In this document: positions 1 to 64,000 of the stretch, piece after piece
Layout: every line of letters starts with the position of its first letter
Position numbering within the stretch: position 1 is the stretch's first letter
Origin: Fibrobacterales bacterium
GTDB taxonomy: Bacteria; Fibrobacterota; Fibrobacteria; Fibrobacterales; JAOPTW01
DNA: 64,000 nucleotides
Assembly: GCA_051532055.1 (NCBI GenBank)
Contig: JAOPTX010000016.1
Span: 1 to 64,000 of the forward strand
Direction: 5' to 3'
Notes under the pieces: model-generated
Databases searched by the model: none
Seen by the model: the letters and a program-made list of their open reading frames with translations, nothing else
Told to the model about the DNA's origin: nothing
Made by a program: the position numbers and the translations under genes

Positions 1-127
1 TAGTAATAACACCTACTTGCTCACCATCTGCGGCAATTACACGAACTTCAGGAACTCTGATTCTCTCGTTTACACGAGTTTTATCTTCAACCTTCTGTGG
101 CTTGACTCTTGGTCCTCTTCTTTGCAA
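1..127 (-). CDS. infC: Translation initiation factor IF-3, N-terminal part (runs off window edge)
   Basis: Own translation of the minus strand from TTG at 127: (M)QRRGPRVKPQKVEDKTRVNERIRVPEVRVIAADGEQVGVIT, the IF-3 N-domain signature. AAGGAG Shine-Dalgarno 5 nt upstream. Lies downstream of thrS as in the conserved thrS-infC operon. Confidence 0.93.
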   Translation of the reverse strand, partial: MQRRGPRVKPQKVEDKTRVNERIRVPEVRVIAADGEQVGVIT

Positions 128-233
128 AGAATCTCCTTGTACAGTTACTTTTTTAAACGCTAAAAAAAGTGTGTTGCATATTTAGCTATATCTCATGATT
201 TTTCAAGGGCTTAAAGTTATTCAAAAGGATAAT

Positions 234-2150
234 TTACGTTCCTTTTTTTTCAACTTCCTCTATAAATCGCTCAATAGCTTCATCAATTAAAACTTCTCCA
301 ACATCACCAACCTTCCGTTTTCGGATGGCAACTTTGCCAGATTCCATTTCTTTTTCGCCTACAATAAGCAAATATGGAACTTTGTGGTTCTCACCTTCAC
401 GAATTTTATATCCAATCTTTTCATTTCGTAGATCAACAGTTGAGTAAAAACCAGCGGCTTTCATTTTTTTATTAACTTCTTCTGCGTACTCGCAATATTT
501 ATCAGCAATAGGCAGCACGCGAATCTGCTCAGGATGCATCCATAAAGGGTAGTCACCGGCATAGTGCTCAGTCAAGATCCCAAGGAACCGCTCAAAAGAG
601 CCGAAAATAGCCCTGTGCAGCATCACTGGACGCTTTTTGTCACCATCTGGCCCAACATAGTCAAGCTCAAAACGCTCTGGCATAGAGAAGTCGAGCTGTA
701 TCGTACCACACTGCCAACTTCTTTTCAGAGAGTCACGAATATGGAAGTCAATTTTAGGTCCGTAAAAGGCCCCATCACCTGGATTAAGCTTATAATTTAT
801 CCCTCTGTGCTCAAGCGCGAGGCGAAGAGCCTCTTCTGCTTTATCCCAGATAGAATCATCACCAATGCGCATTTCAGGGCGGGTAGACAGTTCGATTTCA
901 AAATCATCAAACCCAAAATCTTTATAGGTATTGAGAACGAAATCGATAACATCGATAACTTCTTTCTCAATCTGCTCTTCGGTGCAAAAAATATGGGCAT
1001 CATCTTGAGTAAACATACGTACTCTAAAGAGCCCATGAAGTACACCCGCTTTTTCATGACGGTGCACTTGTCCAAATTCAAAGTTTCTTATAGGGAGTTC
1101 ACGATATGAGTGTGGCTTATTTTTATATATAAGCATTCCACCCGGGCAGTTCATGGGCTTAACCGCATGTTCTACTTCATCAATATCAGTAAAATACATA
1201 TTATCCTGATATTTATCCCAGTGCCCTGACTGAAGCCAGAGCTCTTTATTCAGTATTGACGGCGTTACCACTTCGTCGTATCCACGATCAAGTGTCTCGC
1301 TTCGCATGTAGTCACGCACTTTATTGTACAGGCGCATACCTTTTGCATGCCAAAAAGGGAAGCCCTGCCCCTCTTGATGAAATGAAAAGAGATCAAGTTC
1401 TTTACCTATTTTACGGTGATCTCTTTTTTTAGCCTCCTCAAGGAGGTGTAGGTACTCATCAAGAGCTTCTCGTGTCGTAAATGCGGTAGCATATAATCGT
1501 TGAAGCATCTTGTTATTTTGATCGCCACGCCAATAAGCACCGGCAACAGAAAGCAGTTTAAAATGCTTGACTTTACCACTATGGGCAACGTGAGGCCCAC
1601 GACAAAGATCGTCAAAAGAGTCACCTTGTTCGTAATAGCTCACCTGATCATCATCAAAGCCATCAAGAAGATCTACTTTATAGGTCTCACCTTCTGAATC
1701 CCATTTAGCGCGCGCTTCTGCACGACTACATTCAACACGGACAAAAGGAATCGACTTTTTAGAGATCTCTTTCATCTTTTTTTCAATTTTTGAAAAATCT
1801 TCTGGAGAGAATACATGCTCTGAATCAAAATCGTAGTAGAACCCATCTTCAATTGTTGGACCAATAGCAAGAAGTGTCCCAGGATAGAGATCTTTAACCG
1901 CCATAGCCATCATATGCGCTGTAGAGTGACGAATGACTTCGAGACCTTCAGGATCTGATTCAGTGATTATAGAGACCGTACTATCTGCAGTAATTTTGGT
2001 GTTAAGATCTTTGATTTCATCATTAACTTTAACTGCAACAGAAACCTTAGCAAGGTTTTTACTGATAGATTTTGCGATTTCAATTCCCGATATTCCGGCA
2101 TCAAACTCTTTAGAGTTGCCGTCGGGAAAAGTGATAGCTACTTGGCTCAT
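234..2150 (-). CDS. thrS: Threonine--tRNA ligase
   Basis: TGS domain, HSTAH, DLCRGPH, RDHRK, KPMNCP, GAFYGPK, QCGTIQLDF and HRAIFGSFERF motifs. True start is the ATG at 2150 (MSQVAITFPDG); the longer ORF reads through the tRNA gene. Confidence 0.98.
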   Translation of the reverse strand: MSQVAITFPDGNSKEFDAGISGIEIAKSISKNLAKVSVAVKVNDEIKDLNTKITADSTVSIITESDPEGLEVIRHSTAHMMAMAVKDLYPGTLLAIGPTIEDGFYYDFDSEHVFSPEDFSKIEKKMKEISKKSIPFVRVECSRAEARAKWDSEGETYKVDLLDGFDDDQVSYYEQGDSFDDLCRGPHVAHSGKVKHFKLLSVAGAYWRGDQNNKMLQRLYATAFTTREALDEYLHLLEEAKKRDHRKIGKELDLFSFHQEGQGFPFWHAKGMRLYNKVRDYMRSETLDRGYDEVVTPSILNKELWLQSGHWDKYQDNMYFTDIDEVEHAVKPMNCPGGMLIYKNKPHSYRELPIRNFEFGQVHRHEKAGVLHGLFRVRMFTQDDAHIFCTEEQIEKEVIDVIDFVLNTYKDFGFDDFEIELSTRPEMRIGDDSIWDKAEEALRLALEHRGINYKLNPGDGAFYGPKIDFHIRDSLKRSWQCGTIQLDFSMPERFELDYVGPDGDKKRPVMLHRAIFGSFERFLGILTEHYAGDYPLWMHPEQIRVLPIADKYCEYAEEVNKKMKAAGFYSTVDLRNEKIGYKIREGENHKVPYLLIVGEKEMESGKVAIRKRKVGDVGEVLIDEAIERFIEEVEKKGT

Positions 2151-2173
2151 ACTCTTCTCTTTAGTTGAAAAAA

Positions 2174-2248
2174 TGGACGATACTGGATTCGAACCAGTGA
2201 CCCCTACCTTGTCGAGGTAGTGCTCTAAACCAGCTGAGCTAATCATCC
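2174..2248 (-). tRNA. tRNA-Val(GAC), CCA not encoded
   Basis: GGATGAT/ATCGTCC acceptor stem, TAGCTCAGCTGGTTTAGAGC D-arm, CTACC-TCGACAA-GGTAG anticodon arm, GGTTCGAATCC T-arm. Confidence 0.96.
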
Positions 2249-2258
2249 GAGAGCCGTA

Positions 2259-2287
2259 AATTTAGTTTCTGAGGTGACCTCAGTCAA
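2259..2287 (-). promoter_or_regulatory. Sigma70-type promoter for tRNA-Val/thrS
   Basis: TTGACT(2287-2282)-N17-TAAATT(2264-2259), 10 nt upstream of the tRNA 5' end. Confidence 0.7.
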
Positions 2288-2351
2288 CTTATTTACAATT
2301 ATTTGTAACTATAGAAAGGAATTAACAAATTGTAAACAATTAACAGGTACA

Positions 2352-3293
2352 CTACCCGTCAATTTGTTTATCAATCCAATTTTCCATCTCAATCACCCGA
2401 GTCAGAGAACGCTCAAATTGCTCTTTCTCTTCCTCTGACAGACTCACTTTTAGAATACGCTCTACGCCATTACCACCCATTACAATAGGAGCACCACAGT
2501 AGACACCATTCACCCCATATTCACCTTCGAGCTTGACCACTGCAGTAAAGACCGAGCGCTTATCGAGGAGATATGCGTCAACCATTTTAATAGCAGCCAG
2601 TGCGGTTGAATAGAAAGCTGAACCTGTTTTAAGAAGACTGATCACTTCACTTCCCGCCATAGCGGCACGTTTCGCAAGTTTATCAAAGGTTTCTTTCGTA
2701 ATAAAATCCCAAAGACCAATTCCTTGCACTGAACAGGCACTGTAAATGCCTACCATCTCATTGCCGTGCCCACCCATAACCATCGCATGAACATCCTCAG
2801 CACTCACCTGAAGCTCTTCTGCAATGAAACACGCAAGACGTGACGAGTCGAGAACACCTGCCTGACCCACAACCTTATTAGGAGAAAACCCTGTGATTTT
2901 TTGCATAGCATAGACTAACGGATCAACAGGATTCGTAACTACAATTACCATGGCATTTGGCGCACGATTGCGAATCTCTATCCCAATTTTTTTGATAATT
3001 TGAAAGTTCTGTTCCAAAAGATCTTCACGAGACATACCAATGCGTCTCGGAAGACCTGCAGTCACTACTACAATATCAGAATCATTAATATCTTCATAAT
3101 CATTGGTACCAATGACTGTTGTTGCCGAAGGCATCATAGATCTTCCGGTAAGAATATCGAGCGCTTTGCCCTGAGGCAAACCTTCGACCACATCAAAGAG
3201 TACTACATCACCAAACTGCTCTTGTGCAAGAAGCAGCGCCATTGTACCACCAATTTGTCCAGCCCCAATTAACGATATTTTTTTTCGTAACAT
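2352..3293 (-). CDS. mdh: Malate dehydrogenase (LDH-like)
   Basis: IGAGQIG Rossmann motif, GKALD, TAGLPRRIGMSREDL, VTNP, GVLDSSR, GGHG, GSAFY. Located in the sucCD operon. Confidence 0.9.
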   Translation of the reverse strand: MLRKKISLIGAGQIGGTMALLLAQEQFGDVVLFDVVEGLPQGKALDILTGRSMMPSATTVIGTNDYEDINDSDIVVVTAGLPRRIGMSREDLLEQNFQIIKKIGIEIRNRAPNAMVIVVTNPVDPLVYAMQKITGFSPNKVVGQAGVLDSSRLACFIAEELQVSAEDVHAMVMGGHGNEMVGIYSACSVQGIGLWDFITKETFDKLAKRAAMAGSEVISLLKTGSAFYSTALAAIKMVDAYLLDKRSVFTAVVKLEGEYGVNGVYCGAPIVMGGNGVERILKVSLSEEEKEQFERSLTRVIEMENWIDKQIDG

Positions 3294-3307
3294 CTTAGTC
3301 CTTTCTA

Positions 3308-4195
3308 TTATTTTACTAATCCAGCAGCTTGCATAGCTTCCATCATCTTGTCACCAATCTCTGCAGCAGTATCTGCAACATAGACTCCTGCATCTTTAAG
3401 GGCGCTAATTTTGCCCTCTGCAGTTCCAGCATTACCTTCAATGATAGCGCCCGCATGTCCCATGCGTTTCCCTTTCGGTGCTGTTTGACCAGCAATAAAG
3501 CCAGCACACGGCTTGTCTACATGATTTTTGATGTATTCTGCAGCAATTTCTTCGTCCGCACCACCAATTTCACCAATAAGAACAATTCCTTCTGTCTCTG
3601 GGTCTTCATTAAACATTTTTATCACATCAATATGACTCAATCCATGAACTGGGTCTCCGCCAATACCAATTGCAGTCGTTTGACCAAGACCGTTTAGTGT
3701 TGTTTGATGTACCGCTTCATAAGTAAGTGTACCCGAGCGTGAAAGAACACCAATACGACCTTTTTTGTGAATTTGCCCAGGAGCAATACCCACTTTACAT
3801 ACGTCAGAAGTCACTAAACCAGGACAGTTAGGACCAATGAGAATTGAATTATATTTTTCAAGCTCAGCCTTTACTTTTACCATATCCATTACAGGAATAC
3901 CTTCGGTAATAGCAACAATAAGCTCAACACCAGCTTGCGCTGCTTCAATAATCGCCGCGGCAGCAAATGGCGGCGGTACAAAAATCATAGAAGTATTTGC
4001 ACCTTCAGCATCAACAACTTCTTTTACTGAATTAAAGACGGGAAAACCTTCAACGGTTTGTCCACCCTTTTTAGGCGTGACACCACCAACAACACTCGTG
4101 CCATATTCGCGACATTTGATTGAATGAAAAAGCCCTGCTTTACCAGTAATACCTTGTGTGATGAGTCGTGTATTTTCGTTAATTAAAATTGCCAT
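3308..4195 (-). CDS. sucD: Succinate--CoA ligase subunit alpha
   Basis: [39 protein letters not shown] (phospho-His). Confidence 0.98.
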
Positions 4196-4204
4196 GATTA
4201 CTCC

Positions 4205-5359
4205 TTATACCAACTCTGAAACTTTCTTTGCGCCATCTGCCATAGTTTTAGCACCAACGATATTCAACCCCGACTCATTAATAATTTTGAGTCCTTCATC
4301 AACATTTGTCCCTTCAAGACGTACAACGAGTGGAAGAGTAAGACCGATTTTTTTCGTAGCAGCAATAATACCATTTGCAATAATATCGCACTTCATAATA
4401 CCACCAAAAATATTAACGAGTATCGCTTTCACTTTAGTGTCTGATGATATAAGTTTAAAAGCTTCGGTCACTGCTTCTTCTGTTGCAGATCCGCCAACAT
4501 CAAGAAAGTTAGCAGGCTCTTGTCCATAATATTTGATAATATCCATGGTCGCCATTGCGAGTCCTGCACCATTTACCATACAGCCAATATTACCATCAAG
4601 TTCAATATAACTCATGTTATATTTATCTGCTTCAATTTCATTCTCTGATTTCTCAGCAACCGGGTCTCCACCAGAATCACCTTGACGGAATACAGCATTG
4701 TCGTCAATTTCGAATTTACAATCGAGAACTTTAAGCTCATCGTTATCATTAATAACCAATGGATTAATTTCAAGAAGCGTACAATCTCGCTCAACAAATA
4801 CTTTAAAGAGTTTTTTAAGCATGTCATCAAACTGAGTCGCTAGTGTACCTTTAAGATTCATAAAAGCAGCAGCTTCTGCTGATATTTCCGATGTAATACC
4901 TTCAAAAATATCCGGATACAGCTTTAAAATCTTCTCAGGCATTTCTTCTGCAATTTCTTCAATCTCCATGCCACCCTCTTCTGAGAGCATGATTACCACA
5001 CCACCTTTGGTGCGGTCAACCATCATTGCAAGATAGAGCTCATTTTCAATTGCAGTATCTACAGTAACAAGTACTGAATCAACAAGTAACCCTTCAGGCC
5101 CTGTTTGATGAGTTACAAGAGTCATCCCAAGCATACCTTCAGTAAGCTTTTCCGCTTCTTCGAGTGCAGTAAAAAACTTTACACCACCAGCCTTTCCACG
5201 TCCGCCTGTAAAAGCCTGCGCTTTAACGAGGCCATTGGTGACATTCAATTCTGTGAGAGCTGCTTCTACGTCTGCTACGTTATCTACCATTTTACTGGCA
5301 GGAACGGGAAGCTCAGCTTTTGCAAGGAGAGCTTTTGCTTGATATTCATGTAACTTCAT
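4205..5359 (-). CDS. sucC: Succinate--CoA ligase subunit beta
   Basis: Start MKLHEYQAK at 5359; GGRGKAGGVK, EINPL, NGAGLAMATMD, ANFLDVGG, NIFGGIMKCD. Confidence 0.98.
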   Translation of the reverse strand: MKLHEYQAKALLAKAELPVPASKMVDNVADVEAALTELNVTNGLVKAQAFTGGRGKAGGVKFFTALEEAEKLTEGMLGMTLVTHQTGPEGLLVDSVLVTVDTAIENELYLAMMVDRTKGGVVIMLSEEGGMEIEEIAEEMPEKILKLYPDIFEGITSEISAEAAAFMNLKGTLATQFDDMLKKLFKVFVERDCTLLEINPLVINDNDELKVLDCKFEIDDNAVFRQGDSGGDPVAEKSENEIEADKYNMSYIELDGNIGCMVNGAGLAMATMDIIKYYGQEPANFLDVGGSATEEAVTEAFKLISSDTKVKAILVNIFGGIMKCDIIANGIIAATKKIGLTLPLVVRLEGTNVDEGLKIINESGLNIVGAKTMADGAKKVSELV

Positions 5360-5543
5360 AAAATCTTTCGAATAAAGTAATATGTATCCATGATAATAAA
5401 AAAACGACACTTTTCAAGACGAAGATTACAAATCTGTAAGAGTTCCATTGGAGGACTCGATAAAATCTACAATAATGAACTTTACATAAATTTACTTCAA
5501 TTCTCATTAATCACCTTGACTCCCCTTCGAGATAATGAGATAA

Positions 5544-5972
5544 TTGAGTGAGCAAAGCCAACGAGATTCACTTGTGAAATTTTTAATAGTTGAAGACGAT
5601 CCTATCGCGCTAAATGTACTGACACACATTCTGAACGATTTTGGATACGTTGAAATAGCTCGAGATGGGCGCGAAGGAATTAACACATTTAGGAAAGCGG
5701 CGAGTAACAAAAGCACTTTTGATGCAGTTTTTTTAGACATAATGATGCCTCATGTTGATGGGCATGAAGTTCTTGAGGCCATACGATCATTTGAAAAAGA
5801 GGCAAAAATTGAGGGTTCTGCAGGTACGAAAATAATTATGTGTTCAGCACTCGATGATTCTAAAAATGTGATAAAAGCATTTAGAAATCAATGTGAAGGG
5901 TATCTGACCAAGCCGGTCCATAAACAAGATGTAGAAGAGCAACTCAGAAAACTATCGCTCTTGTCTGAATAA
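5544..5972 (+). CDS. Single-domain response regulator (CheY-like)
   Basis: LIVEDD, FLDIMMP (phospho-Asp), YLTKP. Start may instead be the GTG at 5574. Confidence 0.88.
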   Translation: MSEQSQRDSLVKFLIVEDDPIALNVLTHILNDFGYVEIARDGREGINTFRKAASNKSTFDAVFLDIMMPHVDGHEVLEAIRSFEKEAKIEGSAGTKIIMCSALDDSKNVIKAFRNQCEGYLTKPVHKQDVEEQLRKLSLLSE

Positions 5973-5974
5973 TT

Positions 5975-6370
5975 CTAGGTCAAGTCGGATATAAAGGTAT
6001 CTGCCAACACCTCATTCATTGCAAAAAGTGCCTTTCCCAAAACGGAATGAATCTTGCAAATGGAAAATTCGTTACAGTTATCAGAATCCTCCATACAATC
6101 AAGAATGGTAATAGGCCCCTCAACTGCCTCAATCACTGATAATACTGAAATACAGGAAGGGAGTCTATCGAGACGATTACCACCTTTTGCACCAGAAAAT
6201 GATTTGACAATATCGTGCTTTACCAAATCCCCGATAACATTTTGCAGCACCTTCAATGAAAGCTTTTGCTGAGCAGCAACCTCTTTTGCGGACACAAGAG
6301 TCTCTTCTTCTTGCCGTGCAAGATAGATGAGAAACTGAAGGGCATATTCTGTTCTTTTAGTGAGTTTCAT
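5975..6370 (-). CDS. Rrf2 family transcriptional regulator with IscR-like Fe-S ligands
   Basis: MKLTKRTEYAL, SxxGAKGG wing, ISVLSVIEAVEG, C-x6-C-x5-C-x2-H. Confidence 0.88.
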   Translation of the reverse strand: MKLTKRTEYALQFLIYLARQEEETLVSAKEVAAQQKLSLKVLQNVIGDLVKHDIVKSFSGAKGGNRLDRLPSCISVLSVIEAVEGPITILDCMEDSDNCNEFSICKIHSVLGKALFAMNEVLADTFISDLT

Positions 6371-6378
6371 AGAACCCC

Positions 6379-7227
6379 CTATTTTTTAAAAAGTCTTTGA
6401 TATGGGGCAAGTGAAAACAGTGTCGGCACCAATAGAAGAACAACAACCAAATATCCAGTTAACAGTAATATCCCCGTAACAGGCACCACAATGGGAACCA
6501 TCAGAGAAGGGATAAAGCCAAGCCCTATAAGGATAAGAGCACCAATTGATATTTTTGAAATAGAAGGAATAAAATGAGTATAGAAGAGGGCAATGGCACC
6601 AAGCTTGGATTTGCCTTTCTCGACTTCTTGGCCGATAGAGCTCACGACAATAAAGAGGTCACCCATGATAAGAGCAAGATACAGAAGCCATCCAAAGGTC
6701 AAGGCTGTTCTACCTAGAGCCGCAAGGGGTGTCACTATTTCAAGATACAGTGCCGTAGCGGCAAAGAGAGTGAGCAATATTGGGAGTAACGAGAGGGTCC
6801 ATTTATTCTTTACAAAAATCAATACTATTGAAAGGCCACCTACCCCATATAAATAAGGTATGAACTCATTTTTAGAGCCTTCGTAAAGAAGTGCAATAAG
6901 AAGAAACACGGGGATAAATAGAAGCTGCACCAGAGTTGTACTCCATGAGACCATAAGGGCACGTGCTATGAAATACCCCAGCAGGGCAAAGGTAGGGACT
7001 AACAGAACCGCCCCATAGCCCTCTATGAGCATTGAAACAAAGAGTGAAATATCCGTTGGCACAAGAACATACCGAGATATGAGCGTACCAGACTCCTCTA
7101 TAAAAGGAGCAATTGCATTAGAATGCACCACATACAACACAATAAAAAGAAGAAAAAGAGGTAGTCGAAAGCGGAGTACAGTCTCTGAAAAGCGGCGAGC
7201 AGGAGCTATTTTTTCCCGTAAATCCAT
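6379..7227 (-). CDS. Hypothetical polytopic membrane protein
   Basis: 282-aa ORF with roughly 8 hydrophobic segments, in operon context. No family recognised. Confidence 0.7.
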   Translation of the reverse strand: MDLREKIAPARRFSETVLRFRLPLFLLFIVLYVVHSNAIAPFIEESGTLISRYVLVPTDISLFVSMLIEGYGAVLLVPTFALLGYFIARALMVSWSTTLVQLLFIPVFLLIALLYEGSKNEFIPYLYGVGGLSIVLIFVKNKWTLSLLPILLTLFAATALYLEIVTPLAALGRTALTFGWLLYLALIMGDLFIVVSSIGQEVEKGKSKLGAIALFYTHFIPSISKISIGALILIGLGFIPSLMVPIVVPVTGILLLTGYLVVVLLLVPTLFSLAPYQRLFKK

Positions 7228-7314
7228 ATGATTCCATCAAGAGGGTAATTGTCTACATAAAAAGTAGCATTTTAATCCCGTTTACAAAGAGCAATTTAGA
7301 TTCTAGGGATTAGT

Positions 7315-10300
7315 TTACCGCGAAATTACAAGTTTTTGAATTTTTGAGTAACGTGCATTCCCATCATCTCGAGGAACAGTATAGAAGACCTTATAAAAAT
7401 AGACCCCGTTTGCCAGATAATTTCCCCACTCATCACGACCATCCCAGGTAGTCCTCCCTGAATAAGCATGAGGAATCAGCTTCACCAGCTTTCCTCTTTG
7501 GTTGTAAATTTTGATTGAAGCACGGTAATAATCACTGTTCATTGATTTAAAATAGAAGGTCGTACTGCTTTTTAACGGGTTTGGAACTGAATAAATATCA
7601 ATGAGCCCACTCGTGAGCGAGCCTGTCAATTCTATAGTATAAAGTCTCTCTGTTTTATTACCGAGTAAATCAGTTGCAGTAATTTTAAGAGATACCGTAC
7701 CTGCTTCAAAAAGCTTATCTGTAAATTCCAACCTAAATACCGCCCTTTTGGACCGCTGCTCCAAGTAGATTGGTCGAACACTATTCCAAATAGTGTCAGC
7801 GGAATAAAAAACTCCCCGCCCTTCAGTAGAGGTAAAGTCAAGTGCCAACGAATCACTCACCATTATCTGTATACAGCCATTGAGGGCTATCGTAATGGTA
7901 CTTGACAAATAGTGTTCACTATAATCAGCATCGACACAATTACTCGCCACGATATCCGGTGCCTGAGTATCAATTATAGAATCGGCAAAAGAAGATCTCT
8001 TGCCGAGCACAATACTCTCAGAATAGTGCCATCCGGACCTCCCACTTCCTTCTTCCCAAAAATAAGCTCTTAATTGAGCGTTCTCGCCCTCTCGCAGATC
8101 ACCAGGAGATAAAAAGGTTGTTGCAAATTGCCCTGCAACAAGAGGAACCAGTTCACTATAGATAAGTCGCCCATTCATCTGATCAAGTTCATGTCGGGTA
8201 TCATTTTGATCATCAATACCATCGCCATCATTTTCCCAATCTATTTCGAGTATTTTTGTCGTATCTGCTTCATGAAGAGTGAGCGACACCATACCGTTAC
8301 CACTCCGCGAATACCCAGTTAGAGTCCCTGAAAGCGTTATAGAGTCAAGCCCTAATAGGGTATCAGGGGTGGTAACATTTTGCATTGAAAGGCTGGGCGA
8401 TGCAATCCTCAATACTGGCTCCCCCAAAAGCAAATATTTTAAATCGTTAAAACGGTCACCAGAATGAATGGTCTCATTTATTTTTGCACTGTGAAGTGCT
8501 TCGCCAAGGGTAACAATACGTGTGGTATCAAAAATAGCTTCGGTCACCAATTGACCGAAGACCCCATTTCTATTTGAGTAAGACTCTCTCAATGCCCCAA
8601 TACTTGCTATCGCCCCCTTCCCAGGGTCTCGAACAAATCGTTCGCCGAGCACATTTCCTTTACCATCTTCAAAACGACCTACCGTGCAGGAAAAAGAACC
8701 AAGAATCGTCAGTTTTTTCCGATTATAAAGCTTCCCCAATTCTCGTGTGCGAAGAAGCTGCTCATCTGACCAGCCAACAGTCCCCCCGTGCCCATAAAAA
8801 GTTGTATACAACTGCCCATCATTAAGAAGACGCGTTAAGCTTTTTGACGCAACAGGGGTCACCCTCGAATAGTTACGTACATAGTCATGCAAAAAGAAAT
8901 GTTCTGTAGAGCGAGCTGGCTGTAAAGCACGTACTGTTTGATACAAATCATTTGATTGTTCATCATGATCTTGTATCCCATCACGTGGCTGTAGTGTGTC
9001 ATTTTTATACTGATAAAAATCATCAGATACAAACAGTGCTCGGTTTCTCCATGGGCCATTATCCTTTTGTGCAGCATCTTCATACTCAATAATTTTAGTA
9101 ACATAGGCTGCCGCATCTACTTCTGTCTCGATGGGCACGCGGCCAACATATATATCCCGAATATACTCACCAAAAGGACACTCTTCCCCCGCATCTAAAA
9201 CAGTGAAGAAATCTTCAGCAGCGATAGACTCAATTTCATAAGGAGGGAGCGGATTAACTCGACTGGTGCCGTGCAAATTTCGATAGTCGTAGTGACCATC
9301 ACCAAACAGAAGTACATGAGTCAACTGAGGGTTTTTAGACAAATAGTAACGAATATAGTCTCTGAAAGCTGCCGGTGAAGGCCTCCCCGCACTGTACATC
9401 CGGTATATATCCTCTGCAGTCACAATCTCTGTAGTAATACTATACCCAGCCCTACCGCTTTCACGAAATTGCTTAAGACTCCATGCTTGAGCCTGAAAAG
9501 ATTCTGGAGTTATAACTAAGTACTCAGCCCCAGGGATAGTTGTAATATCCTGTGATACATATGGTGAAGAGGCTATAGGAGTTATAGAATCTATTGCTCT
9601 AATGTCACTTGGCTTAAAAAGATAATAGCGCACATTTAATGGATCAGAAAGCGTATCAGAAAACGTCCCATTAGACAGCTTATGAAGCGAGACCGCCTCA
9701 TGGGATTCAATACGTAGTGCATAGAGATCGCTCGTATCATTTACGAGAGACAGGGTGTTTGACCCTTGAGACAATAAGGGGTCTATATACCGCCCACCAA
9801 GTTGATACATAAGGAGCGATGGATATACAATTGAATACCCATCAAAACGCTGCCCGTGGTCATCAAATTCAGTATTGTTTACAATTAATCGATAGTAGTT
9901 ATATTCATTCTTTAAAAAATCAGTTTGAAACCACTGAGTATTACCCGTGATTGGAATTGTACCACCAATTGAGCTCACTTCTTGCGTATTCACTAAAAAA
10001 GAAAATGATATATTAAAAAGTCGTTCTGCCATTGAAAGCGTTGAACGATTACGATTGGTACTATTACCTGCCTTAGATCGCATGGGCTGAAAACTTATAC
10101 CAACATAAGCTGTCCGTTCTCCTATAAGATCTGGCAACGTCTTGATTGCCTCATCAAGGAGATGTTGATTCATAAGTGAGTCAACAACTGTTGGCCCAAA
10201 CCATTTCCAAAACCACTCTTTACCTGACTCCCGGTCATGCTTATTTTCTGTAGAATTGGAAAAAAAACCATCCCATAATCGAGAATCATACTCTACTCTC

Positions 10301-11385
10301 CTATAAGTCAATCCTTCATTGATTAAAGGCCCCGCCTGTGGGAGCTCTTTTATGGCCAATCGTTCGGAACTCCCTTGTTTTTTATACCCCAAGTAATAGG
10401 TATGGTGCCATGAATAAGGAGAATGACTAAAATAGCGTTTAACCGGAAGTGTAGAATATTCCGGATGCTCCCCCCCTATAGACTTCCAAATTCCAGAGCC
10501 ATGGCCAAAAAAGTAGAGTGAATCAAACCGATCAAAGGCCCCGTTAGCAGCTCCATCTGTACCGTAATCTGCCACAGACAAAGGTACTTCAATCAAGTGA
10601 GGCTGAATCACCTCTTGAGGCACTGCATGAGTAAGTGTATCTGCAGTGCCGGTCAACAAAACCAATTGATCTACATTTATTCCATTGAGAGTAAGACCCT
10701 TTTGCAGTAGTGCTTTTTCAATCTGCTCAAAAGATACCCCATAGTACCCATCCTCCTTTTGAGTATGAAGCTCTCGATCACCAATAGTAAAGGCTGCAAG
10801 GAGGGAAATAGAGTCGAGCGTAGTGTATTCTTTTTTAAAAAGTGGCCTGCCAACTTGATACCCTTTCCGTTTACGTCCATTAATAGTATTACACAACGGC
10901 GCCACTATAGGGTTTAGCCCCTCACTTGATTGTATAGAGAGTGAAAAATTCTTTGTGAGATTAAGCGATTTGTTCAGAGGATTATACTGTGCCAAAGGAA
11001 GTTGAATTAGTGCGACAGGGGTCCCCCTACAGGTTCCACCATATTCTACTGTTATGGTTTGATGCCCATACCTTGCATCATCTGCACTCTTAAATTGCCT
11101 GAGAACAACATCTTTCTTCCCTTCTACATTATGTACCTGTAAAGAGACTGATATTTTTTGAGTTTCATTTTCGAGAGCAACGGTATAACTCCTATATGGG
11201 AGTGCAAAATTACCAGTAGTTCTCTTTAAAAAACTTCGACTAGCATTGACGACACTACCACTCTCACTTCTATCAATCGAAAGAATGTTCACACTATCAG
11301 TGTAAGTGAAACTGCCAATACCCCATAATTGAGAAGGAAGTACCACTCCTACACACAACAAAATGAAGAGCATGTTTAGATACAT
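7315..11385 (-). CDS. porU: PorU-like type IX secretion sortase (peptidase C25/gingipain family) with C-terminal FlgD-Ig/T9SS-CTD domain
   Basis: Signal peptide; GKEWF; YLVITP; HVLLFGDGHYDYRN; VGRVP; catalytic GHGG and SCTVGRFE; LLGEP; C-terminal PNP...IKIYNQRGKLV...WDGRDEWGNYLANGVYFYKV...KLVISR. Confidence 0.85.
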   Translation of the reverse strand: MYLNMLFILLCVGVVLPSQLWGIGSFTYTDSVNILSIDRSESGSVVNASRSFLKRTTGNFALPYRSYTVALENETQKISVSLQVHNVEGKKDVVLRQFKSADDARYGHQTITVEYGGTCRGTPVALIQLPLAQYNPLNKSLNLTKNFSLSIQSSEGLNPIVAPLCNTINGRKRKGYQVGRPLFKKEYTTLDSISLLAAFTIGDRELHTQKEDGYYGVSFEQIEKALLQKGLTLNGINVDQLVLLTGTADTLTHAVPQEVIQPHLIEVPLSVADYGTDGAANGAFDRFDSLYFFGHGSGIWKSIGGEHPEYSTLPVKRYFSHSPYSWHHTYYLGYKKQGSSERLAIKELPQAGPLINEGLTYRRVEYDSRLWDGFFSNSTENKHDRESGKEWFWKWFGPTVVDSLMNQHLLDEAIKTLPDLIGERTAYVGISFQPMRSKAGNSTNRNRSTLSMAERLFNISFSFLVNTQEVSSIGGTIPITGNTQWFQTDFLKNEYNYYRLIVNNTEFDDHGQRFDGYSIVYPSLLMYQLGGRYIDPLLSQGSNTLSLVNDTSDLYALRIESHEAVSLHKLSNGTFSDTLSDPLNVRYYLFKPSDIRAIDSITPIASSPYVSQDITTIPGAEYLVITPESFQAQAWSLKQFRESGRAGYSITTEIVTAEDIYRMYSAGRPSPAAFRDYIRYYLSKNPQLTHVLLFGDGHYDYRNLHGTSRVNPLPPYEIESIAAEDFFTVLDAGEECPFGEYIRDIYVGRVPIETEVDAAAYVTKIIEYEDAAQKDNGPWRNRALFVSDDFYQYKNDTLQPRDGIQDHDEQSNDLYQTVRALQPARSTEHFFLHDYVRNYSRVTPVASKSLTRLLNDGQLYTTFYGHGGTVGWSDEQLLRTRELGKLYNRKKLTILGSFSCTVGRFEDGKGNVLGERFVRDPGKGAIASIGALRESYSNRNGVFGQLVTEAIFDTTRIVTLGEALHSAKINETIHSGDRFNDLKYLLLGEPVLRIASPSLSMQNVTTPDTLLGLDSITLSGTLTGYSRSGNGMVSLTLHEADTTKILEIDWENDGDGIDDQNDTRHELDQMNGRLIYSELVPLVAGQFATTFLSPGDLREGENAQLRAYFWEEGSGRSGWHYSESIVLGKRSSFADSIIDTQAPDIVASNCVDADYSEHYLSSTITIALNGCIQIMVSDSLALDFTSTEGRGVFYSADTIWNSVRPIYLEQRSKRAVFRLEFTDKLFEAGTVSLKITATDLLGNKTERLYTIELTGSLTSGLIDIYSVPNPLKSSTTFYFKSMNSDYYRASIKIYNQRGKLVKLIPHAYSGRTTWDGRDEWGNYLANGVYFYKVFYTVPRDDGNARYSKIQKLVISR

Positions 11386-11401
11386 TACGTGTTCCGCAGG
11401 A

Positions 11402-12292
11402 TTAGTGCATCATGAAAAGAAGTTGATTTTGTGCATTGAGAATCTCATTTTTAAAAGCAGAAACGGGCTCTTGCATAAGATGCTCAATAAGGGGTTTCTT
11501 CGGCTTAATTTCTTCAATAGGAGCATCCATTGCAACATTACACTCATCTTTCAACCAAGTTATGGCATCTTGCAATGTACCCAAGGTATCGATAAGACCC
11601 ACTTCATAGGCCTTTTTACCCGTTATTACACGTCCATCTGCAATAGGCCTTAAGGCTTCTTCTGAAATTGAGCGGTGTTTCAAAATTTCAGAAAAGAATT
11701 GCTCATAGGTATCATCAATTAATGACTCCAAATATTTGATCTCTTTTGCAGTACTATGACGAAAAGGGCTCCCCACATCTTTGAGGTCTCCGCTTTTCAC
11801 TGTTGTAAATGAGAGGCCAATCTTCTTTAGAAGCTCTTTTGAGTCCGGGAATTGGAATATTACTCCAATACTCCCTGTAAGTGTTCCTTCATTTGCGAAT
11901 ATTTTTTGAGCGCTTAAGGTCGAATACAAGCCGCCCGATGCCGCAATATCGCCATAACTCGCTACAACAGGAATGGAATCTGCTCTGAGTCGAGCGATTT
12001 GAGAGTTAATCTCTTGTGATGATGCAACGGTACCACCTGGGGAGTTTACCCGAACAACCACACCTCTAATGTTTTCGTTGGTACGCATTTTCTCGAGTTG
12101 GTTCACTACCTTTTCAGACTCATTGATTGCACCTTCAATTTTAACGAGGCCAATATGTGGCGTTGTAAAGTTTTCAAATTCAAGATTTCCGTCCATTGAA
12201 TGTGATACAAGAGCACTGCAGCCCCCAACCATAATGAAAAAACTACACATCAATGCAACAATTGACAATACAATTACTTTTCCTGTACTCAT
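11402..12292 (-). CDS. sppA: Signal peptide peptidase SppA (S49, short form)
   Basis: VNSPGG, AASGGLY, TLTGSIGV, KSGDLKD, IADGRV, GLIDTLG. Confidence 0.93.
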   Translation of the reverse strand: MSTGKVIVLSIVALMCSFFIMVGGCSALVSHSMDGNLEFENFTTPHIGLVKIEGAINESEKVVNQLEKMRTNENIRGVVVRVNSPGGTVASSQEINSQIARLRADSIPVVASYGDIAASGGLYSTLSAQKIFANEGTLTGSIGVIFQFPDSKELLKKIGLSFTTVKSGDLKDVGSPFRHSTAKEIKYLESLIDDTYEQFFSEILKHRSISEEALRPIADGRVITGKKAYEVGLIDTLGTLQDAITWLKDECNVAMDAPIEEIKPKKPLIEHLMQEPVSAFKNEILNAQNQLLFMMH

Positions 12293-12305
12293 GTTTTGAA
12301 TCCTG

Positions 12306-14483
12306 TTATTTTATTCTCAGCTTCATGCCAGGAACTATTCTATTACCAATGTTATTTAATAGTTTCAGTTTTTGAATGGAGATACTGTATTTTTTTGCAA
12401 TACTCCAGAGAGAATCACCACTTCGCACAATATAGTGACTCCCTGTGTCGCCACTACTATTTTGAGCAGTATGTATTATCAGTTTTTGCCCGGGGTAGAT
12501 ACGCGACCCCTTCATGCGATTCCACACTTTTATATCATTGACAGTAACATTATACTTGAGTGCAATTTTATAAATGGATTCACCACCTCGAACTCGGTGA
12601 CGTATTTTCGAACTACTCTTTTTAATGGTAGATTTTTTGGCAACTTTTGATTTCTTTTTCGGCACCACCTTTGCCTGACTCACTGGTGTTACTTTCAATT
12701 TCTGACCAGGATAAATACGAGAACGATTAAGGCTATTCAGTTTTTTTAACTGAGCGAGCGTCACTCCATATTTATTAGCGATAGTATACAGACTTTCACC
12801 GCTTTTTACCGAATGAAGAACATAGGCACCTTTACCTTCTTTAGGCTCAATAACTCTATTGTCAACACCCTCAACCCCATATAGTTTTAATTTTTGTCCA
12901 ACATGGAGAACCGATTTATGAGCCAACTTATTCCACGATAATAGCTCTTTGAGGCTCACCCCAAATTTACGTGCAATGGTATATAAATTATCACCCGATT
13001 TAACTCGATAAGACTTTGATGATCCTTTTGATGATGCGACAGATTTTTTAGACCGTTTTTTTGAAGATTTTTTTACACTCTTTTTACCCGTTTTTTTAGA
13101 CACCTTAGCATACTTGTTTTCCGAAAGCGGTATAACAAGCATTTGACGCGCCCAAATGTTTGAACCTCTAATATTATTAGAAGACTTCAGTGCTCTTACA
13201 GTTACCCCATATTTACGAGCGATAATTCCAAGACTTTCTCCCCATGCTACACGGTGCCTCACCCATTTAACCAGCTTCGACTTATCCATTTTGGTATAAG
13301 CATCCATAAACGCTGCAGAAGTTCCTTTGGGTACTCGAAGATTATAGGTACGTACATTAGGAGGGGTACACCAGCGTCGCACTTCTGGATTAATCTTTCT
13401 CATGATAGAATCTGAAACATGTATCATTTTTGCTGCAACATCAAGAGATATACAATGTTTAACTACAACAGTCTCAGTCTCGGGTCGCACTACAGGCACA
13501 ATATTAGTAATACCAAACTGCTCTGGATAATGGCCAATTATTGCAGCAGCAATTATACGAGGAACATAGCGCTTAGTCTCACGGGGCAGCGGAAGCTCCC
13601 AGTAATCTCTCGTTCCATGCTTACGAATAAGCCTTCGTACCCGAGTCTCACCACAATTATACGCGGCAAAAGCAAGATACCAATCACCAAATTCATTATG
13701 TAAGCGCGTGAGATACCGAATCGCGCCATCAGTTGCACGCTCAGGATTACGACGCCCATCAAACCAATAGTCTGACTTTAAATCATATCGGCGCCCAGTA
13801 GCACGAATAAATTGCCAGATTCCACTTGCACTCGCACTTGAATACGCCTTGACTTTAAAACCCGACTCGATCAGTGATTGATAGATTATGTCAGTCGGCA
13901 TTTCTGCAGCTTTAAGCTTTGTCTTAATCATGCCCTCAAACTGAGCCATACGCCCTAATGAACCTTCCATGAAGGTTGGCACTACGGTACTCAGATATTT
14001 TAACTCACGTATCACCCGCTCATTAATAACAATAGGTATATCAAATACTGAATGATCGAGACTATCGAGATGAAACTCTTTTCCACCGATATACTCCGTC
14101 TCTCCTTTACCCAGTGGCTCTTCAGGGAAGACAAATTCAGGATCAATAACCATTGATTCAGAACTTTTTAGATAGACCTCTTCGAGAATATCGAGAATAT
14201 CATTAAAAAGTTGCTGTCCTTTAATGGTAACCGAGTCAGTAGGTGCTGCATTTTTAGGGGTAACATAAGAGAGTATTTCAACAGCCTGTTCAAGATGTGC
14301 CTCGGCGCCAAGCCAGTCACTATCTTCAATGCTTTGAATACCTGCCTCATAGAGGTCCACTGCAAGCTCAAATGTGTATGTTTCTTCTTTGGAGGGCGCG
14401 TCACTAATCGGTGATGATGATGCACAGGAGATAAAGGCCAGGAGAGTGGCAAGAAGTAAGAGTATATGTAAAATCATTTTCAT
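12306..14483 (-). CDS. mltD: MltD-like lytic murein transglycosylase lipoprotein with 5 LysM domains
   Basis: Likely start ATG at 14483 with a lipobox (LAFISC). SLT motifs IESGF, ASGIWQF, AAYNCGE, ETKRYVP. Five VxxG(E/D)(S/N)(L/I)xxIAxK(Y/F) LysM repeats joined by Lys-rich linkers. Confidence 0.9.
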   Translation of the reverse strand: MKMILHILLLLATLLAFISCASSSPISDAPSKEETYTFELAVDLYEAGIQSIEDSDWLGAEAHLEQAVEILSYVTPKNAAPTDSVTIKGQQLFNDILDILEEVYLKSSESMVIDPEFVFPEEPLGKGETEYIGGKEFHLDSLDHSVFDIPIVINERVIRELKYLSTVVPTFMEGSLGRMAQFEGMIKTKLKAAEMPTDIIYQSLIESGFKVKAYSSASASGIWQFIRATGRRYDLKSDYWFDGRRNPERATDGAIRYLTRLHNEFGDWYLAFAAYNCGETRVRRLIRKHGTRDYWELPLPRETKRYVPRIIAAAIIGHYPEQFGITNIVPVVRPETETVVVKHCISLDVAAKMIHVSDSIMRKINPEVRRWCTPPNVRTYNLRVPKGTSAAFMDAYTKMDKSKLVKWVRHRVAWGESLGIIARKYGVTVRALKSSNNIRGSNIWARQMLVIPLSENKYAKVSKKTGKKSVKKSSKKRSKKSVASSKGSSKSYRVKSGDNLYTIARKFGVSLKELLSWNKLAHKSVLHVGQKLKLYGVEGVDNRVIEPKEGKGAYVLHSVKSGESLYTIANKYGVTLAQLKKLNSLNRSRIYPGQKLKVTPVSQAKVVPKKKSKVAKKSTIKKSSSKIRHRVRGGESIYKIALKYNVTVNDIKVWNRMKGSRIYPGQKLIIHTAQNSSGDTGSHYIVRSGDSLWSIAKKYSISIQKLKLLNNIGNRIVPGMKLRIK

Positions 14484-14681
14484 AAGAGCAGCAACTGGGT
14501 GGTAGTTCTTGTTCAAAATACCTAAATCCCAAACAAAAACCGTAAATATTAAGATATAGTACCACTTTTTTCCTAAAAAAAGAGTAAAATTTTGCACTTT
14601 TATAGGAACTGGCAAAAGTTGTTTTGCCCAGAAAACGCGAGCTGCAGTCACAGCCCAAATCCTTAAACCTACAGGTATCAA

Positions 14682-16007
14682 TTGAGCTGGGAAAAATGTC
14701 TTGATAGTTTAAAAAACAAGTTATCGGATCAAATATTTTCGACACACATTCAAGGAATGAAGCTCGTTCAAGTTGATGATATCCACAAGAAGGTTATTGC
14801 ATCTCTCCCTATGGGGGCTGATGCGCAACTCATTAATCAAAGTTTTAAGGGAATGATAGAGTACGAATATTTGTTACTTAAAGGGCAAATGTACTCATTC
14901 TCTTTTATTCAAGAAAGTAGACGACAAACCCCTTCTTTTGAGTCAAATTATGGCGATAAAGTATTTACCCAATTCCCCAAGGTCCCTCTCAATCCCAAAT
15001 ATACCTTTGACTCTTTTGTAGTTGGTGGCAATTCACAATTTGCCTACTCTGCTTCAGATGCAGTATCAAACTCCCCTGGAAGCTCAAAATTTAACCCTCT
15101 CCTTATTTATGGTGGTTCTGGTCTTGGTAAAACTCACTTGATTCAAGCAATTGGCAATCGAATTAAAGTGAATAACCCTGGAAAAACCATTCGATATGTC
15201 GTTGCCGAAGATTTCATGCGTGAATTTGTTGAATCTCTCAAAAACAAGACGATAACCGAGTTTTCAAACTACTACCGTCATGATGTTGACATCCTCCTTA
15301 TGGATGATATTCAGTTTTTAAGTGGGAAACTCGAAACACAGAATGAATTCTTTCACATTTTTAATGCACTACACCAAGCGGGAAAGCAAATTGTATTAAC
15401 CTCAGATAACTCACCATCTGATGTAACAGGCCTCGAAGACCGCCTCATTTCTCGTTTTCAGTGGGGACTTTGTGTCGATATCCAGCAACCAGATGTAGAG
15501 ACACGCGAAGCAATTATTAGAAAAAAATCTGAGTCTGACCACCTGAAACTCCACGATGAAATTATAGAGTACCTCGCAATAAATATCGATGGAAACATCA
15601 GGCTAATCGAAGGGGCTATTAGAAAACTAACGCTCCTTTCATCACTTAAAAACGATGACATCACCCTCGATATGGCAAAAGAAGTAGTTGTAGGAATTCC
15701 TCGATCTACAGCTCGACGTATTAATGTTGATGAAATTATAGAAGCAATTTCTCGTTACTACAACGTAGAGATCGACCGAATTCTTGAAGGGGGGCGTGGT
15801 ACTAAAGAAGTTGCTCAAGCAAGACACATCGCTATGTACCTTATAAAAGAGCTTTCAAGCCTTTCATTAAAGTCAATTGGAAAACGGTTTGGAGATCGAG
15901 ACCACTCAACTGTGGTTCACTCAATTAAAGCTGTTCAAAAAATGATGATTAATGATCCCTCCTATCGTCGAGGGATTGAAGAGCTTAAAGCGAAGCTACA
16001 ACGATAA
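14682..16007 (+). CDS. dnaA: Chromosomal replication initiator DnaA
   Basis: LNPKYTFDSFVVG, NPLLIYGGSGLGKTHL, LLMDDIQF, QNEFFHIFN, RLISRFQWG, IGKRFGDRDHSTV. TTG start. Confidence 0.98.
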   Translation: MSWEKCLDSLKNKLSDQIFSTHIQGMKLVQVDDIHKKVIASLPMGADAQLINQSFKGMIEYEYLLLKGQMYSFSFIQESRRQTPSFESNYGDKVFTQFPKVPLNPKYTFDSFVVGGNSQFAYSASDAVSNSPGSSKFNPLLIYGGSGLGKTHLIQAIGNRIKVNNPGKTIRYVVAEDFMREFVESLKNKTITEFSNYYRHDVDILLMDDIQFLSGKLETQNEFFHIFNALHQAGKQIVLTSDNSPSDVTGLEDRLISRFQWGLCVDIQQPDVETREAIIRKKSESDHLKLHDEIIEYLAINIDGNIRLIEGAIRKLTLLSSLKNDDITLDMAKEVVVGIPRSTARRINVDEIIEAISRYYNVEIDRILEGGRGTKEVAQARHIAMYLIKELSSLSLKSIGKRFGDRDHSTVVHSIKAVQKMMINDPSYRRGIEELKAKLQR

Positions 16008-16045
16008 ATTCTGATTTGAGGCACACTTCATTGAAAATTATTTAA

Positions 16046-16082
16046 AAGAAAGAGTCAAGCGAACCTGACTTAACTCTTTCTT
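16046..16082. terminator. Probable bidirectional terminator between convergent dnaA and hemE
   Basis: Inverted repeat AAGAAAGAGT...ACTCTTTCTT, with an alternative AGTCA/TGACT pairing. Confidence 0.5.
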
Positions 16083-16088
16083 CAAATC

Positions 16089-17114
16089 CTATCTGCCCTG
16101 AATCGTTTTCACAAATGTTTCAACACCTGATATAGGCATTGTTGGTGTAACACCGTGGCCCAAATTCATAATATGAGGACGATCTTTAACAATTTCAAGA
16201 ATTTCACGAGTGCGTCGCTCGATCTCTGCATTAGGTGCATAAAGCATACATGGATCAAGGTTCCCTTGATAGGTCATATCGGGACACTCTGCTATAATTT
16301 CGTTAAGTGACACTCTCCAATCTACACCGAGCACATCTGCTCCGAGATCCTGCATAACAGGATAGAGATTCGATGCCCCATTAGCATAATGAATAACGGG
16401 TACTGATTCACTGAGCTGTATTTCTGCTATGATTTTTTGGGTATAAGGAAAGACAAACTCACGATACTCTTCACGAGAGAAGTGACCAGCCCATGAATCC
16501 ATCACCACAACAGCATCTACACCCGATGCAATTTGAAACTTCAGATACTCAACGGTTGTTGCAGCGAGTTGATCCATAAGTAGCTTATAGATTGGATCTC
16601 TCGAAAAAGCCATTTTTTTGGTAAGACTAAGATCTTTTGAGCTACCACCCTCAATAATATAGGAACCAACGGTTAAGGGGCCGCCAGCAAAACCCATAAG
16701 GGGTACTCTACCATCAAGTCGCTTCTTAATCGCTTTAACCGCGCCCCCAACAAAGTCCAAGTCCTTCTCGACGTCCACAGATGTGATGCGCTCCATATCA
16801 TCAAGAGTCCGAACAGGATTACTGATAACAGGTCCTTTACCCTTTACAAATTCGAGATCAACACCCATTGGCTCTAACAAGGTAAGGATATCTGAAAACA
16901 TAATGGCTGCGTCAAATCCAAATCGCTCAATGGGTTGCCAAGTTACTTCTGCACACGCTTCTGGGTTTTTATAAAAGTCGGTAAATGAAGGGAAGGAATT
17001 CCTCACCTTCATATATTCTGGAAGATATCTCCCCGCCTGTCTCATCACCCATACTGGCTTAGATTCTGTTACTTCACCTGCACAGGCTCTTAAAAATAGA
17101 TCACTTCTATCCAT
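16089..17114 (-). CDS. hemE: Uroporphyrinogen decarboxylase
   Basis: PVWVMRQAGRYLPEY, DAAIMFSDIL, GFAGGP, YIIEG, QGNLDP, NLGHG. Confidence 0.97.
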   Translation of the reverse strand: MDRSDLFLRACAGEVTESKPVWVMRQAGRYLPEYMKVRNSFPSFTDFYKNPEACAEVTWQPIERFGFDAAIMFSDILTLLEPMGVDLEFVKGKGPVISNPVRTLDDMERITSVDVEKDLDFVGGAVKAIKKRLDGRVPLMGFAGGPLTVGSYIIEGGSSKDLSLTKKMAFSRDPIYKLLMDQLAATTVEYLKFQIASGVDAVVVMDSWAGHFSREEYREFVFPYTQKIIAEIQLSESVPVIHYANGASNLYPVMQDLGADVLGVDWRVSLNEIIAECPDMTYQGNLDPCMLYAPNAEIERRTREILEIVKDRPHIMNLGHGVTPTMPISGVETFVKTIQGR

Positions 17115-17779
17115 TAAATCACTCTTTTAAACCAGTCCGACACTGGTTTTCTTGTTGTTGTAAATGTATTCACATGAGCATCTTTTGCTATGCCTATGGG
17201 GATTGCACAAATGAGCAAATCACCCTCCGGCAGCTGACAATGCTTTTCTATAATCTCTGGGTAGCTTACTCCGAAGTACATAGGGCATGCTGCGTATCCT
17301 TCTGCAGTCAATCCATTAAGAAGACTCCCTAAGAACATTCCACAGTCCAGAAATGTACCTTTTTCAGCATCACCACGAGTGGTTAAAATCAATACCTGTG
17401 ACGCATGAAAAAAATGAGCATTCTCTCTATAATGAAGAGCTCTTTTCTCATGATCATCTCTTCCAATTCCTTTGTGGGCAAAAAGACCAAATCCAACTTC
17501 TCGGGCAAGGGTTTTCCACTCATCTGGCAGTGGTTCCGGATAAGTCACAAAAGGTTCAGTCGGCTTTGTACCCTCATCAAACGCTCTGAGATACTCGTCT
17601 TTCAAAGTACCAAGAGCACCTCCTTCAATAAGAGTCATTCGCCACGGTTGTACATTTTTTGATGATGCTGAACGTGCCGATGCCTCGAGTATCTTATGAA
17701 GAACTTCTTGAGGAACAACAGATCCTTCTTTAAAGTATCGACAGGACTTCCTTGAGTGAAGTGTTTTAAAAAAATCCAT
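17114..17779 (-). CDS. Nitroreductase family protein
   Basis: Start ATG at 17779; SRKSCRYF, SASSKNVQPW, DCGMF. Confidence 0.88.
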   Translation of the reverse strand: MDFFKTLHSRKSCRYFKEGSVVPQEVLHKILEASARSASSKNVQPWRMTLIEGGALGTLKDEYLRAFDEGTKPTEPFVTYPEPLPDEWKTLAREVGFGLFAHKGIGRDDHEKRALHYRENAHFFHASQVLILTTRGDAEKGTFLDCGMFLGSLLNGLTAEGYAACPMYFGVSYPEIIEKHCQLPEGDLLICAIPIGIAKDAHVNTFTTTRKPVSDWFKRVI

Positions 17780-17780
17780 A

Positions 17781-18641
17781 TTAGCGCTTCTTTCTCCCTG
17801 CAACAGCCCACCACTCTCCATCTGACATATCGTGATGCACCGCAATACCAACGTCAGAAAACCAATCGAGGATATAGTCTTTCTCTGTTAAAAGTTGCCC
17901 TGAAATAAGAAGAAGGCCATTCTCATTAAGCAGAGTTTCCATCTCTTTACGCATTGGCCATAACTCACTACGGATCATATTGCAAAGAATAATGTCAAAT
18001 ACAGGCGCTTGTTTAAATGCATCAAGAAAACCAAGAATACCTTGGGCAGGAGGACAATTATTAAGCTGAAAATTCTCTTTAATACAAGGTATAGTTACTG
18101 GATCAATTTCAGTGACCACTGTTTGAGCACCACAAAGCTTTTCGGCATACATAGCTAATATACCGGTCCCCGTCCCTATATCAAGAAGGGTTGGCTTCTC
18201 TGGCAAAAGTCCCTTTTCACGAAGTACCTGTTCCATAAGTCTAATGATGAGAGAGGTCGATTCATGGGTGCCCGTACCAAATGCTTGTTTTGCCTCGAGA
18301 AGAATGTCGACCCCATTTTCACGAGTGACGCGCTCTACCCAAGGTGGGTATACAAAGAGGGTATCGGTAACAGGGACGGCCTTTTGTTGAGACCTCCAGC
18401 TTTCATCCCAATCAACATTCAATTCATCCCCTCGTTCAATCATACATTCAGAAAACTGTTCATAGAGTTCTGTAATTACTGACTCAGCGTTCTCACATAT
18501 TTTAAAAAAGACCGTAGATTCATTTGACTCATCAAGTTCTTGAATTGAGTGAGCGCCAGCCTCAAATAATGAGTAGGAGATCAAATCATAATTGTCGCGA
18601 GGGCACTGACCAATAAGCCAGTAGTACCGTTCTTCTGTCAT
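17781..18641 (-). CDS. prmA: Ribosomal protein L11 methyltransferase
   Basis: DWDESW, PPW, AFGTGTHEST, LLDIGTGTGILA, DIILCN, ISG. Start placed at the ATG at 18641, after AAGGA. Confidence 0.9.
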   Translation of the reverse strand: MTEERYYWLIGQCPRDNYDLISYSLFEAGAHSIQELDESNESTVFFKICENAESVITELYEQFSECMIERGDELNVDWDESWRSQQKAVPVTDTLFVYPPWVERVTRENGVDILLEAKQAFGTGTHESTSLIIRLMEQVLREKGLLPEKPTLLDIGTGTGILAMYAEKLCGAQTVVTEIDPVTIPCIKENFQLNNCPPAQGILGFLDAFKQAPVFDIILCNMIRSELWPMRKEMETLLNENGLLLISGQLLTEKDYILDWFSDVGIAVHHDMSDGEWWAVAGRKKR

Positions 18642-18814
18642 TATCATCCTTATAGCTATTTTTGTAATTATTATAAATGTAGAGATGAGCCGAGACCCAT
18701 CGATCGACAATGTAATAAATTTAATAGTACTCCTCACCCTATTCTAAGGCGAAATGTAAGATAAAACAATATGACTTTTCTATATTGTGCCCTAAATTTA
18801 GTGTTACAGGCATA

Positions 18815-19828
18815 ATGAGCAGCTCCTCTTCAAACAACTCTGGATCAAAAGACGCACTCAGTAAAGCGCGTGATCTTGTACATCATTTGATTGAACGCTC
18901 AGATGCTGAAATCAATACGATTGCCGAAAATGCACCAGGTAAACTCAAAGATCGGCTCTGCTCAGTCGTAGCGCGAAAAGGGAAACGGATTCGTTCAACA
19001 CTCCTCTATCTCTTTGCTACGAGTAATGGGGGTGACATTGATGAAAGAGCAACTGCAAAATCTGCCGCATCAATCGAACTACTGCACCTCGCAAGTCTCA
19101 TTCACGATGATGTTATTGATGTGAGTGAAACGAGACGGGGAGATAAAACAGCACATACTAAATGGGGAAACCACATGGCAGTGCTCGTAGGTGACTACAC
19201 CCTAGCTCAGTCCCTATCTCTTGTTGTTCAAAATGACAACAACCACATTGCAGCACTTATTTCACAAACTGCTGGCGAGTTAGTTGCAGGAGAAATTCTT
19301 GAAATTGATAACCAGGGGAATAACGACCTCAGTATCGAAGAGTACAACAGAATTATTTATGGTAAGACCGCATCCCTATTGGAAGTTTCTGCAGAGATTG
19401 GCGCAATTCACGCCAACTACCCAAGTGACACTGTAAAACAGATTCGCAAAGTAGGTAATCTATTTGGAATGGCTTTTCAGGTTGTTGATGACCTTCTTGA
19501 TTTTGGTATTGGCGCAACAGAACTCGGTAAAAAACCTTTTACTGACATTTCAAATGATGTCATGAGTCTCCCTATCATACTCTTTTTGTCAAAAGCTTCA
19601 ACAGAAGATAAAGAGTCATTTAAGGACCTTGCATTACACACTGAAGAACAAGGAACTATTCCAAAAATAGTGGAACTTCTGAACAAACATGCTGTTTTTC
19701 GTGAATGCCAAGAAATCGCTTTAAACTATTTAAATGAAGCAACGACGATTTTAAAAAGACTCCCCGCTTCTCGAAGCAAGGAACTTTTAATTGATATGTG
19801 TGAAGCAATGAGTTACCGCTGTAACTAA
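18815..19828 (+). CDS. Long-chain polyprenyl diphosphate synthase (IspB/HepT-like)
   Basis: GKRIR, ASLIHDDVID, RRG, KTASL, FQVVDDLLD (two Asp-rich motifs). Start uncertain (18785 or 18815). Confidence 0.92.
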   Translation: MSSSSSNNSGSKDALSKARDLVHHLIERSDAEINTIAENAPGKLKDRLCSVVARKGKRIRSTLLYLFATSNGGDIDERATAKSAASIELLHLASLIHDDVIDVSETRRGDKTAHTKWGNHMAVLVGDYTLAQSLSLVVQNDNNHIAALISQTAGELVAGEILEIDNQGNNDLSIEEYNRIIYGKTASLLEVSAEIGAIHANYPSDTVKQIRKVGNLFGMAFQVVDDLLDFGIGATELGKKPFTDISNDVMSLPIILFLSKASTEDKESFKDLALHTEEQGTIPKIVELLNKHAVFRECQEIALNYLNEATTILKRLPASRSKELLIDMCEAMSYRCN

Positions 19829-19848
19829 ACTTATTGAGTTATAAGCTC

Positions 19849-21129
19849 TTAATCGAGCTCGCCACCCTCATCATCATCATCCAAATCATCATCATCCAAA
19901 TCATCATGGGGCTCAGAATGTACTTCAACTTCACCCTCGTCTATGATATCATCGTCATCTTCAAATTCTGAACTATAATTTTCCGTCATCTCCCCCACTT
20001 CCTCTTTAAACGTAGCCTTTTCTAGGCCAGCCTCATTATCTGTTGTCTCTGCCTCATCTATATCTTCAACAACAGATCCATCATTTAATACATCTGAATC
20101 AATACTTTCACTGTCTGTGTTATCATCATCGATAGCATCGACTTGTTCTTCTAATACATCGGTACTTTCAACATTTTCTACAACCCCTGGTTCTTCTCCC
20201 AAAAGCCGCATAAGCTCATCATCTTCTATCACTTCACCACCGCTGACGCGCGTGGTAATTTCTCGTAACACCGTATCAATACCATACTCTTTGGGTGCTT
20301 CTTTTGTTCGGGCACGGAGCAAATCTGCAAGACCCTCTTTAAACTCAGAATCAGGGGTATAGATAGAGATATCATTCATCATCTCATCGACGTATTCTGT
20401 ATTATTTTTTTTACGATACACCCACATTGCACCTGCAGTTTCAACCTGCCTCACAATAATATCATCTGTTTTAACCATTTCAAGAATAGCAATAAACGAA
20501 ACAACACAATTGATCAATCGCTGATCATGACCTAACAGATCTTCAAAGAGGGCTTTCCCCTGACGCGTTAAAAAATTATCTATAAATTGCTGGCGGTCTT
20601 CAATCAATACATCATCAATTTCAATAGTATGAAAACTCTCACTTGCTTGGATCTTCATGCAATCAAGAAAACCTTTATAGAGGTGATAGAGATTTATATT
20701 CTCCTCAGATAGGTCATCTTCTTTTTTTTCTTTCTTGAAGCTTTCGGAGCGGCCACGAGAAAAACAACCATAACTCTCTTCCTCTTTTACCCTGAGATCA
20801 TCTGATACCGCTTTAAATTTTTCATACTCAAGGATTTGCTGTATGAGCGCTTCTTTGTCTGCATCAAATTCAATAGGCTCGAGATCATCCTGTTGTTCTC
20901 TTGGAAGAAGCTCTCGAACTTTAAGGAGCATTAATCGAGAAGCCATATAGAGAAAATCACCAGCTGTTGAGAGATTTGTCTCACTAATATCTTTTATATA
21001 ATCGAGAAACTGATCGGTAATTTCAGATATAGAGATGTCTTTGGGGCTCAACTCACTTTTCTGCACTAAATAGAGCAGAAGGTCCATTGGTCCTTCAAAG
21101 GTATCAATATAGACTTCGTAAGCCGCCAT
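19849..21129 (-). CDS. scpA: Segregation and condensation protein A (kleisin) with a long acidic C-terminal extension
   Basis: FEGPMDLLLYLV, ITDQFLDY, GDFLYMASRLMLLKVRELLP, LEYEKFK, VVSFIAILEMVK. Confidence 0.92.
   Translation of the reverse strand: MAAYEVYIDTFEGPMDLLLYLVQKSELSPKDISISEITDQFLDYIKDISETNLSTAGDFLYMASRLMLLKVRELLPREQQDDLEPIEFDADKEALIQQILEYEKFKAVSDDLRVKEEESYGCFSRGRSESFKKEKKEDDLSEENINLYHLYKGFLDCMKIQASESFHTIEIDDVLIEDRQQFIDNFLTRQGKALFEDLLGHDQRLINCVVSFIAILEMVKTDDIIVRQVETAGAMWVYRKKNNTEYVDEMMNDISIYTPDSEFKEGLADLLRARTKEAPKEYGIDTVLREITTRVSGGEVIEDDELMRLLGEEPGVVENVESTDVLEEQVDAIDDDNTDSESIDSDVLNDGSVVEDIDEAETTDNEAGLEKATFKEEVGEMTENYSSEFEDDDDIIDEGEVEVHSEPHDDLDDDDLDDDDEGGELD
19871..19907. repeat. 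Short coding tandem repeat (TCATCATCATCCAAA x about 2.5)
   Basis: Encodes the DDLDDDDLDDDD acidic tail of ScpA. Confidence 0.6.
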
Positions 21130-22956
21130 TTACTCCACCGTTACGCTTTTGGCTAGGTTTCTTGGCTTATCAACATCACAGCCACGAATACAAGCAATGT
21201 GATAGGCAAGGAGTTGCATTGGTATGGCTGTAAGGAGCGGCATGAGCATTGGTAATGTCGCTGGAATTGGGATAATGAAATCTGCAAGATGCTTCATTTT
21301 ATCATTACTCTCATTGCAGATAGCAATAATTCTACCACCACGTGCTTTCACTTCTTCAATATTAGACACTACTTTATCGAAAAGTGTATCGTTCGGTGCA
21401 ATAACAACAACAGGCATATTTTCATCGATAAGCGCAATAGGACCATGTTTCATCTCAGCAGCGGGGTATCCCTCTGCATGAATATATGAAATCTCTTTTA
21501 ATTTAAGTGCGCCTTCCATAGCTACAGGGTAGTTAAAGTGACGACCGAGATAGAGGAAATTTTCGGCACCTGCAAATTTACTGGCAATTTCTTCAATAGC
21601 ACTGTTCATTGAGAGAATGGTGTTAATATGCTCAGGTATTTGCTGTAACCCTTTTACAATGTCTGCACCATACTCATGGGAAACTCGTCTCATGCGTCCA
21701 AGAAGAAGTGCGACAAGGGTAAGAACAGTAACCTGTGAGGTGAAAGCCTTTGTTGATGCCACACCAATCTCTGAGCCAGCATGGAGATAAACCCCACCAT
21801 CAGTTTCGCGAGCAATTGATGAGCCCACCGTATTACAAATGCCTAAAACCGTCGCTCCTTTGCGTTTTGCCTCTCGAAGTGCAGCGAGGGTATCTGCTGT
21901 CTCGCCCGATTGTGAAATGGCAAAAACGATTGTGTGCGGTTCAATAATAGGGTTTTTATATCTAAACTCAGATGCATACTCAACCTCAACAGGTATCCCC
22001 GCAAGGTCTTCAATAATGAGTTCACCAACAAGTGACGCATAATATGAGGTTCCACATGCAAGCATAATGATACGACGAATTCCTCGTAACTCTTGCAGAT
22101 TTAGTTTTAGTCCATCTAATTTAGCAGTACCATCTCCTAAAAGAAGTCTTCCTCGGAGAGCATTTTCTACTGTGTTGGGCTGTTCATAAATTTCTTTAAG
22201 CATAAAGTGGTCAAAGCCACCCTTTGCAATTGCTTCAAGATCAAAATCAATCTCGTGCACTTCTCTGTTTACCCGCTGGTTATGAATATTTTTCACTTCA
22301 TATTTACCATCGCGGGACACAACCACATCGTCATCATCAAGATAGATGACCTGTTTAGTATGTTCTACAATTGGAGTCACATCTGAAGCGATGAAGATTC
22401 CATCATCTGCAACGCCCACAACAAGTGGACTCCCTCTTCTGGCGCCAATCATAACCCCTGGTTCATCTGAAGTAATGACTCCAATACCAAAGGCACCTTC
22501 GAGCATCCCAAGTACGGTCAGTACAGCTGCTTCGAGGTCGCCAGTATAAAATTTTTGAATCAAATGAGGAATAACTTCAGTATCTGTTTCTGACTTAAAC
22601 TCATAGCCATCTTTAAGCAGCATCTCTTTGAGCACTGCATAATTTTCAATGATACCGTTGTGTACTACGGCAACTTTTCCATCTGCACTGAGGTGAGGAT
22701 GAGAGTTCTCTTCTGAGGGGGCGCCGTGGGTTGCCCAGCGTGTGTGAGAAATTCCTGTTACTGATGAGAATGCCTCATCACCAATTTTATTTTCGAGATT
22801 TTGTAATTTACCTTTCGCTTTAGTTGTTGTAATTGCTCCATTTTCAAGGACTGCAAACCCAGCACTATCGTATCCACGATACTCTAACTTTCTCAAACCT
22901 TCGATGAGAATATTTATCGCCTGATTCGAACCATTATATCCAACTATACCACACAT
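21130..22956 (-). CDS. glmS: Glutamine--fructose-6-phosphate transaminase
   Basis: MCGIVG, EYRGYDSAG, HTRWATHG, HNGIIEN, SQSGETADT, LKLKEISY, PRNLAKSVTVE. Confidence 0.99.
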   Translation of the reverse strand: MCGIVGYNGSNQAINILIEGLRKLEYRGYDSAGFAVLENGAITTTKAKGKLQNLENKIGDEAFSSVTGISHTRWATHGAPSEENSHPHLSADGKVAVVHNGIIENYAVLKEMLLKDGYEFKSETDTEVIPHLIQKFYTGDLEAAVLTVLGMLEGAFGIGVITSDEPGVMIGARRGSPLVVGVADDGIFIASDVTPIVEHTKQVIYLDDDDVVVSRDGKYEVKNIHNQRVNREVHEIDFDLEAIAKGGFDHFMLKEIYEQPNTVENALRGRLLLGDGTAKLDGLKLNLQELRGIRRIIMLACGTSYYASLVGELIIEDLAGIPVEVEYASEFRYKNPIIEPHTIVFAISQSGETADTLAALREAKRKGATVLGICNTVGSSIARETDGGVYLHAGSEIGVASTKAFTSQVTVLTLVALLLGRMRRVSHEYGADIVKGLQQIPEHINTILSMNSAIEEIASKFAGAENFLYLGRHFNYPVAMEGALKLKEISYIHAEGYPAAEMKHGPIALIDENMPVVVIAPNDTLFDKVVSNIEEVKARGGRIIAICNESNDKMKHLADFIIPIPATLPMLMPLLTAIPMQLLAYHIACIRGCDVDKPRNLAKSVTVE

Positions 22957-23057
22957 AATTACACACTCAAATTGTTAAAAACAGTGATTAATGTAGCAAA
23001 TATTCAGGATTTTAGCGTTGGTGAAGACTTGATTTTATGGAGATTTACACTCACATA

Positions 23058-24620
23058 TCAAAACTGGTATCCTAGAGCAACTCCTGGAGACACATAATAT
23101 CGATTTTTGAGTTTACCATCACTATGAGCAGTAAAAAGAGAGATTTCTGGAGTAACAATTGTCGCAATCCAAAACCCATTTGGCAAATAAAGTTCCATAT
23201 CAAGGGATAATCCAATTTGATAGAGATTAGCATGACTCGTTTGACTCCCCTCTTTGGTAAGTCGATTATCAAAACGTTTCTGAAAAAGGCTCACATAGCG
23301 ACCGTTTATTCCACCAGAAACTTGGCCATAAGCATGTTGATATAGCGGTTTGCCTGCATTATAAGCGACAGAATAAAAGCTGTTCTCAACGCTTTTTTTA
23401 AGAGAATCACTTGAACGCTCTGTAGACGAGGCATAGCCAATGGATAGTCGTTGTTTCCAATTATAGCTTCTGTGTATATACGAGAGCTCAGTGAGATTGA
23501 GCATTGATTCACCTAAAGGACTAATAAATCGCGCCCCCACCTCAACACCATGAGCATTGAGGGACAACCGCTGACTCCCTTTTGCATACAGTACTGATTT
23601 ATGCTGCTTTCTAAAAGTATTTGGGGTTAATTCTCTTTTGTTAGACCAGGCAAGGTCAATCATTTGTGCCTTTATAGCATCACCATCTTCGTAAGAGAGA
23701 ATATAGCGCCCTCTCGGTACCGAATAACGAATTGTCTCTTTACCCGATAAAAAAAGACGAGAATATACTTGAGAATTGCTCGCATCATGAATAGTCATCA
23801 TCACCCCCGGGAACCCTTTAAAGGTAATATTCGAATGTTTTTTTTGAATCCGCGCAAGAATGACATCTGACTCTCCCACAATGTTCATATCAAAACCCGG
23901 GTTTTGATTTTCTGTTTTGCCAAGGATCATCTCATTTTGAGTACTATTTCGAGCATACTCAAAGGCCTCAAAAAGGGATACTTGTGCATCAAGGTTAAAA
24001 TCAGCGGCTCCTCTGAGTGCATTGAGCAAATGGTGCGTAAAAACTGCACCTTGATACTCTTCGGATTCTTGTGCAAATTCACCCCGAGCGCTTGAGGTAA
24101 TCACAATAGATCCTTTACTCTTCAATTCATCCTTGTGAACTCGATGATTTTTAATGATCTGCCCCCCCTTTTGACGGAGTAAATTCCCGGATTCACAGGC
24201 ATCCACAAACATAATTTTGAGATCAGCAGAGAGAGTTTCAAAATACCCAGTGAGCTCATCTTTACTGAGAGTATGACCATTGATATGGAGTGCATTGCTG
24301 CTTCCATGACCGGAATAGAAAAGAAGAACCATAGTCTCTTGACCATTACGCTTAAGCTCTTTGGCTCGACCATTAATCTCTATAAATGCATTTTTTATAT
24401 CCCCAACAGGTCGATTTTTAAGAAGATAGACACGATCTTCAGGAAAGGTCTGAGAATCGATAAGCAAACGCGCCATCTCCTCAGCATCTTTCGCAGCATA
24501 TTTAAGGGTCACTTCATTTGCAAGTCCACTATTATTCCCGATAAATAGTGCCAAACGCTGCAAATCACCTGAAAAAGCAACTGAGAGCAGTGTAAGGCAG
24601 ATAATAATTAATCGCACCAC
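23058..24620 (-). CDS. Secreted caspase-family (peptidase C14) protease with a probable C-terminal outer-membrane beta-barrel
   Basis: Sec signal (VAFS/G); RLALFIGNN, LKYAAKDA, catalytic YSGHG and VDACESG, AQES, VFTHHLLNALRGAAD, QNP. The C-terminal ~170 aa show alternating amphipathic strands and end in VALGYQF. Confidence 0.88.
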   Translation of the reverse strand: MVRLIIICLTLLSVAFSGDLQRLALFIGNNSGLANEVTLKYAAKDAEEMARLLIDSQTFPEDRVYLLKNRPVGDIKNAFIEINGRAKELKRNGQETMVLLFYSGHGSSNALHINGHTLSKDELTGYFETLSADLKIMFVDACESGNLLRQKGGQIIKNHRVHKDELKSKGSIVITSSARGEFAQESEEYQGAVFTHHLLNALRGAADFNLDAQVSLFEAFEYARNSTQNEMILGKTENQNPGFDMNIVGESDVILARIQKKHSNITFKGFPGVMMTIHDASNSQVYSRLFLSGKETIRYSVPRGRYILSYEDGDAIKAQMIDLAWSNKRELTPNTFRKQHKSVLYAKGSQRLSLNAHGVEVGARFISPLGESMLNLTELSYIHRSYNWKQRLSIGYASSTERSSDSLKKSVENSFYSVAYNAGKPLYQHAYGQVSGGINGRYVSLFQKRFDNRLTKEGSQTSHANLYQIGLSLDMELYLPNGFWIATIVTPEISLFTAHSDGKLKNRYYVSPGVALGYQF

Positions 24621-24621
24621 C

Positions 24622-25341
24622 TTATTCTCTCATCAAGGTATACATCTGCACTGATATTGATCCGTGTATAGGGAGAGCAATTTCTCTATCATTCATAGGC
24701 ATCGTAAAAGACTCTACAGATGTTAAAAGATAGAGCTCCTCACGTAGCCACGTATCATCGAGCACAATACTTGATTCAACAGCACTGAAGGATGTAACTG
24801 GCTTTAACATTAATGACACACCTTCATTAGTAAGATAAGGAGTAAGAGCCCCTGCATCATCACGATACCAAAGTTGCATATACAAAGGACTATTTGAGCG
24901 ATATGAAATGGTAAGGGTGTCCCTCGCTGAAACAGCAGCGGGAGACCTACTATCGAGCAGCTCTCCACCAACACTTATCCGAATCTCACTCGAACCTTTC
25001 GCCTGAAAAAGACTCTGTTCTGAGACCGTCGATTGAGTTGACTGAGGATTATACATGATTAATACCGCGACACACACGATTGAAAAGAGGGCCGCCATCT
25101 GCAATTGAGGTTTTAGAAGGAGTCCGAGAACTTGATCTAAAACAGAGTTTTTACTTTGTATCGCCACACCTTCAAAAAGATCATTAAAACTTTTATTACA
25201 AGTTATAGAGCGCTGTTTTTGAAACTCATCTCGAATTTCGGGATTCTGATCCATTTCATTTTCGAACGTTTCTTCTTCAGCTGGAGTCATCTCGTTTGCG
25301 AGGTATGACTCAATACGGTAATAGGGGATTTTTTTATTCAT
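24622..25341 (-). CDS. Putative membrane anti-sigma factor (N-terminal ASD-like helices, one TM, DUF4384-like periplasmic domain)
   Basis: IESYLANEMTPAEEETFE (ZAS-like but without HxxxCxxC); TM segment MAALFSIVCVAVLIMY; AKG...DTLTISY...YMQLWYRDDAGALTPY. Directly downstream of an ECF sigma gene. Confidence 0.72.
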   Translation of the reverse strand: MNKKIPYYRIESYLANEMTPAEEETFENEMDQNPEIRDEFQKQRSITCNKSFNDLFEGVAIQSKNSVLDQVLGLLLKPQLQMAALFSIVCVAVLIMYNPQSTQSTVSEQSLFQAKGSSEIRISVGGELLDSRSPAAVSARDTLTISYRSNSPLYMQLWYRDDAGALTPYLTNEGVSLMLKPVTSFSAVESSIVLDDTWLREELYLLTSVESFTMPMNDREIALPIHGSISVQMYTLMRE

Positions 25342-25361
25342 GCGTACCCACGATTATATCT

Positions 25362-25904
25362 TTACTTCTCATTAGACGCTCCCAATAGCAGCGAGGTAAC
25401 CTCATTGCGTGAAAAAAGCGAACAAACTATCATTATTGCAGCGAGGTCAGGAAACTTAGCTTCCAAACGCTTAATTCGACGGGAAATCGCTACCCGAGAT
25501 ACCCCCATAATATCAGCAATTTCTCCATGCTTAAGCCCCTCAATATAAAAGAGAAACAGTAACTCCCTACTCTCTTTATTAAAGGTTTTTAGAATTTTCT
25601 GAAGAGTTAAGTACCTATCAGTATCTTCCCTTCCAACATTTTTACAGGGAATCTCCTCTATAAACTCAATAGAGAGCGCATCTTTTTTCTTTTTAGACCG
25701 AAGATAATCAAGGCAATTATTTGTTGCAATACGATAGATCCAGGTAAACATTTGCGAAGTTCCATCATAAGAATCGAGGGAACGAAAAACCTTAATAAAA
25801 GTCTCTTGGAGTAGATCTTCCGCATCTTGATCGCAATGGGTGTACCTCCTACAAGTACGAAATACTCCATCTTTGTGAGTTGCATATATCTCTTCAGGTC
25901 TCAT
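25362..25904 (-). CDS. ECF sigma-70 factor
   Basis: DAEDLLQETFIKV, FTWIYRIATNNCLDYLR, EGLKHGEIADIMGVS. Confidence 0.95.
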   Translation of the reverse strand: MRPEEIYATHKDGVFRTCRRYTHCDQDAEDLLQETFIKVFRSLDSYDGTSQMFTWIYRIATNNCLDYLRSKKKKDALSIEFIEEIPCKNVGREDTDRYLTLQKILKTFNKESRELLFLFYIEGLKHGEIADIMGVSRVAISRRIKRLEAKFPDLAAIMIVCSLFSRNEVTSLLLGASNEK

Positions 25905-25913
25905 AGCACTCTC

Positions 25914-28352
25914 TTATTGTTTCAGTGTAAATCCAGAGAAGGCAACCCAAGGCATGAACCCTAAGCTGTTTACTGGAGTAATTTTAATATAATAGTTTTC
26001 ACTCTCCACAGCGATTGCATCGACAAACAAAGTAGGATTTAATTTAGATACAGCGGTCTCATGCTGAATTTCTGTTAGGGTATTAAGACTAGAGCCCCCA
26101 AGCACCTTAAAATAAATAGAGGAATAGAGGCCATCCCTGATACAGCTTTCAATAGTAAGTTGAAATTGCCCTGAATAGCCAGCAAGATTCAGCAACAAAT
26201 AGTCTTCTAAATCATCAACATACCAACTTTCTTCACCACTATTGTACAGCGATTCAACAACACCCACACCACCATACAAATAAGTGTCACAATCAAACCA
26301 AGCATCAATATGCTCTTTACCACTACTACTTATCATCACCTGCCCCGCACCAACATGAGGGAGATCCTGTACTGCTTGTGCCGAAAGAGGAGTATACTTT
26401 TTATTATAAAAAGACCGTCCCCCCATTTGGTCTATAACTACTAGTTTATAAAAGTCACTCCCATTATAGGAATGAAACTCTATCTCTAATCCTGTAGATG
26501 GACTATAAAAACGATGTAGACCTATAGGATGTAAAACTAACTCGGGCGTCTGCCCTGTTCGGTTATCTTCATAGATCAGAGAATAACTCAGAATATTATT
26601 GACAAAGCCCCCACTCGCAAGTAGAGGATTATCATCCGGTGATATATTTATTGCAAACTCACCCCCATTACTATATGAGCCACGATAGCTCACCATATCC
26701 ACCTGAGGTGTTACATAACTTAACGTCTGATGAGCCGCTATATATGCCTCAATTGTGTCATTGAGTGAGGGTGTACCTACACTTCGCGGGATAATTGTTT
26801 TATCAACAGATAAATAGGATACTTTTACCGCATTGCCATCAAGAGTCATTACAAGGTTATTGAGCTCGGAGGATTTAAATGTACCTTCATTTTTAGTTGG
26901 AACCATATTAAAAAGAGTAACATTACCCAAACCGAAATACTCTGCAGTAGATTGTTCCAAAGAGAGCCAACAGGAAGAATCCTTTTGAACTACTTCCACG
27001 GTAAGGTTTTTTTGTGCATTATAATAAACGCCAGCAAAAGGAGTAACATTTGCAAAGTCATACTCTTGGTCAACCACAGGATCATAAGCACTTAAATTTG
27101 GTTGATATTCTCTCCATGTTTGCCCATGTTCAGCGATAAGAACAGAATCTTTTTGAAATGCCGTAAGTTCGAGACCGTTGAAAACTCGTGAATATCTATC
27201 AGCATACATTAAATTGTACCCCGTAGTAAGGTGCTGAGTATCAATACTCAAATACCCTTTATTAACAGACCGAACAATCGTATCAAGTGCATTATGATCT
27301 TGAATAAAGAAAAAAAAGAATTCAAAAGAGAAGGCGACGAGACTATTTCTCTCTGGCCTGCTATTATCCAGTGGTGTATCTTCATAAGGAAATGAACTAT
27401 TAGTTCGTAAGTAATGGAGCATTCGTGACTTTAAATCAAATGCCATTCTTTTTTTATAGAGTTCATTTTTTTTCGTAATGTACGATCGTAAATAGTGTTG
27501 ATTTGGGTGAAGTCGTCCTTGTTCTCCTTTAAGAGTAAGAACTGACACCGAATCATTCACAATAGTCGTATCTATTTTGGGAAGATCATCATATTGACGA
27601 TCAAAAACAAACGCTTCATATTTATTATGCTGTTGATAAATAGCACGTGTTTCAATAAGAGCTAGGTCATAATACTCTTTTGGAACCAAGGCACCTAAAT
27701 TAATTAACTCAGTGTATCCTTCAGCAATTTCATGAGTAATCAGTGTGTCTTTGATGTCATTATATTCCTGCCACATCACCCCACTCTTATAATTAAGAAA
27801 AAAACGTACATCAGCCTCGGCCATAGGAGCGTGATCTTCAGAATAGTGCGAAAATTCTCTCAATTGATTATTTAATGTAACGATCTCTTTTTCTAATACG
27901 AGAAGAGTATCCACAAATATCCGATCATCTGGATGGTACATATCTTCGAGAGTAAATTGATTTGATCCATTTGAATTCTCAAAAAACCATAACTTTGCAA
28001 TGGCTGTGGCGTTATCATTAAAAATATCAGGAATGGGCTCCTGTTTTAGAGTAAAATGGTATACACCTGAGGAATCTACGGTATATTCAGAAATATTTTG
28101 AGGATAGTAATGATTGAAATCACCAACCATATGCCAAATGAGCACAGGTCTCACCTCACCTAAAGAGTCCTCTCTATCGGGCGCCATTTTAGTATAGTCT
28201 ATTGTCGCTTTAAATTGAAGATATGGATCCAGGTCATCATCTGAATACACAGGAATAACACCATCATCAGTGAAAAGGTCCGTTAAGAAACACCCTGATA
28301 GTAACCCTATCAAAATTACCCAAACAAAAGCTACCACTCCTTTAGAACCCAT
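25914..28352 (-). CDS. Large hypothetical lipoprotein (812 aa), possibly with two DUF3471-like beta domains
   Basis: Lipobox LLSGC at Cys21. Two segments, FAGVYY... and YRGSYS...LHPIGLHRFYSP..LEIEF, recall the DUF3471/Pab87 C-terminal domain (by eye only). Confidence 0.7.
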   Translation of the reverse strand: MGSKGVVAFVWVILIGLLSGCFLTDLFTDDGVIPVYSDDDLDPYLQFKATIDYTKMAPDREDSLGEVRPVLIWHMVGDFNHYYPQNISEYTVDSSGVYHFTLKQEPIPDIFNDNATAIAKLWFFENSNGSNQFTLEDMYHPDDRIFVDTLLVLEKEIVTLNNQLREFSHYSEDHAPMAEADVRFFLNYKSGVMWQEYNDIKDTLITHEIAEGYTELINLGALVPKEYYDLALIETRAIYQQHNKYEAFVFDRQYDDLPKIDTTIVNDSVSVLTLKGEQGRLHPNQHYLRSYITKKNELYKKRMAFDLKSRMLHYLRTNSSFPYEDTPLDNSRPERNSLVAFSFEFFFFFIQDHNALDTIVRSVNKGYLSIDTQHLTTGYNLMYADRYSRVFNGLELTAFQKDSVLIAEHGQTWREYQPNLSAYDPVVDQEYDFANVTPFAGVYYNAQKNLTVEVVQKDSSCWLSLEQSTAEYFGLGNVTLFNMVPTKNEGTFKSSELNNLVMTLDGNAVKVSYLSVDKTIIPRSVGTPSLNDTIEAYIAAHQTLSYVTPQVDMVSYRGSYSNGGEFAINISPDDNPLLASGGFVNNILSYSLIYEDNRTGQTPELVLHPIGLHRFYSPSTGLEIEFHSYNGSDFYKLVVIDQMGGRSFYNKKYTPLSAQAVQDLPHVGAGQVMISSSGKEHIDAWFDCDTYLYGGVGVVESLYNSGEESWYVDDLEDYLLLNLAGYSGQFQLTIESCIRDGLYSSIYFKVLGGSSLNTLTEIQHETAVSKLNPTLFVDAIAVESENYYIKITPVNSLGFMPWVAFSGFTLKQ

Positions 28353-28444
28353 GTACCCATCTCATCATCTCAGCTGGGTTAAAGTTAGTAATGTCTCTAT
28401 AAACCATTGGCTATGTTGTATCTATTTTACACGACAGGAGTTAT

Positions 28445-30217
28445 TTATAACTCCGAAAGTGCATCGAGAACAATAGCAGTTGTGATGAGTTCAGGCAGCA
28501 CAATAGGGTTTTTAGGTTTTTTCGGAGAATAGAAAACATAGAGGGGTACGCCCGCACGACCAAAGGATTTAAGCTTTTGAGTAATTTTTTCATCACCATT
28601 TGTCCAATCAGCAACCATATAGGTGACCCCCTTCAGGGCAAATTCCTTTTGAATTCTCTCTGTTTTTAACACCAATTTCTTGTTTGACTTACAGGTAATA
28701 CACCAGGATGCAGTAAAATCCAGGAAGACCGGCTTCCCCGACTCAAGTACTTGTGCTAAATTTTGTTCAGAGTAGGCAATTTCATCCTCTCCAATGAGCT
28801 GTTCCTGTGTGCCAGGCTCATCAATTGTTGGCTGAACAAGTAGCATGTATGCACCGCATGAAGTTGCCAGTATCACTAGCCAGACAAAAACTTTTCGCTT
28901 TTTGGAAAGTCCAAACCCTCCATTAGGGAGTGCATGGCTATAGAGCCAAGCATTGATTGCGAGCACTAAGAGAAAGACCGATGTCCAGGTCGCTAAATCA
29001 CTTCCATATGCCTCTGTAAGTACTGTAAGTAACCAAAGAACGGTAGCAATAAGGAGGAATCCCATAAACTCTTTGAGCCGCAGCATCCAATTTCCGGGCT
29101 TAGGAACCCATTTCAGTGCACCTGGGAAAAGCGTTAAAACCATATAGGGCAAAGCCAATCCAAAGGCAACTGCAGTAAACATGACAAAAAGAATAATGGT
29201 TGGCTGACTAAAAGCAAAACCCATTGCTGAACCTAAAAATGGCGCACTACAAGGAGTTGAGAGCAAGGTCATCAATACCCCGTTAAAAAACGCCCCAATA
29301 TAGCCACTCTTACCCGACATGAGACTCAGCTTACTATTGGCAGATGTGGGAAGAAAAATCTCGAACACTCCAAATAAGTTCAGTGCAAAGATGAGCATTA
29401 TCGCAGCCATGATAATTATAAAGAGCGGATTTTGAAATTGAAACCCCCATCCTACCAGAGAGCCGGCAGAGCGTAATACAATCACAGACCCAGCAAGAGC
29501 CCAAAATGATACCGCAATACCCATTGAAAATGCACCACCAAGTTTTAATAACTTTATTCGAGACTCACCTGCTTGCTTAACCAAACTGAATACTTTGAGC
29601 GAAAGTACGGGAAGTACACACGGCATAAGATTAAGAATTAGCCCCCCAATTATTGCAAAAAGAATCATCATTCCAAAAGAGGTCTCTTCGGCACTTTTTT
29701 CAAAGGACCCATCATCAATTGCCTCGACAACGGCTTCAGTCTCTACTGGGCGATGGGCTTCCCCACCTACTACAATAGAAGTTGTTACCGGAGGAAGACA
29801 CATCTTATCATCACACGGCTGATAGGTAAAATCAATGACCGTACTCAGTGAATCTTTTTTTGAAAATTCCGCACCTAACTTAGCAACGGGCACCATCACT
29901 ACAAAATCGCCCGAAAACTGTGTTGTCGTCATATCGAGCACTTTAACATAAAGTACTTCGGGCTCGGGGAATTTAGGGGCACCAAAAGTTATCTTTTGTG
30001 CAGACACTTCAATTTGAGCCGGTATTAAATACTCATCTTCGGGACTATCTGAAGTGATATGCCAGCCATCATCAATGATAATATCGATAACGAGTTGTGA
30101 TGCTTCAGAAACGGCACCTTTTGAGTAACGTGCTGTAACTATCGCGTGTTCTTCACCCTGGAGCGCCCAGCTACTGGTAATAGCTAAAAATAGTATTCCA
30201 CATATAATGTTAATCAT
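28445..30217 (-). CDS. dsbD: Protein-disulfide reductase, DsbD/ScsB family
   Basis: Alpha domain QPCDDKMCLPP, beta domain LNLMPCVLP and TPCSAPFLG, gamma thioredoxin domain DFTASWCITC and GVP. Confidence 0.92.
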   Translation of the reverse strand: MINIICGILFLAITSSWALQGEEHAIVTARYSKGAVSEASQLVIDIIIDDGWHITSDSPEDEYLIPAQIEVSAQKITFGAPKFPEPEVLYVKVLDMTTTQFSGDFVVMVPVAKLGAEFSKKDSLSTVIDFTYQPCDDKMCLPPVTTSIVVGGEAHRPVETEAVVEAIDDGSFEKSAEETSFGMMILFAIIGGLILNLMPCVLPVLSLKVFSLVKQAGESRIKLLKLGGAFSMGIAVSFWALAGSVIVLRSAGSLVGWGFQFQNPLFIIIMAAIMLIFALNLFGVFEIFLPTSANSKLSLMSGKSGYIGAFFNGVLMTLLSTPCSAPFLGSAMGFAFSQPTIILFVMFTAVAFGLALPYMVLTLFPGALKWVPKPGNWMLRLKEFMGFLLIATVLWLLTVLTEAYGSDLATWTSVFLLVLAINAWLYSHALPNGGFGLSKKRKVFVWLVILATSCGAYMLLVQPTIDEPGTQEQLIGEDEIAYSEQNLAQVLESGKPVFLDFTASWCITCKSNKKLVLKTERIQKEFALKGVTYMVADWTNGDEKITQKLKSFGRAGVPLYVFYSPKKPKNPIVLPELITTAIVLDALSEL

Positions 30218-32405
30218 TTGATACCTCTATTAATGTTTCAACTGCGGATTCAATTTCATCCACCGTAAAAGGTTTGTCAATTACCATGCAACTTCCCATT
30301 GCTAATAACTCATCCATATTATACTGTTTTGATCGTCCTGTACAGAAGAGTACCTTTTGATGAGGATGATCTTGCCTGAACATCTTAAACACTTCAATAC
30401 CATTCATTCCTGGCATATCTATATCGAGCACAAGCAGCTCAAAGGGGTTTTCTTCACTTAATACGCGCACCGCATCAAGGCCATTTATTGCCGATTTAAC
30501 CTCGTACCCAAATGATTCCATAATACGAACTAACAATTTCCGAATCACATCATCATCATCAACGATCAATACTTTTTTACTGACAACTTCCTCTGATTCA
30601 ATACTGTCTTCTTCGTGTACTTCACTATTTTCAGAGTCTAACATACTCGCAACAGGAAGATAGACAAAAAATGTTGTTCCCTCACCAGGCTTACTGATAA
30701 CATCAATATACCCTTGGTGATCTTGAATAATTTTATCAAAGATTGCAAGTCCAAGGCCCGTCCCTTCATCTGCAGATTTAGTTGTATAAAAAGCCTGAAA
30801 CATCCGTTGTATCGTCTCACTATCCATACCTTGACCACTATCAGTTACCGTAATGCAATAAAATTCCTCTTCATCATAACAGTCGTGCTTTTCACGGAAT
30901 TCAGCATTTGCGATAAACTCTTTTAAGCCAATTTTTAGTTCACCACCCTCTTTCATTGCATCACGGGCATTCACGCATAGGTTGAGTATTCCATTCTCCA
31001 CTTGACTTTTCTCCCCCAAAACCCAAGCTTTATCTAAGTCAGCATCATAGCTGATATGAATGGATGAATCAAATGACCCACGAATAATTTTTATCACATT
31101 ACCGAGGGAATTAATAAGGTCCATCTTTTTCATCTGTTGGTCACTTTTTCGTGATAAGTCTAGTAATCGACTCACCAAATCAGAGGCACGTTTCGTACAG
31201 TGGTCTATGGTTTCAACATCTTCCACATCAAGAGAATCTGAAGGTGGCTCTTTTACCCACCTTTTTTTCATAAGAGAAACGGTCCCTACAATACCACCGA
31301 GAATATTATTAAAATCATGAGCCAGGCCTCCCGCCAAGGTCCCTACAGTTTCCATTTTTTGCGCATGGAGTAGTTGGTGCTGTAAGTTAATTTGCTGAGT
31401 GATATCATCAATTCTGAGAGCGAGTTCACCGCGATTAGAATTAAGCATATTATAGAGATGAGGCTGTAGGTATCGCTGTTTCCCATTAGGATTAGTGTGT
31501 ACCACATAATCAAAAACAATCTCTTCTTCTTCTGAGCTGACAGTTTCCATCAGTGAGTCGGCGATAAATGAGAAGTCAGGCATCAATTTGCCAAATGGCT
31601 GCCCAATAGCAGCCTCTTCGGGAATGCCAAAATACGCTTCCGCTTTACCATTCCAAATGGTTACATTACCTAAAAAATCAAGACCAATTATTGCCGAAGG
31701 CATGGATTCGATAATGGATTCCTGCTGTTCCTTAAGCTCACGCACATTTGAGAGTAGCAGTGATTGTTCCATTACCACTGTTGCATACCGCACCATATTT
31801 TCAAAAAAGCCAATCACCTCTTGATGAATAGGGTCAGCCTTAAACCATTGGATACAGATAACCCACGTCCCTGCATCATCAATAGTAATAGCTTTAGCAC
31901 ACGACTCCTCGATAACAATTTTTGGAGCTATTTCTAACAGAGGTTTCCAGGTTTTTTGTGTCACCTTCCCACTATCTATCGTTTCATTTAAAAAGTCTTT
32001 ATAGGGGTCTTCTTCATCTAATGAGACAAAATAAGGTATGGGCACCTCGGGGACATCATCATCTGAAGCGATATGAGTAACCACGAGACTTCGTTGCACA
32101 CTTCCTCCTTGCACAATAATAGAGACGCGGTCTGCCTTTGTATTATGTAATATCTCATCAGCAAGTACCTGATAGAGGTCTTCATCATTTATGTAGGATG
32201 ATATTGTTTTAATAAACTCATTAAAACTCTCTTGAAATTTAAAAAGGCCTTGCGTCTCTTCACTTCCCCGTTCAGCATGAGCCGTCTGCATCAACTTCAA
32301 AATTTGCATCAACAGTTTTTCATTTTGGGTACGGAGATCCTCAATGACTCCTTGCTGCTCATCAATCTTTCTGCGCTGGTCTTGTGGCATAGATTCTCTA
32401 TCCAA
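30210..32405 (-). CDS. Cytoplasmic hybrid sensor histidine kinase (GAF-like, PAS, HisKA, HATPase, REC)
   Basis: PAS WNGKAEAYFG; QKMETVGTLAGGLAHDFNN; NLCVNARDAM; DSGQGM; GTGLGL; REC motifs VLIVDDD and LDIDMP. Confidence 0.93.
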   Translation of the reverse strand: MDRESMPQDQRRKIDEQQGVIEDLRTQNEKLLMQILKLMQTAHAERGSEETQGLFKFQESFNEFIKTISSYINDEDLYQVLADEILHNTKADRVSIIVQGGSVQRSLVVTHIASDDDVPEVPIPYFVSLDEEDPYKDFLNETIDSGKVTQKTWKPLLEIAPKIVIEESCAKAITIDDAGTWVICIQWFKADPIHQEVIGFFENMVRYATVVMEQSLLLSNVRELKEQQESIIESMPSAIIGLDFLGNVTIWNGKAEAYFGIPEEAAIGQPFGKLMPDFSFIADSLMETVSSEEEEIVFDYVVHTNPNGKQRYLQPHLYNMLNSNRGELALRIDDITQQINLQHQLLHAQKMETVGTLAGGLAHDFNNILGGIVGTVSLMKKRWVKEPPSDSLDVEDVETIDHCTKRASDLVSRLLDLSRKSDQQMKKMDLINSLGNVIKIIRGSFDSSIHISYDADLDKAWVLGEKSQVENGILNLCVNARDAMKEGGELKIGLKEFIANAEFREKHDCYDEEEFYCITVTDSGQGMDSETIQRMFQAFYTTKSADEGTGLGLAIFDKIIQDHQGYIDVISKPGEGTTFFVYLPVASMLDSENSEVHEEDSIESEEVVSKKVLIVDDDDVIRKLLVRIMESFGYEVKSAINGLDAVRVLSEENPFELLVLDIDMPGMNGIEVFKMFRQDHPHQKVLFCTGRSKQYNMDELLAMGSCMVIDKPFTVDEIESAVETLIEVSND

Positions 32406-32649
32406 TTCTCTATGGGTTTTTAGTCTCGTTCAATCCTTTAAAATTGCAAAATTTTACCAGATTTCACCATTATTCAGTTAAAAAGGCACTTATAAACATT
32501 AAGTTTTTGCTTATAAGATATATGGTAAACGAATAAGATCGCACTCCGATTTCATGAAGAACAACATTTTGCCAGTTTGTAATTCCGATTTACTTACATT
32601 TATTCTGGAATATGGCAAAATAGCTCTGTAGAGCCCAAATAAGAGACTT

Positions 32650-33870
32650 ATGAAAATAGCAGTATATACAAACGAATTTCCACCAAATATTTATGGTGGC
32701 GCTGGAATTCACGTTGACTTTTTGACACGAGAGCTTAAGAAAAAAGCTGAAATTGATGTTAAATGCTTTGGTGACCAAGATATCACTGATGGCTCACTCA
32801 CCGCAAAAGGTGTCAGTCCTAAAATGCCCATTGCGAGTTCTGAAAAACTCCAAAAGGTATTTTCTACCCTTGATAACGACCTTCAAATGTCAATCATGAC
32901 AGAGTCAGCTGATGTAGTACATTGCCACACATGGTATGCACATATGGCTGGAATATGGTCAAAGATCATCTTAGATATCCCACTCTTTTTGACTACGCAC
33001 TCACTAGAGGCTCATCGACCATGGAAAGAGGAGCAGCTCGGTATGGGCTACCACCTTTCGAGCTGGATTGAGAAGACAGCATACAACGAAGCAGATGGTA
33101 TTATTGCCGTCTCAAAAGAGATGAAAAAAGATGTTATTGATGCATATGGTGTTGACCCGAGTAAAGTTGAAGTAATATACAATGGTATTGACCTCGACTA
33201 CTATCAACCCGACCGAGATGAAGCAACACTTGAAAAGTATGGCATTGATCCCAAAAAACCCATGATACTTTTTGTAGGCCGAATCACTCGCCAAAAAGGG
33301 ATTTCACACCTTGTTGACTCAATCGAGCTACTCAACCCTGACACTCAAGTGGTACTCTGTGCCGGCTCCCCTGACACCCCGGAGATTGAGCAAGAAGTTC
33401 GGGAAAAAATTGAAGCAGTACAGAAAAAACGCGATGGCATCATTTGGATTAGTGAAATGGTGGACCATAAAGACCTGCGTCGTTTTTATACCCATGCGGA
33501 TGTATTCGTGTGCCCATCACTGTATGAACCATTTGGCATTATAAATCTTGAAGCAATGGCCTGTGAAACACCTGTAGTCGGAAGTGCCGTTGGTGGCATA
33601 CCAGAAATTATTGTTGATGGTGAAACAGGGTTACTGGTTCCCCTTGAATCTGAATCAAAAATTAACTTTGAGCCCAAACACCCAAGGGGCTTTCACAACT
33701 CCCTCGCCTTTAAAATTAATCAATTATTGGACAACCCATCTCTTAGAGAGTCTATGGGAAAGGCAGCACGAAAACGAGTTGAAGACATTTTTTCGTGGGA
33801 ACGCATTGCAGAGCAGACACTAGCATTTTATCAGAGAGTTATACATGACCGGAACAACAAAAAGCAGTAA
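32650..33870 (+). CDS. glgA: GT4 glycosyltransferase, GlgM / 'Corynebacterium-family GlgA' type (probable maltose-1-phosphate synthase)
   Basis: TNEFPPNIYGGAGIHV, VHCHTWY, HSLEAHRPWKEEQLG, FVGRITRQKG, CPSLYEPFGIINLEAMAC. Adjacent to glgE. Confidence 0.9.
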   Translation: MKIAVYTNEFPPNIYGGAGIHVDFLTRELKKKAEIDVKCFGDQDITDGSLTAKGVSPKMPIASSEKLQKVFSTLDNDLQMSIMTESADVVHCHTWYAHMAGIWSKIILDIPLFLTTHSLEAHRPWKEEQLGMGYHLSSWIEKTAYNEADGIIAVSKEMKKDVIDAYGVDPSKVEVIYNGIDLDYYQPDRDEATLEKYGIDPKKPMILFVGRITRQKGISHLVDSIELLNPDTQVVLCAGSPDTPEIEQEVREKIEAVQKKRDGIIWISEMVDHKDLRRFYTHADVFVCPSLYEPFGIINLEAMACETPVVGSAVGGIPEIIVDGETGLLVPLESESKINFEPKHPRGFHNSLAFKINQLLDNPSLRESMGKAARKRVEDIFSWERIAEQTLAFYQRVIHDRNNKKQ

Positions 33871-35674
33871 AAAGAGCGCCGCTCCAAAAACCAAAGACGT
33901 TAAAAAAGTGGCAAAGAAAGCTCAAACAAAAACAGCACGTAAGGTGAAGAGTCAATTCCCCCCACTGTACACCATCACCATTGAAAATGTTAAACCCATA
34001 GTAAATGGCGGTGACTTCCCTATCAAACGTGAACCCATGGACTGGGTAAATGTTACGGCCGACCTTTTCCGCTGTGGACATGAAAGGTTTGAAATCAATC
34101 TCCTTTACCGAAAAAAAGGTGACTCGAATTGGTTAACTTCACCTATGAAACTTGTTGATAACGATGAGTGGGCTGGATCATTTCAAGTAACAGAGCTTGG
34201 CCTCTATGAATATACCATTGAAGGCATCACTACAGAAATTGAAGACCCTTACCCCAGTAAACTCGAAAAAATTTATGAAGTCCGGGTAGACCCACACTAT
34301 GCACGTAATAGTTCGTGGTACGAAATCTTCCCTCGATCACAAGGTAAGGTACCAGGAAAAAGTGGCACCTGGAATGATGTGGTTGACCGAATCGAAGACA
34401 TCAAATATATGGGCTTCGATACACTCTATGTCACCCCAATTCATCCCATTGGCTTTACCAAACGAAAAGGCCCCAACAACGCACTTGTGGCACGCACTGA
34501 AGACCCAGGTTGTCCATACGCCATTGGAAACCTCGAAGAAGGTGGACATTACAGCCTGGAGCCGCAACTCGGAACTGAAGCAGAATTTGACCGTTTTGTA
34601 AAGGTATACAAAGAGAATGGATTTAATCTCGCTCTTGATGTTGCCCTTAACTGCTCTCCTGACCATCCCCATGTACATGACCACCCAGAATGGTTTTATC
34701 ACGAAGCAGATGGCTCTATACAATGCGCTATCAATCCTCCAAAGCGTTATGAAGACGTATACCCTTATAACTACGTTAATGAAAACTATGAAGAGCTTTG
34801 GGAAGATGTTCGGGACATGCTTATTCACTGGACTGAAAAAGGATTTGATATATTCAGAATTGACAATCCTCACACCAAGCCGTTTGCTTTCTGGGAATGG
34901 ATCATTAAAGAGGTCAAGGCAAAGCATCCTCATGTCGTATTTTTGGCTGAAGCTTTTACCCGTCCAAAATTAATGCACCGTCTTGCTAAAATTGGTTTTG
35001 ACCAATCCTACAGTTATTTTACTTGGCGTGAAGAAAAGCGGGAATTTGAAGAGTACCTCAAAGAGTTGACTCAATCCGATGCGAAAGAGTATATGCGTGT
35101 CATCTTTTTTCCAACCACACCGGATATCTTACCCAAGCATTTACAAAATGCTCCCCGTGAAGCCTTTGAGCTCCGCGCCTTTTTAGCCATGACATTATCG
35201 AGTCTATCGGGAATATATAGTGGCTATGAACTCTGCGAAAATGTACCGAGCCCTGTGAAAGATGAGCTTCTTGACTCTGAAAAATATGAGTTTAGTGTTC
35301 GTAATTGGTGGGCTCCAGGAAACATTAAAGAGTTTATCAGTAAAGTGAATTGGGCAAAAAAAGTAAATAGTGCGCTATGGGAATATGATAACCTCGTCTT
35401 TCATAGTGCGGGTAATGATCAAATCATGGCCTACTCAAAAAGAGATGAGACCAATGGCAATACGATACTTTGCATTGCCAATCTGGACTCGTATAATGTT
35501 CAAGAATCAATGGTGCATCTAGACATGCAAGCACTGGGTCTTGAAAATGGTGCAAGTTTTGAGTGTCTCGACATACTGAATAACGAACAATATATCTGGC
35601 ATGGCAATGATAACTATGTCAAGCTCGACCCAAAACAACAACCGGCCCACTTTCTTCAAGTGCGCCCCTTATAG
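33845..35674 (+). CDS. glgE: Alpha-1,4-glucan:maltose-1-phosphate maltosyltransferase (GH13_3)
   Basis: WYEIFPRS, PIHPIG, RKGPNN, CSPDHP, NPPKRYEDVYP, catalytic RIDNPHTKP, FLAEAFTRP, TPDIL, SEKYE. Confidence 0.95.
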   Translation: MTGTTKSSKKSAAPKTKDVKKVAKKAQTKTARKVKSQFPPLYTITIENVKPIVNGGDFPIKREPMDWVNVTADLFRCGHERFEINLLYRKKGDSNWLTSPMKLVDNDEWAGSFQVTELGLYEYTIEGITTEIEDPYPSKLEKIYEVRVDPHYARNSSWYEIFPRSQGKVPGKSGTWNDVVDRIEDIKYMGFDTLYVTPIHPIGFTKRKGPNNALVARTEDPGCPYAIGNLEEGGHYSLEPQLGTEAEFDRFVKVYKENGFNLALDVALNCSPDHPHVHDHPEWFYHEADGSIQCAINPPKRYEDVYPYNYVNENYEELWEDVRDMLIHWTEKGFDIFRIDNPHTKPFAFWEWIIKEVKAKHPHVVFLAEAFTRPKLMHRLAKIGFDQSYSYFTWREEKREFEEYLKELTQSDAKEYMRVIFFPTTPDILPKHLQNAPREAFELRAFLAMTLSSLSGIYSGYELCENVPSPVKDELLDSEKYEFSVRNWWAPGNIKEFISKVNWAKKVNSALWEYDNLVFHSAGNDQIMAYSKRDETNGNTILCIANLDSYNVQESMVHLDMQALGLENGASFECLDILNNEQYIWHGNDNYVKLDPKQQPAHFLQVRPL

Positions 35675-35695
35675 CAGAATTTGGAGAGATACTTT

Positions 35696-35980
35696 ATGAG
35701 AAAAAAAGTTAAAGTTGAATGTCCCTGTTGTAATTCAGTGATGGAGGTCGACACCGCAACTGGTGTTGTCCTTTCTCACTCTTCACAAAAAAAAGAGACA
35801 CAATCTCTTGAAGAGTTTATGGAAACTGAAAAGAACAAAGTCTCTATCCTCGATAAAAAATTCAAAGAGGGCAAAGAGAAAGAGAAATCAAAATTCAAAG
35901 CCCTTGAAGCAAAATTTAAACATGCCCAAGATAACGAAGATACACTCGATGACCCGCCACCCAGTGTATTTTGGGATTAA
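35696..35980 (+). CDS. Small hypothetical protein (CPCC motif plus charged coiled coil)
   Basis: ATG at 35696 preceded by GGAGAG. Fills the gap between glgE and the YrdC-family gene. Confidence 0.7.
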   Translation: MRKKVKVECPCCNSVMEVDTATGVVLSHSSQKKETQSLEEFMETEKNKVSILDKKFKEGKEKEKSKFKALEAKFKHAQDNEDTLDDPPPSVFWD

Positions 35981-35998
35981 TAGAAGGCTAACACTACT

Positions 35999-36589
35999 AT
36001 GGAAATTTTCGACGTACACCCAGACAACCCACAAAAACGCCTCGTACAACGGGTCGTTGATATATACAACAAAGGGGGGCTCATTGTCTATCCTACTGAT
36101 GCAGGCTATAGTGTTGGGTGTAATGCAGAAGACAAAAAGGCAATAAACCGCCTCTACAAATTAAAAAAGCCTATCAAAAAATACGTAATGGCTTTGATGC
36201 TTAATGATTTCTCTCGTATAACTGAATATGCCAAAATGGATAACTTTGCGTTTAAATATATCAAACAAAGAGAGTCTGGCCGCTACACGTTTATCCTACC
36301 TGCACAGATTCACATTTTACGCAAATTGGATGTTAAAAGAAAAGAAGTGGGTATCCGTATGCCCAAACATCCTTTTCTTCAGGCATTTTTTGAGCTGACC
36401 AATGATCCCATTTTAAATACTGCCGCCCACATATCAGAAGATGAATTTTACACTAGTCCTGATGATCTTATTAAAGCATATAATGGCAAGGTTGATGCTA
36501 TCGTCACCTGTGGTGAAGTCCTCCTTGACCCTACAAATATTATCAGTCTAGTGGAAGGGTACCCTGAGGTTCTCAGAGGCGAAGAATAA
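35999..36589 (+). CDS. Sua5/YciO/YrdC family protein (YciO-like)
   Basis: VHPDNPQKR, IVYPTDAGY, YTFIL, VGIRMP. Confidence 0.88.
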   Translation: MEIFDVHPDNPQKRLVQRVVDIYNKGGLIVYPTDAGYSVGCNAEDKKAINRLYKLKKPIKKYVMALMLNDFSRITEYAKMDNFAFKYIKQRESGRYTFILPAQIHILRKLDVKRKEVGIRMPKHPFLQAFFELTNDPILNTAAHISEDEFYTSPDDLIKAYNGKVDAIVTCGEVLLDPTNIISLVEGYPEVLRGEE

Positions 36590-36590
36590 C

Positions 36591-37364
36591 ATGAGTATTG
36601 CAATTATCACCGGTGCATCATCAGGTATTGGCGCATCATTTGCAAAGAAACTCGATTCCGTAGGACTCAGTGAAATTTGGATTACTGCTCGCCGTATTGA
36701 CCGTCTAGAAGCTCTTGCTGAAGAACTCTCTACACCTGTTCGAGTTATTGGAGCAGATTTAACGATCTCGAAAGGGCTCGGTACTCTTACCGGAATCATT
36801 ACCGAAGAAAAGCCCGACATCTCCTATCTTATAAACAATGCAGGTTTTGGTAAAGTAGGTTCTTTTACAGAAATCTCTCTTGAAGACACCCTTGGCATGA
36901 TAACCCTTCAAGTTTCCGCACTCACCGAAATCACTCATACAGCCCTCCCTTACATGAAGAAAGGAAGTACGATTCTTCTTGTTTCATCCCTTGCATCTTT
37001 TGTATCTATGCCAGGTTTTGCAACGTACTCTGCAGTAAAGGCTTATATAACCAATCTTGGTTATTCACTGTATCGAGAATTAAAGCCCAGAGGGATTCAT
37101 GTAACAACAATCTGTCCAGGACCCGTCAAAACAGAGTTTGGTGCGCGTGCTCAATTTACAGTAGTATCAAAAGGAACTGATGTTGTTGCAGAAGATATCA
37201 CCTCTCTCGCTCTTGCAGATGCACAGAGAAAACTCCCCTTCTCAATGTTTGGAGCCACACCCAAATTGACCAAGTGGGCCATCCGGATTCTTGGAAATCG
37301 CATTTCGAGCTTTATAATCTGGCACTATATGCAACGCGAAATGAGCAAACAAAATTTACGGTAA
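36591..37364 (+). CDS. Short-chain dehydrogenase/reductase
   Basis: ITGASSGIG, LINNAGFG, YSAVK, CPGPVKTEF. Confidence 0.93.
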   Translation: MSIAIITGASSGIGASFAKKLDSVGLSEIWITARRIDRLEALAEELSTPVRVIGADLTISKGLGTLTGIITEEKPDISYLINNAGFGKVGSFTEISLEDTLGMITLQVSALTEITHTALPYMKKGSTILLVSSLASFVSMPGFATYSAVKAYITNLGYSLYRELKPRGIHVTTICPGPVKTEFGARAQFTVVSKGTDVVAEDITSLALADAQRKLPFSMFGATPKLTKWAIRILGNRISSFIIWHYMQREMSKQNLR

Positions 37365-38354
37365 GAGAGATTCAACCCGCTCTTTAAGACTATTGGGCTC
37401 AACTATTTCACAGGCACCTGTGGCAACACGCCCCACCAGCCACCGTTCAAAATCGACAGTGATATACAGCTTCAATGCAATAGTTTTTTTGGATCCATCA
37501 CAGTCCGCAGCGGGGTCAAAATGAGCATCTTTCATATGACGATAAAACCACGACTCTTTACTTTTTAAAACAACGCGCTCCACGCTCTCTTCACTGTTTT
37601 CGTTACTCCACTGAGCAAACTTATACTTATAAAACTCTTGTATCTCTTTTTGATGTGTACTATCAAAATAGTGATCCGGTATTTTTCCGGATAACACTTG
37701 GATTATTCCTTTCATGCGATCAAGGCGAAGGGTGCGGAGAAGTGACTCATTCTTTTTACCATAACCCATCACATAGAGCTGTCCAATACGGAGTACAAGT
37801 TTTACGGGATAGAATTCAATCATACTCTCTTCATCGCGACTCGATGTGTATTTACCAATGCGAATAGCCTGCTGGTTATCAATAGCCTGCAAAATCTTAT
37901 CCATAGCAGGATTCATTTTAATGGAATCAGGGTTTACCGCAAAAGGACCATGACTAATGATCCAATGAGTATCTGACTGCTGTAGTTTTTGAGGTGAAGA
38001 ACGATTCTCTAAAAATGACCCAACATGATTGAGAAGATCTTGATACTGCGCCATTCCCGAGCTCGAGAGATCTTGAGTCATTTTTTTAAAAGCAATAATA
38101 GAATCATCATCAATCCAACTTTCGCGCGATTGAATATGAAAGGTGGATTCTCTTCCTATTTGATTGTCTTTTCGTACAAAATCTTGATTGTTGAGAGCTA
38201 TCTCTTTTAAATATCGCGCAAGAGTGCGATCATCGATGGGATCACCATACTCTGATTCAATCTGATGAAGTAACCTCGTTTTTGTCCATTCACGCTCTTT
38301 AAGGAGGGACTCAATAAGAGAAATGCGTTGATATTTTGAACTCTCTTTTTTCAT
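37356..38354 (-). CDS. HTH-WYL-WCX transcriptional regulator (PafC/YafY/DriD-like)
   Basis: N-terminal winged HTH (IDDRTLARYLKEI); WYL core FYPVKLVLRIGQLYVMGY...LRTLRLDRM; WCX tail FERWL...EIVEPNSLKERV. Confidence 0.88.
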   Translation of the reverse strand: MKKESSKYQRISLIESLLKEREWTKTRLLHQIESEYGDPIDDRTLARYLKEIALNNQDFVRKDNQIGRESTFHIQSRESWIDDDSIIAFKKMTQDLSSSGMAQYQDLLNHVGSFLENRSSPQKLQQSDTHWIISHGPFAVNPDSIKMNPAMDKILQAIDNQQAIRIGKYTSSRDEESMIEFYPVKLVLRIGQLYVMGYGKKNESLLRTLRLDRMKGIIQVLSGKIPDHYFDSTHQKEIQEFYKYKFAQWSNENSEESVERVVLKSKESWFYRHMKDAHFDPAADCDGSKKTIALKLYITVDFERWLVGRVATGACEIVEPNSLKERVESLLP

Positions 38355-38403
38355 GGGTTAGCCTTACTCAATAAACTGAAGTATAAAGTAAAGAGAAGTA
38401 ATA

Positions 38404-38418
38404 TGACAAAATTTGTCA
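38404..38418. promoter_or_regulatory. Palindromic TGACA-N5-TGTCA box 1 (candidate WYL operator)
   Basis: TGACAAAATTTGTCA, a 7-bp inverted repeat, 50 nt upstream of the WYL gene. It overlaps TTGTCA-N18-TATACT on the minus strand. Confidence 0.7.
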
Positions 38419-38580
38419 AACCTATCAATGTCCATACTCTACTATCGCCCTTTATGGACAATTTTAACCCTTTCCCATAGTAACACCCACCCAAGTAACA
38501 CTCTTTTATTCTGTATTTTTAGATATGCCGAAACGACAATTCCCTCGACCTCACTCGTAAATTAAGATATAATACTATAT

Positions 38581-38850
38581 ATGAGATTGAAACCATTAAA
38601 TGCGCAGACAGCAATCACCGATATGATAGAACAATCACAATCGGTATATGATAGACCTGTTTTATCAGAAGAGGACTACAAGACTAAAATGCGCGACCTA
38701 CTTCCTGGTACAGCCCAATCTCAACTTGAATCAGATGAGCTTCAGCATATATCTGATATGGTTGAACGATACGAGCAACTTTCGAAACAGTATCATGACA
38801 GCGACGAACGAGTCACCCTTAGAAAATTGATACAACGCAAATCGGAGTAA
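38581..38850 (+). CDS. Hypothetical 89-aa helical protein
   Basis: ATG 7 nt after TATAAT. Stop is 3 nt before the glpK start, and its 3' end carries glpK's GGAG SD. Confidence 0.6.
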   Translation: MRLKPLNAQTAITDMIEQSQSVYDRPVLSEEDYKTKMRDLLPGTAQSQLESDELQHISDMVERYEQLSKQYHDSDERVTLRKLIQRKSE

Positions 38851-38853
38851 CAC

Positions 38854-40347
38854 GTGGCCGGTTACATTATTGCACTTGATCAGGGAACAACCAGTTCACG
38901 AGCAGTTCTTTTTACTGACACATTAGACCTTGTCGCCATTTGCCAAGAAGAGTTCCCCCAATGTTTCCCTCATGATGGCTGGGTTGAACACGACCCTGAA
39001 CAGATCTGGCAGAGTCAACACAATGTATTACTCAAACTCATTACAGAAAACAATATCTCACCTTCTGAAATTATTACCATCGGCATTACAAATCAACGAG
39101 AAACTACTATTGTGTGGGACCGCACAACAGGTACCCCCATATATAACGCTATTGTCTGGCAAGATAGACGAACAGCCCCTCTCTGTGAAGAACTTAAACA
39201 ACAAGGATTCACCGCTACTATTCAGGAAAAAACAGGTCTGGTGATCGATGCCTATTTTTCGGCAACCAAGCTGAAATGGATTTTAGATACGGTGCCCGGA
39301 GCTCATGAAAAAGCATTGAAGGGAGACCTCCTTTTTGGCACTGTTGACAGTTGGCTCATATGGAAGTTAACAAATGGTGCACACCATGTAACTGACGCAT
39401 CGAATGCCTGCAGAACAATGCTCTTTAATATATCTGATATGTGTTGGGACACTGAACTTTGTAATACTCTCTCTATCCCTATGGGAATGCTCCCCGAAGT
39501 AAGAGACTCATCGGGCTCTTTTGGTGAGTGGTTTCTGGATGGGGTTGCTATTCCTCTATCTGGAGTGGCCGGCGATCAACAAGCCGCTACCTTTGGACAA
39601 CGCTGCTTTGAAGAGGGAATGGTTAAAAACACCTACGGCACTGGCTGTTTTATGGTAATGAATACGGGAGCTAAACGAGTAACGAGTACTCAAGGGCTCC
39701 TTACTACTATTGCGTGGAGTTTAAACGGCATACCTACTTACGCCCTTGAAGGCAGTGTCTTTATCGCTGGCGCTGCTATCCAATGGCTCCGTGATGGCTT
39801 AAAACTTTTTTCAAATGCTCAAGAATCAGAGATCCTCGCACACCATGCAAACAAAGATGATCAGGTTGTGGTCGTTCCTGCTTTTACCGGACTGGGTGCA
39901 CCGTACTGGGATATGTACGCCCGTGGCGCAATTTTTGGATTAACTCGTGATACCGGCATAGAAGAAATTACTCGGGCCACTCTAGAATCAATCGCATTCC
40001 AAAGTTATGATATTTTACAGTGTATGCAAAGAGATAGTGAAACAACAATTCCTGCCCTGACCGTCGATGGCGGAGCAACTGCTAATAATTTCCTCATGCA
40101 ATTTCAGGCTGATCTCTTGGGTATTCCCATTGAGCGCCCCCTAATTACTGAGTCTACTGCACTTGGTGTAGCCGCTCTTGCGGGACTGCATCATTCACTC
40201 TGGACAATGGATGCATTAAAGAACAAACACATTGAAAAAACGTTTTCTCCATCAATTGATACAAAGTATAGAGCGGACCTCATAAAAAAATGGCATAGTG
40301 CAATTCAACGAGTTCTTTCAGACCCTGATCAATCACATGGAATGTAG
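38854..40347 (+). CDS. glpK: Glycerol kinase
   Basis: ALDQGTTSSR, ITNQRET, IVWQDRRT, YFSATK, GDQQAA, KNTYGTGCF, YALEGS, GLGAPYWD. Confidence 0.98.
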   Translation: MAGYIIALDQGTTSSRAVLFTDTLDLVAICQEEFPQCFPHDGWVEHDPEQIWQSQHNVLLKLITENNISPSEIITIGITNQRETTIVWDRTTGTPIYNAIVWQDRRTAPLCEELKQQGFTATIQEKTGLVIDAYFSATKLKWILDTVPGAHEKALKGDLLFGTVDSWLIWKLTNGAHHVTDASNACRTMLFNISDMCWDTELCNTLSIPMGMLPEVRDSSGSFGEWFLDGVAIPLSGVAGDQQAATFGQRCFEEGMVKNTYGTGCFMVMNTGAKRVTSTQGLLTTIAWSLNGIPTYALEGSVFIAGAAIQWLRDGLKLFSNAQESEILAHHANKDDQVVVVPAFTGLGAPYWDMYARGAIFGLTRDTGIEEITRATLESIAFQSYDILQCMQRDSETTIPALTVDGGATANNFLMQFQADLLGIPIERPLITESTALGVAALAGLHHSLWTMDALKNKHIEKTFSPSIDTKYRADLIKKWHSAIQRVLSDPDQSHGM

Positions 40348-40351
40348 ATAT

Positions 40352-40378
40352 AAAAAAAGGCCCTCTCTATAAAGGACC
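40352..40378 (-). terminator. Intrinsic terminator
   Basis: Minus strand GGTCCTTT-ATAG-AGAGGGCC (with G-U pairs) followed by T7, just after the 83-aa gene. Confidence 0.7.
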
Positions 40379-40400
40379 ATAGCATTAAGAGCACTAAACG

Positions 40401-40652
40401 TTATCCGTCTATTTTCCCTTTAACATCATTCACGTCATCTTGACTGACTCCCATTTCATCCATTACTTCTTGGAGTGCACCTGGATTCATCATCAATTCG
40501 CCAACAATTTTTTGAATTGCTGAAGGGTCGATACCCATTTCAGCTATTTTTGACATTGCCCCAAGTGGGTTTTCTTTGACCGCTGAGACGAGCTCTTGCG
40601 CTTGCTCAGGCGTGATATTAAGTTCTTTAAATATTTCTGATAGTTTAGACAT
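40401..40652 (-). CDS. Small helical protein resembling DUF2999
   Basis: ENPLGAM...MNPGALQEVMDEMGV pattern recalled from DUF2999 proteins. AGAGG SD. Confidence 0.65.
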   Translation of the reverse strand: MSKLSEIFKELNITPEQAQELVSAVKENPLGAMSKIAEMGIDPSAIQKIVGELMMNPGALQEVMDEMGVSQDDVNDVKGKIDG

Positions 40653-40706
40653 AGAAGACCTCTTTTTTAATTAATAATAGCAAATGGAATGATGTTTTTC
40701 ATTCCA

Positions 40707-41054
40707 TTACTCAATGATATACAGCTCAACTTCATCCTCACCAACACCATTCACAACGTCATCAGTTTGATCATACTCATACAATAGATCAAAATCACTT
40801 TCCATATCTTCAAGCATTAATATCGCATAGCGCTCTTGCATAAGGTCAACTTGCTGTGACAGGGGGGCATACAACAACACACCAATAATCCCGAGAACCA
40901 TCACTGTTATTGAACTCATAGTTTTGATACTATAAAAAAGTATTTGCCGTTGTTTCTGTTCATGAATAACAGCAGTACTAAAGTGAAGTTCCTCTGGAGA
41001 AACCGATTTGAAAAGGTTACTCAGTGACGATTCACTATATTTCTTATCAGACAT
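40707..41054 (-). CDS. Putative anti-sigma factor (single TM)
   Basis: Overlaps the ECF sigma stop. One TM segment (ITVMVLGIIGVLLY) and an acidic C-terminus. Confidence 0.6.
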   Translation of the reverse strand: MSDKKYSESSLSNLFKSVSPEELHFSTAVIHEQKQRQILFYSIKTMSSITVMVLGIIGVLLYAPLSQQVDLMQERYAILMLEDMESDFDLLYEYDQTDDVVNGVGEDEVELYIIE

Positions 41055-41568
41055 ATTCTCCCCCTCTATTCAGTAACACTACCATTTTTTGTTTTGCCTC
41101 ATGAATCCTTGATTTAGCTGTGCCTTCTTTAATATTCAAAATGATCGCAATTTCATTATATTGAAAACCTTCTATCTCCTTCAAAATCAGCGGTTCACGA
41201 TATTTCCCTTCAAGTTTTTGTAAGGCACTATTAAGATGGGCGACTTCTGGGCGTACCGAGGCTATTGCAGGGGCATGCAGCGATTCTTCAAAGACTTCAA
41301 CAGGCTTGAGATGCTTACGTACATACTGTAAACTCACATTGCGCACCAGTCCAAATAGCCAAGTACTAAATGCAGCATTCTCCTTAAAGCGCATCAATGA
41401 TTTTTGTAAGGCAATAAAAGACTCTTGTACCACATCATCTACACACCCTTTGTTACCAATGGTGTACATGACCATCCGCCGAACACCATCAAGATATCGT
41501 TCAGCCAATTGATCAAAGGCCGGTTTAGAGCCAGCCTTAATTTGTTGTATCAACTCACTATCAGTCAC
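41047..41568 (-). CDS. ECF sigma-70 factor
   Basis: TDSELI..IKAG..PAFDQL, DDVVQESF, FSTWL, YREPLILKEIEGFQYNEIA, GTAKSRIHEAK. Confidence 0.94.
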   Translation of the reverse strand: MTDSELIQQIKAGSKPAFDQLAERYLDGVRRMVMYTIGNKGCVDDVVQESFIALQKSLMRFKENAAFSTWLFGLVRNVSLQYVRKHLKPVEVFEESLHAPAIASVRPEVAHLNSALQKLEGKYREPLILKEIEGFQYNEIAIILNIKEGTAKSRIHEAKQKMVVLLNRGGEYV

Positions 41569-41602
41569 ACAGTACCTACGTTAAAATGAAAGTCCAACGT
41601 CT

Positions 41603-42106
41603 CTATTTATCCCAACCCTTACCATACTTGCCTCTCTTACCTTTATCACTGAGGCGATGCATAATGTATGTATCCCACTGGTCTTTAGTTAGAAGCTCTT
41701 TAATTTTAGCATCTTTTTCAAACTGTTTAATTTGAATCTGCGCCCATATATCACCACGTTTGTTGCAATTTTCAGTTATAAGGCCCATATCAAATGTATC
41801 ATTGAGTATCATTTTTTTAAGGACAATTTTATGTTCTTCCGATTCTAACTTCAGAAGGGCAACTTGTTTATGATGCGCACTCAAAATCACTTTCACTTGC
41901 TCTTGGGTTGACTTATCAAGCCCCAGCTTTTTAAAGAGTCTATTAAATTTAGGCCCTTTAGCCATTCGCTTGCACTCTTTATCTCCTTTTGGACACTCAT
42001 ATTTTTTACCACCGCCATCACCATACCTTTTACCATGGCCATATCCTAGGCCTTGAGCCACAACCATAGTTGCTGCAAGCATGAGTATCATTAGTAACTG
42101 TTTCAT
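41603..42106 (-). CDS. Spy/CpxP-like periplasmic protein
   Basis: Signal peptide from the ATG at 42106, Gly-rich linker, LGLDKSTQEQV and LLTKDQ (LTxxQ-type) motifs. Confidence 0.72.
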   Translation of the reverse strand: MKQLLMILMLAATMVVAQGLGYGHGKRYGDGGGKKYECPKGDKECKRMAKGPKFNRLFKKLGLDKSTQEQVKVILSAHHKQVALLKLESEEHKIVLKKMILNDTFDMGLITENCNKRGDIWAQIQIKQFEKDAKIKELLTKDQWDTYIMHRLSDKGKRGKYGKGWDK

Positions 42107-42217
42107 TGTATCACCTCTTTTATTAATCATTCTTTTTAACTATAAGTGTAATGGACGACCACTTTCGTTCGATAAAAATGAAAGTTATTTCACATTGTCT
42201 TATTTATTGGAATAATG

Positions 42218-42733
42218 CTATTCTGAGGTCAATAGGCGAATAGTATCTTCATATTCTGGAAATTCAGACAGCAAGTCATCTCGCTTTGCCAGCTCAAAAT
42301 CCGCAAAATCAAACCCTGGCGCAACAGTACATCCAACAAGAGCATAGTCATTTGCCTCTTCGAGAGATGCCCCAAACCAACAGCCGGCCTTTACCATTCC
42401 TTGAAACTGTTCTCCAGCATCAGGGTCAGAGCCAATTTTAAGATGAAAGAGCACTCCCATGGGGTCAATGACATGAACAATCAATGGAGTGCCGGTATAA
42501 AAATGCCATATTTCATCAGACTGAATACGATGAAAGTGAGATACTTGCGTACCTTCTAAAAGAAAATAGATAGCAGTGGAAGCTGACCGCACACCTGAAA
42601 ATCGTTCTGGGGGATTTTCTAGTTGATCGCCCGACCGATAGCTTTCAGCAAAATAGCCTCCTTCAGGGTGTTGAGTCATCTGCAATGATTCAATCCAATA
42701 GTCAGCGCTCTTTTGTTCTGTCACCTTTTTCAT
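42218..42733 (-). CDS. Cupin_5 (DUF985) family protein
   Basis: HPEGGYF, STAIYFLL, SHFHRIQSDEIWHFY, GCTVAPGFDFADFE. Confidence 0.93.
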   Translation of the reverse strand: MKKVTEQKSADYWIESLQMTQHPEGGYFAESYRSGDQLENPPERFSGVRSASTAIYFLLEGTQVSHFHRIQSDEIWHFYTGTPLIVHVIDPMGVLFHLKIGSDPDAGEQFQGMVKAGCWFGASLEEANDYALVGCTVAPGFDFADFELAKRDDLLSEFPEYEDTIRLLTSE

Positions 42734-44145
42734 TTTTCTACAACTCCGTTAAGGTAGTGTTCTAACTCATCCAATAATTCTTTTTGAGCATAGTCAAGAT
42801 TCTCATTTGATCTGAGTTCACCGATATCCCTATGAGCATCAATCAAAGTATACCGCTTATTCCCTCGAAAATCAATACTGTCAGCAGTACTATCTAATGC
42901 CTGCTTTAAGTAGGTAGTACAAGCGGTAAGAGATGGCCCCCTTAACGCATCTTTAAAATTTCTATAGAGAATTCGTTCAGCAAGTATATTTATGTGCGGT
43001 TGAGAAAACCCACCTACCAGTTCAATTTTCCGCGCAAGATCTCCGTTACGATATACATAGGAAAGTTCGTCATCCCCCCGCGGCACAAACCCTTTTGTAT
43101 AAAGAGCCGCATCAGGGTCAACCTGTTCAACATCATCGTACCGATACTCTTTATGGTAGGTAATAATCTTTTCCAAGAGAGTATCATGCTCTTTGAGCCA
43201 GGCGATGTTTTCCGTGACGAGTGCTGCTCTTTCATCACTCCAGTGACTTTTATATCGATCAAGTACCGGAAGCAGTATATCTGATCCATCTTTTTTACGG
43301 ATAACCCATGTCTCTTCTTCAATGGATGCTTCAGTCAATTCTGCAAAGGGAGTCCGGTCGAGAATAAGCCAGATTGTTTGGTTGGTGTAACTCTGGGATA
43401 GCCCAAGACTCAGTACAACATGTTGATACCCTTGTGCGGCCCCTGCCTTCACTTGTATCGCAATGGCCATAGTATGATATTTGGGGAGTAGCTCAGGTAC
43501 TTTTGTAAGTTTTTTTAGATATTCAGCCTCGACCTGTTTTTTAAATCCATTGGTAAGATAACGCCACATCTCACCCTCTTTAGAAAACCGCTGTGCCAGT
43601 GCAACTGTTGCTTCAACATCAACCATAGCATTATGAGCCTGCCCTGTTGCAAGATTATTTTCACTGCTTAAATATTCAAGTTTGAGGGTTGGCTTTTCCG
43701 CGACCGTTGGCCATTTGATTACTGAAGGCTTATAAAGGAAGTAGACCGCTGCAATAGGGAGTAAATCAAGCCTGCCACAATCATTATAAAATTGATGTTG
43801 ATACGGGCTCAGTAGATTACGATAAAACATAAAGCGTAAAAACTCGTCATCAAAACCCATTGTGTTATAGCCCACACTGATCGTTCCCGCTACATTCATG
43901 AGCTCATGAATGGCACAGGCAGCATCAAACTCACTCATACCACTTTTCAGGGCAGTCAGTGACACTCGATGAGTAATAGTTGCGTAGGGCGAAGGGATCA
44001 CATCGGGGCGCAGGGCTATTTTAAATTCATGCCGCTCGATTTCATGTAAATTCTGATCTGTCCGAATCGCAGCAAATTGCACTACCTGATCAAAGCATTT
44101 GTTGAGGCCTGTAGTCTCTAAATCGTAAAAAAGAAAGGTTTTCAT
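42730..44145 (-). CDS. sbcB: Exodeoxyribonuclease I (DEDDh 3'-5' ssDNA exonuclease)
   Basis: FLFYDLETTG, QFAAIRTD, GYNTMGFDDEFLRFMFYRNL, LKLEYLS, AHNAMVDV. Confidence 0.92.
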   Translation of the reverse strand: MKTFLFYDLETTGLNKCFDQVVQFAAIRTDQNLHEIERHEFKIALRPDVIPSPYATITHRVSLTALKSGMSEFDAACAIHELMNVAGTISVGYNTMGFDDEFLRFMFYRNLLSPYQHQFYNDCGRLDLLPIAAVYFLYKPSVIKWPTVAEKPTLKLEYLSSENNLATGQAHNAMVDVEATVALAQRFSKEGEMWRYLTNGFKKQVEAEYLKKLTKVPELLPKYHTMAIAIQVKAGAAQGYQHVVLSLGLSQSYTNQTIWLILDRTPFAELTEASIEEETWVIRKKDGSDILLPVLDRYKSHWSDERAALVTENIAWLKEHDTLLEKIITYHKEYRYDDVEQVDPDAALYTKGFVPRGDDELSYVYRNGDLARKIELVGGFSQPHINILAERILYRNFKDALRGPSLTACTTYLKQALDSTADSIDFRGNKRYTLIDAHRDIGELRSNENLDYAQKELLDELEHYLNGVVEK

Positions 44146-44333
44146 AATGAGAAATATACAATTTGTGAATGAGAACTTTGTGAAATGTACTTTTTAAGGC
44201 TTTACTAGGACCCTTTTGAATAAGTGACATAGTTGACAGAAGTTACGTATCCCCCCAATCTCTCCCATGATTTTTTCTAAGCAGCCTAAATTATTATTAC
44301 ATTTGGAATTAAGCACTTAGACCAGATACCACC

Positions 44334-45074
44334 ATGACCAAATCAATACTCATTGCTTTTATGCTGACCACTATCACTACTGTATTTGCGGTTCCTCCAA
44401 TAGAGGCTCTCAAACTGATAACAGCATACCCCGATCATCTTGATTATTATATTGAAGGCGATATTGTATGGCATGATGGCACGGTAACCCAATGGGATGA
44501 TGGCAAAAAGAAAAGCTTTGATGAAAAACTAACCAATGCTGATTTAGAAGATCAAATGAGTCAAACATATGACCGGGCAACAATCACCAAAGAGACCCGA
44601 AAAGATTTTGATCCAGGTCGTATTCGCTCGACACCCTTTTTTGAGACTATGTATGGAGGATCTGAAGTTGATGTTGACTTTAACATGGTTGAAGTCGAAT
44701 GGTTTGGCGAAAACCATAAAGTAACGACAGTGAATGATATTAATCTAAAACTGGCTGAAGTAGCAGACCGTTTAAAACATCATGAAGAGTACCTGAGCCC
44801 CAGTGCGGGAACGTACAACTTTCGTGTAATTGCAGGTACAAACCGATTGAGCTGTCATAGTTTTGGTATTGCTATTGACATCAGTATCAATGTGAGCCGG
44901 TACTGGAGATGGGACAAAGACTGGGAAACACGCCCTGGCCATATTTCAATACCAGATGATGCTCTTATGGAAATCATTGGGATTTTTGAAGAATTTGGCT
45001 TTATCTGGGGTGGCCGCTGGTATCACTATGATAGTATGCACTTTGAGTATCGCCCAGAGCTTTTAGTAAAGTAA
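44334..45074 (+). CDS. Secreted M15 family zinc peptidoglycan peptidase
   Basis: Signal peptide; DPGRIR; RLSCHSFGIAID (SxHxxGxAxD); FIWGGRWYHYDSMHFEYRPE. Confidence 0.9.
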   Translation: MTKSILIAFMLTTITTVFAVPPIEALKLITAYPDHLDYYIEGDIVWHDGTVTQWDDGKKKSFDEKLTNADLEDQMSQTYDRATITKETRKDFDPGRIRSTPFFETMYGGSEVDVDFNMVEVEWFGENHKVTTVNDINLKLAEVADRLKHHEEYLSPSAGTYNFRVIAGTNRLSCHSFGIAIDISINVSRYWRWDKDWETRPGHISIPDDALMEIIGIFEEFGFIWGGRWYHYDSMHFEYRPELLVK

Positions 45075-45100
45075 CGGCCCCTAAGAAAAAAAACATGCCA

Positions 45101-45133
45101 TGACAAATACTGTCACCGCTCCCATTCTATATT
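45101..45133 (+). promoter_or_regulatory. TGACA-N5-TGTCA box 2 plus -10 element, upstream of ssb
   Basis: TGACAAATACTGTCA (45101-45115), then 12 nt, then TATATT (45128-45133). Confidence 0.7.
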
Positions 45134-45161
45134 TACTATAGAACTAAACGGGAGAACAATT

Positions 45162-45551
45162 ATGGCATGTTTAAACAAAGTTACCCTCATTGGCAATTTG
45201 GGTGCAGATCCGGAAATCAAAACAACTGTGCAAGGTGTGAAACTCGCACGATTCAATGTAGCAGTTACCGAAAAATATAAAGATCAACAAAATCAGAAAC
45301 AAGAGAAGACCCAATGGTTTACCGTCATTCTCTGGAGACGTCTTGCTGAGATAGCAGAACAGTTTCTTAAAAAAGGTTCTATGGTCTATATTGAAGGCAA
45401 ACTGGAAAATTCGAGCTGGGATGATGAAAAAACTGGTGAGAAAAAATATAAGACTGAAATTCATGGACTTAACATGCAGATGCTTAGTTCATCAAAACAT
45501 GTTTCTGAATATGCTGTTGGTCATTCAAACATGAGTACTATGGCATATTAA
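45162..45551 (+). CDS. ssb: Single-stranded DNA-binding protein (short, no acidic tip)
   Basis: LNKVTLIGNLGADPE, TQWF, LAEIAEQFLKKGSMVYIEGKL, KYKTEI. GGGAG SD. Confidence 0.95.
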   Translation: MACLNKVTLIGNLGADPEIKTTVQGVKLARFNVAVTEKYKDQQNQKQEKTQWFTVILWRRLAEIAEQFLKKGSMVYIEGKLENSSWDDEKTGEKKYKTEIHGLNMQMLSSSKHVSEYAVGHSNMSTMAY

Positions 45552-46272
45552 TGCCATAATTTTTAAAGATATTCTTGTACAATCCTTGGCGCTTGATCGT
45601 TTTTAGACCACGGTTAAACGCCTCAAGAAGCTCCCTTGCGCGAACACTTTTTTTTGATATTCCAACATAGGACAAATGTCTCTGTAAAGGATTCTTCACC
45701 GCCTGAATGTGATGACTTTTGTCAACGTTAATAAGAATAGAGTTCGCAACTCTCTCAGTTTCGACAACAAGGTCCACACGTCCCTTGATGAGGCGGATAA
45801 AATTCTCTTTATTACTCACGTCCTCAACCCGCTTAAACGAAGTTGCACTATCAAATTCAGGACTATTGGCATATCCTCTACCAACCCCAATATGCAGGCC
45901 GCTTAAACTTTCTAATCCCCTGTACATAAACCCATCTGTTTTCCTCTTGTAAAAAAGCACTCGGAGTGTATCAATCGGCGTACTGTACAGCAAATATGAC
46001 TCACGTTCTTTGGTTTTATACACTCCCAAAATCGCATCATAACTTCCGACCTTCGTACCATGTAATGCTCTTGCCCAAGGAACAAAATTAAGCTTCACTG
46101 AATACCCAACTGATTTATATGCCGCAGTAACTATCTCAGTATAGAGCCCTCCTCGTTTATCCGATTCTGTAAGATAGGGTGGATAATCATATTGAATTGC
46201 CAAACGTACAACGGGTCTCCCTATTGCGCATCCAATCATTACAACTATGATTACTATTATTTTTTTAAGCAT
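45538..46272 (-). CDS. Periplasmic substrate-binding protein, family 3 (orphan)
   Basis: Signal peptide, DYPPY, GLYTEIV, PWARA, TKERE, GRVDL, FNRGL..IK..G.Y..I. Confidence 0.85.
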   Translation of the reverse strand: MLKKIIVIIVVMIGCAIGRPVVRLAIQYDYPPYLTESDKRGGLYTEIVTAAYKSVGYSVKLNFVPWARALHGTKVGSYDAILGVYKTKERESYLLYSTPIDTLRVLFYKRKTDGFMYRGLESLSGLHIGVGRGYANSPEFDSATSFKRVEDVSNKENFIRLIKGRVDLVVETERVANSILINVDKSHHIQAVKNPLQRHLSYVGISKKSVRARELLEAFNRGLKTIKRQGLYKNIFKNYGINMP

Positions 46273-46325
46273 AACTTACGCAGTTAAAACGAACCTATAG
46301 TGTACCATAATTTATCAAAATAATC

Positions 46326-48596
46326 TTACTTTCTTAAAATTCGCTCTGAGACCCCTGATCTACGCATTATTGACTGCCCAACTGCCGAAATAACACTTTC
46401 AGCACCCCCTACAATACCCGCGAAATACTTCGCACGAGTGACTGCAGTATAGAGAATTTCTTTAGTCATGACACGATTCATCTCTTTCGGGAGAGCAATC
46501 AACGCATATTCATACTCAGAACCTTGAGATTTATGAACCGTTATGGCAAAAGCAGTATCAAATTGAGCGATATCTGAGACGGGATATATCCCAACAGAAT
46601 CATTTTCCGGAATTGCAATAAAGTAGTTGTCACCAGATGCAATCACCACTCCACAGTCACCATTAAAAACCCCATGGGTATAGTCGTTTTGGGTTATCAT
46701 AACCTGAAGCCCTGGATAGACTCCCTCACGTACTTCGTACTGAAGTTCACCCTGCATATACTCAAAGAGAATTTGATTTATTATGGCAGTCCCAACAGGT
46801 CCACTTCGAGTGACTCCCAAAATTTGAGATTGATTCATATAGGCGAAGAGTTCTGTAAAAAGTTCCTTCACTGTTGCATCTTCTACAATTTTGGTCCGTA
46901 TCTCAGATGGTGTCAAGCCACTCTTCATTTTTTTTGTTAGGGCTGCAATTATCCCGCAATACGAATGGGTACGAGTCCATGCATTATGGTATACCGATGT
47001 TTCTGCATAAGGTTGATCAACCAAATGAAACCGACACCAATCAATAAGGAGTTCTTTGAATGGGTCACGCTCTTTGGTTCGTTCACCTGGTTCAAGGAGT
47101 AGAGTGCCCTGAGTATTACACCGTTTTGCCCCTTCATCATCTATCACAACCATGGGCCATTCAGGGTATCCATGTACATGAGGTAATTCCGCTACTACTC
47201 TCTCTGCGTCTTGCTTATTAATTAAGGCACTCAAAGAAAGAATTGAAGCTTCTGAACGATGACTTTTACTGAGTACCACCATTGAATCTTTTAATAGATG
47301 ATGAGCGCCGAGTTCAAGGTTTTTACATGAGGCATCGTCCATCTCGGTTCCAAGAATATTTTGAAGCGCCTTGACTGATTCGGATGTCAGACTCGGGTTA
47401 CCCTCTGGAATAGTTTTTCCAAATAGGTCACTCAGAACTGCCCCTGCCTGTACCGAAGGAAGCTGATTGTGATCACCTAAAAGAATAATACGGGTATCAG
47501 ACTGGAGCGCCTCAATAATATTCAGGAAGAGTGCAGCGTCTACCATAGAAACTTCATCAATAATTACAATTTTCGCCGGGTGCTTATTATCACGACCATA
47601 AGTAAAGCGATTACGCCCTGGGTTATATTTTAAAAATCGGTGGATCGTTTGGGAGTCAATAGAATCGAGCAGCGAGTCCTTCATATCTGATTCACCTTGA
47701 GGAATGAGCGCAACACTTTGTTCAACCGATTCCGCCATTCGCGCTGCAGCTCTACCCGTTGGAGCCACCATACTGATCTGATTTGAGTGTAAGTGAGGAT
47801 TGAGCCGCACTAATACCCGAAGAAGGGCAACAACCGTACTTGTTTTACCGGTACCAGGCCCACCTGAAATAACAGAGAACTGTTTCTGTGCCGCCATCAA
47901 AACCGCCGCTTGCTGACGCAGATGAAAATGCATGGGACGAGAACCCAGCACCATAGGTTTTTCTATAAAGACATCGTTATAGGCCAATTCCAAATCAGGA
48001 GAAATAGTTAAAGGAGCCGTATCAATGATCGAATCGAGCCAGAGAGAGAGACGTTTTTCTACCCCAAAGTATTTCCCCGTATAAAACCCATAAGTCGCAT
48101 CATACACAAACAGTGAGCTACCACTAGGGCCTTCGCAAAAAACAGGACCGAGCATATCCAGTCTTGATACCACATGATTCATTGCACTGGAAAATTGATG
48201 TTTGAGTGCAATCGAATCAAATAGAGAGACGAGTTGGTCTGCCAGAACGACATCTTGAGTTACAATTTTCTTACGTTCAATATACCCTTCAATCACCTCA
48301 ATAATTTCTTGGTCTGTTTCACCAGGTAAATAATAGAGATGTCCCAACCCAGTAGAAACAATAATTAATAGTTGGGCAAGGGTACTATGCGAGTCACGGA
48401 CATTATTATTTAATAACCTATCTGAAAGTGTAGTCAATGAAAGATGAGCACCATCGATACAACCCGATTCTACAAGAAGATACACTGCAACAAAAAAAAT
48501 ATCTTCTTTCTCACTTGGCCTAATACCACCTTTGAGAGCCGCCTCACTCGGACCAATAGTTTCAATCCAGCACCGGGTCTGTAGTAATGCATCCAT
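46326..48596 (-). CDS. recD: Exodeoxyribonuclease V subunit alpha (5'-3' helicase)
   Basis: ISGGPGTGKT, APTGRAAARM, TIHRFL, DEVSMVD, LLGDHNQLPSV, SHRS, FNGDCG, AITVHKSQGSEY, LYTAVTRA. Confidence 0.95.
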   Translation of the reverse strand: MDALLQTRCWIETIGPSEAALKGGIRPSEKEDIFFVAVYLLVESGCIDGAHLSLTTLSDRLLNNNVRDSHSTLAQLLIIVSTGLGHLYYLPGETDQEIIEVIEGYIERKKIVTQDVVLADQLVSLFDSIALKHQFSSAMNHVVSRLDMLGPVFCEGPSGSSLFVYDATYGFYTGKYFGVEKRLSLWLDSIIDTAPLTISPDLELAYNDVFIEKPMVLGSRPMHFHLRQQAAVLMAAQKQFSVISGGPGTGKTSTVVALLRVLVRLNPHLHSNQISMVAPTGRAAARMAESVEQSVALIPQGESDMKDSLLDSIDSQTIHRFLKYNPGRNRFTYGRDNKHPAKIVIIDEVSMVDAALFLNIIEALQSDTRIILLGDHNQLPSVQAGAVLSDLFGKTIPEGNPSLTSESVKALQNILGTEMDDASCKNLELGAHHLLKDSMVVLSKSHRSEASILSLSALINKQDAERVVAELPHVHGYPEWPMVVIDDEGAKRCNTQGTLLLEPGERTKERDPFKELLIDWCRFHLVDQPYAETSVYHNAWTRTHSYCGIIAALTKKMKSGLTPSEIRTKIVEDATVKELFTELFAYMNQSQILGVTRSGPVGTAIINQILFEYMQGELQYEVREGVYPGLQVMITQNDYTHGVFNGDCGVVIASGDNYFIAIPENDSVGIYPVSDIAQFDTAFAITVHKSQGSEYEYALIALPKEMNRVMTKEILYTAVTRAKYFAGIVGGAESVISAVGQSIMRRSGVSERILRK

Positions 48597-51500
48597 TATT
48601 TATCTCCACTTATTTCAGGGTGCGCATCACGAATCATTTTTTCAATATCTATAGTATAGTGTTCTTCAATTATTGTTGCAGACTCTGGGCACATACATAC
48701 ATATCCATCATTGGATCCGGGCTGCATGCCTCGTATATAGAGATAGTAGACGCCACCAAAATGAGTATCAAAAGAGTAGCCAGGTAGGGCTGCCTGTAAC
48801 CAACGATGGAGAGCAAGCGCATAAACCTGCAATTGTATATCATAATGATCTCGAATCATACTCTCTTCAATTGCCTGGGCATCATAGCCATTTTCTAAAT
48901 AATTTGATTTCCAATCGAGAATGTAATAACGTCCCTCAAAACGGAAGAGCAGATCAATAAATCCTTTTACAAAATGAGCATCTTCATTCTTTGTAAAAAG
49001 TTGCACGCTCTCTGAATGGAGATAACTAAACTGAAACTCCATTTCAGCTTTAAGATCTTTTTCGGGAATTGTTGCCAGGGAAAAGGTATTGAACGGGTTG
49101 CGCGCATCGATCATCGGGGCAGTTAAACAGTTATGTATCAATCGTCCAATTGCCCGATAATGCTGAGATCCAATACCATATTTTGTACAATAGAATTCAA
49201 TTACATCCGCTGTCTTTTTATTCTTAAGTAGTGCAACCCCTGCATCTTCTCCAGACAATGCACCCACTTCGGCAAAGGAGATATGTTCAAAAATATCGTG
49301 TAAGCAATTACCCGGCTCAGCTCCTCGGGGAATATCTTGAATATATTTATCAAACTGTGCCGGCCGTGGAGCCGTGGGCACAACACCGATAGAGGTAATT
49401 ACCCGATTATTTTCATTAACAGTATGAGAAAGATGCGAGTACGACTCCATTATAATTTTTTTCTTAGAAAAACCAGAATAGTTAGGGATAACACCCACCA
49501 ACTCTTTTACCATTTCTTCAGAAGGAGGTTCAACCTGTGTCGCTTTATACTCTTCACAATCAGGATTTATAGTGACATAGCCTGAAAGCGTGTCATTGAG
49601 TGCGCCTGTAATAGCGGAAGTAAGTACCCGCCTCATCCCTACTTTTTGATTCACTTTTTCGGAACCCATAAGCGGCATATAGAGAAAGTATTTAGCCCGA
49701 GTAAGTGCTACATAGAGCAACCTGGTATATTCTGCAAGCCTCTTTTCTAAGGGTTCTTTTTGAGTAAAATCAAAGTGCCGGTGATCACTCTCTTTAGTGA
49801 CCACATAGTTATTCATTTGTAATTCACCAAAACCACCGAGAAAAACCACATTAAACTCAAGGCCCTTAGATGCGTGCATAGTCAATATCTGTACTGCTGC
49901 ATCATCACGTTCTTTCCGATAGAGTTCACCATCATCTTCACGTTCAAGACGCTTCGCCCGCCAATTTTTAAGGAGCGCGACTTGATCCTCAAGAGACAAC
50001 TTTTTGCGATATGCCTCAGTTTGTAGGTCCTGCATTACTTGTTTATACGCATCAAGCTCTCGAAACCTATTAGGGCCAATTGTTATAGTACGTAACAGCT
50101 CTGTATCGTGTAAAAAAGAGTGGTAGAGCTCCCCCCATCTCCGTCGAGTAACCAGGCTGTGCCATCTATCATAGAGCACTCGTCGAGCACTGTCATTTTG
50201 GTGCTCGCCCAGCCCCCTCTCACCTTCTCCAAAAAAAGGCGTAAAGAGCGCTTTGGTTGCTGTATCAGGTGCAGCATCTGAGATACTCTCAAGAAGGTAG
50301 AGTATATGAGCCGATTCTTTTGACTGATAGACACCCTGCTGCTTATAATAGCTATAGGGTATTCCCCGCTCTTGGAGAAGTGATTCAAAATGAGTTACAT
50401 CCCCTCGTTTCTCAACAAGGATTGCCATATCACTCCACTCTGCTCCTTGTACACGAAGATCAAGAAGCGCATCAACCATCCAAGGATAATACTCTTCTCG
50501 ATTTCCACCGAGACCCTCGCTTAACAATTCTTTCACCACAAATGGAGTGTATGTATCATTCACCTTAAAACGTTCGTAAAAGGTTCCCGGTCTTTGGGCG
50601 GGCGAGGCATCAGGATAATGAACAGGGCTATATGTAATAGCACCCTCTGCAGTATCATAACCAAAAAATGATGGTCGAGAAAAGAGGGCATTAAAGGCCT
50701 CAAGTATTCGCTTGCTCGAACGATAGTTGTCAGAGAGCGTGTGCATAACTTCATGACCAGAGAATGAAAGCATCTCTTCTTTGGCTCTATAATAGGTTTC
50801 AATATCAGCACCCCGAAAAGAGTAAATTGCTTGTTTTGGGTCACCAATAAGAAATAAACGTGTATAGGTCGTTCTTAAAAAGAGAGTTTTAAATATATCC
50901 CATTGCGCGTCATCAGTATCTTGAAATTCATCAACCAATACCACATGATATTGACCACGAATCCTCTGTGCAATATCTGGATTCGTTGTCACAAGTGTGC
51001 GCACTCGTTGTATCATATCATTAAAAGTAAAGAGCGACTGATTCTCTTTGGTCTCGCAGACTTTCTCGATTAACCGACTCAATAGCGGGATAATTCGAGC
51101 AGCCTCTACCTCTGTGTGGTAATTGACTGCTGCCTCACACAATGAAACAACAGCCTTTACCACTACACTATAACTCTTACCATTGCAGTAAGGAAAAATT
51201 GTTTCATCATCAATATCAAACTGGGGATCATCACATTTTGATCCGAGCCATCCGGGTTCACTTTTTTGTCCCTTAAATTGTCTAATAAAACTATTCAGTG
51301 GTTCGGGACTAGTATCACTTTCACATTGTTCAATAACACCGCCCAATGCACCCCAAAACATTTCGGTCCACTCATCAAACTTAGGGAGTTTTTTCCCTTT
51401 ATTGAAAGCCCCTTTATGGGCGACAGCGACTTCTCTCTGTCGATCACCAAAAGCACTTAAGGTCGTATTGAAATCTATTCCCACTTGTTGTTTGAATAAG

Positions 51501-52087
51501 CCTATGCTCTCAGTAAATGGCTTCAGGGCTTCCCCAACCACCGTATCACTCTTACTCTTCTGTTCGGCAATAGCAATAAATACAGACTTTAAGAGATCAT
51601 CAACATTTAAGTACGGACTCGATTTTACCAGACGTACCAACTCCGGATACTCTTTTGACCATTCACCTTTGAATAGTTCGATACACTCCTGTACAATAAG
51701 TTCACGCTCATCAGTGAGTTTCTCTTGAAATGAACGCCCTGATTCAAATGGAATTTTTTGCAATACCTTTTTACACCACCCATGAATGGTATACACTTCT
51801 GCCGTTTCAAAATCACGAATAGCTTGCATGAGTCGAGCACACTCATCATGCCCTAATGCCTCACCATGAAGTTCACGGGAATGGAGTGTTTCAAGTAGTC
51901 CTTCTCGAATACGCTCACGCATCTCACCTGCAGCTTTTTCGGTGAACGTTACCAGCAGGATTTCATTAATACATGTCTCACTTGAGCGAAGTATCTCAAG
52001 AACCATCTGTTGAATAGTATAGGTTTTACCCGTTCCAGCCGATGCCTCAATCCACCCATTGGGTCGTGTTGCTATTTCTTTAAACAT
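48596..52087 (-). CDS. recB: Exodeoxyribonuclease V subunit beta (helicase-nuclease)
   Basis: IEASAGTGKT, VTFTEKAA, VDEFQDTD, IGDPKQAIYSFRGAD, NYRS, TMHASKGLEF, LYVALTRA; nuclease motif GFIDLLF...ILDWKS and QLQVY. Confidence 0.96.
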   Translation of the reverse strand: MFKEIATRPNGWIEASAGTGKTYTIQQMVLEILRSSETCINEILLVTFTEKAAGEMRERIREGLLETLHSRELHGEALGHDECARLMQAIRDFETAEVYTIHGWCKKVLQKIPFESGRSFQEKLTDERELIVQECIELFKGEWSKEYPELVRLVKSSPYLNVDDLLKSVFIAIAEQKSKSDTVVGEALKPFTESIGLFKQQVGIDFNTTLSAFGDRQREVAVAHKGAFNKGKKLPKFDEWTEMFWGALGGVIEQCESDTSPEPLNSFIRQFKGQKSEPGWLGSKCDDPQFDIDDETIFPYCNGKSYSVVVKAVVSLCEAAVNYHTEVEAARIIPLLSRLIEKVCETKENQSLFTFNDMIQRVRTLVTTNPDIAQRIRGQYHVVLVDEFQDTDDAQWDIFKTLFLRTTYTRLFLIGDPKQAIYSFRGADIETYYRAKEEMLSFSGHEVMHTLSDNYRSSKRILEAFNALFSRPSFFGYDTAEGAITYSPVHYPDASPAQRPGTFYERFKVNDTYTPFVVKELLSEGLGGNREEYYPWMVDALLDLRVQGAEWSDMAILVEKRGDVTHFESLLQERGIPYSYYKQQGVYQSKESAHILYLLESISDAAPDTATKALFTPFFGEGERGLGEHQNDSARRVLYDRWHSLVTRRRWGELYHSFLHDTELLRTITIGPNRFRELDAYKQVMQDLQTEAYRKKLSLEDQVALLKNWRAKRLEREDDGELYRKERDDAAVQILTMHASKGLEFNVVFLGGFGELQMNNYVVTKESDHRHFDFTQKEPLEKRLAEYTRLLYVALTRAKYFLYMPLMGSEKVNQKVGMRRVLTSAITGALNDTLSGYVTINPDCEEYKATQVEPPSEEMVKELVGVIPNYSGFSKKKIIMESYSHLSHTVNENNRVITSIGVVPTAPRPAQFDKYIQDIPRGAEPGNCLHDIFEHISFAEVGALSGEDAGVALLKNKKTADVIEFYCTKYGIGSQHYRAIGRLIHNCLTAPMIDARNPFNTFSLATIPEKDLKAEMEFQFSYLHSESVQLFTKNEDAHFVKGFIDLLFRFEGRYYILDWKSNYLENGYDAQAIEESMIRDHYDIQLQVYALALHRWLQAALPGYSFDTHFGGVYYLYIRGMQPGSNDGYVCMCPESATIIEEHYTIDIEKMIRDAHPEISGDK

Positions 52088-55000
52088 ACAACCCCTAGTA
52101 TCGCGCCAAACCTATGTAAGTACACTTCAAGAGAGTCTGGTCGATATACTTTAAAGCGATCAAATCCTAAATAATCGGGGACATAACTCGCTGAACAGTG
52201 ACTTTCCCAAGCGGTCTCTATGGTAGTTACTACCTCTTGATAGAGTTCTTGATTAATAATCGGTTTTTGGTCCTCTTCTGCAAAAGCTAATAATGATTCT
52301 TTTATGGGATCACACTTCTCAAGTCCTAACAACTCAAAACTTTCCGCTATCGCACCATCTGATGATAAGCTCCCCGTATAAAGAGATTCAAAGGGAAGAG
52401 AATAAAGGTTTTCGGTTAATACCATTTCTGCAAGAAGCTCTTTGAGGCGTCTATCCGAGCCACTCAATGAGAGAGGTATTTTAAATTTCCTAATCGTACT
52501 CTTTTCGAGGCTACTCCAACACCATACCTCCACTCCATTCTGTACCTGTTCTTTGTATGAATCAGTTTGAGCAAGAATAAGGAGACGCACATAGGCTATG
52601 AGTAGATGCTTGGGTTGAAAACTTTTTGTAAAATTATTGGGGACCAACATTATGGGGAGTTGGCCAGTAGATGAAACAAAGAGATGACCAGTGTTTCCTG
52701 TCACTTCTATTATATGATGTTCACCCGGAAGAGCAATTGGAATAGTTACCGATTGAGGCATTACGTATTGATATTCTTCTAAGTGCGTTTGCATACTATG
52801 AATACGCTCAATTTCAATTGATGCACCTTCGATAGTTTTTTCGAGGGCAATCTCACCCAGTACTGAAGTCGGTAAATTACCTAAGCGACAATTCCGGTCC
52901 CACTCGTCTTTAATAATACTCTGTACTCGATGCTCCCCAATTTCTTTTTCTAGACCAAACCACTCCGTCAGTATTGTTTCAACAACCGCTCCTTTAATAG
53001 CACCCGCTTGGAGCATTGCAACTGTCAATGGTTCTTCAGACTCAATTGAGTGATCTTCATCATCACCCCAAAGCCCGTACTTCTGTTGTAGCCGGTAGAC
53101 TAATGGGTTTTCTAAAAACCGTTTTAAATGCCCCTCAGTTACTACAACATCGTCATTCAGACTCACCGGTATGGAAACATATTCACTCGTGTACGTTTCT
53201 GTCTCTTGCTGTAGCAAACTCGAAAGGTGTGCAAAGTGAGATGAGTAACTCGGAACGGTATACGTATCACATTGAGGCAGTTCAATAAGTGGTTGAGTAT
53301 GCCCTCCTGTAAATAGACGACTATCACTATTAAGTAATGGAATATGACATCCCTTCACCTGCGTAGTCAGAAGATAGTCATTGAAAAACTCTTTCAGTTC
53401 GGACACTAGCGAGCTTTGTTGAAGTGGCTCATCTTTTTTAAGGTCCATAGAGAGATAACTCAATACCAGTTGTTCTTTAACTGAGGTTATAACTTCTAAA
53501 AAGAGATACCGATCAGTCTCAATAGGGGAAAAATCTCCTATTTCACGACGACACCCTCTGAGATCTAACGATCCATAACTCATACGCGAAGGAAAAACCC
53601 CTTCATTGAGTCCTAAGAGATACATACTTCTATAGGGAACCGGTGGCTTTGGACTCAATGAAGTAACCGTTACGCCACCAGTGAGATAACTTCCGCCAAA
53701 TCCTGGGAGGTCAATGAGTAATCCCAAAATAAATTCTTGGAGGAGTACCCAAGGAATAGTGCTTGACTTCCTCTGAAGAAGGGTCACCCGTGTCAATTCT
53801 TCATACAGTTGATCTCGTAACTTTTTCTCCGACTCGAGTTCTTCGGGTACACTGCACCACGTTGTAAAAAAGAGCGGTAAAAAGGTGAGCCACTCAGAAA
53901 CTGATTTTTGTTTTTTAAGTGCTGAAAGATCGCGATAGAGCAATTCAATAGTTTCAACAAAAAGAGAGAGCAGTGCACTATTTTGCGAATCAATATCACT
54001 ATAGGCCTCAAGAGCATCACCAACAACACTCCCTACTTCCGTAACTTGGCCAAGAAGCAGTCGATCCAAGGCCATTCTCCAGGTGTGAATATACTCTTCT
54101 GCATAGCCAGCACTCTGCCGATGGCTTTGATCAAAATGACGATAAATATTTAGACGTTCCGCCCACCCCACAAAGGTTGTGACCATCTCGGGCGTGATAC
54201 CTCGAGCCGCTTGTACACAGGGGTTCTCCAAAAATGAAAACAGTTCTTTACGCGTAAAATGACTCCCCGAGAGAGCCATCAAATCACGCACCGCCTGGCT
54301 ATAGACACTAGTACTTGAGGTGCCATCGATGAGGCTATAAGGAATGCGCTCATGCCCTTCACTATTACGTGCCTCAAAGACCTGTTGTACTACGGGTGCA
54401 TACCGTTCAAGGTCTGTTACAAATACTGCGATATCATGAAAACGCATCGTAGGATTGAGTCTGAGGGTATGGACAATACTATCATAGAGTGTCTCAACCT
54501 CTCGTTTAATTTCAGGTGCACTCCAAAACTGAACTGATGCATCTTGTTTTACAGGGGTGATATCTGTTGTTCTCTTGAGAAGTGAATGCTGAAGAGTTCC
54601 AAGGATAGTTTTTGTATCATGAGGTTCACTATAGCGATCAGCAAAAGCATAGTCTGTCGCCTGACACCAAAGCTGTATCCCTTCACGTCCTGGCCTTCCC
54701 CACTCTGCAAGAAGAGGATGCATCTGACCCTGTTCTTCTGGGAGAACCTCATCCATAAGGGCGTCTTCATCTTTGGTCAGTACATTCCGTTCTTCATCAC
54801 TCAGCAGATTCCAGGTGCCAGTGTGTTGAATACGCCGCTTCTCCGAAACAAGATCTTCCCAAAACTCTGCACAAGGATTAAGGGCATAGACATTAAAAGT
54901 AACCCCCAACTCCGAGAGGGTAAAAATAAGGCTTCGATGAAACAGTGATATTTGAGACATTGCAAATATATGCCATGTTTCACCCTTACACGGTTCAGCA

Positions 55001-55701
55001 TCAAAACTTTCTTCAGCTTTAAATACCTGCCGTGCATACATAGGGAGTGAGCAGTACCAGTCACTATTCGCTTCGGCGTAGCGACCGAGTACACCTCCTT
55101 CACCAAAGAGTTCTCGGTAAAGCGCTTTCTGCCAGAGCTCCACCTGCCCAAACCAAGTCTCTTCGTCAGGGCGAACGCCCTTTCCAATTTTTTTAGAAAA
55201 AAGAAGAAGATCTACATCAAGCCACGACTCAATCACTCCTTCACATGAGGGACTTTTGATGCGCTTAAATTCATAATCAATAAAGACCGTAGCTATCTGT
55301 GTTGCAAGCTGCATCAATTTCCGGAAATAGAGACCCTCACTACTCTCTGTATCTCCTAAATATTTTTTAAGAGGCTCATACACCGGCAGAGCCATAAGCT
55401 CAGTATCCATCAAGCAATGAGCGACAAAGAGTGAAAGTGATGCTTTATTGAGGGGTTCAGCAGAGCCTTCCTCGTAAGTATCTATTTCTTGAAGTAATCG
55501 CCACAAGTTTTTTTCTAATCGTCCTACCTGCAAGTTTGCCACAATACCATCGCGCTGGGCCATATGGTATTGCAACCAAGTCCCCATCTGGCCACCCACA
55601 ATTATAGGGTCGGGATTAAAGATATCATCGGGCTGATAATTATCGCGCAACTTCTCAAAGAGCTGCATAGTATCGTTACTAAAAAAGAGGTTTATAGCCA
55701 T
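52072..55701 (-). CDS. recC: Exodeoxyribonuclease V subunit gamma
   Basis: FFSND, WQKALY, LNPCAEFWED, HPLLAEWGRPG, REVETLYD, HTWRMALDRLLLG, LGLNEGVFP, DRYLFLE. Confidence 0.93.
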   Translation of the reverse strand: MAINLFFSNDTMQLFEKLRDNYQPDDIFNPDPIIVGGQMGTWLQYHMAQRDGIVANLQVGRLEKNLWRLLQEIDTYEEGSAEPLNKASLSLFVAHCLMDTELMALPVYEPLKKYLGDTESSEGLYFRKLMQLATQIATVFIDYEFKRIKSPSCEGVIESWLDVDLLLFSKKIGKGVRPDEETWFGQVELWQKALYRELFGEGGVLGRYAEANSDWYCSLPMYARQVFKAEESFDAEPCKGETWHIFAMSQISLFHRSLIFTLSELGVTFNVYALNPCAEFWEDLVSEKRRIQHTGTWNLLSDEERNVLTKDEDALMDEVLPEEQGQMHPLLAEWGRPGREGIQLWCQATDYAFADRYSEPHDTKTILGTLQHSLLKRTTDITPVKQDASVQFWSAPEIKREVETLYDSIVHTLRLNPTMRFHDIAVFVTDLERYAPVVQQVFEARNSEGHERIPYSLIDGTSSTSVYSQAVRDLMALSGSHFTRKELFSFLENPCVQAARGITPEMVTTFVGWAERLNIYRHFDQSHRQSAGYAEEYIHTWRMALDRLLLGQVTEVGSVVGDALEAYSDIDSQNSALLSLFVETIELLYRDLSALKKQKSVSEWLTFLPLFFTTWCSVPEELESEKKLRDQLYEELTRVTLLQRKSSTIPWVLLQEFILGLLIDLPGFGGSYLTGGVTVTSLSPKPPVPYRSMYLLGLNEGVFPSRMSYGSLDLRGCRREIGDFSPIETDRYLFLEVITSVKEQLVLSYLSMDLKKDEPLQQSSLVSELKEFFNDYLLTTQVKGCHIPLLNSDSRLFTGGHTQPLIELPQCDTYTVPSYSSHFAHLSSLLQQETETYTSEYVSIPVSLNDDVVVTEGHLKRFLENPLVYRLQQKYGLWGDDEDHSIESEEPLTVAMLQAGAIKGAVVETILTEWFGLEKEIGEHRVQSIIKDEWDRNCRLGNLPTSVLGEIALEKTIEGASIEIERIHSMQTHLEEYQYVMPQSVTIPIALPGEHHIIEVTGNTGHLFVSSTGQLPIMLVPNNFTKSFQPKHLLIAYVRLLILAQTDSYKEQVQNGVEVWCWSSLEKSTIRKFKIPLSLSGSDRRLKELLAEMVLTENLYSLPFESLYTGSLSSDGAIAESFELLGLEKCDPIKESLLAFAEEDQKPIINQELYQEVVTTIETAWESHCSASYVPDYLGFDRFKVYRPDSLEVYLHRFGAILGVVCLKK

Positions 55702-55707
55702 GGTTGA

Positions 55708-55739
55708 AATATAAGTATTTTACCAGACAATAATTGTCA
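55708..55739 (-). promoter_or_regulatory. TGACA-N5-TGTCT box 3 plus -10 element, upstream of recCBD
   Basis: Minus strand TGACAATTATTGTCT (55739-55725), 11 nt, TATATT (55713-55708), 6 nt, then the ATG of recC. Confidence 0.65.
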
Positions 55740-55740
55740 C

Positions 55741-56454
55741 CTACAGATCAATCTTGCGGATATCTTGAAAGGATCCCGACTCAAACTGAGTCAGTTTTGG
55801 AATCACTGCAACCGCTCGCTGAGCAAACAATTCTGGAGTGGGCATTGCATCTGTCCCCCTCGCCGCTTGAATACGGGCGACTGTGGGGTACTCTTCGCCA
55901 TTAACCTGATCACAGAGGTAATCTTGCATTGCCGTATCGACAAGCCCGGGCGCAAATGCACAAAAGTGGGTTTCTGGGCGCTCTGCTGCGTAGAGTGCAA
56001 TAAGCATGTTGAGAGCCGCTTTTGAAATAGCATAGCCACTCCATCCTTTATTTCCACTCACCGCTGCACCCGATGACGTTGCAACAACTTGAGTAAGGGT
56101 TACATTGAGGTCATAGAGTGTATCGAGAATTATCTTATTTGCCCAAACGTTAACTGTCATGCTCTCTTCGAGTTCAAGAATGGAGGTTCCCTGAAGTGAG
56201 GTAACGGAACCAAGCATACCAGCATTCAACAATACCAAATCAAAGGTGCAACACTCTCCTATAAGAGACTCTATTGCTGAAGCTATCTGAAAGTGATCTG
56301 ACAGATCACAGGATACAAAGGTAAAGGTATCTAATTTAGACAGGCCTTTGGGTTCACGCCTACTTAACCCAAAGACTTGGTGCCCCATATCGAGGTATTG
56401 TTTAGCCAATCCATGACCAATACCTGAACTGACACCGGTGATTAAAATATTCAT
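55741..56454 (-). CDS. Short-chain dehydrogenase/reductase (benzil/sepiapterin reductase-like)
   Basis: ITGVSSGIG, LLNAG, SSGAA, GWSGYAISKAALNM, APGLVDTAMQ. Confidence 0.9.
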   Translation of the reverse strand: MNILITGVSSGIGHGLAKQYLDMGHQVFGLSRREPKGLSKLDTFTFVSCDLSDHFQIASAIESLIGECCTFDLVLLNAGMLGSVTSLQGTSILELEESMTVNVWANKIILDTLYDLNVTLTQVVATSSGAAVSGNKGWSGYAISKAALNMLIALYAAERPETHFCAFAPGLVDTAMQDYLCDQVNGEEYPTVARIQAARGTDAMPTPELFAQRAVAVIPKLTQFESGSFQDIRKIDL

Positions 56455-56574
56455 ACCAACCTTTTAAATTCTTCTTCTTTCTATGGTAAATGTGCTTAAA
56501 TTGAGCTTTCCGCACAATAGGTCCCGTTATTTTTGCCATAAAACCCCCCAAATTATTGATTAAACAATAACGGC

Positions 56575-56612
56575 TTGACTTCACCGCATTATTGTACTAT
56601 TTTACTAGTACA
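56575..56612 (+). promoter_or_regulatory. Sigma70 promoter overlapped by a TrpR operator
   Basis: TTGACT(56575)-N17-TATTTT(56598). Operator GTACTATTTTACTAGTAC (56594-56611) matches the symmetric trp operator consensus GTACTAGTTAACTAGTAC at 16/18. Confidence 0.85.
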
Positions 56613-56860
56613 TGAATACACAAAGCAACTACTTAGACGAATTGGTAACCCATCTTCTCGAAAAAAAGAGTCCCGATGAGTTCAAAAAAGCCCTTAAAGG
56701 GCTCCTTACTCCAGCAGAGCTGAGTGAGATTCCAAAACGTCTCCAAATTTTTAATATGCTTAAGGCCGGAATACCGCAGCGTGAAATCGCAAAAACCCTA
56801 GGAGTCGGAATTGCTACCGTCACAAGAGGATCACGCGAATTAAAATCTGGTAACATTTAA
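56612..56860 (+). CDS. trpR: Trp repressor-family protein
   Basis: LLTPAE...R, PQREIAKTLGVGIATVTRGS recognition helix. Immediately upstream of trpE, with an operator at its own start. Confidence 0.88.
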   Translation: MNTQSNYLDELVTHLLEKKSPDEFKKALKGLLTPAELSEIPKRLQIFNMLKAGIPQREIAKTLGVGIATVTRGSRELKSGNI

Positions 56861-56872
56861 CGTGGAGCTACT

Positions 56873-58261
56873 ATGAAAAAACCACCTATGATTGAACTCC
56901 CTCGTAAGCCTCACTATGTGAAAATGGCAGAGGATATCAATTTCTTCGAACTCTTCAAGAAAATTGAAAAAAAGTTTGAAACCTGCTTTCTCCTAGAATC
57001 ACTCGGTGAGGAAAGTTTTATTTCACGCTACTCACTTATCGGGTTTGACCCAGAGCAGATTCTCTATGCAAAGGGTAAGAGCCTCTTTATTGAAGAGCGT
57101 GATGGCACCACCAAAGAGTACCCTTCAGATAACCCCTATTATTTACTGAGGGATGTCGTACCTCAAAATATCATCTCTAAAAAATATGCCGGTGGACTCA
57201 CAGGGTATATTGGTTATGATAGCATGAGTTACTTTGAGCCTACAATGGACATCCAATCAAGCGAAATGTTTGATGCTTTTAAATTTGGCCTGTATAAAGA
57301 CGGGCTTATTCTCGACAAAATGACCGGTGAACTTATCTATTTCTATTACCATGATAGCCGACTTTCGGATATTGAAGCAATACTCCACGCCCCTTATGAA
57401 GGCAATGGCGACCTTTCAATAAAATATCTCGGCGATACCATGTCAGAAGAAGCTCATAAAAATGCTGTTAACAAAGTAAAACAAGATATTGTTAATGGCC
57501 TTATTTTTCAGTGCGAAGTAGGCTTTAAGTCTCGCTATGAACTCAATGGCGACACCATCAATATTTACGAGCAACTCCGAGAAGTAAACCCTTCTCCACA
57601 GATGTACTATGTAAAATTTGGTGAAGAAAAAGTGATTGGCGCAAGTCCCGAACTCCTCTTTAGGCTCCGCCAAGGAGAAATGGAAACATTCCCATTAGCC
57701 GGCACCGCCAAGCGTGGAGCGAATGTAACAGAAGATACTCAATTTGCTCGGGCGCTCCTCAACGACCCTAAAGAGATCGCTGAACACAACATGATTGTGG
57801 ACCTCCATAGAAATGACATCGGCCGCGTTGCACGATTTGGCACTGTTAAAGTTCGTTCTCTTATGGACATTAAACGGTTCTCTCATGTACAACATATTTC
57901 TAGCGAAATTGTCGGTATTATCTCTGAGAAAGAAGACATGTTCTCGGCTCTTGCGAGTAACTTCCCTGCAGGCACCTTAACTGGCGCCCCGAAAATTGAA
58001 GCTATGAAAATCATTAATGAGCTTGAAGGCGATGGCCGAGGCCCTTATGGCGGTGCCCTAGGGCACTTTGCATTTAATGGCGACTGCACCTTTGCCATAC
58101 CCATTCGAACCGTTTTTGCAAATGGCAACGATGCCTACGTCCAAACCTGTGGTGGCAACGTCTACGATTCAAATGCTGCTGATGAATATGAAGAAATCAA
58201 ACGAAAGCTTGCGGGTACCAAAAAAGTGCTCGACCAATTTATTACCGAAGAGGATGCATAA
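56873..58261 (+). CDS. trpE: Anthranilate synthase component I
   Basis: FLLES, NPSP, GASPE, PLAGT (TrpE-type, not the PabB PIKGT), EHNMIVDLHRNDIGRV, VQHISS, FPAGTLTGAPK, RGPYGG. Confidence 0.92.
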   Translation: MKKPPMIELPRKPHYVKMAEDINFFELFKKIEKKFETCFLLESLGEESFISRYSLIGFDPEQILYAKGKSLFIEERDGTTKEYPSDNPYYLLRDVVPQNIISKKYAGGLTGYIGYDSMSYFEPTMDIQSSEMFDAFKFGLYKDGLILDKMTGELIYFYYHDSRLSDIEAILHAPYEGNGDLSIKYLGDTMSEEAHKNAVNKVKQDIVNGLIFQCEVGFKSRYELNGDTINIYEQLREVNPSPQMYYVKFGEEKVIGASPELLFRLRQGEMETFPLAGTAKRGANVTEDTQFARALLNDPKEIAEHNMIVDLHRNDIGRVARFGTVKVRSLMDIKRFSHVQHISSEIVGIISEKEDMFSALASNFPAGTLTGAPKIEAMKIINELEGDGRGPYGGALGHFAFNGDCTFAIPIRTVFANGNDAYVQTCGGNVYDSNAADEYEEIKRKLAGTKKVLDQFITEEDA

Positions 58262-58927
58262 ATGCGCGTACTAATTATCGATAACTACGACTCCTTTACT
58301 TACAATCTCTATCAGTTTATTGGCGAAATTTTTAAAACTGAACAGAGCAATGGAACCATTGATAGCTTTGATATCACCGTTAAACGGAATGATGAAATAA
58401 CCATCCATGGTATTAAAGAATATGCCCCTGATAGAATCATCGTATCGCCTGGACCTGGTACTCCTGAAGACGAAGCCTACTTTGGCGTGTGTGCAAAAGC
58501 GATTACTGAACTCGGAAAAGATATTCCACTTCTTGGTGTGTGCCTCGGCATGCAAGGCATTGTGCACCTTTTTGGCGGCCGTATTACCCTTGCAGAGCTT
58601 CCTATGCATGGAAAAACAAGTCCAATTACTCACACCGGCACAGGAGTGTTTGCAGACATCCCCAATCAACTTGAGGTGATGCGTTATCACTCACTGATTG
58701 CTGAAGCAAAAAGCTTTCCTGACTGTTTAGAGCTCACCGCTACAGTCGGTTCACTTGCCCTTGATCAGTTTGGTGATATTGATGCAATACGAACAAGTAG
58801 CGACTTTGAAGTAATGGGTGTGAAGCATAAAGAGTACCCCATTTATGGGATTCAGTTTCACCCTGAGTCATTTGCGACTGAAGGCGGGAAAGAGATTATC
58901 AGGAATTTTCTATTTGGTGCTCAATAA
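58262..58927 (+). CDS. trpG: Anthranilate synthase component II (glutamine amidotransferase)
   Basis: IIDNYDSFTYNL, SPGPG, LGVCLG, MHGK, MRYHSL, QFHPES. Confidence 0.93.
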   Translation: MRVLIIDNYDSFTYNLYQFIGEIFKTEQSNGTIDSFDITVKRNDEITIHGIKEYAPDRIIVSPGPGTPEDEAYFGVCAKAITELGKDIPLLGVCLGMQGIVHLFGGRITLAELPMHGKTSPITHTGTGVFADIPNQLEVMRYHSLIAEAKSFPDCLELTATVGSLALDQFGDIDAIRTSSDFEVMGVKHKEYPIYGIQFHPESFATEGGKEIIRNFLFGAQ

Positions 58928-58939
58928 TTCTGAATGTTT

Positions 58940-58970
58940 TAAGGGTGAGAATTGTTTCTCACCCTTATTT
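58940..58970. terminator. Strong hairpin terminator after trpG, probably bidirectional
   Basis: TAAGGGTGAGAA-TTGT-TTCTCACCCTTA, a perfect 12-bp stem followed by TTT, between convergent genes. Confidence 0.85.
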
Positions 58971-59014
58971 AAATCGTCTGGTATTTATAAAGCACCATTT
59001 TTGAACTCTTTCTA

Positions 59015-60586
59015 CTACTCAGTAGGCCAAAGAGCAATCTCATCTTTGATAGTACGCGTCAAAATATCATTTAACGTTTCTACTGTAACGTCACTCACAT
59101 CGGCCTCAAGGTGACTCCCTCCAACGCCCGAATGATCTGTGAGAAATATATATTTACCCATTGTCGCCACTGAAATGGATCTGAATAAATATTCAGTTGA
59201 CCGTGAGATACCACTCGCTGCAACCGTTATGATTTTAACCCCTTTTTGAGAAGCTTCTCTGATAGCATCACTATAGGTGTATTGTTCATCTTCATAATAA
59301 TGTGGCGGTGCATCAGCGATAAGAAAATTAAGCCGTACTGCACCTGACTCGCTCCATGAAAATTTTTGGAATGATTCTTTGAGCGCTTGATTGACTGACT
59401 CGGGCGTGTCACCACCCCCACCAGCACTCATAGTTTCAAGATTGGTCTGCACCGTCTGAAGGTCACTACTAAAGTCCCATCCTTTGGTTATAAAATTGTC
59501 TGTACGATCTTTATAAAACATCAAACCAATTCTCAGACCCGCAATTTGTTCCTCTTCAATTTTTGCCGTAATATCAAGGAGCTCCTGTTTGAGATACTCA
59601 AGTTCATCACCCATGCTGCCTGTCACATCAACAGTAAAGACAATATCAATCGCAGGTACACTTACTACTTGTTCTATAGGAAGTGTTACTGTCCAAGTTT
59701 GGTCGTCATCACTCGTCGCTTCAAAAGCGCTAGTGAAGTGTGCATCGTCGACAAAAATAGTAAGTTCAAATTCTTCACTCTGTTGCTCAGAAATAATAGG
59801 GAACAGTGCAACAGTCCCTCCAGCAGTAGTTCGCCCTTGTGACACAACCATATCATTCCAAGAGACATTTACCTGAGCATCGGGGATAGGAGTGCCCAAT
59901 GAATCAGTTACCGTGATGATAATACGTTTTTCAATTTTTAAATTCCACTCTTGATAATGTTCAGGGTATTTATAGATGAATTCACGAAACTCAGGCCAGT
60001 GCGCGTGATCGTACCATTCTGATGCAGTAAGGACTTGTGCCTGAGCCTGTACCTCTTCAATATACACATCATCGGTTATCAAAGGCAAGTCAGTAAACAC
60101 GGCATCAGAACTTTTTGAAATCTCAGTTATACTTTCAACAGTCCCCCCTGAACCTCCTCCCATCTCAGTTTCTGAGGGAGCCATGCTAATGTCACTATCC
60201 ATTTCATCACTCATCCCTGACTCTTCTCTAAAATCATGGTCCCTAATCGGCGACCGAGTGATGAGTGCGCCGCTAGTTGACTCTGTGGTATCTGTTACTG
60301 TTTCAGGGTTTTCTAAAGTAATTTCACCGAAAGCTTCTGCAGTAATTTCAGGGAGTGAACTCGGCAATGTGGTCGATTGTTTTGTTTGCGTAATAACCAC
60401 TGTTAGAGGCGTTATTGGCGTAGCTTCAGATGAAAGATTTGATTCAGAGGAATCTCCCTGATCGGAGGAGCTCTCCACTGAATTATCAGAAACAGGATTG
60501 GCATTATTGTTCTCTGAAAAAATACAGCTATTCATAGTACCTGTTATCATCACCATTAGTGCAAGATTTCGAAGGAATATACTCAT
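59015..60586 (-). CDS. Lipoprotein with a low-complexity S/E/T stalk, carboxypeptidase-regulatory-like domain and VWA domain
   Basis: Cys21 lipobox-like (MNSC); VTDSLGTPIPDAQV; MIDAS motif DVTGSM, GGGGDTPE, IADAPPH. Confidence 0.85.
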   Translation of the reverse strand: MSIFLRNLALMVMITGTMNSCIFSENNNANPVSDNSVESSSDQGDSSESNLSSEATPITPLTVVITQTKQSTTLPSSLPEITAEAFGEITLENPETVTDTTESTSGALITRSPIRDHDFREESGMSDEMDSDISMAPSETEMGGGSGGTVESITEISKSSDAVFTDLPLITDDVYIEEVQAQAQVLTASEWYDHAHWPEFREFIYKYPEHYQEWNLKIEKRIIITVTDSLGTPIPDAQVNVSWNDMVVSQGRTTAGGTVALFPIISEQQSEEFELTIFVDDAHFTSAFEATSDDDQTWTVTLPIEQVVSVPAIDIVFTVDVTGSMGDELEYLKQELLDITAKIEEEQIAGLRIGLMFYKDRTDNFITKGWDFSSDLQTVQTNLETMSAGGGGDTPESVNQALKESFQKFSWSESGAVRLNFLIADAPPHYYEDEQYTYSDAIREASQKGVKIITVAASGISRSTEYLFRSISVATMGKYIFLTDHSGVGGSHLEADVSDVTVETLNDILTRTIKDEIALWPTE

Positions 60587-60825
60587 GATCAGTACCTACT
60601 TAAGTGTTCTATAATTTAAAAATAGATTAATAGCATGTGCCCTCATGGCAATGTACCCCTCGAAAGATTAAAGTGCTCCCTTTTTGTGAGCGGTACACAG
60701 TCATTTTTAGGTAATTTAAGCAACACATTTACATTAACCAGCTTTTACCCCTCTTAAACAACCTTATCCAACAGTCAAACCTAGCAAATTAACTAACTTT
60801 CGAATACATTCAACCCTATTGAGAT

Positions 60826-61455
60826 ATGCCCAAAACGATACTTTTTGATTTTGATGGAACCATTGCCGACTCACTGCGGGCAACCATTGTCGTGTATAAT
60901 AGGATCGCTCCACATTACAACGCACGCCCAATTCAAGAGAAGCATATTGAGACCTTTAAAAGTGATCGAATACAACGGTTTTTCAAATACCTCAATTTGA
61001 AATATTATAAGCTTCCCTTTATGGTCATTAAAGGTCGCTCTGAATTCAGGAAAGATATGGGCCTCGTTACAGAGCAACCCGGCGTTTGTGATGTCATTAG
61101 ACAGCTCAAGATTGAGGGCCATACTCTTGGTATCCTAACCTCTAATTCAAAAGAAAATGTCAGCGATATGTTGAATAAATACGGAATTGCTGATTGCTTT
61201 TCATTTTTAAAAAATAGCAAGCACATGTTTGGCAAATCCAAATACATTAAACAAGTTATTAAATCAGAGAAGACCACCGCAGACCAAGTCTACTTTGTTG
61301 CAGATGAAACACGAGATATTGAAGCCGCTCATAAAGCGAAAATCAACATGGTGGCAGTCACCTGGGGTTTTCAAAACAGAAGAGCCTTTAAAAAGCTCTC
61401 ACCAGAGTACATAGTTGACACTCCTGATGAGCTCTACAGCGTACTCAAGAGTTAG
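60826..61455 (+). CDS. HAD family hydrolase (phosphoglycolate phosphatase-like)
   Basis: FDFDGTIADS, ILTSN, GK, ADETRDI, VTWGF. Confidence 0.92.
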   Translation: MPKTILFDFDGTIADSLRATIVVYNRIAPHYNARPIQEKHIETFKSDRIQRFFKYLNLKYYKLPFMVIKGRSEFRKDMGLVTEQPGVCDVIRQLKIEGHTLGILTSNSKENVSDMLNKYGIADCFSFLKNSKHMFGKSKYIKQVIKSEKTTADQVYFVADETRDIEAAHKAKINMVAVTWGFQNRRAFKKLSPEYIVDTPDELYSVLKS

Positions 61456-61524
61456 ATTGCGTTATAGACACAATTTTTCTATCTTTACTCACAATACAAG
61501 ACAGCGAACAACCCGGATTATACC

Positions 61525-62472
61525 ATGAAAGCAAAAATATTCGTCGACGGACAAGCAGGAACAACAGGCTTAGAAATTCATGAGCGCCTTGCCCTGCGTA
61601 CAGACATCGAACTCCTCATCATTGATCCAGAACTCAGAAAAGATATTAACGAGCGAAAAAGGCTTATTAATGCATCTGACATAACTTTTCTCTGCCTTCC
61701 CGATGACGCATCTCGTGAATCTGTTTCACTTTGTGAAAATGATACAACCCGGTTTATTGATGCAAGTACTGCATTCAGAACCGCTGATGACTGGGCCTAT
61801 GGCATTCCAGAGCTTTCACCAGCCCAACGCACTACCATTGCAGATTCAAAACGAGTTTCAAACCCAGGTTGTCATGCGACAGGTTTTATTGTGGGAATTA
61901 AGCCTTTGATTGAGCAAGGAATAATATCACCAAAACACCACTTATCGTGTTATTCAATAACGGGCTATAGCGGTGGTGGCAAACAACTTATTGCAGCCTA
62001 TGAAGCAGCACCTGCAGACGACGAATCAATGAATTGTCCTCGTCATTATGCACTCGGCCTTAATCATAAACATCTTCCTGAGATGAAAACGGTGTGTGGC
62101 CTTGAACACCCACCTATTTTTATGCCAGTACTGGGTCGCTACTACCGTGGTATGACGGTTACTATGGTCATTCCAACAAGTAAACTTGAAAAAAAGTTCT
62201 CAGCACAAGAAGTACACTCGGTATTAGAGGCTCATTATGCTAATGAATACTTTGTACGAGTGCAACCTTTTGGATCAGACACCGGCCTCGATAACGGTAT
62301 ACTTAACGCGACTGCATGTAACAATACCAACAATCTTGATCTCTTTGTCTTTGGTGATGAAAACCAAGTAGTGATTGCGAGTCGTTTTGATAATTTAGGT
62401 AAAGGCGCCTCAGGTGCAGCCGTTCAAAACATGAACATTATGCTTGGTTTTGATGAAAAAATAGGCCTTTAA
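61525..62472 (+). CDS. argC: N-acetyl-gamma-glutamyl-phosphate reductase (type 2)
   Basis: FVDGQAGTTGL, LCLPD, IDASTAFR, SNPGCHATG, GYSGGGK, HKHLPEM, DNLGKGASGAAVQNMN. Confidence 0.96.
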   Translation: MKAKIFVDGQAGTTGLEIHERLALRTDIELLIIDPELRKDINERKRLINASDITFLCLPDDASRESVSLCENDTTRFIDASTAFRTADDWAYGIPELSPAQRTTIADSKRVSNPGCHATGFIVGIKPLIEQGIISPKHHLSCYSITGYSGGGKQLIAAYEAAPADDESMNCPRHYALGLNHKHLPEMKTVCGLEHPPIFMPVLGRYYRGMTVTMVIPTSKLEKKFSAQEVHSVLEAHYANEYFVRVQPFGSDTGLDNGILNATACNNTNNLDLFVFGDENQVVIASRFDNLGKGASGAAVQNMNIMLGFDEKIGL

Positions 62473-62494
62473 AGGTCTTTTTTAGACCTTTTTG
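62471..62494 (+). terminator. Intrinsic terminator after argC
   Basis: AAAGGTCT-TTTTT-AGACCTTT followed by more T residues. Confidence 0.65.
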
Positions 62495-62546
62495 CATTTT
62501 AGTTTAAAAAAGTGGTATTATCGAGTATGTTCTACTCGAGGTTGCT

Positions 62547-62780
62547 ATGCCCAATCCTGATACTCGTATTGAGGAAAATGTACTCGGTCCTTTTTATGTC
62601 GATGGCAGCTGTACTTCTTGTGAAGACTGCATCAACACTGCACCCGAAAACTTTAAGCTCAATGAAAAAGGGACCAATGCATTTGTTCACAAACAACCCG
62701 AAGATGAAGATGAAATTAATCTTTGTCGTGAAGCCATGGAAAACTGCCCTACTGACTCAATTGGTGATGATGGTGATTAA
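62547..62780 (+). CDS. Single-cluster [4Fe-4S] ferredoxin
   Basis: FYVDGSCTSCEDC...APENF...AMENCPTDSIG. GAGG SD. Confidence 0.92.
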   Translation: MPNPDTRIEENVLGPFYVDGSCTSCEDCINTAPENFKLNEKGTNAFVHKQPEDEDEINLCREAMENCPTDSIGDDGD

Positions 62781-62885
62781 CCCAATGCGAGTCTAACACC
62801 ATACAACCTTGCAGTATATTCTCTCTACCAAAGCGCTCCTTTCCATAATTTTTTATACTATAGATACTTAGTGTGAGGGAGATAC

Positions 62886-63719
62886 ATGTCTCAAAAACGA
62901 TCGATTAAAGCAACCTTTAAAGGGGTCGACACCATGGATGGTGCTGGTGTAAAACTCAAGAGAATATTTGGATTCTATGAACGCCCTCAATTTGACCCTT
63001 TTTTATTATTTGATCATTTTGGTTCAGACAATCCCAATGATTATATAGAAGGATTCCCTTGGCATCCTCATCGTGGCATAGAAACCATAACCTACATGCT
63101 GAGTGGTGAAGTACTTCACGAAGATAGTCTCGGCAATAAAGGAACACTCCGTGCGGGAGATATACAATGGATGACTGCAGGAAGTGGCATTGTACACCAA
63201 GAAATGCCACAGCGCGTAGATAATGCACTGGAAGGCTTTCAACTCTGGGCAAATATGCCGGCCAAAAACAAGATGTCACCTCCCCGCTACCAAGATATAC
63301 CAGCCCACTTTGTTCCCGAAGTTTCTATTGATGGCGGAATGGTACGCGTTCTAGCGGGTGAGTATCAAGACGAAATGGGACCGATAACCGGCGTTTCAAT
63401 TCTGCCCTTGTATCTTGACCTTCAGCTTGAACCCAACACCCAATTTACATTATCTAACACACTCGACACCAACTGTATTTATATCTATCGAGGCTCTATC
63501 GAATCCGGAATTCATTCTCTTGAAAAATTCAATGCTGCACTCTTTACCAGAGGAGATTCCTTCACTTTAACGAGTGGCTCAGAAGGAGCAAAGCTTTTGA
63601 TTATCGGTGGAAATCAAATTAATGAAAAAATTGCCTGGCGTGGCCCCATTGTAATGAACAGTGACGATGAACTTATCACTGCATTTAATGAATTGAATAA
63701 TGATACATTTTTAAAATAG
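62886..63719 (+). CDS. Pirin family protein
   Basis: DPFLLFDHF, GFPWHPHRGIETITY, HEDSLGN, QWMTAGSGIVHQE, FQLWANMP, GPIVMN. Confidence 0.96.
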   Translation: MSQKRSIKATFKGVDTMDGAGVKLKRIFGFYERPQFDPFLLFDHFGSDNPNDYIEGFPWHPHRGIETITYMLSGEVLHEDSLGNKGTLRAGDIQWMTAGSGIVHQEMPQRVDNALEGFQLWANMPAKNKMSPPRYQDIPAHFVPEVSIDGGMVRVLAGEYQDEMGPITGVSILPLYLDLQLEPNTQFTLSNTLDTNCIYIYRGSIESGIHSLEKFNAALFTRGDSFTLTSGSEGAKLLIIGGNQINEKIAWRGPIVMNSDDELITAFNELNNDTFLK

Positions 63720-63725
63720 ACTTCT

Positions 63726-64000
63726 TTACTCGACTACCGGAGCAACTGCATTTCTATTAGTAGCGTTAAATACCTGTCTCCAGAAATTTGCCAACTCATC
63801 TTCCTTAAAATAGTTGGGCTGTAGCCCATCATTGAAGGAGAGCGAGAGAACGATATTATGTGACGCCTCCTGAAGTTCAGTATAGACATTCAGAAATTGT
63901 GCCTTAAACTGAACAGTGCAGGTTGCACTATTAATATCACCTTTGCTATTTTGAACGATCACATGATAATCAATGGGAGGTGCATCAACAAAACCATCAC
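63726..64000 (-). CDS. Hypothetical protein, C-terminal part (open to window edge)
   Basis: The frame stays open from the edge (DGFVDAPPIDYHVIVQNSKG...) to the stop at 63726, convergent with pirin. Confidence 0.55.
   Translation of the reverse strand, partial: DGFVDAPPIDYHVIVQNSKGDINSATCTVQFKAQFLNVYTELQEASHNIVLSLSFNDGLQPNYFKEDELANFWRQVFNATNRNAVAPVVE

Follow-up and report, generated by a model that had tools for sequence, protein, structure and literature searches.

Boxes upstream of the WYL gene, ssb and recC

The window, that is the whole stretch of 64,000 nucleotides of Fibrobacterales DNA that was analysed, encodes a WYL-domain regulator, SSB and RecBCD, and contains a 15-mer palindromic box (TGACA-N5-TGTCA) upstream of the WYL gene, ssb and recC. 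The features are as follows.

37356..38354, minus strand: wHTH-WYL-WCX regulator of 332 aa, DriD-like (PF13280), with recognition helix R43-T-L-A46-R47
38380..38385, minus strand: likely -10 (TATACT) of the WYL gene, predicted by a consensus scan, 18 nt from TTGTCA
38404..38418, no strand assigned: perfect box before the WYL gene, overlapping a likely -35 (TTGTCA); probable autoregulatory site
45101..45115, plus strand: box before ssb, GTC to -10 distance of 13 nt, rank 2 in the held-out scan
45128..45133, plus strand: -10 hexamer TATATT of ssb, 12 nt after the 15-mer
45162..45551, plus strand: ssb (PF00436), genus-level target
46326..48596, minus strand: recD (TIGR01447, over cut-off)
48596..52087, minus strand: recB (TIGR00609 as best match, E 1e-163, under its cut-off)
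52072..55701, minus strand: recC (PF04257, PF17946), first gene of recCBD
55708..55713, minus strand: -10 hexamer TATATT of recC, 11 nt after the 15-mer
55725..55739, minus strand: box before recC with one mismatch, GTC to -10 distance of 12 nt

The three boxes, the two TATATT hexamers with their distances and the identities of the WYL, SSB and RecC/RecB/RecD genes had been proposed in the first-pass annotation, and all of them were confirmed, the gene identities by Pfam and TIGR matches. The recC transcript is probably leaderless, judging from an ATG that begins 6 nt past the -10. The geometry at the WYL gene (TTGTCA-18 nt-TATACT) differs from that at ssb and recC, and thus the box there overlaps the likely -35 of the gene. 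In genome G004, the box at the WYL gene is kept on the WYL-facing side and has diverged on the opposite side, and the ssb box is kept with changes confined to spacer positions. The exonuclease I gene of the window has no box (best score 0.1 bits).

The WYL regulator resembles DriD

The Pfam scan of the regulator found WYL (PF13280) as the sole domain, and the predicted structure (pLDDT 84.7) has an N-terminal wHTH, a helical region, the WYL domain and a C-terminal domain. DriD was the best PDB match of the protein profile (E 1.8e-10; full length, positions 5-321) as well as the top Foldseek match (3.7e-13), and both DriD and PafBC ranked above CapW and BrxR among the fold matches. R43 and R47 were invariant in all 33 rows of the orthologue alignment and aligned with the RTAER of DriD. 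In the available parts of the structural reports, DriD recognises the G bases through R37 and R41 and the outer C through E40 (PMC10853764), and R46 and R50 of PafB read the GTC guanines (PMC8635444). The WYL gene is a single gene with unrelated neighbours, and no PafB-PafC pair or fusion was found at the locus. Together with the palindromic box, the single gene suggests that the protein is a homodimer. In the tree, the orthologues formed a clade with support of 99/95 and the YafY-like paralogue fell outside it.

The location of the best sites exceeds chance

The argument that such palindromes are rare by chance has to be corrected. With one mismatch allowed, the window contains 4 matches, the fourth being at 13879; 2.96 would be expected, and 4 were reached in 29 of 100 shuffles. 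The perfect N5 palindrome occurs 6 times genome-wide against 0-9 for spacers N0-N11, showing no enrichment, and the palindrome with a -10 occurs 12 times against 15 in the backwards control, with no over-count in this genome. Most intergenic one-mismatch palindromes that lack the -10 spacing precede unrelated genes.

The upstream regions of 3,983 ORFs were scored with a held-out model trained on other genomes only. The ranks were 2 for ssb, 3 for the WYL gene, 4 for recA, 5 for rmuC, 6 for recC and 8 for sbcD, and repair genes made up five of the top eight upstream regions. A score of at least 20 bits was reached by 7 of 3,949 upstream regions and by none when the regions were read backwards. 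After removal of the discovery genes, three repair genes stood in the remaining top five (P about 1e-4 to 5e-4, presuming 100-150 repair genes, an assumed number). The two top-ranked non-repair genes (the C44 pair) have no Pfam match. It is the location of the best sites, and not the palindrome count, that exceeds chance. These results support the proposed break-repair regulon linked to WYL, in which a palindrome resembling that of DriD keeps a constant distance from the -10, and they add recA, rmuC and sbcDC as targets. Of the repair genes named in the first-pass annotation, recA ranked high, uvrA carries a LexA-type box, radA of this genome was outside the top 40 of the box scan, and no ruv or uvrB/C gene was located.

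LexA has a different box

The genome encodes lexA, and lexA and recA share a TGC[AT]C-N4-G[AT]GCA-type box, which is unlike the WYL-linked box. The LexA-type box, and not the WYL-linked one, was found at uvrA, a dnaE-type polymerase, dinB and SRAP. Assignment of TGACA-N5-TGTCA to the LexA SOS regulon, a possibility raised earlier, was rejected on its difference from the lexA/recA box and on the position of lexA outside the top 40 of the box scan. The predicted LexA targets appear mostly distinct from the WYL-linked ones, with recA putatively under both.

Conservation of the element across Fibrobacterota

The element was defined as GWC-N7-GWC followed after 12-13 nt by TANNNT. Of 30 same-order genomes, 24 have it within 1.5 kb upstream of recA, either before recA itself or at the cinA promoter; in the 300 nt before recA it was present in 1 of 30, and it appears once the scan reaches the cinA/pncC promoter. 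In genus g11, where the WYL orthologue was not found, none of five genomes had the element upstream of recA. In the second order, the element lies at the start of cinA in 12 of 14 WYL-bearing genomes versus 1 of 14 others. Genus g17, where the WYL orthologue was not found, had it at the cinA start in 0 of 11, and its cinA promoters have lost the box and often retained the -10. Upstream of recC, at least 15 bits was scored in 18 of 51 WYL-bearing genomes versus 1 of 27 without WYL and 0 of 20 in other classes; the other 33 WYL-bearing genomes scored below 15 bits.

Elements outnumbered the backwards control by 37 to 6 in G039, by 28 to 3 in G029 and by 192 to 36 when summed over 31 WYL-bearing genomes, and G230 had matches below control (2 versus 10). 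Three other-class genomes with WYL homologues have the element immediately before recA, and G006 has a WYL homologue and a recA without box. G002, G006 and G079 have WYL profile matches and were counted as WYL-bearing. The WYL orthologue was not found in G119, G005 and G244 (all 78% complete), which have the cinA box, nor in G129 (71% complete), which has the recC box; G085 and G112 have 7 and 4 sites, respectively, and no WYL profile match. The losses of box and WYL gene are a few independent events, and kin genomes are not independent.

Conservation in relatives, which the first-pass annotation had named as a check, held for recC and cinA-recA, whose boxes are conserved over two orders, and was confined to the genus for ssb and for the WYL gene itself. 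Among 30 ssb loci of the order, a single one, from the same genus, has the box together with its -10, and none of six loci in five other-order genomes has it; of the 46 orthologue loci that were read, the same-genus one alone has the auto-box. The palindrome was present in 4 of 8 rmuC loci, and an sbcD gene was located in 1 of 5 other-order genomes.

Architecture of the sites

The distance from GTC to TANNNT was fixed at 12-13 nt in 35 of 70 boxes, and none was at 9, 10 or 14; recC of genus g20 has a 23-nt spacing. Start sites were predicted from the position of the ATG, which follows the -10 at a distance of 5-7 nt in 13 of the 14 cinA sites of the second order. Either half-site can be GAC or GTC, and the two outer bases vary in concert (T..A, G..C, C..G), being complementary in 27 of 30 sites of G039, which fits dimer binding. 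In first-order orthologues, A, F, Y or M occupies the helix position matching DriD E40, and 17 of 21 sites have T..A as the outer pair; most second-order orthologues have K there, and the right outer base is C in 14 of 14 sites. This residue-base covariation follows clades.

The left half of the box is often TTGACA, a perfect -35 hexamer, and a few incomplete genomes have the box with no WYL match, as would be expected if a non-WYL factor read the element, or if a sigma factor recognised it as a promoter form peculiar to the lineage (TTGACA and a long spacer). This is very unlikely, as TTGACA would stand 21-22 nt away from the -10, the box of LexA is a different one, DriD and DdaA have an identical core, and the half-site and outer-base variation fits a dimer.

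A repressor role of the CapW or BrxR type, in which ssDNA would release the WYL protein from the box, would agree with a box that covers the -35 region, overlaps a plausible -35 at the WYL gene, and belongs to a protein with CapW and BrxR among its fold matches. We give this very little credence: the five targets in this genome have no -35 to block (best match at most 3/6), the fixed 12-13 nt spacing is what activators need, DriD and PafBC rank higher by fold, and g17 lost the box while the -10 often stays.

The box may also be a shared code of several WYL paralogues, YafY-like or island-borne, with the protein of the window as one reader or not the main one. The genome has an intact YafY-like paralogue (helix R-T-V-Y-R), the RxxxR helix recurs in other WYL paralogues, island WYL genes of G029 and G039 adjoin CGACA-N5-TGTCG sites with the same spacing, the N5 box occurs at glyoxalase genes in G198 and G217, and G085 and G112 have sites without the orthologue. 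Against this, the gene next to the YafY-like paralogue carries an N6 box, the third WYL gene of the genome is a broken copy, the perfect N5 box lies at the gene of the window's own protein, and that protein belongs to a clade, present in single copy, whose occurrence follows that of the cinA and recC boxes. We therefore regard this possibility as improbable.

Discussion

The protein of the window is likely a DriD-type, ssDNA-gated activator of a dispersed damage regulon. Sequence-based support for this covers the box, its spacing, conservation, co-occurrence, fold and residues; from analogy to DriD, DdaA and PafBC we infer binding of the box, ssDNA sensing, activation and a RecBCD loop. DNA breaks or phage infection would release ssDNA, which would be bound by the WYL domains and free the two wHTH domains. 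These would read the GWC half-sites through R43 and R47, placing a dimer over about -38 to -24 of promoters with a TANNNT -10 and without a usable -35, where it would recruit the housekeeping RNA polymerase. In this genome, recCBD, sbcDC, ssb, rmuC and recA would be switched on; in relatives, further candidate targets are cinA-recA, radA, recQ, radC and comM, and defence-type ones are restriction-modification genes, Cas9 and other defence or mobile genes. LexA would separately control uvrA, translesion polymerases and SRAP, with recA under both regulators, and ssDNA made by RecBCD may boost recBCD in a loop.

In the available portions of the cited papers, Caulobacter DriD shares the homodimer-type wHTH-WYL-WCX fold and RxxxR recognition helix (PMC9186387, PMC10853764, PMC13004042), the GWC-N7-GWC core with AT-rich spacer lying over the -35 position of -35-less promoters, a box at the gene of the regulator itself, recA among the targets and co-existence with LexA. 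It differs in phylum, in identity (~17%) and in the outer base, which is C in DriD and T or G here, where Glu40 is replaced by Ala, Phe, Tyr, Met or Lys. The described DriD targets are didA, bapE, recJ and dnaG, whereas those here centre on recBCD, cinA-recA, sbcDC, rmuC and defence genes. As read here, the DriD promoter oligos in the accessible part of PMC13004042 have the GTC, 12 nt and -10 spacing, so the earlier idea of a new PafBC/DriD hybrid geometry is probably wrong.

Moraxellaceae DdaA, in the portions available, has a box (CGWCA-N5-TGWCG) with the core and spacer seen here, and its regulon contains restriction-modification and CRISPR-Cas genes as well as repair genes (recA, ssb) (PMC12392091, PMC13010146). 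DdaA takes the place of SOS and has uvrA in its regulon, whereas the genome here retains LexA, with a LexA-type box at uvrA; the DdaA site lies about 50 bp before the start and most sites here are one helical turn closer, g20 recC with its 23-nt spacing excepted. The term 'recB' is absent from the main text of PMC12392091. The mycobacterial PafBC motif, tGTCgg(N10)tA(N3)T, likewise puts GTC 12 nt before the -10, but PafBC is described as a heterodimer on one non-palindromic half-site with sigma adaptation (PMC8635444, in the part available), and the regulator here is a single gene with a fully palindromic site; assignment to the PafBC class was rejected, the spacing alone being in common. SiwR, which needs the -26 region (PMC10693628, available part), and the CapW/BrxR repressors are also WYL homodimers on palindromes near promoters, but they control neighbouring genes only, in contrast to the dispersed regulon here.

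The regulon of the window's protein probably belongs with the DriD/DdaA-type activators. The literature search found no Fibrobacterota report, in line with the first-pass statement that no such regulon is known in the lineage; in the literature found, the damage responses established as activated by WYL proteins are those of mycobacteria, Caulobacter and Moraxellaceae. A broader reading is offered tentatively, as somewhat doubtful. GWC-N7-GWC, 12-13 nt and TANNNT might be an ancient promoter code, shared across phyla, of WYL activators (DriD, PafBC, the clade of the window, YafY-like and island paralogues), in which the residue beside the second arginine picks the outer base (Glu for C, Lys for G, hydrophobic for T). 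In Fibrobacterota, the code might govern, alongside LexA, a second global damage response devoted to break processing and defence against phages. This response would be strong enough for recA to have regained, in this genus, a box within the end of the cinA coding sequence, and newly arriving defence or mobile genes might join it.

With a conserved Fibrobacterota case, WYL responses would count as a general companion of SOS and no longer as isolated exceptions. If true, the division of labour would leave excision repair and error-prone polymerases to LexA, and break resection and defence to WYL, and recBCD would be a damage-regulated operon in Fibrobacterota. The scan pattern and the one-residue specificity rule could predict WYL regulons elsewhere.

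Position and conservation of the WYL-type element

The first-pass annotation had placed a TGACA-N5-TGTCA box before a WYL regulator gene, ssb and recCBD. These gene identities, the three boxes and the TATATT hexamers at ssb and recC were all found as described.

37356–38354 (-): wHTH-WYL-WCX regulator (WYL protein), 332 aa
38404–38418: box at the WYL gene
42730–44145 (-): Exonuclease I-like gene, between the WYL gene and ssb
45101–45115: box at ssb
55725–55739: box at recC

No box was present upstream of the Exonuclease I-like gene. The claimed rarity of the palindrome by chance did not hold, as the window contains 4 one-mismatch matches vs 2.96 expected. The genome (5.17 Mb) contains 6 perfect N5 palindromes, with 0–9 for other spacers, and the palindrome plus a -10 gave 12 matches vs 15 in the backwards control. 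Since the palindrome alone is not rare, the case depends on position and conservation.

Of 30 same-order genomes, 24 have the full element (GWC-N7-GWC, 12–13 nt, TANNNT) in the 1.5 kb preceding recA: 22/23 with the WYL protein, 0/5 in genus g11, where cinA is not upstream of recA, and both G119 and G005 (each 78% complete), in which the WYL protein was not found. In a second order (30 genomes searched, two without a cinA match), the element occurs at the cinA start in 12/14 WYL-bearing genomes vs 1/14 others, the exception being G244 (78% complete); genus g17 gave 0/11. Upstream of recC, sites scoring at least 15 bits with the model described below were detected in 18/51 WYL-bearing genomes (this one included), 1/27 without the protein (G129, 71% complete) and 0/20 from other classes. 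The recC palindrome of genus g20 is weaker and is separated from TATTAT by 23 nt, an extra helical turn. The expected conservation stood for recA/cinA and recC and failed for ssb (box in 1/30 loci) and for the auto-box at WYL orthologues (1/46 loci).

The strict pattern was counted in 62 genomes. The 31 with the WYL protein gave 192 matches against 36 in the control, the 22 lacking it 36 against 22, and the nine of other classes 32 against 37, where 16 of the matches are in G153. The element is immediately upstream of recA in G153, G154 and G155, which belong to other classes and have WYL homologues that are more distant. Because the genomes are kin, losses of the protein and box represent a few events and not dozens. 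As judged from sequence, the regulon is real and well conserved. Separately, clustered GACACCCACTGTCG-type sites were seen in G085, G112 and G120, three g11 genomes in which no WYL gene was detected by profile.

Targets in this genome

The element, as GWC-N7-GTC, 12–13 nt, TANNNT, also lies upstream of recA, rmuC and sbcDC; the predicted enrichment at repair genes was borne out there and not at uvrA, which has a LexA-type box. All five sites with a -10 (ssb, recC, recA, rmuC, sbcDC) are kept in the same-genus genome G004. To guard against circularity, the training set was limited to cinA/pncC boxes from 23 other genomes. The resulting model, run over the sequences upstream of 3,983 crudely called ORFs, ranked ssb 2, WYL 3, recA 4, rmuC 5, recC 6 and sbcD 8, and none of the genes annotated below rank 8 was a repair gene. 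Scores of at least 20 bits were reached by 7 of 3,949 upstream regions, by none reading backwards and by 1–3 with six other spacings.

Ranks 1 and 7 belong to a divergent pair (151 and 120 aa; L374:2442-3420, contig C44:7938-8922) of no assigned function, sharing one top-scoring box that is kept in G004 on the 151-aa side; these are candidate new damage-response genes. The recA site (L021, C37:20264-20296) lies within the cinA 3' end, 138 nt ahead of recA. In this genus the box is inside the cinA coding end and in 23 other same-order genomes at the cinA/pncC promoter, an apparent relocation. Divergent from the WYL gene, an 89-aa ORF at 38581–38850 (+), without a Pfam or NCBIfam match, has its start kept in G004. 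The box is located 163 nt upstream of this ORF, and the DNA between is not conserved.

At all five targets the best -35 candidate matches at most 3 of 6 positions. The recC start lies 6 nt past its -10, similar to many targets of relatives, and 13/14 second-order cinA sites have the start 5–7 nt past it. The -10 assignment is supported, as such starts fit leaderless transcripts, which recC and many of the relatives' targets would produce.

The WYL protein and its predicted mode of action

The protein gave one match in 130/151 same-order genomes (0/14 in g11) and was present in 24/39 second-order genomes (0/12 in g17), a tally including the unpublished G237, which no other result uses. A profile search of 50 genomes found 0/7 in g17 and one weak partial match among nine in g11, and turned up homologues in G002, G006 and G079. 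Among 1.84 billion representatives searched by profile, 46 matched at E ≤1e-30 and 12,088 at 0.001; by these matches the clade appears small, within a large family.

Against solved structures, a 33-orthologue profile matched DriD best and along its entire length (E 1.8e-10; PafBC 1.3e-6), and a structure model (pLDDT 84.7, pTM 0.55) ranked DriD first, then PafBC, followed by BrxR and CapW. R43 and R47, invariant in the 33 orthologues, align with DriD R37 and R41, which are described as reading two guanines per half-site, E40 reading the outer C (PMC10853764). At the E40 position the first order has Ala, Phe, Tyr or Met and the outer pair is T..A in 17/21 cinA-locus sites; the second order has Lys in 15/16 rows, with C as right outer base in 14/14 sites and G as left in 7/14. 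The pattern fits protein–DNA covariation, though it follows clades.

In the tree, the protein falls in a 99/95 clade with its orthologues, and YafY-like and island paralogues lie outside on long branches. One YafY-like paralogue (L024, C42:46904-48468) has several GTGCAC repeats upstream; the next gene (156 aa) carries a TGACA-N6-TGTCA box placed 11 nt ahead of TATGAT. The third WYL gene (L025, C1:63100-64200) is a broken YafY-like copy with stops and frameshifts. In the largest family (L032:166-1419, many f4 loci) the gene ahead of the orthologue is usually one of ~415 aa that has a BON domain and cysteine motifs at its N-terminus; in the second order it is often one resembling, by eye, glutamyl-tRNA ligase.

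The protein is most likely a DriD-type activator. By analogy, ssDNA would free the wHTH domains, the dimer would then bind at about -38 to -24, and polymerase would be recruited to promoters having a -10 but no -35. A loop in which ssDNA made by RecBCD induces recBCD is plausible.

Regulon content in relatives and the LexA system

The closed genomes G039 and G029 have 37 vs 6 and 28 vs 3 control elements. The 45 downstream proteins scanned (7 of the G039 sites being without a locus) include radA, recQ, cinA and recC, along with Cas9, HsdM, C5 methylase, SNF2 helicase, RhuM, Fic, AbiH, SocA and MqsR; 18/45 have no Pfam match. G220 and G217 add radC, rmuC, integrase and DUF488. The same mix of repair and defence is reported for the DdaA regulon (PMC12392091). 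CGACA-N5-TGTCG clusters beside extra WYL, AAA, Fic and PLD genes in G039 and G029 (L330-L333, L353, L361-L362) are likely defence islands with DriD-identical operators. In G153 and G155, elements upstream of IS91-type transposase genes (L438, L445, L471) suggest damage-induced transposition.

This genome has lexA, and 19 upstream matches to a TGC[AT]C-N4-G[AT]GCA-type box, which presumably resembles the published Fibrobacter LexA box. They include lexA, recA, uvrA, a DnaE-type polymerase, dinB, SRAP, dprA, a type II topoisomerase B subunit gene and several unrelated genes. A LexA-type box also lies 103 nt upstream of a uroporphyrinogen decarboxylase gene (16089–17114, -). By its box and most of its targets, the LexA system is separate from the WYL-type boxes, recA carrying both. 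Fibrobacter LexA was characterised earlier (PMC3091678).

Published sites are ATACGAC-N7-GTCGTAT over the -35 position for DriD (PMC9186387, PMC13004042), CGWCA-N5-TGWCG about 50 bp upstream for DdaA (PMC12392091, PMC13010146) and tGTCgg-N10-tANNNT for PafBC (PMC8635444). In the DriD oligos the authors' optimised -35 falls within the box spacer, and by our count with a 17-nt spacer the -10 lands 12 nt past GTC (PMC13004042, oligo designs). The geometry, initially taken for a PafBC/DriD hybrid, is therefore probably DriD's own. The top-ranked full-text literature matches, with most subscription papers outside coverage, described no WYL regulon in Fibrobacterota. This appears to be a DriD/DdaA-type regulon from a different phylum, and its new points are the control of recBCD, the way it shares tasks with LexA and a specificity rule that can be tested.
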